Below the pieces are notes generated by a model. The model did no database searches, was not told the DNA's origin, and saw only the letters and a program-made list of their open reading frames with translations. The position numbers were made by a program, and so were the translations under genes. From Eledone cirrhosa (taxonomy: Eukaryota), in contig OZ024748.1 in NCBI GenBank assembly GCA_964016885.1, positions 26,474,001 to 26,538,000 on the forward strand: a DNA stretch of 64,000 nt, read 5' to 3'. This document shows positions 1 to 64,000 of the stretch, one piece after another; within the stretch, counting starts at the first letter, position 1; the number at the start of each line of letters is the position of its first letter.

Positions 1-3000
1 ACAACAGCAACAACATCACAGCTTCCTTCAACAAGTGAAATCCATATAGAAACTCCTAAATCTACTTCTGAACTGCCTCATATAACTGACATTGAAACAA
101 GTACAGTGGAAAGGACAACACAAATTACAGATATTGAAACTGAACGCACAACTCAGACAGAAATTACACCACAACTAACAACATCTCCTGAAGAAACAAC
201 TCTGTCTACTCAGGTAGAGGACATCGAAAAGGTGACACCAACACAAGTTGCTAGCACAATGCATACATCACCTGAAACAACAGTTGTTTCATCTCCAGAA
301 CACACCTCTATAACACCTACAGATGAACTTACTAGTATTGAATATACAACTGAGACATCAACTGAAAAACCACTACCTATCAAGACACCTACAAGCACGG
401 CAGAAAAGATCACTGAAACTATAACAGACACAGTAGCAACAACATCACAGCTTCCTTCAACAAGTGAAATCCATATAGAAACTCCTAAATCTACTTCTGA
501 ACTGCCTTATACAACTGACATTGAAACAAGTACAGCGGAAAGGACAACACAAATTACAGATATTGAAACTGAACGCACAACTCAGACAGAAATTACACCA
601 CAACTAACAACATCTCCTGAAGAAACAACTCTGTCTACTCAGGTAGAGGACATCGTAAAGGTGACACCAACACAAGTTGCTAGCACAATGCATACATCAC
701 CTGAAACAACAGTTGTTTCATCTCCAGAACGCACCTCTATAACACCTACAGATGAACTTACTAGTATTGAATATACAACTGAGACATCAACTGAAAAACC
801 ACTACCTATCAAGACACCTACAAGCACAGCGGAAAAGATCACTGAAACTAGAACAGACACAACAGCAACAACATCACAGCTTCCTTTAAGAACAACACAA
901 GTTACAGATATTGAAACTGAGCGCACAACTCAGACAGAAATTACACCACAACAAACAACATCTCCTAAAGAAACAACACTGTCTACTCATATAACTGACA
1001 TTGAAACAAGTACAGTGGAAAGAACAACACAAATTACAGATATTGAAACTGAACGCACAACTCAGACAGAAATTACACCACAACTAACAACATCTGAAGA
1101 AACAACTCTGTCAACTCAGGTAGAGGACATCGAAAAGGTGACACCAACAACAGTTGTTTCATCTCCAGAACACACCTCTATAACACCTACAGGTGAACTT
1201 ACTAGTATTGAATATACAACTGAGACATCAACTGAAAAACCACTACCTGTCAAGACACATACAAGCACCGCAGAAAAGATCACTGAAACTAGAACAGACA
1301 CAACAGCAACAACATCACAGTTTCCTTTAACAAGTGAAATCCATATAGAAACTCATAAATCTACTTCTGAACTGCCTCATATAACTGACATTGAAACAAG
1401 TACAGTGGAAAGAACAACACAAATTACAGATATTGAAACTGAACGCACAACTCAAGCAGAAATTACACCACAACAAACAACATCTCCTGAAGAAACAACT
1501 CTGTCTGCTCAGGTAGAGGACATCGAAAAGGTGACACCAACACAAGTTGCTAGAACAATGCATACATCACCTGAAACAACAGTTGTTTCATCTCCAGAAC
1601 ACACCTCTATAACACTTACAGATGAACTTATTAGTATTGAATATACAACTGAGACATCAACTGAAAAACCACTACCTATCAAGACACCTACAAGCACAGC
1701 AGAAAAGATCACTGAAACTATAACAGACACAGCAGCAACAACATCACAGCTTCCTTCAACAAGTGAAATCCATATAGAAACTCCTAAATCTACTTCTGAA
1801 CTGCCTCATATAACTGACATTGAAACAAGTACAGTGGAAAGAACAACACAAATTACAGATATTGAAACTGAACGCACAACTCAGACAGAAATTACACCAC
1901 AACTAACAACATCTCCTGAAGAAACAACTCTGTCTACTCAGGTAGAGGACATCGAAAAGGTGACACCAACACAAGTTGCTAGCACAATGCATACATCACC
2001 TGAAACAACAGTTGTTTCATCTCCAGAACACACCTCTATAACACCTACAGATGAACTTACTAGTATTGAATATACAACTGAGACATCAACTGAAAAACCA
2101 CTACCTATAAAGACACCTACAAGCACAGCAGAAAAGATCACTGAAACTAGAACAGACACAACAGCAACGACATCACAGCTTCCTTTAACAACTGAAATCC
2201 ATATAGAAACTCCTAAATCTACTTCTGAACTGCCTCATATAACTGACATTGAAACAAGTACAGTGGAAAGAACAACACAAATTACAGATATTGAAACTGA
2301 ACGCACAACTCAGACAGAAATTACACCACAACTAACAACATCTCCTGAAGAAACAACTCTGTCTACTCAGGTAGAGGACATCGAAAGGGTGACACCAACA
2401 CAAGTTGCTAGCACAATGCATACATCACCTGAAACAACAGTTGTTTCATCTCCAGAACACACCTCTATAACACCTACAGATGAACTTACTAGTATTGAAT
2501 ATACAACTGAGACATCAACTGAAAAACCACTACCTATGACAACAAGTACAAGCACAGCAGAAAAGATCACTGAAACTAGAACAGACACAACAGCAACAAC
2601 ATCACAGCTTCCTTCAACAAGTGAAATCCATATAGAAACTCCTAAATCTACTTCTGAACTGCCTCATATAACTGACATTGAAACAAGTACAGTGGAAAGA
2701 ACAACACAAGTTACAGATATTGAAACTGAGCGCACAACTCAGACAGAAATTACACCACAACACACAACATCTCCTGAAGAAACAACACTGTCTACTCAGG
2801 TAGAGGACATCGTAAAGGTGACAGCAACACAAGTTGCTAGCACAATGCATACATCACCTGAAACGACAGTTGTTTCATCTCCTGAACACACCTCTATGAC
2901 ACCTACAGATGAACATACTATTATTGAATATAGAACTGAGACATCAACTGAAAAACCACTACCTATAAAGACACCTACAAGCACAGCTGAAAAGATCACT

Positions 3001-6000
3001 GAAACTATAACAGACATAACAGCAACAACATCACAGCTTCCTTCAACAAGTGAAATCCATATAGAAACTCCTAAATCTACTTCTGAACTGCCTCATATAA
3101 CTGACATTGAAACAAGTACAGTGGAAAGAACAACACACGTTACAGATATTGAAACTGAACGCACAACTCAGACAGAAATTACACCACAACTAACAACATC
3201 TCCTGAAGAAACAACTCTGTCTACTCAGGTAGAGGACATCGAAAAGGTGACACCAACACAAGTTGCTAGCACAATGCATACATCACCTGAAAGAACAGTT
3301 GTTTCATCTCCTGAACACACTTCTATAACACCTACAGATGAACTCACTATTAAAGAATACATAACTGAGACATCAACAGAAAAATCACTACCTATGACAA
3401 CACCTACACGCACAGCAGAAAAGATCACTGAAACTAGAACAGACACAGCAGCAACAACATCACAGCTTCCTTCAACAAGTGAAATCCATATAGAAACTCA
3501 TAAATCTACTTCTGAACTGCCTCATATAACTGACATTGAAAAAAGTACAGTGGAAAGAACAACACAAGTTACAAATATTGAAACTAAGCGCACAACTCAG
3601 ACAGAAATTACACCACAACAAACAACATCTCCTGAAGAAACAACGCTGTCTACTCAGGTAGAGGACATCGTAAAGGTGACACCAACACAAGTTGCTAGCA
3701 CAATGCATACATCACCTGAAACAACAGTTGTTTCATCTCCTGAACACACCTCTATAACACCTACAGATGAACTTACTAGTATTGAATATACAACTGAGAC
3801 ATCAACTGAAAAACCACTACCTATCAAGACACATACAAGCACAGCAGAAAAGATCACTGAAACTAGAACAGACACAACAGCAACAACATCACAGCTTCCT
3901 TCAACAAGTGAAATCCATATAGAAACTCCTAAATCTACTTCTGAACTGCCTCATATAACTGACATTGAAACAAGTACAGTGGAAAGAACAACACAAATTA
4001 CAGATATTGAGACTGAACGCACAACTCAGACAGAAAGTACACCACAACTAACAACATCTCCTGAAGAAACAACTCTGTCTACTCAGGTAGAGGACATCGA
4101 AAGGGTGACACCAACACAAGTTGCTAGCACAATGCATACATCACCTGAAACAAAAGTTGTTTCATCTTCTGAACACACCTCTATAACACCTACAGATGAA
4201 CTTACTAGTATTGAATATAGAACTGAGACATCAACTGAAAAATCACTACCTACGATAACACCTACAAGCACAGCAGAAAAGATCACTGAAAATATAACAG
4301 ACACAACAGCAACAACGTCACAGCTTCCTTCAACAAGTGAAATCCATATAGAAACTCCTAAATCTACTTCTGAACTGCCTCATATAACTGACATTGAAAC
4401 AAGTACAGTGGAAAGAACAACACAAGTTACAGATATTGAAACTGAGCGCACAACTCAGACAGAAATTACACCACAACAAACAACATCTGAAGAAACAACA
4501 CTGTCTACTCAGGTAGAGGACATCGTAAAGGTGACACCAACACAAGTTGCTAGCACAATGCATACATCACCTGAAACAACAGTTGTTTCGTCTCCAGAAC
4601 ACACCTCTATAACACCTACACATGAACTTACTAGTATTGAATATACAACTGAGACATCAACTGAAAAACCACTACCTATAAAGACACCTACAAGCACAGC
4701 TGAAAAGATCACTGAAACTATAACAGACACAACAGCAACAACATCAAAGCTTCCTTCAACAAGTGAAACCCATATAGAAACTCCTAAATCTACTTCTGAA
4801 CTGCCTCATATAACTTACATTGAAACAAGTACAGTGGAAAGAACAACACAAATTACAGATATTGAAACTGAACGCACAACTCAGACAGAAATTACACCAC
4901 AACTAACAACATCTCCTGAAGAAACAAGTCTGTCTACTCAGGTAGAGGACATCGAAAGGGTGCCACCAACACAAGTTGCTAGCACAATGCATACATCACC
5001 TGAAACAACAGTTGTTTCATCTCCAGAACACACCTCTATAACACCTACAGATGAACTTACTAGTATTGAATATAGAACTGAGACATCAACTGAAAAATCA
5101 CTACCTACGATAACACCTACAAGCACAGCAGAAAAGATCACTGAAACTATAACAGACACAACAGCAACAACATCACAGCTTCCTTCAACAAGTGAAATCC
5201 ATATAGAAACTCCTAAATCTACTTCTGAACTGCCTCATATAACTGACATTGAAACAAGTACAGTGGAAAGAACAACACAAATTACAGATATTGAAACTGA
5301 ACGCAGAACTCAGACAGAAATTACACCACAACTAACAACATCTCCTGAAGAAGCAACTCTGTCTACTCAGGTAGAGGACATCGAAAGGGTGACACCAACA
5401 CAAGTTGCTAGCACAATGCATACATCACCTGAAACAACAGTTGTTTCATCTCCAGAACACACCTCTATAACACCTACAGATGAACTTACTAGTATTGAAT
5501 ATATAACTGAGACATCAACTGAAAAACCACTACCTATCAAGACACCTACAAGCACAGCAGAAAAGATCACTGAACCTAGAACAGACACAACAGCAACAAC
5601 ATCACAGCTTCCTTCAACAAGTGAAATCCATATAGAAACTCCTAAATCTACTTCTGAACTGCCTCATATAACTGACATTGAAACAAGTACAGTGGAAAGA
5701 ACAACACAAATTACAGATATTGAAACTGAACGCACAACTCAGACAGAAATTACACCACAACTAACAACATCTCCTGAAGAAACAACTCTGTCTACTCAGG
5801 TAGAGGACATCGAAAGGGTGACACCAACACAAGTTGCTAGCACAATGCATACATCACCTGAAACAACAGTTGTTTCATCTCCAGAAATCACCTCTATAAC
5901 ACCTACAGATGAACTTACTAGTATTGAATATACAACTGTGACATCAACTGAAAAACCACTACCTATAAAGACACCTACAAGCACAGCTGAAAAGATCACT

Positions 6001-9000
6001 GAAACTAGAACAGACACAACAGCAACAACATCACAGCTTCCTTCAGCAAGTGAAATCCATATAGAAACTCCTAAATCTACTTCTGAACTGCCTCATATAA
6101 CAGACATTGAAACAAGTACAATGGAAAGAACAACACAAATTACAGATATTGAAACGGAACGCACAACTCAGACAGAAATTACACCACAACTAACAACATC
6201 TCCTGAAGAAACAACTCTGTCTACTCAGGTAGAGGACATCAAAAGGGTGACACCAACACAAGTTGCTAGCACAATGCATACATCACCTGAAACAACAGTT
6301 GTTTCATCTCCAGAACACACCTCTATAACACCTACAGATGAACTTACTAGTATTGAATATACAACTGAGACATCAACTGAAAAACCACTACCTATAAAGA
6401 CACCTACAAGCACAGCTGAAAAGATCACTGAAACTATAACAGACACAACATCAACAACAACACAGCTTCCTTCAACAAGTGAAATCCATATAGAAACTCC
6501 TAAATCTACTTCTGAACTGCCTCATATAACTGACATTGAAACAAGTACAGTGGAAAGAACAACACAAATTACAGATATTGAAACTGAACGCACAACTCAG
6601 ACAGAAATTACACCACAACTAACAACATCTCCTGAAGAAACAACTCTGTCTACTCAGGTAGAGGACATCGAAAGGGTGACACCAACACAAGTTGCTAGCA
6701 CAATGCATACATCACCTGAAACAACAGTTGTTTCATCTCCAGAACACACCTCTATAACACCTACAGATGAACTTACTAGTATTGAATATACAACTGAGAC
6801 ATCAACTGAAAAACCACTACCTATAAAGACACCTACAAGCACAGCAGAAAAGATCACTGAAACTATAACAGACACAACAGCAACAACATCACAGCTTCCT
6901 TCAACAAGTGAAATCCATATAGAAACTCCTAAATCTACTTCTGAACTGCCTCATATAACTGACATTGAAACAAGTACAGTGGAAAGAACAACACAAATTA
7001 CAGATATTGAAACTGAACGCACAACTCAGACAGAAATTACACCACAACTAACAACATCTCCTGAAGAAACAACTCTGTCTACTCAGGTAGAGGACATCGA
7101 AAAGGTGACACCAACACAAGTTGCTAGCACAATGCATACATCACCTGAAACAACAGTTGTTTCATCTCCAGAACACACCTCTATAACACCTACAGATGAA
7201 CTTACTAGTATTGAATATACAACTGAGACATCAACTGAAAAACCACTACCTATAAAGACACCTACAAGCACAGCTGAAAAGATCACTGAAACTATAACAG
7301 ACACAACAGCAACAACATCACAGCTTCCTTCAACAAGTGAAATCCATATAGAAACTCCTAAATCTACTTCTGAACTGCCTCATATAACTGACGTTGAAAC
7401 AAGTACGATGGAAAGAACAACACAAATTACAGATATTGAAACTGAACGCACAACTCAGACAGAAATTACACCACAACTAACAACATCTCCTGAAGAAACA
7501 ACTCTGTCTACTCAGGTAGAGGACATCGAAAAGGTGACACCAACACGAGTTGCTAGCACAATGCATACATCACCTGAAACAACAGTTGTTTCATCTCCTG
7601 AGCACACCTCTATAACATCTACAGATGAACTTACTAGTATTGAATATAGAACTGAGACATCAACTGAAAAATCACTACCTACGATAACACCTACAAGCAC
7701 AGCAGAAAAGATCACTGAAACTATAACAGACACAACAGCAACAACATCACAGCTTCCTTCAACAAGTGAAATCCATATAGAAACTCCTAAATCTACTTCT
7801 GAACTGCCTCATATAACTGACATTGAAACAAGTACAGTGGAAAGGACAACACAAATTACAGATATTGAAACTGAACGCACAACTCAGACAGAAATTACAC
7901 CACAACTAACAACATCTCCTGAAGAAACAACTCTGTCTACTCAGGTAGAGGACATCGTAAAGGTGACACCAACACAAGTTGCTAGCACAATGCATACATC
8001 ACCTGAAACAACAGTTGTTTCGTCTCCAGAACACACCTCTATAACACCTACAGATGAACTTACTAGTATTGAATATACAACTGAGACATCAACTGAAAAA
8101 CCACTACCTATCAAGACACCTACAAGCACGGCAGAAAAGATCACTGAAACTATAACAGACACAGTAGCAACAACATCACAGCTTCCTTCAACAAGTGAAA
8201 TCCATATAGAAACTCCTAAATCTACTTCTGAACTGCCTTATACAACTGACATTGAAACAAGTACAGCGGAAAGGACAACACAAATTACAGATATTGAAAC
8301 TGAACGCACAACTCAGACAGAAATTACACCACAACTAACAACATCTCCTGAAGAAACAACTCTGTCTACTCAGGTAGAGGACATCGAAAGGGTGACACCA
8401 ACACAAGTTGCTAGCACAATGCATACATCACCTGAAACAACAGTTGTTTCATCTCCAGAACACACCTCTATAACACCTACAGATGAACTTACTAGTATTG
8501 AATATACAACTGAGACATCAACTGAAAAACCACTACCTATAAAGACACCTACAAGCACAGCAGAAAAGATCACTGAAACTATAACAGACACAACAGCAAC
8601 AACATCACAGCTTCCTTCAACAAGTGAAATCCATATAGAAACTCCTAAATCTACTTCTGAACTGCCTCATATAACTGACATTGAAACAAGTACAGTGGAA
8701 AGAACAACACAAATTACAGATATTGAAACTGAACGCACAACTCAGACAGAAATTACACCACAACTAACAACATCTCCTGAAGAAACAACTCTGTCTACTC
8801 AGGTAGAGGACATCGAAAAGGTGACACCAACACAAGTTGCTAGCACAATGCATACATCACCTGAAACAACAGTTGTTTCATCTCCAGAACACACCTCTAT
8901 AACACCTACAGATGAACTTACTAGTATTGAATATACAACTGAGACATCAACTGAAAAACCACTACCTATAAAGACACCTACAAGCACAGCTGAAAAGATC

Positions 9001-12000
9001 ACTGAAACTATAACAGACACAACAGCAACAACATCACAGCTTCCTTCAACAAGTGAAATCCATATAGAAACTCCTAAATCTACTTCTGAACTGCCTCATA
9101 TAACTGACGTTGAAACAAGTACGATGGAAAGAACAACACAAATTACAGATATTGAAACTGAACGCACAACTCAGACAGAAATTACACCACAACTAACAAC
9201 ATCTCCTGAAGAAACAACTCTGTCTACTCAGGTAGAGGACATCGAAAAGGTGACACCAACACGAGTTGCTAGCACAATGCATACATCACCTGAAACAACA
9301 GTTGTTTCATCTCCTGAGCACACCTCTATAACATCTACAGATGAACTTACTAGTATTGAATATAGAACTGAGACATCAACTGAAAAATCACTACCTACGA
9401 TAACACCTACAAGCACAGCAGAAAAGATCACTGAAACTATAACAGACACAACAGCAACAACATCACAGCTTCCTTCAACAAGTGAAATCCATATAGAAAC
9501 TCCTAAATCTACTTCTGAACTGCCTCATATAACTGACATTGAAACAAGTACAGTGGAAAGGACAACACAAATTACAGATATTGAAACTGAACGCACAACT
9601 CAGACAGAAATTACACCACAACTAACAACATCTCCTGAAGAAACAACTCTGTCTACTCAGGTAGAGGACATCGTAAAGGTGACACCAACACAAGTTGCTA
9701 GCACAATGCATACATCACCTGAAACAACAGTTGTTTCGTCTCCAGAACACACCTCTATAACACCTACAGATGAACTTACTAGTATTGAATATACAACTGA
9801 GACATCAACTGAAAAACCACTACCTATCAAGACACCTACAAGCACGGCAGAAAAGATCACTGAAACTATAACAGACACAGTAGCAACAACATCACAGCTT
9901 CCTTCAACAAGTGAAATCCATATAGAAACTCCTAAATCTACTTCTGAACTGCCTTATACAACTGACATTGAAACAAGTACAGCGGAAAGGACAACACAAA
10001 TTACAGATATTGAAACTGAACGCACAACTCAGACAGAAATTACACCACAACTAACAACATCTCCTGAAGAAACAACTCTGTCTACTCAGGTAGAGGACAT
10101 CGAAAGGGTGACACCAACACAAGTTGCTAGCACAATGCATACATCACCTGAAACAACAGTTGTTTCATCTCCAGAACACACCTCTATAACACCTACAGAT
10201 GAACTTACTAGTATTGAATATACAACTGAGACATCAACTGAAAAACCACTACCTATGACAACAAGTACAAGCACAGCAGAAAAGATCACTGAAACTAGAA
10301 CAGACACAACAGCAACAACATCACAGCTTCCTTCAACAAGTGAAATCCATATAGAAACTCCTAAATCTACTTCTGAACTGCCTCATATAACTGACATTGA
10401 AACAAGTACAGTGGAAAGAACAACACAAGTTACAGATATTGAAACTGAGCGCACAACTCAGACAGAAATTACACCACAACACACAACATCTCCTGAAGAA
10501 ACAACACTGTCTACTCAGGTAGAGGACATCGTAAAGGTGACAGCAACACAAGTTGCTAGCACAATGCATACATCACCTGAAACGACAGTTGTTTCATCTC
10601 CTGAACACACCTCTATGACACCTACAGATGAACATACTATTATTGAATATAGAACTGAGACATCAACTGAAAAACCACTACCTATAAAGACACCTACAAG
10701 CACAGCTGAAAAGATCACTGAAACTATAACAGACATAACAGCAACAACATCACAGCTTCCTTCAACAAGTGAAATCCATATAGAAACTCCTAAATCTACT
10801 TCTGAACTGCCTCATATAACTGACATTGAAACAAGTACAGTGGAAAGAACAACACACGTTACAGATATTGAAACTGAACGCACAACTCAGACAGAAATTA
10901 CACCACAACTAACAACATCTCCTGAAGAAACAACTCTGTCTACTCAGGTAGAGGACATCGAAAAGGTGACACCAACACAAGTTGCTAGCACAATGCATAC
11001 ATCACCTGAAAGAACAGTTGTTTCATCTCCTGAACACACTTCTATAACACCTACAGATGAACTCACTATTAAAGAATACATAACTGAGACATCAACAGAA
11101 AAATCACTACCTATGACAACACCTACACGCACAGCAGAAAAGATCACTGAAACTAGAACAGACACAGCAGCAACAACATCACAGCTTCCTTCAACAAGTG
11201 AAATCCATATAGAAACTCCTAAATCTACTTCTGAACTGCCTCATATAACTGACATTGAAACAAGTACAGTGGAAAGAACAACACAAATTACAGATATTGA
11301 GACTGAACGCACAACTCAGACAGAAAGTACACCACAACTAACAACATCTCCTGAAGAAACAACTCTGTCTACTCAGGTAGAGGACATCGAAAGGGTGACA
11401 CCAACACAAGTTGCTAGCACAATGCATACATCACCTGAAACAACAGTTGTTTCATCTCCAGAACACACCTCTATAACACCTACAGATGAACTTACTAGTA
11501 TTGAATATACAACTGAGACATCAACTGAAAAACCACTACCTATAAAGACACCTACAAGCACAGCTGAAAAGATCACTGAAACTATAACAGACACAACAGC
11601 AACAACATCACAGCTTCCTTCAACAAGTGAAATCCATATAGAAACTCCTAAATCTACTTCTGAACTGCCTCATATAACTGACGTTGAAACAAGTACGATG
11701 GAAAGAACAACACAAATTACAGATATTGAAACTGAACGCACAACTCAGACAGAAATTACACCACAACTAACAACATCTCCTGAAGAAACAACTCTGTCTA
11801 CTCAGGTAGAGGACATCGAAAAGGTGACACCAACACGAGTTGCTAGCACAATGCATACATCACCTGAAACAACAGTTGTTTCATCTCCTGAACACACCTC
11901 TATAACATCTACAGATGAACTTACTAGTATTGAATATAGAACTGAGACATCAACTGAAAAATCACTACCTACGATAACACCTACAAGCACAGCAGAAAAG

Positions 12001-15000
12001 ATCACTGAAACTATAACAGACACAACAGCAACAACATCACAGCTTCCTTCAACAAGTGAAATCCATATAGAAACTCCTAAATCTACTTCTGAACTGCCTC
12101 ATATAACTGACATTGAAACAAGTACAGTGGAAAGGACAACACAAATTACAGATATTGAAACTGAACGCACAACTCAGACAGAAATTACACCACAACTAAC
12201 AACATCTCCTGAAGAAACAACTCTGTCTACTCAGGTAGAGGACATCGTAAAGGTGACACCAACACAAGTTGCTAGCACAATGCATACATCACCTGAAACA
12301 ACAGTTGTTTCGTCTCCAGAACACACCTCTATAACACCTACAGATGAACTTACTAGTATTGAATATACAACTGAGACATCAACTGAAAAACCACTACCTA
12401 TCAAGACACCTACAAGCACGGCAGAAAAGATCACTGAAACTATAACAGACACAGTAGCAACAACATCACAGCTTCCTTCAACAAGTGAAATCCATATAGA
12501 AACTCCTAAATCTACTTCTGAACTGCCTTATACGACTGACATTGAAACAAGTACAGCGGAAAGGACAACACAAATTACAGATATTGAAACTGAACGCACA
12601 ACTCAGACAGAAATTACACCACAACTAACAACATCTCCTGAAGAAACAACTCTGTCTACTCAGGTAGAGGACATCGAAAGGGTGACACCAACACAAGTTG
12701 CTAGCACAATGCATACATCACCTGAAACAACAGTTGTTTCATCTCCAGAACACACCTCTATAACACCTACAGATGAACTTACTAGTATTGAATATACAAC
12801 TGAGACATCAACTGAAAAACCACTACCTATGACAACAAGTACAAGCACAGCAGAAAAGATCACTGAAACTAGAACAGACACAACAGCAACAACATCACAG
12901 CTTCCTTCAACAAGTGAAATCCATATAGAAACTCCTAAATCTACTTCTGAACTGCCTCATATAACTGACATTGAAACAAGTACAGTGGAAAGAACAACAC
13001 AAGTTACAGATATTGAAACTGAGCGCACAACTCAGACAGAAATTACACCACAACACACAACATCTCCTGAAGAAACAACACTGTCTACTCAGGTAGAGGA
13101 CATCGTAAAGGTGACAGCAACACAAGTTGCTAGCACAATGCATACATCACCTGAAACGACAGTTGTTTCATCTCCTGAACACACCTCTATGACACCTACA
13201 GATGAACATACTATTATTGAATATAGAACTGAGACATCAACTGAAAAACCACTACCTATAAAGACACCTACAAGCACAGCTGAAAAGATCACTGAAACTA
13301 TAACAGACATAACAGCAACAACATCACAGCTTCCTTCAACAAGTGAAATCCATATAGAAACTCCTAAATCTACTTCTGAACTGCCTCATATAACTGACAT
13401 TGAAACAAGTACAGTGGAAAGAACAACACACGTTACAGATATTGAAACTGAACGCACAACTCAGACAGAAATTACACCACAACTAACAACATCTCCTGAA
13501 GAAACAACTCTGTCTACTCAGGTAGAGGACATCGAAAAGGTGACACCAACACAAGTTGCTAGCACAATGCATACATCACCTGAAAGAACAGTTGTTTCAT
13601 CTCCTGAACACACTTCTATAACACCTACAGATGAACTCACTATTAAAGAATACATAACTGAGACATCAACAGAAAAATCACTACCTATGACAACACCTAC
13701 ACGCACAGCAGAAAAGATCACTGAAACTAGAACAGACACAGCAGCAACAACATCACAGCTTCCTTCAACAAGTGAAATCCATATAGAAACTCATAAATCT
13801 ACTTCTGAACTGCCTCATATAACTGACATTGAAAAAAGTACAGTGGAAAGAACAACACAAGTTACAAATATTGAAACTAAGCGCACAACTCAGACAGAAA
13901 TTACACCACAACAAACAACATCTCCTGAAGAAACAACGCTGTCTACTCAGGTAGAGGACATCGTAAAGGTGACACCAACACAAGTTGCTAGCACAATGCA
14001 TACATCACCTGAAACAACAGTTGCTTCATCTCCTGAACACACCTCTATAACACCTACAGATGAACTTACTAGTATTGAATATACAACTGAGACATCAACT
14101 GAAAAACCACTACCTTTCAAGACACATACAAGCACAGCAGAAAAGATCACTGAAACTAGAACAGACACAACAGCAACAACATCACAGCTTCCTTCAACAA
14201 GTGAAATCCATATAGAAACTCCTAAATCTACTTCTGAACTGCCTCATATAACTGACATTGAAACAAGTACAGTGGAAAGAACAACACAAATTACAGATAT
14301 TGAGACTGAACGCACAACTCAGACAGAAAGTACACCACAACTAACAACATCTCCTGAAGAAACAACTCTGTCTACTCAGGTAGAGGACATCGAAAGGGTG
14401 ACACCAACACAAGTTGCTAGCACAATGCATACATCACCTGAAACAAAAGTTGTTTCATCTTCTGAACACACCTCTATAACACCTACAGATGAACTTACTA
14501 GTATTGAATATAGAACTGAGACATCAACTGAAAAATCACTACCTACGATAACACCTACAAGCACAGCAGAAAAGATCACTGAAAATATAACAGACACAAC
14601 AGCAACAACGTCACAGCTTCCTTCAACAAGTGAAATCCATATAGAAACTCCTAAATCTACTTCTGAACTGCCTCATATAACTGACATTGAAACAAGTACA
14701 GTGGAAAGAACAACACAAGTTACAGATATTGAAACTGAGCGCACAACTCAGACAGAAATTACACCACAACAAACAACATCTGAAGAAACAACACTGTCTA
14801 CTCAGGTAGAGGACATCGTAAAGGTGACACCAACACAAGTTGCTAGCACAATGCATACATCACCTGAAACAACAGTTGTTTCGTCTCCAGAACACACCTC
14901 TATAACACCTACACATGAACTTACTAGTATTGAATATACAACTGAGACATCAACTGAAAAACCACTACCTATAAAGACACCTACAAGCACAGCTGAAAAG

Positions 15001-18000
15001 ATCACTGAAACTATAACAGACACAACAGCAACAACATCAAAGCTTCCTTCAACAAGTGAAACCCATATAGAAACTCCTAAATCTACTTCTGAACTGCCTC
15101 ATATAACTTACATTGAAACAAGTACAGTGGAAAGAACAACACAAATTACAGATATTGAAACTGAACGCACAACTCAGACAGAAATTACACCACAACTAAC
15201 AACATCTCCTGAAGAAACAAGTCTGTCTACTCAGGTAGAGGACATCGAAAGGGTGCCACCAACACAAGTTGCTAGCACAATGCATACATCACCTGAAACA
15301 ACAGTTGTTTCATCTCCAGAACACACCTCTATAACACCTACAGATGAACTTACTAGTATTGAATATAGAACTGAGACATCAACTGAAAAATCACTACCTA
15401 CGATAACACCTACAAGCACAGCAGAAAAGATCACTGAAACTATAACAGACACAACAGCAACAACATCACAGCTTCCTTCAACAAGTGAAATCCATATAGA
15501 AACTCCTAAATCTACTTCTGAACTGCCTCATATAACTGACATTGAAACAAGTACAGTGGAAAGAACAACACAAGTTACAGATATTGAAACTGAGTGGAAA
15601 ACTCAGACAGAAGTTACACCACAACAAACAACATCTCCTGAAGAAACAACTCTGTCTACTCAGGTAGAGGACATCGAAAAGGTGACACCAACACAAGTTG
15701 CTAGCACAATGCATACATCACCTGAAACAACAGTTGTTTCATCTCCAGAACACACCTCTATAACACCTACAGATGAACTTACTAGTATTGAATATACAAC
15801 TGTGACATCAACTGAAAAACCACTACCTATAAAGACACCTACAAGCACAGCTGAAAAGATCACTGAAACTAGAACAGACACAACAGCAACAACATCACAG
15901 CTTCCTTCAGCAAGTGAAATCCATATAGAAACTCCTAAATCTACTTCTGAACTGCCTCATATAACAGACATTGAAACAAGTACAATGGAAAGAACAACAC
16001 AAATTACAGATATTGAAACGGAACGCACAACTCAGACAGAAATTACACCACAACTAACAACATCTCCTGAAGAAACAACTCTGTCTACTCAGGTAGAGGA
16101 CATCAAAAGGGTGACACCAACACAAGTTGCTAGCACAATGCATACATCACCTGAAACAACAGTTGTTTCATCTCCAGAACACACCTCTATAACACCTACA
16201 GATGAACTTACTAGTATTGAATATACAACTGAGACATCAACTGAAAAACCACTACCTATAAAGACACCTACAAGCACAGCTGAAAAGATCACTGAAACTA
16301 TAACAGACACAACATCAACAACAACACAGCTTCCTTCAACAAGTGAAATCCATATAGAAACTCCTAAATCTACTTCTGAACTGCCTCATATAACTGACAT
16401 TGAAACAAGTACAGTGGAAAGAACAACACAAATTACAGATATTGAAACTGAACGCACAACTCAGACAGAAATTACACCACAACTAACAACATCTCCTGAA
16501 GAAACAACTCTGTCTACTCAGGTAGAGGACATCGAAAGGGTGACACCAACACAAGTTGCTAGCACAATGCATACATCACCTGAAACAACAGTTGTTTCAT
16601 CTCCAGAACACACCTCTATAACACCTACAGATGAACTTACTAGTATTGAATATACAACTGAGACATCAACTGAAAAACCACTACCTATAAAGACACCTAC
16701 AAGCACAGCAGAAAAGATCACTGAAACTATAACAGACACAACAGCAACAACATCACAGCTTCCTTCAACAAGTGAAATCCATATAGAAACTCCTAAATCT
16801 ACTTCTGAACTGCCTCATATAACTGACATTGAAACAAGTACAGTGGAAAGAACAACACAAATTACAGATATTGAAACTGAACGCACAACTCAGACAGAAA
16901 TTACACCACAACTAACAACATCTCCTGAAGAAACAACTCTGTCTACTCAGGTAGAGGACATCGAAAAGGTGACACCAACACTGGTTGCTAGCACAATGCA
17001 TACATCACCTGAAACAACAGTTGTTTCATCTCCAGAACACACCTCTATAACACCTACAGATGAACTTACTAGTATTGAATATACAACTGAGACATCAACT
17101 GAAAAACCACTACCTATAAAGACACCTACAAGCACAGCTGAAAAGATCACTGAAACTATAACAGACACAACAGCAACAACATCACAGCTTCCTTCAACAA
17201 GTGAAATCCATATAGAAACTCCTAAATCTACTTCTGAACTGCCTCATATAACTGACGTTGAAACAAGTACGATGGAAAGAACAACACAAATTACAGATAT
17301 TGAAACTGAACGCACAACTCAGACAGAAATTACACCACAACTAACAACATCTCCTGAAGAAACAACTCTGTCTACTCAGGTAGAGGACATCGAAAAGGTG
17401 ACACCAACACGAGTTGCTAGCACAATGCTTACATCACCTGAAACAACAGTTGTTTCATCTCCTGAACACACCTCTATAACATCTACAGATGAACTTACTA
17501 GTATTGAATATAGAACTGAGACATCAACTGAAAAATCACTACCTACGATAACACCTACAAGCACAGCAGAAAAGATCACTGAAACTATAACAGACACAAC
17601 AGCAACAACATCACAGCTTCCTTCAACAAGTGAAATCCATATAGAAACTCCTAAATCTACTTCTGAACTGCCTCATATAACTGACATTGAAACAAGTACA
17701 GTGGAAAGGACAACACAAATTACAGATATTGAAACTGAACGCACAACTCAGACAGAAATTACACCACAACTAACAACATCTCCTGAAGAAACAACTCTGT
17801 CTACTCAGGTAGAGGACATCGTAAAGGTGACACCAACACAAGTTGCTAGCACAATGCATACATCACCTGAAACAACAGTTGTTTCGTCTCCAGAACACAC
17901 CTCTATAACACCTACAGATGAACTTACTAGTATTGAATATACAACTGAGACATCAACTGAAAAACCACTACCTATCAAGACACCTACAAGCACGGCAGAA

Positions 18001-21000
18001 AAGATCACTGAAACTATAACAGACACAGTAGCAACAACATCACAGCTTCCTTCAACAAGTGAAATCCATATAGAAACTCCTAAATCTACTTCTGAACTGC
18101 CTTATACAACTGACATTGAAACAAGTACAGCGGAAAGGACAACACAAATTACAGATATTGAAACTGAACGCACAACTCAGACAGAAATTACACCACAACT
18201 AACAACATCTCCTGAAGAAACAACTCTGTCTACTCAGGTAGAGGACATCGTAAAGGTGACACCAACACAAGTTGCTAGCACAATGCATACATCACCTGAA
18301 ACAACAGTTGTTTCATCTCCAGAACGCACCTCTATAACACCTACAGATGAACTTACTAGTATTGAATATACAACTGAGACATCAACTGAAAAACCACTAC
18401 CTATCAAGACACCTACAAGCACAGCGGAAAAGATCACTGAAACTAGAACAGACACAACAGCAACAACATCACAGCTTCCTTTAAGAACAACACAAGTTAC
18501 AGATATTGAAACTGAGCGCACAACTCAGACAGAAATTACACCACAACAAACAACATCTCCTAAAGAAACAACACAGTCTACTCATATAACTGACATTGAA
18601 ACAAGTACAGTGGAAAGAACAACACAAATTACAGATATTGAAACTGAACGCACAACTCAGACAGAAATTACACCACAACTAACAACATCTGAAGAAACAA
18701 CTCTGTCAACTCAGGTAGAGGACATCGAAAAGGTGACACCAACAACAGTTGTTTCATCTCCAGAACACACCTCTATAACACCTACAGATGAACTTACTAG
18801 TATTGAATATACAACTGAGACATCAACTGAAAAACTACTACCTGTCAAGACACATACAAGCACCGCAGAAAAGATCACTGAAACTAGAACAGACACAACA
18901 GCAACAACATCACAGTTTCCACAGTTTCCTTTAACAAGTGAAATCCATATAGAAACTCATAAATCTACTTCTGAACTGCCTCATATAACTGACATTGAAA
19001 CAAGTACAGTGGAAAGAACAACACAAATTACAGATATTGAAACTGAACGCACAACTCAAGCAGAAATTACACCACAACAAACAACATCTCCTGAAGAAAC
19101 AACTCTGTCTACTCAGGTAGAGGACATCGAAAAGGTGACACCAACACAAGTTGCTAGCACAATGCATACATCACCTGAAACAACAGTTGTTTCATCTCCA
19201 GAACACACCTCTATAACACCTACAGATGAACTTACTAGTATTGAATATACAACTGAGACATCAACTGAAAAACCACTACCTATAAAGACACCTACAAGCA
19301 CAGCAGAAAAGATCACTGAAACTAGAACAGACACAACAGCAACGACATCACAGCTTCCTTTAACAACTGAAATCCATATAGAAACTCCTAAATCTACTTC
19401 TGAACTGCCTCATATAACTGACATTGAAACAAGTACAGTGGAAAGAACAACACAAATTACAGATATTGAAACTGAACGCACAACTCAGACAGAAATTACA
19501 CCACAACTAACAACATCTCCTGAAGAAACAACTCTGTCTACTCAGGTAGAGGACATCGAAAGGGTGACACCAACACAAGTTGCTAGCACAATGCATACAT
19601 CACCTGAAACAACAGTTGTTTCATCTCCAGAACACACCTCTATAACACCTACAGATGAACTTACTAGTATTGAATATACAACTGAGACATCAACTGAAAA
19701 ACCACTACCTATGACAACAAGTACAAGCACAGCAGAAAAGATCACTGAAACTAGAACAGACACAACAGCAACAACATCACAGCTTCCTTCAACAAGTGAA
19801 ATCCATATAGAAACTCCTAAATCTACTTCTGAACTGCCTCATATAACTGACATTGAAACAAGTACAGTGGAAAGAACAACACAAGTTACAGATATTGAAA
19901 CTGAGCGCACAACTCAGACAGAAATTACACCACAACACACAACATCTCCTGAAGAAACAACACTGTCTACTCAGGTAGAGGACATCGTAAAGGTGACAGC
20001 AACACAAGTTGCTAGCACAATGCATACATCACCTGAAACGACAGTTGTTTCATCTCCTGAACACACCTCTATGACACCTACAGATGAACATACTATTATT
20101 GAATATAGAACTGAGACATCAACTGAAAAACCACTACCTATAAAGACACCTACAAGCACAGCTGAAAAGATCACTGAAACTATAACAGACATAACAGCAA
20201 CAACATCACAGCTTCCTTCAACAAGTGAAATCCATATAGAAACTCCTAAATCTACTTCTGAACTGCCTCGTATAACTGACATTGAAACAAGTACAGTGGA
20301 AAGAACAACACACGTTACAGATATTGAAACTGAACGCACAACTCAGACAGAAATTACACCACAACTAACAACATCTCCTGAAGAAACAACTCTGTCTACT
20401 CAGGTAGAGGACATCGAAAAGGTGACACCAACACCAGTTGCTAGCACAATGCATACATCACCTGAAAGAACAGTTGTTTCATCTCCTGAACACACTTCTA
20501 TAACACCTACAGATGAACTCACTATTAAAGAATACATAACTGAGACATCAACAGAAAAATCACTACCTATGACAACACCTACACGCACAGCAGAAAAGAT
20601 CACTGAAACTAGAACAGACACAGCAGCAACAACATCACAGCTTCCTTCAACAAGTGAAATCCATATAGAAACTCATAAATCTACTTCTGAACTGCCTCAT
20701 ATAACTGACATTGAAAAAAGTACAGTGGAAAGAACAACACAAGTTACAAATATTGAAACTAAGCGCAGAACTCAGACAGAAATTACACCACAACAAACAA
20801 CATCTCCTGAAGAAACAACGCTGTCTACTCAGGTAGAGGACATCGTAAAGGTGACACCAACACAAGTTGCTAGCACAATGCATACATCACCTGAAACAAC
20901 AGTTGTTTCATCTCCTGAACACACCTCTATAACACCTACAGATGAACTTACTAGTATTGAATATACAACTGAGACATCAACTGAAAAACCACTACCTATC

Positions 21001-24000
21001 AAGACACATACAAGCACAGCAGAAAAGATCACTGAAACTAGAACAGACACAACAGCAACAACATCACAGCTTCCTTCAACAAGTGAAATCCATATAGAAA
21101 CTCCTAAATCTACTTCTGAACTGCCTCATGTAACTGACATTGAAACAAGTACAGTGGAAAGAACAACACAAATTACAGATATTGAGACTGAACGCACAAC
21201 TCAGACAGAAAGTACACCACAACTAACAACATCTCCTGAAGAAACAACTCTGTCTACTCAGGTAGAGGACATCGAAAGGGTGACACCAACACAAGTTGCT
21301 AGCACAATGCATACATCACCTGAAACAACAGTTGTTTCATCTCCAGAACACACCTCTATAACACCTACAGATGAACTTACTAGTATTGAATATACAACTG
21401 AGACATCAACTGAAAAACCACTACCTATAAAGACACCTACAAGCACAGCTGAAAAGATCACTGAAACTATAACAGACACAACAGCAACAACATCACAGCT
21501 TCCTTCAACAAGTGAAATCCATATAGAAACTCCTAAATCTACTTCTGAACTGCCTCATATAACAGACATTGAAACAAGTACAATGGAAAGAACAACACAA
21601 ATTACAGATATTGAAACTGAACGCACAACTCAGACAGAAATTACACCACAACTAACAACATCTCCTGAAGAAACAACTCTGTCTACTCAGGTAGAGGACA
21701 TCAAAAAGGTGACACCAACACAAGTTGCTAGCACAATGCATACATCACCTGAAACAACAGTTGTTTCATCTCCTGAACACACCTCTATAACACCTACAGA
21801 TGAACTTACTAGTATTGAATATAGAACTGAGACATCAACTGAAAAATCACTACCTACGATAACACCTACAAGCACAGCAGAAAAGATCACTGAACCTAGA
21901 ACAGACACAACACCAACAACATCACAGCTTCCTTCAACAAGTGAAATCCATATAGAAACTCCTAAATCTACTTCTGAACTGCCTCATATAACTGACATTG
22001 AAACAAGTACAGTGGAAAGAACCACACGAGTTACAGATATTGAAACTGAGCGCACAACTCAGGCAGAAATTACACCACAACCAACAACATCTCCTGAAGA
22101 AACAACACTGTCTACTCAGGTAGAGGACATCGTAAAGGTGACACCAACACAAGTTGCTAGCACAATGCATACATCACCTGAAACAACAGTTGTTTCATCT
22201 CCAGAACACACCTCTATAACACCTACAGATGAACTTACTAGTATTGAATATACAACTGAGACATCAACTGAAAAACCACTACCTATCAAGACACCTACAA
22301 GCACAGCAGAAAAGATCACTGAAACTAGAACAGACACAACAGCAACAACATCTCAGCTTCCTTCAGCAAGTGAAATCCATATAGAAACTCCTAAATCTAC
22401 TTCTGAACTGCCTCATATAACAGACATTGAAACAAGTACAATGGAAAGAACAACACAAATTACAGATATTGAAACTGAACGCACAACTCAGACAGAAATT
22501 ACACCACAACTAACAACATCTCCTGAAGAAACAACTCTGTCTACTCAGGTAGAGGACATCGAAAAGGTGACACCAACTCAAGTTGCTAGTACAATGCATA
22601 CATCACCTGAAACGACAGTTGTTTCATCTCCAGAACACACCTCTATAACACCTACAGATGAACTTACTAGTATTGAATATACAACTGAGACATCAACTGA
22701 AAAATCACTACCTACGATAACACCTACAAGCACAGCAGAAAAGATCACTAAAACTATAACAGACACAACAGCAACAACAACACAGCTTCCTTCAACAAGT
22801 GAAATCCATATAGAAACTCCTAAATCTACTTCTGAACTGCCTCATATAACTGACATTGAAACAAGTAGAGTGGAAAGAACAACACAAATTACAGATATTG
22901 AAACTGAATGCACAACTCAGACAGAAATTACACCACAACTAACAACATCTCCTGAAGAAACAACTCTGTCTACTCAGGTAGAGGACATCGAAAGGGTGAC
23001 ACCAACACAAGTTGCTAGCACAATGCATACATCACCTGAAACAAAAGTTGTTTCATATCCTGAACACACCTCTATAACACCTACAGATGAACTTACTAGT
23101 ATTGAATATAGAACTGAGACATCAACTGAAAAATCACTACCTACGATAACACCTACAAGCACAGCTGAAAAGATCACTGAAACTAGAACAGACACAACAG
23201 CAACAACGTCACAGCTTCCTTCAACAAGTGAAATCCATATAGAAACTCCTAAATCTACTTCTGAACTGCCTCATATAACTGACATTGAAACAAGTACAGT
23301 GGAAAGAACAACACAAGTTACAGATATTGAAACTGAGCGCACAACTCACACAGAAATTACACCACAACAAACAACATCTCCTGAAGAAACAACACTGTCT
23401 ACTCAGGTAGAGGACATCGTAAAGGTGACACCAACACAAGTTGCTAGCACAATGCATACATCACCTGAAACAACAGTTGTTTCATCTCCAGAAATCACCT
23501 CTATAACACCTACAGATGAACTTACTAGTATTGAATATACAACTGTAACATCAACTGAAAAACCACTACCTATAAAGACACCTACAAGCACAGCTGAAAA
23601 GATCACTGAAACTATAACAGACACAACAGCAAGAACATCACAGCTTCCTTCAACAAGTGAAATCCATATAGAAACTCCTAAATCTACTTCTGAACTGCCT
23701 CATATAACAGACATTGAAACAAGTACAATGGAAAGAACAACACAAATTACAGATATTGAAACTGAACGCACAACTCAGACAGAAATTACACCACAACTAA
23801 CAACAACTCCTGAAGAAACAACTCTGTTTACTCAGGTAGAGGACATTGAAAAGGTGACACCAACACAAGTTGCTAGCACAATGCATACATCACCTGAAAC
23901 AACAGTTGTTTCGTCTCCAGAACACACCTCTATAACACCTACACATGAACTTACTAGTATTGAATATACAACTGAGACATCAACTGAAAAACCACTACCT

Positions 24001-27000
24001 ATAAAGACACCTACAAGCACAGCTGAAAAGATCACTGAAACTATAACAGACACAACAGCAACAACATCACAGCTTCCTTCAACAAGTGAAACCCATATTG
24101 AAACTCCTAAATCTACTTCTGAACTGCCTCATATAACTGACATTGAAACAAGTACAGTGGAAAGAACAACACAAATTACAGATATTGAAACTGAACGCAC
24201 AACTCAGACAGAAATTACACCACAACTAACAACATCACCTGAAGAAACAACTCTGTCTACTCAGGTAGAGGACATCGAAAAGGTGACACCAACACAAGTT
24301 GCTAGCACAATGCATACATCACCTGAAACAACAGTTGTTTCAGCTCCAGAACACACCTCTATAACACCTACAGATGAACTTACTAGTATTGAATATAGAA
24401 CTGAGACATCAACTGAAAAATCACTACCTACGATAACACCTACAAGCACAGCAGAAAAGATCACTGAAACTATAACAGACACAACAGCAACAACATCACA
24501 GCTTCCTTCAACAAGTGAAATCCATATAGAAACTCCTAAATCTACTTCTGAACTGCCTCATATAACTGACATTGAAACAAGTACAGTGGAAAGAACAACA
24601 CAAGTTACAGATATTGAAACTGAGTGGAAAACTCAGACAGAAGTTACACCACAACAAACAACATCTCCTGAAGAAACAACTCTGTCTACTCAGGTAGAGG
24701 ACATCGAAAAGGTGACACCAACACAAGTTGCTAGCACAATGCATATATCACCTGAAACAACAGTTGTTTCATCTCCAGAACACACCTCTATACCACCTAC
24801 AGATGAAATTACTAGTATTGAATATACAACTGAGACATCAACTGAAAAACCACTACCTATCAAGACACCTACAAGCACAGCAGAAAAGATCACTGAAACT
24901 AGAACAGACAAAACAACAACAACATCACAGCTTCCTTCAACAAGTGAAATCCATATAGAAACTCCTAAATCTACTTCTGAACTGCCTCATATAACTGACA
25001 TTGAAACAAGTACAATAGAAAGAACAACACAAATTACAGATATTGAAACTGAACGCACAACTCAGACAGGAATTACACCACAACTAACAACATCTCCTGA
25101 AGAAACAACTCTGTCTACTCAGGTAGAGGACATCGAAAAGGTGACACCAACACAAGTTGCTAGCACAATGCATATATCACCTGAAACAACAGTTGTTTCA
25201 TCTCCTGAACACACCTCTATAACACCTACAGATGAACTTACTAGTATTGAATATACAACTGAGGCATCAACTGAAAAATCACTACCTACGATATCACCTA
25301 CAAGCACAGCAGAAAAGATCACTAAAACTATAACAGACACAACAGCAACAACATCACAGCTTCCTTCAACAAGTGAAATCCATATAGAAACTCCTAAATC
25401 TACTTCTGAACTGCCTCATATAACTGACATTGAAACAAGTACAGTGGAAGGAACAACACAAGTTACAGATATTGAAACTGAGCGCACAACTCAGAGAGAA
25501 ATTACACCACAACAAACAACATCTCCTGAAGAAACAACACTGTCTACTCAGGTAGAGGACATTGAAAAGGTGACACCAACACAAGTTGCTAGCACAATGC
25601 ATACATCACCTGAAACAACAGTTGTTTCATCTCCAGAACACACCTCTATAACACCTACAGATGAACTTACTAGTATTGAATATACAACTGAGACATCAAC
25701 TGAAAAACCACTACCTATCAAGACACCTAGAAGCACAGCAGAAAAGATCACTGAAACTAGAACAGACACAACAGCAACAACATCTCAGCGTCCTTCAACA
25801 AGTGAAATCCATATAGAAACTCCTAAATCTACTTCTGAACTGCCTCATATAACTGACATTGAAACAAGTACAATAGAAAGAACAACACAAATTACAGATA
25901 TTGAAACTGAACGCACAACTCAGACAGGAATTACACCACAACTAACAACATCTCCTGAAGAAACAACTCTGTCTACTCAGGTAGAGGACATTGAAAAGGT
26001 GACACCAACACAAGTTGCTAGCACAATGCATACATCACCTGAAACAACAGTTGTTTCATCTCCAGAACACACCTCTATAACACCTACAGATGAACTTACT
26101 AGTATTGAATATACAACTGAGACATCAACTGAAAAACCACTACCTATAAAGACACCTACAAGCACAGCAGAAAAGATCACTGAAACTAGAACAGACACAA
26201 CAGCAACAACATCACAGCTTCCTTCAACAAGTGAATTCCATATAGAAACTCCTAAATCTACTTCTGAACTGCCTCATATAACTGACATTGAAACAAGTAC
26301 AGTGGAAAGAACAACACAAGTTACAGATATTGAAACTGAGCGGACAACTCAGACAGAAATTACACCACAACAAACAACATCTCCTGAAGAAACAACTCTG
26401 TCTACTCAGGTAGAGGACATCGAAAAGGTGACACCAACACAAGTTGCTAGCACAATGCATATATCACCTGAAACAACAGTTGTTTCATCTCCTGAACACA
26501 CCTCTATAACACCTACAGATGAACTTACTAGTATTGAATATACAACTGAGACATCAACTGAAAAATCACTACCTACGATAACACCTACAAGCACAGCAGA
26601 AAAGATCACTGAAACTATAACAGACACAACAGCAACAACATCACAGCTTCCTTCAACAAGTGAAATCCATATAGAAACTCCTAAATCTACTTCTGAACTG
26701 CCTCATATAACTGACATTGAAACAAGTACAGTGGAAAGAACAACACAAGTTACAGATATTGAAACTGAGTGGAAAACTCAGACAGAAGTTACACCACAAC
26801 AAACAACATCTCCTGAAGAAACAACTCTGTCTACTCAGGTAGAGGACATCGAAAAGGTGACACCAACACAAGTTGCTAGCACAATGCATATATCACCTGA
26901 AACAACAGTTGTTTCATCTCCAGAACACACCTCTATACCACCTACAGATGAAATTACTAGTATTGAATATACAACTGAGACATCAACTGAAAAACCACTA

Positions 27001-30000
27001 CCTATCAAGACACCTACAAGCACAGCAGAAAAGATCACTGAAACTAGAACAGACAAAACAACAACAACATCACAGCTTCCTTCAACAAGTGAAATCCATA
27101 TAGAAACTCCTAAATCTACTTCTGAACTGCCTCATATAACTGACATTGAAACAAGTACAATAGAAAGAACAACACAAATTACAGATATTGAAACTGAACG
27201 CACAACTCAGACAGGAATTACACCACAACTAACAACATCTCCTGAAGAAACAACTCTGTCTACTCAGGTAGAGGACATCGAAAAGGTGACACCAACACAA
27301 GTTGCTAGCACAATGCATATATCACCTGAAACAACAGTTGTTTCATCTCCTGAACACACCTCTATAACACCTACAGATGAACTTACTAGTATTGAATATA
27401 CAACTGAGGCATCAACTGAAAAATCACTACCTACGATATCACCTACAAGCACAGCAGAAAAGATCACTAAAACTATAACAGACACAACAGCAACAACATC
27501 ACAGCTTCCTTCAACAAGTGAAATCCATATAGAAACTCCTAAATCTACTTCTGAACTGCCTCATATAACTGACATTGAAACAAGTACAGTGGAAGGAACA
27601 ACACAAGTTACAGATATTGAAACTGAGCGCACAACTCAGAGAGAAATTACACCACAACAAACAACATCTCCTGAAGAAACAACACTGTCTACTCAGGTAG
27701 AGGACATTGAAAAGGTGACACCAACACAAGTTGCTAGCACAATGCATACATCACCTGAAACAACAGTTGTTTCATCTCCAGAACACACCTCTATAACACC
27801 TACAGATGAACTTACTAGTATTGAATATACAACTGAGACATCAACTGAAAAACCACTACCTATCAAGACACCTAGAAGCACAGCAGAAAAGATCACTGAA
27901 ACTAGAACAGACACAACAGCAACAACATCTCAGCGTCCTTCAACAAGTGAAATCCATATAGAAACTCCTAAATCTACTTCTGAACTGCCTCATATAACTG
28001 ACATTGAAACAAGTACAATAGAAAGAACAACACAAATTACAGATATTGAAACTGAACGCACAACTCAGACAGGAATTACACCACAACTAACAACATCTCC
28101 TGAAGAAACAACTCTGTCTACTCAGGTAGAGGACATTGAAAAGGTGACACCAACACAAGTTGCTAGCACAATGCATACATCACCTGAAACAACAGTTGTT
28201 TCATCTCCAGAACACACCTCTATAACACCTACAGATGAACTTACTAGTATTGAATATACAACTGAGACATCAACTGAAAAACCACTACCTATAAAGACAC
28301 CTACAAGCACAGCAGAAAAGATCACTGAAACTAGAACAGACACAACAGCAACAACATCACAGCTTCCTTCAACAAGTGAATTCCATATAGAAACTCCTAA
28401 ATCTACTTCTGAACTGCCTCATATAACTGACATTGAAACAAGTACAGTGGAAAGAACAACACAAGTTACAGATATTGAAACTGAGCGGACAACTCAGACA
28501 GAAATTACACCACAACAAACAACATCTCCTGAAGAAACAACTCTGTCTACTCAGGTAGAGGACATCGAAAAGGTGACACCAACACAAGTTGCTAGCACAA
28601 TGCATATATCACCTGAAACAACAGTTGTTTCATCTCCTGAACACACCTCTATAACACCTACAGATGAACTTACTAGTATTGAATATACAACTGAGACATC
28701 AACTGAAAAATCACTACCTACGATAACACCTACAAGCACAGCAGAAAAGATCACTAAAACTATAACAGACACAACAGCAACAACATCACAGCTTCCTTCA
28801 ACAAGTGAAATCCATATAGAAACTCCTAAATCTACTTCTGAACTGCCTCATATAACTGACATTGAAACAAGTACAGTGGAAGGAACAACACAAGTTACAG
28901 ATATTGAAACTGAGCGCACAACTCAGAGAGAAATTACACCACAACAAACAACATCTCCTGAAGAAACAACACTGTCTACTCAGGTAGAGGACATTGAAAA
29001 GGTGACACCAACACAAGTTACTAGCACAATGCATACATCACCTGAAACAACAGTTGTTTCATCTCCAGAACACACCTCTATAACACCTACAGATGAACTT
29101 ACTAGTATTGAATATACAACTGAGACATCAACTGAAAAACCACTACCTATAAAGACACCTACAAACACAGCTGAAAAGATCACTGAAACTATAACAGACA
29201 CAACAGCAACAACATCACAGCTTCCTTCAACAAGTGAAATCCATATAGAAACTCCTAAATCTACTTCTGAACTGCCTCATATAACAGACATTGAAACAAG
29301 TACAATGGAAAGAACAACACAAATTACAGATATTGAAACTGAACGCACAACTCAGACAGAAATTACACCACAACTAACAACATCTCCTGAAGAAACAACT
29401 CTGTCTACTCAGGTAGAGGACATTGAAAAGGTGACACCAACACAAGTTGCTAGCACAATGCATACATCACCTGAAACAACAGTTGTTTCATCTCCAGAAC
29501 ACACCTCTATAACACCTACAGATGAACTTACTAGTATAGAATATACAACTGAGACATCAACTGAAAAACCACTACCTATACAGACACCTACAAGCACAGC
29601 TGAAAAGATCACTGAAACTATAACAGACACAACAGCAACAACATCACAGCTTCCTTCAACAAGTGAAATCCATATAGAAACTCATAAATCTACTTCTGAA
29701 CTGCCTCATATAACAAACATTGAAACAAGTACAATGGAAAGAACAACACAAATTACAGATATTGAAACTGAACGCACAACTCAGACAGAAATTACACCAC
29801 AACTAACAACATCTCCTGAAGAAACAACTCTGTCTAGACAGGTAGAGGACATCGAAAAGGTGACACCAACACAAGTTGCTAGCACAATGCATACATCACC
29901 TGAAACAACAGTTGTTTCATCTCCAGAATACACCTCTATAACACCTACAGATGAACTTACTAGTATTGAATATACAACTGAGACATCAACTGAAAAACCA

Positions 30001-33000
30001 CTACCTATCAAGACACCTACAAGCACAGCAGAAAAGATCACTGAAACTGGAACAGACACAACAGCAACAACATCACAGCTTCCTTCAACAAGTGAAATCC
30101 ATATAGAAACTCCTAAATCTACTTCTGAACTGCCTCATATAACTGACATTGAAACAAGTACAGTGGAAAGAACAACACAAATTACAGATATTGAAACTGA
30201 ACGCACAACTCAAACAGAAATTACACCACAACTAACAACATCTCCTGAAGAAACAACTCTGTCTACTCAGGCAGAGGACATCGAAAGGGTGACACCAACA
30301 CAAGTTGCTAGCACAATGCATACATCACCTGAAACAACAGTTGTTTCATCTCCAGAACACACCTCTATAACACCTACAGATGAACTTACTAGTATTGAAT
30401 ATACAACTGAGACATCAACTGAAAAGCCACTACCTATAAAGACACCTACAAACACAGCTGAAAAGATCACTGAAACTATAACAGACACAACAGCAACAAC
30501 ATCACAGCTTCCTTCAACAAGTGAAATCCATATAGAAACTCATAAATCTACTTCTGAACTGCCTCATATAACAGACATTGAAACAAGTACAATGGAAAGA
30601 ACAACACAAATTATAGATATTGAAACTGAACGCACAACTCAGACAGAAATTACACCACAACTAACAAAATCTCCTGAAGAAACAACTCTGTCTACTCAGA
30701 TAGAGGACATCGAAAAGGTGACACCAACACAAGTTGCTAGCACATTGCATACATCACCTGAAACAACAGTTGTTTCATCTCCTGAACACACCTCTATAAC
30801 ACCTACAGATGAACTTATTAGTATTGAATATACAACTGAGACATCAACTGAAAAACCGCTACCTACGATAAAACCTACAAGCACAGCAGAAAAGATCACT
30901 GAAACTAGAACAGACACAACAGCAACAACATCACAGCTTCCTTCAACAAGTGAAATCCATATAGAAACTCCTAAATCTACTTCTGAACTGCCTCAGATAA
31001 CTGATATTGAAACAAGTACAGTGGAAAGGACAACACAAATTACATATATTGAAACTGAACGCACAACTCAGACAGAAATTACACCACAACTAACAACATC
31101 TCCTGAAGAAACAACTCTGTCTACTCAGGTAGAGGACATCGAAAGGGTGACACCAACACAAGTTGCTAGCACAATGCATACATCACCTGAAACAACAGTT
31201 GTTTCATCTCCAGAACACACCTCTATAACACCTACAGATGAACTTACTAGTATTGAATATACAACTGAGACATCAACTGAAAAATCACTACCTACGATAA
31301 CACCTACAAGCACAGCAGAAAAGATCACTAAAACTATAACAGACACAACAGCAACAACATCACAGCTTCCTTCAACAAGTGAAATCCATATAGAAACTCC
31401 TAAATCTACTTCTGAACTGCCTCATATAACTGACATTGAAACAAGTACAGTGGAAGGAACAACACAAGTTACAGATATTGAAACTGAGCGCACAACTCAG
31501 AGAGAAATTACACCACAACAAACAACATCTCCTGAAGAAACAACACTGTCTACTCAGGTAGAGGACATTGAAAAGGTGACACCAACACAAGTTACTAGCA
31601 CAATGCATACATCACCTGAAACAACAGTTGTTTCATCTCCAGAACACACCTCTATAACACCTACAGATGAACTTACTAGTATTGAATATACAACTGAGAC
31701 ATCAACTGAAAAACCACTACCTATAAAGACACCTACAAACACAGCTGAAAAGATCACTGAAACTATAACAGACACAACAGCAACAACATCACAGCTTCCT
31801 TCAACAAGTGAAATCCATATAGAAACTCCTAAATCTACTTCTGAACTGCCTCATATAACAGACATTGAAACAAGTACAATGGAAAGAACAACACAAATTA
31901 CAGATATTGAAACTGAACGCACAACTCAGACAGAAATTACACCACAACTAACAACATCTCCTGAAGAAACAACTCTGTCTACTCAGGTAGAGGACATTGA
32001 AAAGGTGACACCAACACAAGTTGCTAGCACAATGCATACATCACCTGAAACAACAGTTGTTTCATCTCCAGAACACACCTCTATAACACCTACAGATGAA
32101 CTTACTAGTATAGAATATACAACTGAGACATCAACTGAAAAACCACTACCTATACAGACACCTACAAGCACAGCTGAAAAGATCACTGAAACTATAACAG
32201 ACACAACAGCAACAACATCACAGCTTCCTTCAACAAGTGAAATCCATATAGAAACTCATAAATCTACTTCTGAACTGCCTCATATAACAAACATTGAAAC
32301 AAGTACAATGGAAAGAACAACACAAATTACAGATATTGAAACTGAACGCACAACTCAGACAGAAATTACACCACAACTAACAACATCTCCTGAAGAAACA
32401 ACTCTGTCTAGACAGGTAGAGGACATCGAAAAGGTGACACCAACACAAGTTGCTAGCACAATGCATACATCACCTGAAACAACAGTTGTTTCATCTCCAG
32501 AATACACCTCTATAACACCTACAGATGAACTTACTAGTATTGAATATACAACTGAGACATCAACTGAAAAACCACTACCTATCAAGACACCTACAAGCAC
32601 AGCAGAAAAGATCACTGAAACTGGAACAGACACAACAGCAACAACATCACAGCTTCCTTCAACAAGTGAAATCCATATAGAAACTCCTAAATCTACTTCT
32701 GAACTGCCTCATATAACTGACATTGAAACAAGTACAGTGGAAAGAACAACACAAATTACAGATATTGAAACTGAACGCACAACTCAAACAGAAATTACAC
32801 CACAACTAACAACATCTCCTGAAGAAACAACTCTGTCTACTCAGGCAGAGGACATCGAAAGGGTGACACCAACACAAGTTGCTAGCACAATGCATACATC
32901 ACCTGAAACAACAGTTGTTTCATCTCCAGAACACACCTCTATAACACCTACAGATGAACTTACTAGTATTGAATATACAACTGAGACATCAACTGAAAAG

Positions 33001-36000
33001 CCACTACCTATAAAGACACCTACAAACACAGCTGAAAAGATCACTGAAACTATAACAGACACAACAGCAACAACATCACAGCTTCCTTCAACAAGTGAAA
33101 TCCATATAGAAACTCATAAATCTACTTCTGAACTGCCTCATATAACAGACATTGAAACAAGTACAATGGAAAGAACAACACAAATTATAGATATTGAAAC
33201 TGAACGCACAACTCAGACAGAAATTACACCACAACTAACAAAATCTCCTGAAGAAACAACTCTGTCTACTCAGATAGAGGACATCGAAAAGGTGACACCA
33301 ACACAAGTTGCTAGCACATTGCATACATCACCTGAAACAACAGTTGTTTCATCTCCTGAACACACCTCTATAACACCTACAGATGAACTTATTAGTATTG
33401 AATATACAACTGAGACATCAACTGAAAAACCGCTACCTACGATAAAACCTACAAGCACAGCAGAAAAGATCACTGAAACTAGAACAGACACAACAGCAAC
33501 AACATCACAGCTTCCTTCAACAAGTGAAATCCATATAGAAACTCCTAAATCTACTTCTGAACTGCCTCAGATAACTGATATTGAAACAAGTACAGTGGAA
33601 AGGACAACACAAATTACATATATTGAAACTGAACGCACAACTCAGACAGAAATTACACCACAACTAACAACATCTCCTGAAGAAACAACTCTGTCTACTC
33701 AGGTAGAGGACATCGAAAGGGTGACACCAACACAAGTTGCTAGCACAATGCATACATCACCTGAAACAACAGTTGTTTCATCTCCAGAACACACCTCTAT
33801 AACACCTACAGATGAACTTACTAGTATTGAATATACAACTGAGACATCAACTGAAAAACCACTACCTATAAAGACACCTACAAGCACAGCTGAAAAGATC
33901 ACTGAAACTATAACAGACACAACAGCAACAACATCACAGCTTCCTTCAACAAGTGAAATCCATATAGAAACTCATAAATCTACTTCTGAACTGCCTCATA
34001 TAACAGACATTGAAACAAGTACAATGGAAAGAACAACACAAATTATAGATATTGAAACTGAACGCACAACTCAGGCAGAAATTACACCACAACTGACAAC
34101 ATCTCCTGAAGAAACAACTCTGTCTACTCAGATAGAGGACATCGAAAAGGTGACACCAACACAAGTTGCTAGCACAATGCATACATCACCTGAAACAACA
34201 GTTGTTTCATCTCCTGAACACACCTCTATAACACCTACAGATGAACTTACTAGTATTGAATATAGAACTGAGACATCAACTGAAAAATCACTACCTACGA
34301 TAACACCTACAAGCACAGCAGAAAAGATCACTGAAACTAGAACAGACACAACAGCAACAACATCACAGCTTCCTTCAACAAGTGAAATCCATATAGAAAC
34401 TCCTAAATCTACTTCTGAACTGCCCCATATAACTGACATTGAAACAAGTACAGTGGAAAGAACAACACAAATTACAGATATTGAAACTGAACGCACAACT
34501 CAGACAGAAATTACACCACAACTAACAACATCTCCTGAAGAAACAACTCTGTCTACTCAGGCAGAGGACATCGAAAGGGTGACACCAACACAAGTTGCTA
34601 GCGCAATGCATACATCACCTGAAACAACAGTTGTTTCATCTCCAGAACACACCTCTATAACACCTACAGATGAACTTACTAGTATTGAATATACAACTGA
34701 GACATCAACTGAAAAACCACTACCTATAAAGACACCTACAAGCACAGCTGAAAAGATCACTGAAACTATAACAGACACAACAGCAACAACATCACAGCTT
34801 CCTTCAACAAGTGAAATCTATATAGAAACTCCTAAATCTACTTCTGAACTGCCTCATATAACAGACATTGAAACAAGTACAATGGAAAGAACAACACAAA
34901 TTACAGATATTGAAACTGAACGCACAACTCAGACAGAAATGACACCACAACTAACAACATCTCCTGAAGAAACAACTCTGTCTACTCAGGTAGAGGACAT
35001 TGAAAAGGTGACACCAACACAAGTTGCTAGCACAATGCATACATCACCTGAAACAACAGTTGTTTCATCTCCTGAACACACCTCTATAACACCTACAGAT
35101 GAACTTACTAGTATTGAATATAGAACTGAGACATCAACTGAAAAATCACTACCTACGATAACACCTACAAGCACAGCAGAAAAGATCACTGAAACTATAA
35201 CAGACACAACAGCAACAACATCACAGCTTCCTTCAACAAGTGAAATCCATATAGAAACTCATAAATCTGCTTCTGAACTGCCTCATATAACAGACATTGA
35301 AACAAGTACGATGGAAAGAACAACACAAATTACAGATATTGAAACTGAAAGCACAACTCAGACAGAAATTACACCACAACTAACAACATCTCCTGAAGAA
35401 ACAACTCTGTCTAGTCAGGTAGTGGACATCGAAAAGGTGACACCAACACAAGTTGCTAGCACAATGCATACATCACCTGAAACAACAGTTGTTTCATCTC
35501 CAGAACACACCTCTATAACACCTACAGATGAACTTACTAGTATTGAATATACAACTGAGACATCAACTGAAAAACCACTACCTATCAAGACACCTACAAG
35601 CACAGCAGAAAAGATCACTGAAACTAGAACAGACACAACAGCAACAACATCACAGCTTCCTTCAACAAGTGAAATCCATATAGAAACTCCTAAATCTACT
35701 TCTGAACTGCCCCATATAACTGACATTGAAACAAGTACAGTGGAAAGAACAACACAAATTACAGATATTGAAACTGAACGCACAACTCAGACAGAAATTA
35801 CACCACAACTAACAACATCTCCTGAAGAAACAACTCTGTCTACTCAGGCAGAGGACATCGAAAGGGTGACACCAACACAAGTTGCTAGCGCAATGCATAC
35901 ATCACCTGAAACAACAGTTGTTTCATCTCCAGAACACACCTCTATAACACCTACAGATGAACTTACTAGTATTGAATATACAACTGAGACATCAACTGAA

Positions 36001-39000
36001 AAACCACTACCTATAAAGACACCTACAAGCACAGCTGAAAAGATCACTGAAACTATAACAGACACAACAGCAACAACATCACAGCTTCCTTCAACAAGTG
36101 AAATCCATATAGAAACTCAAAAATCTACTTCTGAACTGCCTCATATAACAGACATTGAAACAAGTACAATGGAAAGAACAACACAAATTACAGATATTGA
36201 AACTGAACGCACAACTCAGACAGAAATTACACCACAACTAACAACATCTCCTGAAGAAACAACTCTGTCTACTCAGGCAGAGGACATCGAAAGGGTGACA
36301 CCAACACAAGTTGCTAGCACAATGCATACATCACCTGAAACAACAGTTGTTTCATCTCCAGAACACACCTCTATAACACCTACAGATGAACTTACTAGTA
36401 TTGAATATACAACTGAGACATCAACTGATAAACCACTACCTATCAAGACACCTACAAGCACAGCAGAAAAGATCACTGAAACTATAACAGACACAACAGC
36501 AACAACATCACAGCTTCCTTCAACAAGTCAAATCCATATAGAAACTCATAAATCTACTTCTGAACTGCCTCATATAACAGACATTGAAACAAGTACAATG
36601 GAAAGAACAACACAAATTACAGATATTGAAACTGAACGCACAACTCAGACAGAAATTACACCACAACTAACAACATCTCCTGAAGAAACAACTCTGTCTA
36701 CTCAGATAGAGGACATCGAAAATGTGACACCAACACAAGTTGCTAGCACAATGCATACATCACCTGAAACAACAGTTGTTTCATCTCCTGAACACACCTC
36801 TATAACACCTACAGATGAACTTACTAGTATTGAATATAGAACTGAGACATCAACTGAAAAATCACTACCTACGATAACACCTACAAGCACAGCAGAAAAG
36901 ACCACTGAAACTAGAACAGACACAACAGCAACAACATCACAGCTTCCTTCAACAAGTGAAATCCATATAGAAACTCCTAAATCTACTTCTGAACTGCCTC
37001 ATATAACTGACATTGAAACAAGTACAGTGGAAAGAACAACACAAATTACAGATATTGAAACTGAACGCACAACTCAGACAGAAATTACACCACAACTAAC
37101 AACATCTCCTGAAGAAACAACTCTGTCTACTCAGGCAGAGGACATCGAAAGGGTGACACCAACACAAGTTGCTAGCACAATGCATGCATCACCTGAAACA
37201 ACAGTTGTTTCATCTCCTGAGCACACCTCTATAACACCTACAGATGAACTTACTAGTATTGAATATACAACTGAGACATCAACTGAAAAACCACTACCTA
37301 TCAAGACACCTACAAGCACAGCAGAAAAGATCACTGAAACTAGAACAGACACTACAGCAACAACATCACAGCTTCCTTCAACAAGTGAAATCCATATAGA
37401 AACTCCTAAATCTACTTCTGAACTGCCTCATATAACTGACATTGAAACAAGTACAGTGGAAAGAACAACACAAATTACAGATATTGAAACTGAACGCATA
37501 ACTCAGACAGAACTTACACCACAACAAACAACATCTCCTGAAGAAACAACACTGTCTACTCAGGTAGAGGACATCGAAAGGATGACAGCAACACAAGTTG
37601 CTAGCACAATGCATACATCACCTGAAACAACAGTTGTTTCATCTCCTGAACACACCTCTATAACACCTACAGATGAACTGAATATTAAAGAATACACAAC
37701 GGAGACATCAACTGAAAAATCACTACCTATGACAACACCAACAAGCACAACAGAAAAGATCACTGAAATTAGAACAGACACAACAGCAACAACATCACAG
37801 CTTCCTTCAACAAGTGAAATCCATATAGAAACTCCTAAATCTACTTCTGAACTGCCTCATATAACTGACATTGAAACAAGTACAGTGGAAAGGACAACAC
37901 AAATTACAGATATTGAAACTGAACGCACAACTCAGACAGAAATTACACCACAACTAACAACATCTCCTGAAGAAACAACACTGTCTACTCAGGTAGAGGA
38001 CATCCTAAAGGTGACACCAACACAAGTTGCTAGCACAATGCATACATCACCTGAAACAACAGTTATTTCATATCCAGAACACACCTCTATAACACCTACA
38101 GATGAACTTATTAGTATTGAATATACAACTGAGACATCAACTGAAAAACCACTACCTATGACAACACCTACAAGCACAGCAGAAAAGATCACTGAAACTA
38201 GTACAGACACAACAGCAACAACATCACAGCTTCCTTCAACAAGTGAAATCCATATAGAAACTCCTAAATCTACCTCTGAACTGCCTCATATAACTGACAT
38301 TGAAACAAGTACAGTGGAAAGAACAACACAAATTACAGATATTGAAACTGAGCGCACTACTCACACAGAAATTACACCACAACTAACAACATCTCCTGAA
38401 GAAACAACTCTGTCTACTCAGGCAGAGGACATCGAAAGGGTGACACCAACACAAGTTGCTAGCACAATGCATACATCACCTGAAACAACAGTTGTTTCAT
38501 CTCCAGAACACACCTCTATAACACCTACAGATGAACTTACTAGTATTGAATATACAACTGAGACATTAACTGAAAAACCACTACCTATAAAGACACCTAC
38601 AAGCACAGCTGAAAAGATCACTGAAACTATAACAGACACAACAGCAACAACATCACAGCTTCCTTCAACAAGTGAAATCCATATAGAAACTCATAAATCT
38701 ACTTCTGAACTTTCTCATATAACAGACATTGAAACAAGTACAATGGAAAGAACAACACAAATTACAGATATTGAAACTGAACGCACAACTCAGACAGAAA
38801 TTACACCACAACTAACAACATCTCCTGAAGAAACAACTCTGTCTACTCAGGTAGAGGACATCGAAAAGGTGACACCAACACAAGTTGTTAGCACAATGCA
38901 TACATCACCTGAAACAACAGTTGTTTCATCTCCTGAACACACCTCTATAACACCTACAGATGAACATACTAGTATTGAATATACAACTGAGACATCAACT

Positions 39001-42000
39001 GAAAAACCACTATCTATAAAGACACCTACAAGCACAGCTGAAAAGATTACTGAAACTATAACAGACACAACAGCAACAACATCACAGCTTCCTTCAACAA
39101 GTGAAATCCATATAGAAACTCCTAAATCTACTTCTGAACTGCCTCATATAACTGACATTGAAACAAGTACAGTGGAAAGAACAACACGAATTACAGATAT
39201 TGAAACTGAACGCACAACTCAGACAGAAATTACACCACAACTAACAACATCTCATGAAGAAACAACACTGTCTACTCAGGTAGAGGACATCCTAAAGGTG
39301 ACACCAACACAAGTTGCTAGCACAATGCATACATCACCTGAAACAACAGTTGTTTCATATCCAGAACACACCTCTATAACACCTACAGATGAACTTATTA
39401 GTATTGAATATACAACTGAGACATCAACTGAAAAACCACTACCTATGACAACACCTACAAGCACAGCAGAAAAGATCACTGAAACCAGAACAGACACAAC
39501 AGCAACAACATCACAGCTTCCTTCAACAAGTGAAATCCATATAGAAACTCCTAAATCTACTTCTGAACTGCCTCATATAACTGACATTGAAACAAGTACA
39601 GTGGAAAGAACAACACGAATGACAGATATTGAAACTGAACGCACGACTCAGACAGAAATTACACCACAACTAACAACATCTCCTGAAGAAACAACTCTGT
39701 CTACTCAGGTAGAGGACATCGTAAAGGTGACACCAACACAAGTTGCTAGCACAATGCATGCATCACCTGAAACAACAGTTGTTTCATCTCCTGAACACAC
39801 CTCTATAACACCTACAGATGAACTTACTAGTATTGAATATACAACTGAGACATCAACTGAAAAACCACTAACTATCAAGACACCAACAAGCACAGCAGAA
39901 AAGATCACTGAAACTATAACAGACACAACAGCAACAACATCACAGCTTTCTTCAACAAGTGAAATCCATATAGAAACTCATAAATCTACTTCTGAACTGC
40001 CTCATATAACAAACATTGAAACAAGTACAATGGAAAGAACAACACAAATGACAGATATTGAAACTGAACGCACAACTCAGACAGAAATTACACCACAACT
40101 AACAACATCTCCTGAAGAAACAACTCTGTCTACTCAGGTAGAGGAATTCGAAAATGTGACACCAACACAAGTTGCTAGCACAATGCATACATCACCTGAA
40201 ACAACAGTTGTTTCATCTCCTGAACACACCTCTATAACACCTACAGATGAACTTACTAGTATTGAATATAGAACTGAGACATCAACTGAAAAATCACTAC
40301 CTACGATAACACCTACAAGCACAGCAGAAAAGACCACTGAAACTAGAACAGACACAACAGCAACAACATCACAGCTTCCTTCAACAAGTGAAATCCATAT
40401 AGAAACTCCTAAATCTACTTCTGAACTGCCTCATATAACTGACATTGAAACAAGTACAGTGGAAAGAACAACACAAATTACAGATATTGAAACTGAACGC
40501 ACAACTCAGACAGAAATTACACCACAACTAACAACATCTCCTGAAGAAACAACTCTGTCTACTCAGGCAGAGGACATCGAAAGGGTGACACCAACACAAG
40601 TTGCTAGCACAATGCATGCATCACCTGAAACAACAGTTGTTTCATCTCCTGAGCACACCTCTATAACACCTACAGATGAACTTACTAGTATTGAATATAC
40701 AACTGAGACATCAACTGAAAAACCACTACCTATCAAGACACCTACAAGCACAGCAGAAAAGATCACTGAAACTAGAACAGACACTACAGCAACAACATCA
40801 CAGCTTCCTTCAACAAGTGAAATCCATATAGAAACTCCTAAATCCACTTCTGAACTGCCTCATATAACTGACATTGAAACAAGTACAGTGGAAAGAACAA
40901 CACAAATTACAGATATTGAAACTGAACGCATAACTCAGACAGAACTTACACCACAACAAACAACATCTCCTGAAGAAACGACTCTGTCTACTCAGGTAGA
41001 GGACATCGAAAGGATGACAGCAACACAAGTTGCTAGCACAATGCATACATCACCTGAAACAACAGTTGTTTCATCTCCTGAACACACCTCTATAACACCT
41101 ACAGATGAACTGAATATTAAAGAATACACAACGGAGACATCAACTGAAAAATCACTACCTATGACAACACCAACAAGCACAACAGAAAAGATCACTGAAA
41201 TTAGAACAGACACAACAGCAACAACATCACAGCTTCCTTCAACAAGTGAAATCCATATAGAAACTCCTAAATCTACTTCTGAACTGCCTCATATAACTGA
41301 CATTGAAACAAGTACAGTGGAAAGGACAACACAAATTACAGATATTGAAACTGAACGCACAACTCAGACAGAAATTACACCACAACTAACAACATCTCCT
41401 GAAGAAACAACACTGTCTACTCAGGTAGAGGACATCCTAAAGGTGACACCAACACAAGTTGCTAGCACAATGCATACATCACCTGAAACAACAGTTATTT
41501 CATATCCAGAACACACCTCTATAACACCTACAGATGAACTTATTAGTATTGAATATACAACTGAGACATCAACTGAAAAACCACTACCTATGACAACACC
41601 TACAAGCACAGCAGAAAAGATCACTGAAACTAGTACAGACACAACAGCAACAACATCACAGCTTCCTTCAACAAGTGAAATCCATATAGAAACTCCTAAA
41701 TCTACCTCTGAACTGCCTCATATAACTGACATTGAAACAAGTACAGTGGAAAGAACAACACAAATTACAGATATTGAAACTGAGCGCACTACTCACACAG
41801 AAATTACACCACAACTAACAACATCTCCTGAAGAAACAACTCTGTCTACTCAGGCAGAGGACATCGAAAGGGTGACACCAACACAAGTTGCTAGCACAAT
41901 GCATACATCACCTGAAACAACAGTTGTTTCATCTCCAGAACACACCTCTATAACACCTACAGATGAACTTACTAGTATTGAATATACAACTGAGACATTA

Positions 42001-45000
42001 ACTGAAAAACCACTACCTATAAAGACACCTACAAGCACAGCTGAAAAGATCACTGAAACTATAACAGACACAACAGCAACAACATCACAGCTTCCTTCAA
42101 CAAGTGAAATCCATATAGAAACTCATAAATCTACTTCTGAACTTTCTCATATAACAGACATTGAAACAAGTACAATGGAAAGAACAACACAAATTACAGA
42201 TATTGAAACTGAACGCACAACTCAGACAGAAATTACACCACAACTAACAACATCTCCTGAAGAAACAACTCTGTCTACTCAGGTAGAGGACATCGAAAAG
42301 GTGACACCAACACAAGTTGTTAGCACAATGCATACATCACCTGAAACAACAGTTGTTTCATCTCCTGAACACACCTCTATAACACCTACAGATGAACTGA
42401 ATATTAAAGAATACACAACGGAGACATCAACTGAAAAATCACTACCTATGACAACACCAACAAGCACAACAGAAAAGATCACTGAAATTAGAACAGACAC
42501 AACAGCAACAACATCACAGCTTCCTTCAACAAGTGAAATCCATATAGAAACTCCTAAATCTACTTCTGAACTGCCTCATATAACTGACATTGAAACAAGT
42601 ACAGTGGAAAGGACAACACAAATTACAGATATTGAAACTGAACGCACAACTCAGACAGAAATTACACCACAACTAACAACATCTCCTGAAGAAACAACAT
42701 TGTCTACTCAGGTAGAGGACATCCTAAAGGTGACACCAACACAAGTTGCTAGCACAATGCATACATCACCTGAAACAACAGTTATTTCATATCCAGAACA
42801 CACCTCTATAACACCTACAGATGAACTTATTAGTATTGAATATACAACTGAGACATCAACTGAAAAACCACTACCTATGACAACACCTACAAGCACAGCA
42901 GAAAAGATCACTGAAACTAGTACAGACACAACAGCAACAACATCACAGCTTCCTTCAACAAGTGAAATCCATATAGAAACTCCTAAATCTACCTCTGAAC
43001 TGCCTCATATAACTGACATTGAAACAAGTACAGTGGAAAGAACAACACAAATTACAGATATTGAAACTGAGCGCACTACTCACACAGAAATTACACCACA
43101 ACTAACAACATCTCCTGAAGAAACAACTCTGTCTACTCAGGCAGAGGACATCGAAAGGGTGACACCAACACAAGTTGCTAGCACAATGCATACATCACCT
43201 GAAACAACAGTTGTTTCATCTCCAGAACACACCTCTATAACACCTACAGATGAACTAACTAGTATTGAATATACAACTGTGACATTAACTGAAAAACCAC
43301 TACCTATAAAGACACCTACAAGCACAGCTGAAAAGATCACTGAAACTATAACAGACACAACAGCAACAACATCACAGCTTCCTTCAACAAGTGAAATCCA
43401 TATAGAAACTCATAAATCTACTTCTGAACTTTCTCATATAACAGACATTGAAACAAGTACAATGGAAAGAACAACACAAATTACAGATATTGAAACTGAA
43501 CGCACAACTCAGACAGAAATTACACCACAACTAACAACATCTCCTGAAGAAACAACTCTGTCTACTCAGGTAGAGGACATCGAAAAGGTGACACCAACAC
43601 AAGTTGTTAGCACAATGCATACATCACCTGAAACAACAGTTGTTTCATCTCCTGAACACACCTCTATAACACCTACAGATGAACATACTAGTATTGAATA
43701 TACAACTGAGACATCAACTGAAAAACCACTATCTATAAAGACACCTACAAGCACAGCTGAAAAGATTACTGAAACTATAACAGACACAACAGCAACAACA
43801 TCACAGCTTCCTTCAACAAGTGAAATCCATATAGAAACTCCTAAATCTACTTCTGAACTGCCTCATATAACTGACATTGAAACAAGTACAGTGGAAAGAA
43901 CAACACGAATTACAGATATTGAAACTGAACGCACAACTCAGACAGAAATTACACCACAACTAACAACATCTCCTGAAGAAACAACACTGTCTACTCAGGT
44001 AGAGGACATCCTAAAGGTGACACCAACACAAGTTGCTAGCACAATGCATACATCACCTGAAACAACAGTTGTTTCATATCCAGAACACACCTCTATAACA
44101 CCTACAGATGAACTTATTAGTATTGAATATACAACTGAGACATCAACTGAAAAACCACTAACTATCAAGACACCTACAAGCACAGCAGAAAAGATCACTG
44201 AAACTAGAACAGACACAACAGCAACAACATCACAGCTTCCTTCAACAAGTGAAATCCATATAGAAACTCCTAAATCTACTTCTGAACTGCCTCATATAAC
44301 TGACATTGAAACAAGTACAGTGGAAAGAACAACACAAATTACAGATATTGAAACTGAACGCACAACTCACACAGAAATTACACCACAACTAACAACATCT
44401 CCTGAAGAAACAACTCTGTCTACTCAGGTAGAGGACATTGTAAGGGTGACACCAACACAAGTTGCTAGCACAATGCATACATCACCTGAAACAACAGTTG
44501 TTTCCTCTCCTGAACACACCTCTATAACACCTACAGATGAACTTACTAGTATTGAATATACAACTGAGACATCAACTGAAAAACCACTACCTATCAAGAC
44601 ACCTACAAGCACAGCAGAAAAGATCACTGAAACTAGAACAGACACAACAACAACAACATCACAGCTTCCTTCAACAAGTGAAATCCATATAGAAACTCCT
44701 AAATCTACTTCTGAACTGCCTCATATAACTGACATTGAAACAAGTACAGTGGAAAGAACAACACGAATGACAGATATTGAAACTGAGCGCACGACTCAGA
44801 CAGAAATTACACCACAACAAACAACATCTCCTGAAGAAACAACACTGTCTACTCAGGTAGAGGACATCGTAAAGGTGACACCAACACAAGTTGCTAGCAC
44901 AATGCATACATCACCTGAAACAACAGTTGTTTCATCTCCTGAACACACCTCTATGACACCTACAGATGAACTTACTAGTATTGAATATACAACTGAGACA

Positions 45001-48000
45001 TCAACTGAAAAACCACTAACTATCAAGACACCAACAAGCACAGCAGAAAAGATCACTGAAACTATAACAGACACAACAGCAACAACATCACAGCTTTCTT
45101 CAACAAGTGAAATCCATATAGAAACTCATAAATCTACTTCTGAACTGCCTCATATAACAAACATTGAAACAAGTACAATGGAAAGAACAACACAAATGAC
45201 AGATATTGAAACTGAACGCACAACTCAGACAGAAATTACACCACAACTAACAACATCTCCTGAAGAAACAACTCTGTCTACTCAGGTAGAGGAATTCGAA
45301 AAGGTGACACCAACACAAGTTGCTAGCACAATGCATACATCACCTGAAACAACAGTTGTTTCATCTCCTGAACACACCTCTATAACACCTACAGATGAAC
45401 TTACTAGTATTGAATATACAACTGAGACATCAACTGAAAAACCACTACCTATCAAGACACCTACAAGCACAGCAGAAAAGATCACTGAAACTAGAACAGA
45501 CACAACAGCAACAACATCACAGCTTCCTTCAACAAGTGAAATCCATATAGAAACTCCTAAATCTACTTCTGAAATGCCTCATATAACTGACATTGAAACA
45601 AGTACAGTGGAAAGAACAACACAAATTACAGATATTGAAACTGAACGCACAACTCAGACAGAATTTACACCACAACATACAACATCTCCTGAAGAAACAA
45701 CTCTGTCTACTCAGGTAGAGGACATCGTAAAGGTGACACAAACACAAGTTGCTAGCACAATGCATACATCACCTGAAACAACAGTTGTTTCATCTCCTGA
45801 ACACACCTCTATAACACCTACAGATCAACTCACTAATATTGAATATACAACTGAGACATCAACTGAAAAATCACTACCTATAAAGACACCTACAAGCACA
45901 GCAGAAAAGATCACTGAAACTAGAACAGACACAACAGCAACAACATCACAGCTTCCTTCAACAAGTGAAATCCATATAGAAACTCCTAAATCCACTTCTG
46001 AAATGCCTCATATAACTGACATTGAAACAAGTACAGTGGAAAGAACAACACAAGTTACAAATATTGAAACAGAACGCACAACTCAGAGAGAAATTACACC
46101 ACAAATAACAACATCTCCTGAAGCAATAACACTGTCTACTCAGGTAAAGGACATCGAAAAGGTGACACCAACACAATTTGCTAGCACAATGCATACATCA
46201 CCTGAAACAACAGTCGTTTCATCTCCTGAACACACCTCTATAACACCTACAGATGAACTCACTATTAAAGAATACACAACTGAGACATCAACTGAAAAAC
46301 CACTACCTATAAAGACACCTACAAGCAAAGCAGAAAAGATCACTGAAACTAGAACAGACACAACAGCAACAACATCACAGCTTACTTCAACAAGTGAAAT
46401 CCATATAGAAACTCCTAAATCTACTTCTGAACTGCCTCATATAACTGACATTGAAACAAGTACAGTGGAAAGAACAACACTAATTACAGATATTGAAACT
46501 GAACGCACAACTCACACAGAAATTACACCACAACTAACAACATCTCCTGAAGAAACAACTCTGTCTACTCAGGTAGAGGACATCGAAAAGGTGACACCAA
46601 CACAAGTTGCTAGCACAATGCATACATCACCTGAAACAACAGTTGTTTCATCTCCTGAACACACCTCTATAACAACTACAGATGAACTTACTAGTATTGA
46701 ATATACAACTGAGACATCAACTGAAAAACCACTACCTATCAAGACACCTACAAGCACAGCAGAAAAGATCACTGAAACTAGAACAGACACAACAGCAACA
46801 ACATCACAGCTTCCTTCAACAAGTGAAATCCATATAGAAACTCCTAAATCTACTTCTGAACTGCCTCATATAACTGACATTGAAACAAGTACAGTGGGAA
46901 GAACAACACAAGTTACAGATATTGAAACTAAACGCACAACTCAGACAGAAATTACACCACAACTAACAACATCTCCTGAAGAAACAACTGTGTCTACTCA
47001 GGTAGAGGACATCGAAAAGGTGACAGCAACACAAGTCTCTAGCACAATGCATACATCACCTGAAACAACGGTTGTTTCATCTCCTGAACACACTTCTATA
47101 ACACCTACAGATGAACTCTCTATTAAAGAATACACAACTGAGACATCAACTGAAAAATCACTACCTATAAAGACACCTACAAGCACAGCTGAAAAGATCA
47201 CTGAAACGATAACAGACACAACAGCAACAACATCACAGCTTCCTTCAACAAGTGAAATCCATATAGAAACTCCTAAATCTACTTCTGAACTGCCTCATAT
47301 AACTGACATTGAAACAAGTACAGTGGGAAGAACAACACACATTACAGATATTGAAACTGAACGCACAAAACAGACAGAAATTACACCACAACTAACAGCA
47401 TCTCCTGAAGAAACAACTCTGTCTACTCAAGTAGAGGACATCGAAAAGGTGACACCAACACAAGTTGCTAGCACAATGCATACATCACCTGAAACAACAG
47501 TTGTTTCATCTCCTGAACACACCTCTATAACACCTGCAGATGAACTCACTAGTATTGAATATACAACTGAGACATCAACTGAAAAATCACTACCTATGAC
47601 AACACCTACAAGCACAGCAGAAAAGATCACTGAAACTAGAACAGACACAACAGCAACAACATCACAGCTCCCTTCAACAAGTGAAATCCATATAGAAACT
47701 CCTAAATCTACTTCTGAACTGCCTCATATAACTGACATTGAAACAGGTACAGTGGAAAAAATAACACAAATTACAGATATTGAAACTGAACGCACAACTC
47801 AGACAGAAATTACACCACAACAAACAACATCTCCTGAAGAAACAACACTGTCTACTCAGGTAGAGGACATCGTAATGGTGACACCAACACAAGTTGCTAG
47901 CACAATGCATGCATCACCTGAAACTACAGTTGTTTCATCTCCTGAACACACCTCTATAACACCTACAGATGAACTTACTAGTATTGAATATACAACTGAG

Positions 48001-51000
48001 ACATCAACTAAAAAACCACTACCTATCAAGAAACCTACAAGCACAGTAGAAAAGATCACTGAAACTAGAACAGACACAACAGCAACAACATCACAGCTTC
48101 CTTCAACAAGTGAAATCCATATAGAAACTCATAAATCTACTTCTGAACTGCCTCATATAACTGACATTGAAACAAGTACAGTGGGAAGAACAACACAAGT
48201 TACAGATATTGAAACTAAACGCACAACTCAGACAGAAATTACACCACAACTAACAACATCTCCTGAAGAAACAACTGTGTCTACTCAGGTAGAGGACATC
48301 GAAAAGGTGACAGCAACACAAGTCTCTAGCACAATGCATACATCACCTGAAACAACGGTTGTTTCATCTCCTGAACACACCTCTATAACACCTGCAGATG
48401 AACTCACTAGTATTGAATATACAACTGAGACATCAACTGAAAAATCACTACCTATGACAACACCTACAAGCACAGCAGAAAAGATCACTGAAACTAGAAC
48501 AGACACAACAGCAACAACATCACAGCTTCCTTCAACAAGTGAAATCCATATAGAAACTCCTAAATCTACTTCTGAACTGCCTCATATAAGTGACACTGAA
48601 ACAAGTACAGTGGAAAGAACAACACAAGTTACAGATATTGAAACTGAGCGCACAACTCAGACAGAAATTACACCACAACAAACAACATCTCCTGAAGAAA
48701 CAACACTGTCTACTCAGGTAGAGGACATCGTAAAGGTGACACCAACACAAGTTGCTAGCACAATGCATACATCACCTGAAACAACAGTTGTTTCATCTCC
48801 TGAACACACCTCTATAACACCTACAGATGAACTTACTAGTATTGAATATACAACTGAGACATCAACTGAAAAACCACTACCTATCAAGACACCTACAAGC
48901 ACAGCAGAAAAGATCACTGAAACTAGAACAGACACAACAGCAACAACATCACAGCTTCCTTCAACAAGTGAAATCCATATAGAAACTCCTAAATCTACTT
49001 CTGAACTGCCTCATATGACTGACATTGAAACAAGTACAGTGGAAAGAACAACACTATTTACAGATATTGAAACTGAACGCACAACTCAGACAGAAATTAC
49101 ACCACAACTAACAACATCTCCTGAAGAAACAACTCTGTCTACTCAGGTAGAGGACATCGAAAAGGTGACACCAACACAAGTTGCTAGCACAATGCATACA
49201 TCACCTGAAACAACAGTTGTTTCATCTGCTGAACACACCTCTATAACACCTACAGATGAACTTACTAGTATTGAATATACAACTGAGACATCAACTGAAA
49301 AACCACTACCTATCAAGACACCTACAAGCACAGCAGAAAAGATCACTGAAACTAGAACAGACACAACAGCAACAACATCACAGCTTCCTTCAACAAGTGA
49401 AATCCATATAGAGACTCCTAAATCCACTTCTGAAATGCCTCATATAACTGACATTGAAACAAGTACAGTGGAAAGAACAACACAAGTTACAGATATTGAA
49501 ACTGAACGCACAACTCAGACAGAAATTACACCACAACTAACAACATCTCCTCAAGAAACAACTCTGTCTACTCAGGTAGAGGACATCGAAAAGGTGACAC
49601 AAATACAAGTTGCTAGCACAATGCATACATCACCTGAAACAACAGTTGTTTCATCTCCTGAACACACCTCTATAACACCTACAGATGAACTCACTAGTAT
49701 TGAATATACAACTGAGACATCAACTGAAAAATCACTACCTATGACAACACCTACAAGCACAGCAGAAAAGATCACTGAAACTAGAACAGACACAACAGCA
49801 ACAACATCACAGCTTCCTTCAACAAGTGAAATCCATATAGAAACTCCTAAATCTACTTCTGAACTGCCTCATATAACTGACATTGAAACAAGTACAGTGG
49901 AAAGAACAACACAAATTACAGATATTAAAACAGAACGCACAACTCAGACAGAAATTACACCACAAATAACAACATCTCCTGAAGCAATAACACTGTCTAC
50001 TCAGGTAGAGGACATTGAAAAGGTGACACCAATACAAGTTGCTAGCAAAATGCATACATCACCTGAAACAACAGTCGTTTCATCTCCTGAACACACCTCT
50101 ATAACACCTACAGTTGAAGTTACTAGTATTGAATATACAACTGAGACATCAACTGAAAAACCACTACCTATAAAGACACCTACAAGCACATCAGAAAAGA
50201 TCACTGAAACTAGAACAGACACAACAGCAACAACATCACAGCTTCCTTCAACAAGTGAAATCCATATAGAAACTCCTAAATCAGCTTCTAGAATGCCTCA
50301 TATAACTGACATTGAAACAAGTACAGTGGAAAGAACAACACAAATTATAGATATTGAAACTGAACGCACGACTCAGACAGAAATTACACCTCAACTAACA
50401 ACATCTCCTGAAGAAACAACTCTGTCTACTCAGGTAGAGGACATCGAAAAGGTGACACGAACACAAGTTGCTAGCACAATGCATACAACAACTGAAACAA
50501 CAGTTGTTTCATCTCCAGAACACACCTCTATACCACCTACAGATGAACTTACTAGTATTGAATATACAACTGAGACATCAACTGAAACACCACTACCTAT
50601 AAAGACACCAACAAGCACATCAGAAAAGATCACTGAAACTAGAACAGACACAACAGCAACAACATCACAGCTCCCTTCAACAAGTGAAATCCATATAGAG
50701 ACTCCTAAATCCACTTCTGAAATGCCTCATATAACTGACATTGAAACAAGTACAGTGGAAAGAACAACACAAATTACAGATATTGAAACTGAACGCACAA
50801 CTCAGACAGAAATTACACCACAACTAACAACATCTCCTGTAGAAACAACACTGTCTACTCAGGTAGAGGATATCGAAAAGGTGACACCAACAGAAGTTGC
50901 TAGCAGAATGCATACATCACCTGAAACAACAGTTGTTTCATCTCCAGAACACACCTCTATAACACCTACAGATGAACTTACTAGTATTGAATATACAACT

Positions 51001-54000
51001 GAGACATCAACTGAAAAACCACTACCTATGACAACACCTACAAGCACAGCTGAAAAGATCACTGAAACTATAACAGACACAACAGCAACAACATCACAGC
51101 TTCCTTCAACAAGTGAAATCCATATAGAAACTCCTAAATCTACTTCTGAACTGCCTCATATAACTGACATTGAAACAAGTACAGTGGAAAGAACAACACA
51201 AATTACAGATATTGAAACTGAACGCACAACTCAGACAGAAATTACACCACAACTAACAACATCTCCTGTAGAAACAACTCTGTCTACTCAGGTAGAGGAC
51301 ATCGAAAAGGTGACACCAACACAAGTTGCTAGCACAATGCATACAACAACTGAAACAATAGTTGTTTCATCTCCAGAACACACCTCTATACCACCTACAG
51401 ATGAACTTACTATTAAAGAATACACAACTGAGACATCAACTGAAAAATCACTACCTATGACAACACCTACAAGCACAGCAGAAAAGATCACTGAAACTAG
51501 AACAGACACAACAGCAACAACATCACAGCTTCCTTCAATAAGTGAAATCCATATAGAAACTCCTAAATCTACTTCTGAACTGCCTCATATAACTGACATT
51601 GAAACAAGTACAGTGGAAAGAACAACACAAATTACAGATATTGAAACTGAGCGCACAACTCAGACAGAACTTACACCACAACTAACAACATCTCCTAAAG
51701 AAACCACTCTGTCTACTCAGGTAGAGGACATCGAAAGGGTGACAGCAACAAAAGTTGCTAGCACAATACATACATCACCTGAAACAACAGTTGTTTCATC
51801 TCCTGAACACACTTCTATAACAACTACAGATGAACTTACTAGTATTGAATATACAACTGAGACATCAACTGAAAAACCACTACCTATAAAGACACCTACA
51901 AGCAAAGCAGAAAAGATCACTGAAACTAGAACAGACACAACAGCAACAACATCACAGCTTACTTCAACAAGTGAAATCCATATAGAAACTCCTAAATCTA
52001 CTTCTGAACTGCCTCATATAACTGACATTGAAACAAGTACAGTGGAAAGAACAACACTAATTACAGATATTGAAACTGAACGCACAACTCACACAGAAAT
52101 TACACCACAACTAACAACATCTCCTGAAGAAACAACTCTGTCTACTCAGGTAGAGGACATCGAAAAGGTGACACCAACACAAGTTGCTAGCACAATGCAT
52201 ACATCACCTGAAACAACAGTTGTTTCATCTCCTGAACACACCTCTATAACAACTATAGATGAACTTACTAGTATTGAATATACAACTGAGACATCAACTG
52301 AAAAACCACTACCTATCAAGACACCTACAAGCACAGCAGAAAAGATCACTGAAACTAGAACAGACACAACAGCAACAACATCACAGCTTCCTTCAACAAG
52401 TGAAATCCATATAGAAACTCATAAATCTACTTCTGAACTGCCTCATATAACTGACATTGAAACAAGTACAGTGGGAAGAACAACACAAGTTACAGATATT
52501 GAAACTAAACGCACAACTCAGACAGAAATTACACCACAACTAACAACATCTCCTGAAGAAACAACTGTGTCTACTCAGGTAGAGGACATCGAAAAGGTGA
52601 CAGCAACACAAGTCTCTAGCACAATGCATACATCACCTGAAACAACGGTTGTTTCATCTCCTGAACACACTTCTATAACACCTACAGATGAACTCTCTAT
52701 TAAAGAATACACAACTGAGACATCAACTGAAAAATCACTACCTATAAAGACACCTACAAGCACAGCTGAAAAGATCACTGAAACGATAACAGACACAACA
52801 GCAACAACATCACAGCTTCCTTCAACAAGTGAAATCCATATAGAAACTCCTAAATCTACTTCTGAACTGCCTCATATAACTGACATTGAAACAAGTACAG
52901 TGGGAAGAACAACACACATTACAGATATTGAAACTAAACGCACAAAACAGACAGAAATTACACCACAACAAACAACATCTCCTGAAGAAACAACTCTGTC
53001 TACTCAAGTAGAGGACATCGAAAAGGTGACACCAACACAAGTTGCTAGCACAATGCATACATCACCTGAAACAACAGTTGTTTCATCTCCTGAACACACC
53101 TCTATAACACCTACAGATGAACTCACTAGTATTGAATATACAACTGAGACATCAACTGAAAAATCACTACCTATGACAACACCTACAAGCACAGCAGAAA
53201 AGATCACAGAAACTAGAACAGACACAACAGCAACAACATCACAGCTTCCTTCAACAAGTGAAATCCATATAGAAACTCCTAAAACTACTTCTGAACTGCC
53301 TCATATAACTGACACTGAAACAAGTACATTGGAAAGAACAACACAAGTTACAGATATTGAAACTGAGCGCACAACTCAGACAGAAATTACACCACAACAA
53401 ACAACATCTCCTGAAGAAACAACTCTGTCTACACAGGTAGAGGACATCGTAAAGGTGACACCAACACAAGTTGCTAGCACAATGCATACATCACCTGAAA
53501 CAACAGTTGTTTCATCTCCTGAACACACCTCTATAACACCTGCAGATGAACTCACTAGTATTGAATATACAACTGAGACATCAACTGAAAAATCACTACC
53601 TATGACAACACCTACAAGCACAGCAGAAAAGATCACTGAAACTAGAACAGACACAACAGCAACAACATCACAGCTTCCTTCAACAAGTGAAATCCATATA
53701 GAAACTCCTAAATCTACTTCTGAACTGCCTCATATAACTGACATTGAAACAGGTACAGTGGAAAAAACAACACAAATTACAGATATTGAAACTGAACGCA
53801 CAACTCAGACAGAAATTACACCACAACGAACAACATCTCCTGAAGAAACAACACTGTCTACTCAGGTAGAGGACATCGTAAAGGTGACACCAACACAAGT
53901 TGCTAGCACAATGCATGCATCACCTGAAACTACAGTTGTTTCATCTCCTGAACACACCTCTATAACACCTACAGATGAACTTACTAGTATTGAATATACA

Positions 54001-57000
54001 ACTGAGACATCAACTGAAAAACCACTACCTATCAAGAAACCTACAAGCACAGCAGAAAAGATCACTGAAACTAGAACAGACACAACAGCAACATCACAGC
54101 TTCCTTCAACAAGTGAAATCCATATAGAAACTCCTAAATCTACTTCTGAACTCCCTCATATAACTGACATTGAAACAAGTACAGTGGAAAGAACAACACA
54201 AATTACAGATATTGAAACTGAACGCACAACTGAGACACAACTTACACCACAACAAACAACATCTCCTGAAGAAACCACTCTGTCTACTCAGGTAGAGGAC
54301 ATCGAAATGGTGACAGCAACACAAGTTGCTAGCACAATGCATACATCACCTGAAACAACAGTCGTTTCATCTCCTGAACACACCTCTATAACACCTACAG
54401 ATCAACTCACTAATATTGAATATACAACTGAGACATCAACTGAAAAACCACTACCTATAAAGACACCTACAAGCACATCAGAAAAGATCACTGAAACTAG
54501 AACAGACACAACAGCAACAACATCACAGCTTCCTTCAACAAGTGAAATCGATATAGAAACTCGTAAATCTACTTCTGAACTGCCTCATATAACTGATATT
54601 GAAACAAGTACAGTGGAAAGAACAACACTAATTACAGATATTGAAACTGAACGCACAACTCAGACAGAAATTACACCACAACTAACAACATCTCCTGAAG
54701 AAACAACTCTGTCTACTCAGGTAGAGGACATCGAAAAGGTGACAACAACACAAGTTGCTAGCACAATGCATACATCACCTGAAACAACAGTTGTTTCATC
54801 TGCTGAACACACCTCTATAACACCTACAGATGAACTTACTAGTATTGAATATACAACTGAGACATCAACTGAAAAACCACTACCTATCAAGTCACCTACA
54901 AGCACAGCAGAAAAGATCACTGAAACTAGAACAGACACAACAGCAACAACATCACAGCTTCCTTCAACAAGTGAAATCCATATAGAGACTCTTAAATCCA
55001 CTTCTGAAATGCCTCATATAACTGACATTGAAACAAGTACAGTGGAAAGAACAACACAAGTTACAGATATTGAAACTGAACGCACAACTCAGACAGAAAT
55101 TACACCACAACTAACAACATCTCCTCAAGAAACAACTCTGTCTACTCAGGTAGAGGACATCGAAAAGGTGACACAAATACAAGTTGCTAGCACAATGCAT
55201 ACATCACCTGCAACAACAGTTGTTTCATCTCCTGAACACACCTCTATAACACCTACAGATGAACTCACTAGTATTGAATATACAACTGAGACATCAACTG
55301 AAAAATCACTACCTATGACAACACCTACAAGCACAGCAGAAAAGATCACTGAAACTAGAACAGACACAACAGCAACAACATCACAGCTTCCTTCAACAAG
55401 TGAAATCCATATAGAAACTCCTAAATCAGCTTCTAGAATGCCTCATATAACTGACATTGAAACAAGTACAGTGGAAAGAACAACACAAATTATAGATATT
55501 GAAACTGAACGCACGACTCAGACAGAAATTACACCACAACTAACAACATCTCCTGAAGAAACAACTCTGTCTACTCAGGTAGAGGACATCGAAAAGGTGA
55601 CACCAACACAAGTTGCTAGCACAATGCATACAACAACTGAAACAATAGTTGTTTCATCTCCAGAACACACCTCTATACCACCTACAGATGAACTTACTAG
55701 TATTGAATATACAACTGAGACATCAACTGAAAAATCACTACCTATGACAACACCTACAAGCACAGCAGAAAAGATCACTGAAACTAGAACAGACACAACA
55801 GCAACAACATCACAGCTTCCTTCAATAAGTGAAATCCATATAGAAACTCCTAAATCTACTTCTGAACTGCCTCATATAACTGACATTGAAACAAGTACAG
55901 TGGAAAGAACAACACAAATTACAGATATTGAAACTGAGCGCACAACTCATACAGAACTTACACCACAACTAACAACATCTCCTAAAGAAACCACTCTGTC
56001 TACTCAGGTAGAGGACATCGAAAGGGTGACAGCAACAAAAGTTGCTAGCACAATACATACATCACCTGAAACAACAGTTGTTTCATCTCCTGAACACACT
56101 TCTATAACACCTACAGATGAACTCACTATTAAAGAACACACAACTGAGACATCAACTGAAAAATCACTACCTATGACAACACCTACAAGCACAGCAGAAA
56201 AGATCACTGAAACTAGAACAGACACAACAGCAACAACATCACAGCTTCCTTCAACAAGTGAAATCCATATAGAAACTCCTAATTCAGCTTCTGAACTGCC
56301 TCATATAACTGACATTGAAACAAGTACAGTGGAAAGAACAACACAAATTACAGATATTGAAACTGAACGCACAACTCAGACAGAAATTACACCACAACTA
56401 ACAACATCTCCTGTAGAAACAACTCTGTCTACTCAGGTAGAGGACATCGAAAAGGTGACACCAACACAAGTTGCTAGCACAATGCATACAACAACTGAAA
56501 GAACAGTTGTTTCATCTCCAGAACACACCTCTATACCACCTACAGATGAACTTACTAGTATTGAATATACAACTGAGACATCAACTGAAAAACCACTACC
56601 TATAAAGACACCTACAAGCACAGCTGAAAAGATCACTGAAACTATAACAGACACAACAGCAACAACATCACAGCTTCCTTCAACAAGTGAAATCCATATA
56701 GAAACTCCTAAATCTACTTCTGAACTGCCTCATATAAGTGACATTGAAACAAGTACAGTGGAAAGAACAACACAAATTACAGATATTGAAACTGAGCGCA
56801 CAACTCAGACAGAACTTACACCACAACAAACAACATCTCCTAAAGAAACCACTCTGTCTACTCAGGTAGAGGACATCGAAAGGGTGACACCAACACAAGT
56901 TGCTAGCACAATACATACATCACCTGAAACAACAGTTGTTTCATCTCCAGAACACACCTCTATAACACCTACAGATGAACTTACTAGTATTGAATATACA

Positions 57001-60000
57001 ACTGAGACATCAACTGAAAAACCACTGCCTATAAAGACACCTACAAGCACAGCTGAAAAGATCACTGAAACTATAACAGACACAACAGCAACAACATCAC
57101 AGCTTCCTTCAACAAGTGAAATCCATATAGAAACTCCTAAATCAGCTTCTGAACTGCCTCATATAACTGACATTGAAACAAGTACAGTGGAAAGAACAAC
57201 ACAAATTACAGATATTGAAACTGAACGCACAACTCAGACAGAAATTACACCGCAACTAACAACATCTCCTGAAGAAACAACTCTGTCTACTCATGTAGAG
57301 GACATCGAAAAGGTGACAACAACAGAAGTTGCTAGTACAATGCATACATCACCTGAAACAACAGTTGTTTCATCTCCAGAACACACCTCTATAACACCTA
57401 CAGATGAACTTACTAGTATTGAATATACAACTGAGACATCAACTGAAAAACCACTACCTATCAAGACACCTACAAGCACAGCTGAAAAGATCACTGAAAC
57501 TAGAACAGACACAACAGCAACAACATCACAGCTTCCTTCAACAAGTGAAATCCATAGAGAAACTCCTAAATCTACTTCTGAACTGCCTCATATAACTGAC
57601 ATTGAAACAAGTACAGTGGAAAGAACAACACAAATGACAGATATTGAAACTGAGCGCACAACTCAGACAGAACTTACACCACAACAAACAACATCTCCTG
57701 AAGAAACAACACTGTCTACTCAGGTAGAGGACATCGGAAAGGTGACACCAACACAAGTTGCTAGCACAATGCATACACCACCTGATACAACAGTTGTTTC
57801 ATCTCCTGAACTCACCTCTATAACACCTACAGATGAACTCACTATTAAAGAATACACAACTGAGACATCAACTGAAAAATCACTACCTATGACAACACCT
57901 ACAAGCACAGTAGAAAAGATCACTGAAACTAGAACAGACACAACAGCAACAACATCACAGCTTCGTTCAACAAGTGAAATCCATATAGAAACTCCTAAAT
58001 CTACTTCTGAACTGCCTCATATAACTGACATTGAAACAAGTACAGTGGAAAGAACAACACAAATTACAGATATTGAAACAGAACACACAACTCAGACAGA
58101 AAGTACACCACAACTAACAACATCTCCTGAAGAAACAACTCTGTCTACTCAGGTAGAGGACATCGAAAAGGTGACACCAACACAAGTTGCTAGTACAATG
58201 CATACATCACCTGAAACAACAGTTGTTTCATCTCCTGAACACACATCTATAACACCTACAGATGAACTGATTAGTATTGAATATACATCTGATACATCAA
58301 CTGAAAAATCACTACCTATGACAACACCTACAAGCTCATCAGAAAAGATCACTGAAACTAGAACAGACACAACAGCAACAACATCACAGCTTCCTTCAAC
58401 AAGTGAAATCCATATAGAAACTCCTAAATCTACTTCTGAACTGCCTCATATAACTGACATTGAAACAAGTACAGTGGAAAGAACAACACAAATGACAGAT
58501 ATTGAAACAGAACACACAACTCAGACAGAAAGTACACCACAACTAACAACATCTCCTGAAGAAACAACTCTGTCTACTCAGGTAGAGGACATCGAAAAGG
58601 TGACACCAACACAAGTTGCTAGTACAATGCATACATCACCTGAAACAACAGTTGTTTCATCTCCTGAACACACCTCTATAACACCTACAGATGAACTTAC
58701 TAGTATAGAATATACAACTGAGACATCAACTGAAAAACCACTACCTATAAAGACACCTACAAGCACAGCAGAAAAGATCACTGAAACGATAACAGACACA
58801 ACAGCAATAACACCACAGCTTCCTTCAACAAGTGAAATCGATATAGAAACTCCTAAATCTACTTCTGAACTGCCTCATATAACTGACATTGAAACAAGTA
58901 CAGTGGAAAGAACAACACAAATTACAGATATTGAAACAGAACACACAACTCAGACAGAAAGTACACCACAACTAACAACATCTCCTGAAGAAACAACTCT
59001 GTCTACTCAGGTAGAGGACATCGAAAAGGTGACACCAACACAAGTTGCTACTACAATGCATACATCACCTGAAACAACAGTTGTTTCATCTCCTGAACAC
59101 ACATCTATAACACCTACAGATGAACTGATTATTATAGAATATACATCTGATACATCAACTGAAAAATCACTACCTATGACAACACCTACAAGCTCATCAG
59201 AAAAGATCACTGAAACTAGAACAGACACAACAGCAACAACATCACAGCTTCCTTCAACAAGTGAAATCCATATAGAAACTCCTAAATCTACTTCTGAACT
59301 GCCTCATATAACTGACATTGAAACAAGTACAGTGGAAAGAATGACACAAATGACAGATATTGAAACTGAACGCACAACTCAGACAGAAATTACACCACAA
59401 CTAACAACATCTCCTGAAGAAACAACACTGTCTACTCAGGTAGAGGACATCGAAAAGGTGACACCAACACAAGTTGCTAGCACAATGCATACATCACCTG
59501 AAACAACAGTTGTTTCATCTCCTGAACAAACCTCTATAACACCTACAGATGAACTTACTAGTATTGAATATACAACTGAGACATCAACTGAAAAGCCACT
59601 ACCTATCAAAACACCTACAAGCACAGCAGAAAAGATCACTGAAACTAGAACAGACACAACAGCAACAACATCACAGCTTCCTTCAACAAGTGAAATCCAT
59701 ATAGAAACTCATAAATCTACTTCTGAACTGCCTCATATAACTGACATTGAAACAAGTACAGTGGAAAGAACAACACAAATTACAGATATTGAAACAGAAC
59801 ACACAACTCAGACAGAAAGTACACCACAACTAACAACATCTCCTGAAGAAACAACTCTGTCTACTCAGGTAGAGGACATCGAAAAGGTGACACCAACACA
59901 AGTTGCTAGTACAATGCATACATCACCTGAAACAACAGTTGTTTCATCTCCTGAACACACATCTATAACACCTACAGATGAACTGATTAGTATAGAATAT

Positions 60001-60901
60001 ACATCTGATACATCAACTGAAAAATCACTACCTATGACAACACCTACAAGCACAGCAGAAAAGATCACTGAAACTAGAACAGACACAACAGCAACAACAT
60101 CACAGCTTCCTTCAACAAGTGAAATCCATATAGAAACTCCTAAATCTACTTCTGAACTGCCTCATATAACTGACATTGAAACAAGTACAGTGGAAAGAAC
60201 AACACAAATTACAGATATTGAAACTGAACGCTCAACTCAGACAGAAATTACACCACAATTAACAAAAACTACCAAACAAACAACTCTGTCTTTTCAGCCT
60301 GTGGATTTCAAAACCAGCAATAATGTATCAGGAACACGTGAGAAATGGGAGATGTACACATCTGAAGTTATGTCACCAGCTGCAAGTACTGCCGACTTTG
60401 TCATCAAATTTTTAACTATAACAACACCAACAACACCAACAACAACGCCAACAACAACGCCAACAACAACACCAACAACAACAACACCAACAACAACACC
60501 AACAACAACACCAACAACAACACCAACAACAACACCAACAACAACCCCAACAACAACACCAACAACAACAACACCAACAACAACGCCAACAACAACACCA
60601 ACAACAACACCAACAACAACGCCAACAACAACACCAACAACAACACCAACAACACCAACAACAACACCAACAACAACCCCAACAACAACACCAACAACAA
60701 CACCAACAACAACAACACCAACAACAACGCCAACAACAACACCAACAACAACACCAACAACAACACCAACAACAACGCCAACAACAACACCAACAACAAC
60801 GCCAACAACAACAACACCACCAACAACAAGGCCAACAACAACGCCAACAACAACAACAACGCCAACAACACCAACGCCAACAGCACCAACAACAACAACA
60901 C

Positions 60902-60933
<32 letters not shown>

Positions 60934-63900
60934 CCAACAACAACAACGCCAACAACACCAACAACAACACCAACACCAACGCCAACACCATCAACACCAA
61001 CAACACCAACAACAACACCGCCAACAACACCAACACCACCAACAACAACAACAACAACACCAACAGCAACACCCTCAGCGACACCCACACCACCAACAAC
61101 AACGTCAACAACAACGTCAATAACAACACCACCAACAACACCACCAACAACAACACCAACAACAAAATCCACAACACCAACAATAACAACAATGTCAACA
61201 ACACCACCACCAATTACAATTACACCTAAAACAACGAATCGAAAAACAACAGCAGTAACAGCAAAAACAATAACACCAACAACAACAACTACACCAACAA
61301 CAACATCAACAACTGCAACACAGCTTCCTTCAACAGCTCTATTACTAACTGAAACTACAGATGCAAGTTCTAGTTCTCTTCCACAAAGTGCCATTTACCG
61401 TAGCACATTGCAAAGTACAAAAAAAATTAAAATTATAGAAACGGAACGCACAACTGATGCAGTAATTACAACTCAACTAACAACATCAACTGCACAAACA
61501 AGTCTGACAACTCAGGTAGAAGACATTGAAAAATTGACACCAACACCAGTTTTTACCACAATGCATACACCAACTGAAACAACAGTGGTTTCATCTCCTG
61601 AACACACCTCTATAACACCTACAGAGGAACTTACTAGTATAGAATATACATCTGAGACATCAACTGAAAAATCACTACCTATGACAACACCTACAAGCAC
61701 AGCAGAAAAGATCACTGAAACTATTACAGACACAACAGCAACAACATCACAGCTCCCTTCAACAAGTGAAATCCATATAGAAACTCCTAAATCTACTTCT
61801 CAACTTCCTTATACAACTGACATTGAAACAAGAACAGTGGAAAGAACAACACAAATTACAGATATTGAAACTGAACGTTCAACTCAGACAGAAATTACAC
61901 CACAACTAACAACATCGCCTGAAGAAACAACAATGTCTACTCAGGTAGAGGACATCGAAAAGGTGACACCAACACAAGTTGCTAGCACAAAGCAAACATC
62001 AACTGAAACAACAGTTGTTTCTTCTACTGAACAAACCTCTATAACACCTACAGATGAACTCACTAGTATTGAATATACTACTGAGACAGCAACTGAAAAA
62101 CCACTACCTATCAAGAGACCTACAAGCACAGCAGAAAAGATCACTGAAACTAGAACAGACACAACAGCAACAACATCACAGCTTCCTTCAACAAGTGAAA
62201 TCCATATAGAAACTCCTAAATCTACTTCTGAACTGCCTCATACAACTGACATTGAAACAAGTACAGTGGAAAGAACAACACAAATTACAGATATTGAAAC
62301 TGAGCGCTCAACTCGGACAGAAATTACATCACAACTAACAAGTTCTCCTGAAGAAACAACTCTGTCTACTCAGGTAGAGGACATTGAAAAGGTGACACCA
62401 ACACCAGTTGCTAGCACAAAGCATACATCACCTGAAACAACAGTAGTTTCATCTCCTGAACACACCTCTATAACACCTACAGATGAACTCACTCGTATTG
62501 AATATACTATTGAGACATCAACTAAAAAATCACTACCTATGACAACACCTACCAGCACAGCAGAAAAGATCACTGAAACTATTACAGACACAACAGCAAC
62601 AACACCACAGCTTTCTCCAACAAGCGAAATCCATATAGAAACTCCAAAATCTACTTCTCAACTTCCTTATACAACTGACATTGAAACAAGTACAGTGGGA
62701 AGAACAACACAAATTACAGATATTGAAACTGAGCGCACAACTGAGACAGAACGTACACCACAACTAACAACATCTCCTGAAGAAACAACTCTGTCTACTG
62801 AGGTGGAGGACATCGAAAAGGTGACACCAACACAAGTTGCTAGCACAATGCATACATCACCTAAAACAACAGTTGTTTCATCTACTGAACACACCTCTCT
62901 AACATCATCTACAGAGGAACTCACTAGTATAAAATATACTCCTGAGACATCAACTGAAAAGTCACTACCTATCAAGACACCTACAAGCACAGCAGAAAAG
63001 ATCACTGAAACTATAACAGACACAACAGCAACAACATCACAGCTTCCTTCAACAAGTGAAATCCATATAGAAACTCCTAAATCTACTTCTGAACTTCCTT
63101 ATACAACTGACATTGAAACAAGTACAGTGGAAAGAACAACACAAATTACAGATATTGAAACTGAGCACACAACTCAGACAGAAATTACACCACAACTAAC
63201 AACATCTCCTGAAGAAACAACACTGTCTACTCAGGTAGAGGACATCGAAAAGGTGACACCAACACAAGTTGCTAACACAATACATACATCCCCTGAAACA
63301 ACAGTTGTTTCATCTCCTGAACACACCTCTATAACACCTACAGATGAACTTACTAGTATTGAATATACAACTGAGACATCAACTAAAAAACCACTACCTA
63401 TCAAGACACCTACAAGCACAGCTGAAATGATCACTGAAACTATTACAGACACAACAGCAACAACATCACAGCTTCCTTCAACAAGTGAAATCCATATAGA
63501 AACTCCAAAATCTACTTCTCAAATTCCTTATACAACTGACATTGAAACAAGGACAGTGGAAAGAACAACACAAATTACAGATATTGAAACTGAGCACACA
63601 ACTCAGACAGAAATTACACCACAACTAACAACATCTCCTGAAGAAACAACACTGTCTACACAGGTACAGGACATCGAAAAGGTGACACAAACACAAGTTG
63701 CTACCACAAAGCATACGTCACCTGAAATAACAGTAGTTTCATCTCCAGAACACACCTCTATAACACCTACAGATGAACTTACTATTATTGAATATAAAAC
63801 TGAGACATCAACTGAAAAACCACTACCTATCAAGACAGCTACAAGCACAGCAGAAAAGATCACTGAAACTAGAACAGACACAACAGCAACAACATTACAG

Positions 63901-63999
63901 CTTCCTTCAACAAGTGAAATCCATATAGAAACTCCTAAATCTACTTCTGAACTGCCTCATATAAGTGACATTGAAACAAGTACAGTGGAAAGAACAACA
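1..63999 (+). CDS. Partial giant mucin-like (PTS-domain) glycoprotein, at least 21,333 codons, open at both window edges
   Basis: Frame +1 translates to a repeated 143-aa peptide (first unit by hand count: 43 Thr, 16 Ser, 12 Pro, 20 Glu, 5 Asp, no Cys/Gly/Asn/Phe/Trp). A fixed landmark in each unit (210, 639, 1116, 1509 ... 60294, 61512 ... 63231) always falls on a coordinate divisible by 3, so frame is kept. Almost every unit has an in-frame ATG, yet the ORF track reports no frame +1 ORF, as expected if the frame contains no stop. I translated the non-repeat parts of 60241-61560 by hand and found them open. Confidence 0.88.
6560..10250 (+). repeat. Higher-order tandem duplication, period 1716 bp (4 monomers)
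   Basis: Diagnostic variants (gacgttgaa...acgatg, acacgagtt, acagtagca, ccttatacaact) recur at +1716. Units 6654/7083/7512/7941 match 8370/8799/9228/9657. Confidence 0.9.
8825..13790 (+). repeat. Higher-order duplication, period 2574 bp (6 monomers)
   Basis: Variant units at 9228/9657/10086/10515/10944 recur at 11802/12231/12660/13089/13518. Confidence 0.88.
24400..28755 (+). repeat. Higher-order tandem duplication, period 2145 bp (5 monomers)
   Basis: Variants gagtggaaa (24622/26767), gaggcatca (25261/27406), cagcgtcct and gaattc (26233/28378) recur at +2145. Confidence 0.92.
28640..33855 (+). repeat. Higher-order tandem duplication, period 2574 bp (6 monomers)
   Basis: Units 28980/29409/29838/30267/30696 recur at 31554/31983/32412/32841/33270 with shared private variants (gttactagc, tctagacag, actggaaca, cctcagata). 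Confidence 0.92.
36720..44150 (+). repeat. Higher-order duplication, period 3432 bp (8 monomers), with a nested 1287-bp (3-monomer) re-duplication
   Basis: Units 36702/37131/37560/37989/38418 recur at 40134/40563/40992/41421/41850. The triplet 40992-41850 recurs at 42279-43137, then the series resumes (43566 matches 38847). Confidence 0.88.
58070..60040 (+). repeat. Alternating dimer higher-order repeat, period 858 bp
   Basis: The variant unit carrying cacacatct and tatacatctgatacatca occurs at 58149, 59007 and 59865, alternating with near-consensus units. Confidence 0.8.
60262..60420 (+). other. Unique in-frame linker interrupting the array (TKTTKQTTLSFQPVDFKTSNNVSGTREKWEMYTSEVMSPAASTADFVIKFLTI)
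   Basis: The repeat consensus decays from about 60262 and is lost after 60297. The segment is stop-free in frame +1 and contains Phe, Trp, Gly and Asn, which are absent from the repeat consensus. An N-V-S sequon lies at 60322-60330. Confidence 0.8.
60421..61320 (+). repeat. Low-complexity coding tract (CCA ACA ACA ACA)n encoding (PTTT)n, about 300 codons
   Basis: Almost pure ACA/ACG/CCA/CCC codons from 60421 to about 60830. It becomes progressively degenerate (Ser, Ala, Ile, Lys) up to 61320. Confidence 0.95.
61321..61512 (+). repeat. Highly diverged half-copy of the 429-bp unit
   Basis: QLPSTALLLTETTDASSSSLPQSAIYRSTLQSTKKIKIIETERTTDAVITTQLTTSTAQTSLTT has the same 192-nt length as consensus QLPST...TLST. 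It retains QLPST, IETERTT and QLTTS. Confidence 0.85.
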
Positions 64000-64000
64000 C
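61513..64000 (+). repeat. Second segment of the 429-bp array (about 5.8 more diverged copies, runs off the window)
   Basis: Landmarks at 61512, 61941, 62370, 62799, 63231 (+3 nt) and 63660. Each unit carries more private substitutions than units in 1-45 kb. Confidence 0.97.

Follow-up and report, generated by a model that had tools for sequence, protein, structure and literature searches.

A 299.6-kb Pro/Thr/Ser-rich exon between two VWA-type exons in the octopod Eledone cirrhosa, a candidate source of a protein of about 100,000 residues

Here we consider a 64,000-nt stretch of the Eledone cirrhosa genome (hereafter the window; positions 26474001-26538000 on the plus strand of the contig termed C8), which raises the question of whether a reading frame that is never interrupted belongs to a genuine coding exon and, if so, whether that exon is ever translated as a whole. 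An earlier note on this DNA had claimed that frame +1 is open across the window, that it may form part of a single giant exon of at least 64 kb encoding a mucin-like protein, and that an in-frame stop would count against this reading. Frame +1 (window positions 1-63999) indeed contains no stop among its 21,333 codons, with no N in the 64,000 nt, whereas the other five frames contain 469-2,486 stops each and have a longest open run of 366 codons. The search for an in-frame stop was carried into the adjoining genome and returned none, the same frame being open through C8:26254023-26553722 (99,900 codons, 0 stops, no N).

Borders of the open frame and layout of the gene

Extension into both flanks, as the earlier note had proposed, located canonical phase-1 splice sites at the two ends of an exon of 299.6 kb, 4.7 times the claimed lower bound, which starts 219.9 kb before the window and ends 15.7 kb past it. 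These sites match both neighboring exons, and the exon length is divisible by 3. The features of the locus, in contig coordinates and then in window coordinates, are as follows:

C8:26251515-26252066, plus strand: upstream VWA exon (PF00092), metal-site residues present
C8:26254135-26553705, plus strand: giant exon, 299,571 bp or 99,857 codons, phase 1-1, with splice signals
C8:26254467-26274611, plus strand: Thr/Gly/Pro block of ~6,700 aa, in the giant exon and before the window
C8:26274612-26275706, plus strand: linker in the giant exon, between the Thr/Gly/Pro block and the main array
C8:26275707-26552546, plus strand: main array of 636 units, 479 of them distinct, containing the window
C8:26552547-26553705, plus strand: non-repeat end of the giant exon, after the main array
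C8:26555818-26556398, plus strand: last exon, predicted divergent VWA (fold model and profile comparison), ending in TAA
Window 1 to about 60258-60291, plus strand: array of a 429-bp (143-aa) Thr-Glu-Ser-Ile-Pro unit in frame +1, ~140 copies, no stop
Window 60259-61404, plus strand: array broken in frame by ~50 non-repeat codons, a Thr/Pro island of ~300 codons and a degenerate unit
Window 60420-61313, plus strand: the Thr/Pro island inside this interruption
Window 61405-64000, plus strand: array resumed, its units (6 in the window) being more diverged, and continuing to C8:26552546

Two long minus-strand frames (4,046 and 2,832 codons) were taken to be shadows of the Thr/Gly/Pro block. All 503 genome-wide copies of a 26-mer lie inside the giant exon.

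The domain encoded upstream matches PF00092 with an E-value of 4e-33, and its positions D13, S15, S17, T86/T88 and D117, which we take to be the DxSxS..T..D metal site of VWA domains, are unchanged in all 12 aligned sequences. The last domain is missed by the Pfam VWA model alone (E 0.32), but is aligned to the first-domain profile by hhalign (94%). Its single-sequence fold is poor (pLDDT 45), and an alignment-based model (pLDDT 79.7) was used instead, for which the top Foldseek matches are collagen VI, integrin I domains, vWF A3 and PTMP1; a profile search of solved structures gave weak matches, the best being integrin alpha-E (E 0.0026). On these models the last exon is predicted to encode a divergent VWA domain. 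The earlier note had expected VWD/C8/TIL, CysD, SEA or EGF domains at the ends, and in their place a VWA lies upstream and a divergent VWA downstream. The gene comprises a VWA exon, one 299.6-kb Pro/Thr/Ser exon and a divergent VWA exon, and is not a gel-forming mucin.

A heuristic scan of the 77 kb upstream for a signal-peptide exon yielded no convincing candidate, and the same scan gave none that was clear for the paralogs described below; tblastn with the O. sinensis protein XP_029634555.2 (P0011), the N-terminus of which bears a hydrophobic signal-like peptide as judged by eye, missed the first exon even for its closest paralog. The N-terminus of another entry, P0017, was set aside as an apparently wrong gene model.

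Junctions, relatives and variation among repeat units

Splicing into the giant exon is documented by one contig (record 15 of run X4; 645 nt, depth 4.9, from a single run not on record as RNA), which joins the VWA donor to the giant-exon acceptor exactly as predicted (L041:7466 to L041:9535), with 324 and 321 letters on either side. Contigs from run X1 cover the intron and read through its acceptor without splicing, the 5′-junction contigs being drawn from two of the four sequencing runs of one study. Runs X1-X3 contain 0.87-0.91 of the words sought and may represent the assembly's own sample. For X4 the share of words of the 3′ stretch was 0.51, against an exonic share of 0.47, and was not counted as evidence; likewise uninformative, none of the X4 pieces listed reaches the VWA exon's first 228 bases or any exon upstream of it.

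At the 3′ end, protein models of O. bimaculoides (XP_014785251.1, 862 aa) and O. vulgaris (CAI9735081.1, 885 aa, named 'Mucin-5AC-like') pass from the end of the giant exon into the last exon at the identical residue, and both carry a homologous repeat (48% identity, 116 bits; best of 200 shuffles, 61.6 bits). Together with UPI0006959731 (P0016), these orthologue fragments are 76-79% identical to E. cirrhosa in the last exon and share with its gene the junction, the ~140-aa repeat, the exon start and the linker; they differ in that their annotations are short and lack the first VWA, and P0016 also does not contain the 6,700-aa Thr/Gly/Pro block. Across the intact flanking domains, identity to relatives is 76-86%. 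The first VWA has 12 matches among proteins of 322-2000 aa, none above 40% identity, and one match (86%, apparently an unspliced ORF) among proteins of similar length, while the exon start has a single match among 1.84 billion sequences. Protein searches, two of which were confined to proteins of up to 2000 aa, returned no full-length orthologue, and the entries recovered for the gene from relatives are all fragments of 480-890 aa.

In all ten paralogs within the genome a VWA exon lies 3-16 kb upstream of a VWA-like last exon with the identical phase-1 acceptor. These paralogs and P0011 (named 'collagen alpha-1(XXVIII) chain-like') resemble the giant gene in combining a VWA, a Thr/Ser/Pro spacer and a divergent VWA, and the P0011 type shares with it the phase-1 acceptor before the VWA Cys codon. 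P0011 is 40% identical to the E. cirrhosa gene in the first domain and 27% in the last (E 5e-23), but its spacer comprises ~90 aa, compared with 99,857 codons in the giant exon; among the paralogs, a PTS frame is detectable in four of ten, with at most 236 open codons. The gene belongs to an octopod VWA-PTS-VWA-like family, defined by an N-terminal VWA, a divergent C-terminal VWA and a shared exon layout.

Because a homogeneous satellite with a stop-free unit could stay open by chance, we analyzed the depletion of nonsense changes among units. The 136 full-length units of the window display 334 distinct substitutions, none of them nonsense where 15 are expected (P~5e-9). Over the 636 units of the whole array there are 575 distinct substitutions and no real nonsense change, versus ~26 expected, so that 0 of 44 possible nonsense changes are realized; two nominal cases each combine two changes and encode Ser and Leu. 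Read in the five other frames, these substitutions introduce new stops at 16-41 of the 48-75 possible sites per frame. The 11 indel types all keep the frame, the length of every one of the 636 units is a multiple of 3, and so is every k-mer recurrence lag in the two repeat blocks (9,981 and 249,555 lags). Rare alleles private to one segment include 0 stops against 11.5 expected in total, with 0.3-1.4 expected in each of the six middle eighths, and selection is therefore demonstrable for the array overall and not part by part. Type-corrected nonsynonymous/synonymous odds are 1.13 for rare, 0.59 for common and 0.94 for all alleles. Amino-acid changes in the array are thus nearly neutral, whereas stops are purged.

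With splice sites, spliced contig, orthologue junction and selection all in support, the claim of a mucin-like protein from one giant exon is supported, and the exon is almost certainly a real coding exon.

Predicted product and competing readings

The predicted product comprises ~100,230 aa and 10.8 MDa, with 42% Ser+Thr. The giant exon (99,856 aa) consists of 31.8% Thr, 10.7% Ser and 8.2% Pro, with 42,432 Ser+Thr residues, a net charge of -10,250 and 5 Cys; Gly makes up 0.6% of the exon, 0.1% of the main array and 8% of the Thr/Gly/Pro block. The long tandem repeats rich in Pro, Thr and Ser agree with a mucin in the broad sense of a PTS-domain glycoprotein, and splice signals, the 5′ junction and the orthologue 3′ junction place the PTS domain in one large exon, within which splicing may still occur. 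Gel-forming mucins (MUC2/5AC/5B/6 type) have VWD-C8-TIL assemblies, CysD or cystine knot and Cys-rich ends, and membrane-tethered mucins (MUC1/12/16/17 type) have SEA/EGF domains and a C-terminal membrane anchor. Neither assignment was retained: in Pfam searches of six segments VWA alone scored above cut-off (matches of the repeat to DUF3389, HPS6 and DUF7109 fell below it) and no SEA/EGF was found, the exon has 5 Cys, full-length P0011 contains VWA families only, and the last exon is a predicted VWA fold ending at the TAA. A collagen identity, suggested by database names of relatives, was rejected for want of a Gly-X-Y triple-helix repeat at the 0.1% Gly of the main array.

Our preferred reading, to which we assign a probability of roughly 0.6, is that this is a transcribed octopod gene, some mRNA of which keeps the exon whole and is translated to a secreted glycoprotein of ~100,000 residues; whole translation thus probably takes place at least sometimes, and a product so made would very likely, by analogy, have a role in mucus or matrix. 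With slightly more reserve, we favor an mRNA of ~300 kb yielding a single 10.8-MDa chain (several times more with glycans), in effect a pre-polymerized mucin. The array would have expanded within a short PTS spacer through unequal crossing-over that kept the frame, as suggested by a center more homogeneous than the edges, near-neutral amino-acid changes and purged stops. The secreted chain may be densely O-glycosylated into an extended polyanionic bottlebrush of 25-36 micrometres, with a VWA clip at each end that could bind proteins, the first in a metal-dependent manner and the second not. The 5 Cys in the exon argue against disulfide polymerization as in gel-forming mucins and for mucus built by chain length and end-binding, in which case a single chain with VWA ends would replace disulfide-linked polymers and the mucin polymer would be encoded in one piece. 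Transcription of such a gene would take 1.7-3.4 h at usual rates, and translation 6-14 h. One Octopus mucus-proteome supplement (PMC10138644) contained none of five short peptides taken from the gene and its orthologues, nor any of four accession terms.

Rather doubtful, by comparison, is the view that the mRNAs of a real gene are mostly shortened by in-frame, exitron-type splicing, giving a mucin ladder in which the full chain is rare or never made. The giant exon has 373 phase-1 acceptor-like sites (T-rich plus CAG) and 29 phase-1 AG|GTRA donor-like sites, at least 18 of them within the Thr/Gly/Pro block, which make in-frame shortening possible, and 506 phase-0 AG|GTRA sites, the consensus unit also containing a phase-0 CAG. 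In vertebrates, cryptic sites and exitrons cut long exons short where they are not repressed (PMC11446547). The short Octopus models and the P0016 entry lacking the Thr/Gly/Pro block would fit such splicing, and homogenization among units would keep even little-used units free of stops. Against this, the 299.6 kb contain only 13 GTRAG donors and 1 GTRAGT donor, the X4 contig uses the first acceptor and not an internal one, and the first eighth of the array, the part that such splicing would skip most, is also without stops (7.0 expected for all alleles, 2.8 for private ones); the Octopus models, moreover, begin inside the array without a VWA, as truncated annotations presumably would.

We regard as improbable that a real exon was inflated in assembly by haplotypes placed in tandem or by duplicated blocks, its true length being smaller. 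Near-identical blocks do occur (3 differences across 25 units at a lag of 30 units, 4 across 18 units and 2 across 13 units), and a twin of identical sequence exists for 217 of the 553 full-length units, but the frame contains no N, the longest exact repeat in the array is 5.3 kb, there is no array-scale duplication and divergence increases toward the edges. With 479 of the 636 units distinct, ~205 kb is left even after removal of every exact twin; a length far above 45,000 aa survives inflation. Least credible of all is a satellite or dead gene left open by accident of its unit and homogenization, for which near-neutral amino-acid change and the fruitless scan for a start exon might speak, but against which stand a depletion of nonsense and frameshifts in a single frame out of six, a contig spliced exactly at the exon's acceptor, intact flanking domains, and flanking non-coding tandem repeats, most of which contain stops in every frame and have a period that is not a multiple of 3.

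Comparison with known systems

If translated whole, the product would be over twice the size of PKZILLA-1, the largest eukaryotic protein found in the literature, and on balance we lean towards its being the largest animal and eukaryotic protein, and its exon the longest coding exon, on record as far as found. A literature search covering mostly abstracts, with subscription journals under-represented, retrieved no description of the gene, and neither an exon longer than 100 kb nor an animal protein larger than PKZILLA-1. The locus would allow the limits of exon definition, nuclear export, ribosome processivity, ER translocation and Golgi glycosylation to be tested in one gene, together with its ten small paralogs it forms a natural series in which the spacer ranges from ~100 to ~100,000 residues, and it points to a second route of building mucus, through chain length and VWA end-binding instead of disulfide polymerization. 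Since relatives are represented in databases by fragments of 480-890 aa, such giants may be hidden in long-read assemblies.

The benchmarks of the earlier note (MUC16 and TTN exons, titin) are superseded. Human MUC12 alleles reach 23,080 aa in what PMC13345508 calls the largest human coding exon, roughly a quarter of the length of the giant exon. MUC12, MUC4, MUC2 and MUC5AC/B likewise have one large in-frame PTS tandem-repeat exon, but the giant exon is ~4 times longer than those of vertebrate mucins, with a 143-aa acidic unit and almost no Cys, and is flanked by VWA domains, with no VWD/C8/TIL/CK, SEA or membrane anchor found. VWA domains in mollusc matrix or glue are known from PTMP1 (mussel proximal thread matrix protein 1, PDB 4cn8), the second sequence match of the first domain (E 2.7e-23), and from the matrilin-like VWA proteins of gastropod glue, such proteins being reported in semislug adhesive (PMC11178922); these are small, whereas the giant product has a spacer of ~100,000 aa between its VWA domains. 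PKZILLA-1, as described in bioRxiv 2024.01.29.577497, has 45,212 aa, 17 exons and a 136-kb transcript and is ~25% above titin. The giant product would be 2.2 times as large, nearly all in one exon and unrelated in sequence and function. A place among the largest proteins, as the earlier note had it, would therefore hold above PKZILLA-1 given whole translation, but below the larger of the two giant Omnitrophota ORFs (85,804 and 147,155 aa), themselves predictions.

The open frame and its gene

Frame +1, which the earlier note had described as open throughout, contains no stop in 21,333 codons, and the five remaining frames carry 469-2,486 stops. The window (C8:26474001-26538000 of the 3.0-Gb assembly) consists of a 429-bp tandem array and one Thr/Pro island at 60420-61313. 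Followed through the 300 kb before the window and the 100 kb after it, the extension that the note had proposed to check, the frame stays open from C8:26254023 to 26553722 (99,900 codons, 0 N); the closest assembly gap lies at C8:26223315. A branch-point/pyrimidine/AG acceptor before C8:26254135 and an AAG/GTAAGA donor after C8:26553705 bound a single exon about 4.7 times the minimum of 64 kb expected from the window. This giant exon is real, under selection and spliced into at its 5' end.

Features of the giant gene and its paralogs
C8:26251515-26252066, plus strand: VWA exon, 552 bp, phase 1-1, 2.1 kb upstream of the giant exon (PF00092, E 4e-33)
C8:26254135-26553705, plus strand: giant exon, 299,571 bp (99,857 codons), beginning and ending in phase 1; parts in order: ~110 unique residues, the Thr/Gly/Pro block (~6,700 aa), the linker (~365 aa), the array (~92,300 aa) and a further ~386 unique residues
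C8:26555818-26556398, plus strand: last exon, 581 bp, 2.1 kb downstream of the giant exon, terminating in TAA
C1:280.42-280.75 Mb (L043-L055), C15:8.09-8.12 Mb (L056-L059) and C37:54-63 kb (L060-L061): ten small paralogous loci

The residues that we take to be the metal site of the first VWA are invariant in all 12 aligned sequences. A Pfam scan recognized no family in the last exon, the profile of which aligns with the first-domain profile (hhalign, 94%); a model of this last domain built from 11 sequences (pLDDT 79.7) retrieves as structural matches collagen VI, integrin I domains, vWF A3 and mussel PTMP1, and DxSxS is absent from it. From VWA exon to stop the gene model spans 100,233 codons. 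The search of 77 kb upstream did not find a first exon, which may lie near or beyond the 200-N gap at C8:26223315. That gap falls within ~20 kb rich in (TA)n-like microsatellite (C8:26211000-26232500, L034-L036).

Several other features surround or overlap these exons. Reverse-transcriptase-like frame fragments, presumably LINE elements, occur at C8:26220433-26221737 (-), 26598007-26598918 (+) and 26624920-26626833 (-), and a dispersed repeat of very high copy lies upstream of the VWA exon (L041:2989-3320, C8:~26247600-26247900), with the top summed contig depth in both sequencing runs compared with the 5' region. Minus-strand frames of 4,046 and 2,832 codons are open over the Thr/Gly/Pro block (C8:26254208-26274844; L039, L040, L001) and were taken as shadows of the coding strand. 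The array's only long interruption (window 60259-61404), entirely in frame, comprises ~50 codons outside the repeat, including Trp and Phe that are nearly absent elsewhere, and the ~300-codon Thr/Pro island; it is possibly a processing site or a relic of an older spacer.

The Octopus orthologues XP_014785251.1 (O. bimaculoides) and CAI9735081.1 (O. vulgaris), models of 862 and 885 aa that lack the first VWA, show 76-79% identity in the last exon, ~56% at the end of the giant exon and 40-48% across the repeat unit, whose match scores 116 bits where 200 shuffles reached 61.6 at best. From these matches the host would be an octopod, and the repeat unit predates its divergence from these Octopus species. 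The 483-aa protein UPI0006959731 matches the giant-exon start (59%) and the linker (34%), and hardly anything separates the two there. The Thr/Gly/Pro block may therefore have expanded in a single lineage, unless it was lost from this protein model or from the underlying assembly.

Searching the assembly with the last domain returned ten further loci, seven of them clustered on C1. Upstream of each, at 3.0-16.2 kb, lies a VWA exon with an identical phase-1 acceptor, and four carry a PTS frame of at least 120 codons (maximum 236); the two VWA exons of the giant gene are 304 kb apart. The O. sinensis protein XP_029634555.2 (498 aa) is laid out as a signal-like peptide, a VWA, a short Thr/Ser/Pro spacer and a divergent VWA. 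The giant gene thus belongs to a small family, its spacer having grown several hundred- to thousandfold. Two loci of the C1 cluster, L047 and L049, carry last exons that are almost the same in sequence but inverted relative to each other; a recent inverted duplication is the probable cause.

Transcription and predicted product

Four runs from a single study match the 3' stretch, and contigs of two of them were compared with the 5' region. One 645-nt contig of run X4 (depth 4.9), the only such contig and from this run alone, joins L041:7143-7466 to L041:9535-9855, fusing the VWA donor (26252066) exactly to the giant-exon acceptor (26254135); because of this contig we take X4, whose run type is not on record, to be RNA. 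Contigs of run X1 span the intron and cross the acceptor unspliced. The 3' junction with the last exon is present in both Octopus models.

We favor, with a probability of roughly 0.6, a reading in which at least some mRNA retains the entire giant exon and is translated. The predicted product of the exon (10.85 MDa, 42,432 Ser+Thr, net charge -10,250) would be a secreted, densely O-glycosylated, acidic bottlebrush with one VWA clip per end and, at 0.25-0.36 nm per residue, a contour length of 25-36 micrometres. Gel-forming mucins polymerize through disulfides; having 5 Cys in 99,856 residues, this chain could not do so, and its length and end-binding would substitute.

In-frame internal splicing of the exon is the chief rival reading and the less probable one. 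In its favor, the exon contains 373 phase-1 acceptor-like and 29 phase-1 donor-like sites, and cryptic sites are described as shortening long vertebrate exons (PMC11446547). Against it, the joint seen in X4 falls at the first acceptor, few strong donors occur (13 GTRAG in 300 kb) and the array is stop-free in its 5' part too. Whole-exon retention and internal splicing can coexist. All seven AATAAA hexamers in the giant exon map to its non-repeat linker and end (C8:26274885-26275524, 26553011, 26553500), with none in the 277-kb array; premature polyadenylation within the linker is possible.

Integrity of the array and selection on its frame

Inflation of the array by the assembly is unlikely. 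Near-identical blocks of 25, 18 and 13 units may reflect either recent duplication or misassembly, but ~205 kb would remain after deleting every exact twin. There are 479 distinct units among 636, the longest exact repeat is 5.3 kb, and all 503 genome-wide copies of a unit 26-mer fall inside the giant exon. Mean pairwise unit divergence is 4.1%, with 4.7-6.1% in edge blocks and 3.0-3.6% in central ones, a pattern as produced by unequal crossing-over, which leaves edges more divergent than the centre.

Since a stop-free satellite unit could stay open by accident, variants were counted among units. Every unit length is a multiple of 3 (553/636 are 429 bp), as are all 11 indel types in variant-length units of up to 600 bp, the range aligned, eight units being longer. 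Among 575 distinct substitutions none is nonsense, against 26 expected from type-specific rates (0 against 15 in window units alone); two nominal cases are double changes that read as Ser and Leu. The identical substitutions create new stops in all five other frames (41/67, 29/62, 25/65, 32/75 and 16/48). A non-coding array is, with such nonsense and indel counts, very improbable. Alleles confined to a single eighth of the array predict 0.3-3.9 stops per eighth (11.5 in total, 0 seen), so few that depletion is demonstrable for the whole array and not for each middle part singly. Constraint on amino-acid identity is slight (odds 0.94 over all alleles, 0.59 among common ones); the conserved property of the array is an open frame and its composition.

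Comparison with known systems

By analogy, the giant protein would work like a mucin, and the earlier suggestion of a mucin-like protein holds in this broad sense, without extending to the domains of gel-forming or membrane mucins. Six scanned segments of the gene contain none of the proposed terminal VWD/C8/TIL, SEA or EGF domains, with VWA and divergent VWA instead; on these segments a gel-forming mucin (no VWD/C8/TIL) and a membrane mucin (no SEA or EGF) were rejected. Collagen identity was also rejected. VWA proteins are described in mollusc glue and octopus skin mucus (PMC11178922, PMC11431876); the literature examined links the giant gene to no tissue, and PMC11573180 offers nothing further on mucins or molluscs.

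The searched literature, to which most subscription journals do not belong, yielded no description of this gene or of any exon >100 kb. Human MUC12, at up to 23,080 aa, has been named the largest coding exon in humans (PMC13345508), and PKZILLA-1 reaches 45,212 aa over 17 exons. For bacteria, ORFs of 85,804 and 147,155 aa have been predicted, the latter longer than the giant protein, which is therefore not the longest predicted across all life. If the exon is translated whole, the expectation that it would encode one of the largest proteins is borne out for eukaryotes, among which it would be of record scale.

Follow-up and report, generated by a model that had tools for sequence, protein, structure and literature searches.

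The window analysed here, a stretch of 64,000 nucleotides of Eledone cirrhosa DNA (contig OZ024748.1), forms the inner 64 kb (1..64000, + strand) of a predicted giant coding exon, and we regard it as almost certainly part of a coding exon of a real gene. Frame +1 of the window holds no stop in 21,333 codons, and each of the other five frames holds between 469 and 2,486. The open frame is rich in Thr (30%), Glu (13%), Ser (11%), Ile (8%) and Pro (8%), and it is built of head-to-tail copies of a 429-nt unit, which Tandem Repeats Finder (TRF) counted in two stretches that bear out the figure of about 147 units proposed by an earlier, sequence-only reading of this DNA. Pfam gave no recognised match to the repeat unit (best E 0.054). 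Our analysis covered the window with flanks of 300 kb on its upstream and 100 kb on its downstream side; coordinates outside 1-64000 are given as the OZ024748.1 position minus 26,474,000, and the features are collected in Table 1.

Outside the window the same frame continues free of stops from -219977 to 79725, which makes 99,900 codons with no N inside. Its start lies just upstream of a pyrimidine tract with an AG at -219866, and it closes just past a strong donor at 79705 (score 7.4). The frame far exceeds the window, and is likely to be the 299.6-kb middle exon of a gene with a VWA-domain exon on either side. The 3′ junction of this exon is backed by a spliced contig (see below), and its 5′ junction is a prediction. 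From 5′ to 3′ the exon consists of a Thr/Pro/Gly repeat, a unique linker, the 143-aa unit repeated some 640 times and a unique end. The ends of the array are more diverged than the rest, and blocks recur in it at offsets of 4, 6, 8, 14, 29 and 30 units, which suggests unequal exchange.

Table 1. Features of the window and of the predicted gene around it (window coordinates, with contig positions in brackets for the three exons).
Feature	Position	Strand	Evidence or remark
VWA exon, 552 nt, phase 1-1	-222485..-221934 (OZ024748.1:26251515-26252066)	+	Pfam VWA, E 4e-33
Predicted giant exon, 299,571 nt (99,857 codons), phase 1-1	-219865..79705 (OZ024748.1:26254135-26553705)	+	open frame, acceptor, donor
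Degenerate Thr/Pro/Gly repeat, 27-nt period, ~6,700 aa	-219865 to about -199500	+	first part of giant exon
Main 429-nt array, 637 anchors, 553 regular units (425 distinct), mean 2.4% from consensus	about -198194 to 78540	+	
Main array segment in window, 140.5 copies of 429-nt (143-aa) Thr/Glu/Ser/Ile/Pro unit	1..60291	+	TRF
Four-indel cluster (-81, +132, -3, -36)	887..1150	+	alignment to consensus
Second copy of four-indel cluster, then +9 duplication at 18911	18482..18920	+	
In-frame interruption: short unique stretch, ~900 nt Thr/Pro simple repeat, diverged unit; net +789 nt	60270..61500	+	
6 further, more diverged 429-nt copies (6.0 by TRF); array continues beyond window	61405..64000	+	TRF
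Unique Ser/Thr-rich end of giant exon, ~390 aa	about 78540-79705	+	
Last coding exon, 192-aa divergent VWA-fold domain, then stop and 3′ UTR	81818-82398 (OZ024748.1:26555818-26556398)	+	

The upstream VWA exon lies 2.1 kb 5′ of the giant exon and is 86% identical to P0013 and 43% identical to the first VWA of the paralog P0020; read by eye, it carries the metal-site residues DxSxS..T..D. The last exon lies 2.1 kb 3′ of the giant exon and is without the DxSxS motif. Pfam recognised no match in its domain (best E 0.32), but a structure model adopts a VWA fold (pLDDT 80.8), with collagen VI, integrin I domains, mussel PTMP1 and VWF A domains as the top fold matches. Joined, the three exons give a model of at least 100,233 aa and 10.9 MDa with a single terminal stop, holding 42,477 Ser+Thr residues, 7 Cys and a net charge of -10,239. 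The spacer between the two VWA domains (Ser+Thr 42.4%, Pro+Thr+Ser 50.6%, net charge about -10,000, 5 Cys) brings the low-complexity share of the product to 99.6%. As in mucin-like proteins, a long Pro/Thr/Ser tandem-repeat region lies within one large exon, and from its composition we infer that the spacer may be O-glycosylated. The product has no predicted membrane helix, the top 19-residue hydropathy being 1.3 and falling inside a VWA fold.

Scans for phase-1 exons, phase-0 exons and paralog-like leaders found no convincing signal-peptide exon in the 78 kb upstream (which include a 200-N gap); they gave only weak candidates for the short phase-0 signal exon and the small exon expected before the VWA exon, such as -272290..-272216 and, at -223267..-223258, an exon of 10 nt. 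Nothing upstream of the giant exon matched the N-terminal 145 aa of P0017, which we discounted as a probable error of the gene model. Our reading of the product as likely secreted is thus taken from its paralogs.

Splicing at the 3′ end was seen in one of four runs that we compared (cover in X6 was too low). Run X4 comprises 88 Mb of contigs, of a kind not on record, and its contig 9 (2,244 nt) joins the end of the giant exon to the last exon (79705->81818; L012:5703->7816). This junction equals the predicted intron, allowing for a 2-nt overlap; the contig extends beyond the stop, and X4 depth is near zero in two unique intron bins. We read contig 9, a single contig from a single run, as a transcript.

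The exon order of this gene recurs elsewhere. In the Eledone cirrhosa genome the last exon has matches in 11 places, and each of these is preceded, on its own strand, by a match to the first VWA. The ten paralogs carry their two VWA domains 2.4-15.7 kb apart and, judged by eye, have the same exon order and the same phase-1 borders; a Thr-rich or Thr/Pro-rich exon-like frame lies between the VWAs in 7/10 (again by eye), and signal exons are present in 4/10. A canonical VWA, a Thr-rich linker and a divergent C-terminal VWA, in that order, likewise make up an octopod protein family, whose named, compact members in Octopus and Argonauta are mostly 475-707 aa long and for the most part begin with hydrophobic leaders. 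These proteins (XP_029634555.2, XP_036358028.1 and XP_014771412.1 among them) have been named automatically as ‘collagen alpha-1(XXVIII)/(XII)-like’ or ‘uncharacterized’. The octopod signal-VWA-Thr linker-VWA proteins are 40-43% identical to our model in the first VWA and 27% in the last domain (E 5e-23), but they are only 468-707 aa long with linkers of some 50-300 aa, whereas the linker exon here has 99,857 codons. Two-VWA proteins of Mytilus are more distant relatives.

Closer still are two likely orthologs, XP_014785251.1 of O. bimaculoides (LOC106879988, 862 aa) and CAI9735081.1 of O. vulgaris (‘Mucin-5AC-like’, 885 aa). Their last domains are 79% and 76% identical to the one here, respectively, and the unique end of the giant exon is 60% identical in both (211/353 and 222/373). 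Both also hold a related repeat (44% over 204 aa) and the same K-G junction to the last domain. However, both models begin inside repeats and are without a first VWA, and to judge from their sequences they look like 3′ fragments. Octopus annotation currently seems to represent this gene in pieces only, so that further genes of the type have probably gone unrecognised as ‘satellite’. The main text of an octopus skin-mucus proteome reports mucins and VWFA-domain proteins (PMC11431876); LOC106879988 is not named in that main text.

The sequence-only reading had proposed that the array is protein-coding, and no neutral satellite, because it saw no nonsense change among its diverging units. We tested this with 137 regular units of the window (108 distinct; 7/144 units, of irregular length, were left out) and with 553 regular units of the whole array (83/636 left out), counting each variant allele once. 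The window units hold 333 of 1,287 possible alleles: 246 missense, 87 synonymous and no stop-making ones. Thus 0/45 stop-making single changes are present, where 12.2-15.3 would be expected with mutation type matched; none of 20,000 type-matched permutations reached zero (minimum 3; analytic P ~1e-8). With neighbouring bases matched as well, 13-16 stop alleles were expected against none in the window (P 1e-4.6 to 1e-6.3). In the other five frames about 20-46% of the stop-making changes are present (11/50 up to 31/67). Across the whole array there are no actual stop codons, versus some 21-26 expected; two alleles of the kind that turns the consensus codon into a stop are each present once, but a further change in that codon accompanies both, and no stop is formed. 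Zero stops are therefore not what chance would give under any null that we ran (P 1e-4.6 to 1e-8). The frame is not free of constraint, as that of a non-coding satellite would be, and we agree that the array is protein-coding, given also the phase-matched VWA exons, the octopus homologs and the spliced contig.

Amino-acid changes, in contrast, meet little resistance. Missense and synonymous alleles are equally frequent in the window (246/920 vs 87/322), and tree-based omega (dN/dS), the computation of which on the monomer tree had been proposed with the original claim, is near neutral: 0.82 (0.67-1.00) for the window, 0.86 (0.75-0.98) for the whole array and 0.91-0.97 for the tips. Tree-based expectations of stops (26 in the window, 58 overall) were not relied on; gene conversion inflates such counts, so allele counts are safer. 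As stops are removed while missense changes are nearly as free as synonymous ones, it is translatability that appears to be kept, and not the exact sequence. The same reading had added that composition is selected, and this part fares less well: changes to Cys (2 vs 6.2 expected, z -2.4) and to Gly (z -2.0) are low, but neither deficit is significant once 20 tests are allowed for.

The depletion extends along the array. Alleles private to each of six blocks include no stop, against 7.9, 4.2, 3.5, 1.3, 4.1 and 7.5 expected (sum 28.5), any one block alone being a weak test. A stop can matter only where ribosomes reach, so the absence of stops in every block argues that every part of the array is translated; it is not proof that one ribosome reads the whole.

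A second argument for coding had rested on the lengths of the indels, all of them divisible by 3. When the DNA was aligned to the consensus without regard to frame, every listed indel was recovered: -81 at 887 and 18482; -297 against two units (equal to +132 against one) at 986 and 18581; -36 at 1146 and 18741; -3 at 1094, 4487, 14780 and 18689 (one and the same deletion); +9 at 18911; -3 at 54089; and +3 at 62903. Segment 60115-61761 is 1,647 nt, or two units plus 789, by length and not by alignment. The -81 and +132 parts of the four-indel cluster occur 7 times across the whole array and are thus likely copies of one event, and the window holds 8 distinct indel types rather than 13-14 independent events. 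All 14 indel rows of the whole array are multiples of 3, and no compensating gaps are hidden in its 553 regular units. This observation is real but its weight as evidence for coding is weak: between 62% and 85% of the 3-6-nt microhomology pairs in the unit lie a multiple of 3 apart, which would itself favour in-frame indels. That 8/8 types are in frame has P ~1.5e-4 if a third of indels are expected to be so, and ~0.06 if 0.7 are.

We propose, with a probability of roughly 0.7, that the 299.6-kb stop-free frame is one exon of an octopod VWA-spacer-VWA gene, with a mucin-like product of at least 100,233 aa if it is read end to end. The fuller claim, that this exon is transcribed, spliced in one piece and translated whole to give a secreted polypeptide exceeding 100,000 aa, we hold at somewhat better than even odds. 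The spacer would be an O-glycosylated, extended chain that parts the metal-site N-terminal VWA from the degenerate C-terminal one; an extended chain measures 0.35 nm per residue, and the spacer could reach some 35 micrometres. In mucus or matrix, such a product might serve as a tether or cross-linker of very great length. Growth and homogenisation of the array would come about through unequal exchange, both of single units and of blocks of 4-30 units. On the fuller claim, an ordinary octopus protein of 500 aa would have had its linker lengthened some 200-fold. A stop anywhere would cost the C-terminal domain or bring about nonsense-mediated decay, and would be purged, while most amino-acid changes in the spacer would be without consequence. 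If 3.5% of point changes make stops, and with an assumed 1e-8 changes per base, null alleles would arise in about 1 per 10,000 gametes, which may be a bearable load.

Alternatively, the array could be coding but represented in full by no single mRNA, with internal in-frame splicing or internal starts giving shorter mucins. We think this unlikely, though several observations lean towards it. X4 depth is 58 for repeat words against 11 for the unique end, about 5-fold and far under the ~330-fold of the assembled copies; a 300-kb mRNA needs hours of translation; the 5′ junction of the giant exon is only predicted; and each unit has two phase-0 AG|GT motifs (such a motif being present in 489/553 units). 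These motifs, however, vary among units and score 1.8-2.2, against 7.4 for the true donor, and the spacer of the paralogs looks like one ordinary exon. Stops are missing in all blocks, among private alleles too, which argues that each region is read often enough for selection to act. The low repeat depth fits a 3′ bias, as coverage in poly(A)-selected libraries falls off with distance from the 3′ end, and equally fits short isoforms; contigs cannot discriminate between the two.

That the length of the array, or its unbroken frame, was inflated or cleaned by the assembler is highly improbable. There is a single assembly, with many near-identical blocks (the longest about 11 kb, and the longest exact repeat 5.3 kb); nevertheless, no 10-kb word recurs within the giant exon, and 99.8% of its 5-kb words are unique. 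The survival of 161 alleles private to one unit shows that units were not collapsed to a consensus. Assemblers are blind to frame, yet the lack of stops is confined to one of the six frames. In run X1 a repeat contig has 352x the unique depth (4292/12.2), in agreement with the ~330 assembled copies of those words, although X1 may be the assembled sample itself and contig depth is a rough guide that gives no copy number.

Scarcely credible, in turn, is a short coding spacer amplified so recently that the array, mostly unselected, is open for want of time to decay. The array does look young in that an exact twin exists for 39% of regular units and the closest other unit differs at a median of 1 base, and the omega near 1 fits this account as well. 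But units differ by 3.6-5.3% on average, a second organism (run X5) has a similar repeat at ~285x its unique depth, and the 161 single-unit alleles, the youngest class, include no stops where 13.4 were expected (P 1e-5.3), which largely refutes this account. Neutral satellite DNA with a frame open by chance we treat as refuted: the head-to-tail units with their higher-order blocks resemble those of satellites, and in-frame indels can arise here without selection, but against this account stand stop depletion that is confined to one frame and holds in the single-unit and block tests, phase-matched VWA exons at either end, homologous proteins in other octopods and a spliced contig.

Should the exon of this VWA-spacer-VWA gene be read whole, it would be the longest exon and the longest protein on record, over twice PKZILLA-1, with ~11 MDa before sugars and a length of tens of micrometres; more than 100,000 aa exceeds any protein length that we found reported. 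The known upper limit for one exon and for one polypeptide would move, and the recognition of a 300-kb exon by the spliceosome, the export of its mRNA and the frequency with which a ribosome gets through 100,000 codons could all be put to the test. As a natural experiment, the array also offers hundreds of units in which missense changes are nearly free and stops are not, and the ten small paralogs in the same genome are built-in controls. The literature that we searched (most subscription journals being outside its scope) held no report of the gene or of so long an exon.

Considering known systems, the product likely acts as a mucin-like protein, and it belongs to the octopod VWA-linker-VWA family. 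Gel-forming mucins (MUC2/MUC5AC/MUC5B) have Cys-rich VWD, CysD and cystine-knot domains; the three-exon model, with 7 Cys in 100,233 aa and VWA ends, does not resemble them. Nor does it have the Gly-X-Y triple helix of collagens VI, XII and XXVIII, as Gly makes up 617 of the 99,900 frame residues. Mussel byssus PTMP1, matrilins and collagen VI, among which a two-VWA role as matrix cross-linker is known, have the VWA fold in common with it but no giant spacer. Human MUC4, MUC12 and MUC16 likewise have one large open tandem-repeat Pro/Thr/Ser exon, and that of MUC12, which reaches 23,080 aa, is described as the largest in humans (PMC13345508). The giant exon here is more than 4 times the longest MUC12 exon given there, and its product has VWA ends in place of the C-terminal membrane helix of those transmembrane mucins. 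Among other giants, PKZILLA-1 (45,212 aa, 17 exons, with peptide support; 10.1101/2024.01.29.577497) and predicted Omnitrophota proteins of up to 85,804 aa (10.1101/2023.11.21.568195) are also single-chain products overlooked by routine annotation. Those are chains of folded domains, whereas the protein that we predict, from DNA, would be longer and 99.6% low-complexity spacer.

We found that the word AATAAA occurs only seven times in the whole 299.6-kb coding exon, in its unique linker and unique 3′ end, and not once in its repeats (see table). This might mean either that these words are internal poly(A) sites, or that the array avoids AATAAA. The 429-nt unit carries splice-like motifs, the first of which is intact in 489 of the 553 regular units across the whole array; such repeated phase-0 sites would make in-frame splicing within the exon possible.

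Opposite the Thr/Pro/Gly region of the exon lie antisense open frames of 2,832 and 4,046 aa, which are likely a by-product of codon use. At L012:5095, in the unique exon end, the transcriptome-like X4 contig differs from the assembly by one base; this is synonymous, in a Pro codon.

Features within and around the gene, and VWA matches elsewhere in the E. cirrhosa assembly (G000; C numbers, contigs). Positions without a contig are contig position minus 26,474,000.
Feature	Position	Remarks
AATAAA x5	-199115..-198476	unique linker
AATAAA x2	79011 and 79500	unique 3′ end
AG|GT x2 per unit, phase 0	consensus 181 and 199	429-nt unit
Two long open frames	-219792..-199156	minus strand; Val/Gly-rich
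TA-rich simple repeat, ~20 kb	-264000..-241600	upstream of first VWA exon
200-N gap	-250685..-250486	within TA-rich repeat
Mobile-element-like frames	150920-152833 (-); -253567..-252263 (-); -285763..-285020 (+)	judged by eye
Seven family members	G000:C1:280.42-280.75 Mb	clustered
Two family members	G000:C15:8.09-8.12 Mb	
One family member	G000:C37	
~25 VWA matches	G000:C107:77684-152060	near-identical; ~3 kb apart; single contig
~Ten VWA matches	G000:C4:319.99-320.89 Mb	similar; spread across 0.9 Mb; both strands

The mobile-element-like frames around the gene resemble reverse-transcriptase pieces and a Tc1/mariner-type transposase piece. Beyond the VWA-linker-VWA family members, the assembly holds two further groups of VWA matches, of which that on C107 appears to be a tandem VWA-exon array.
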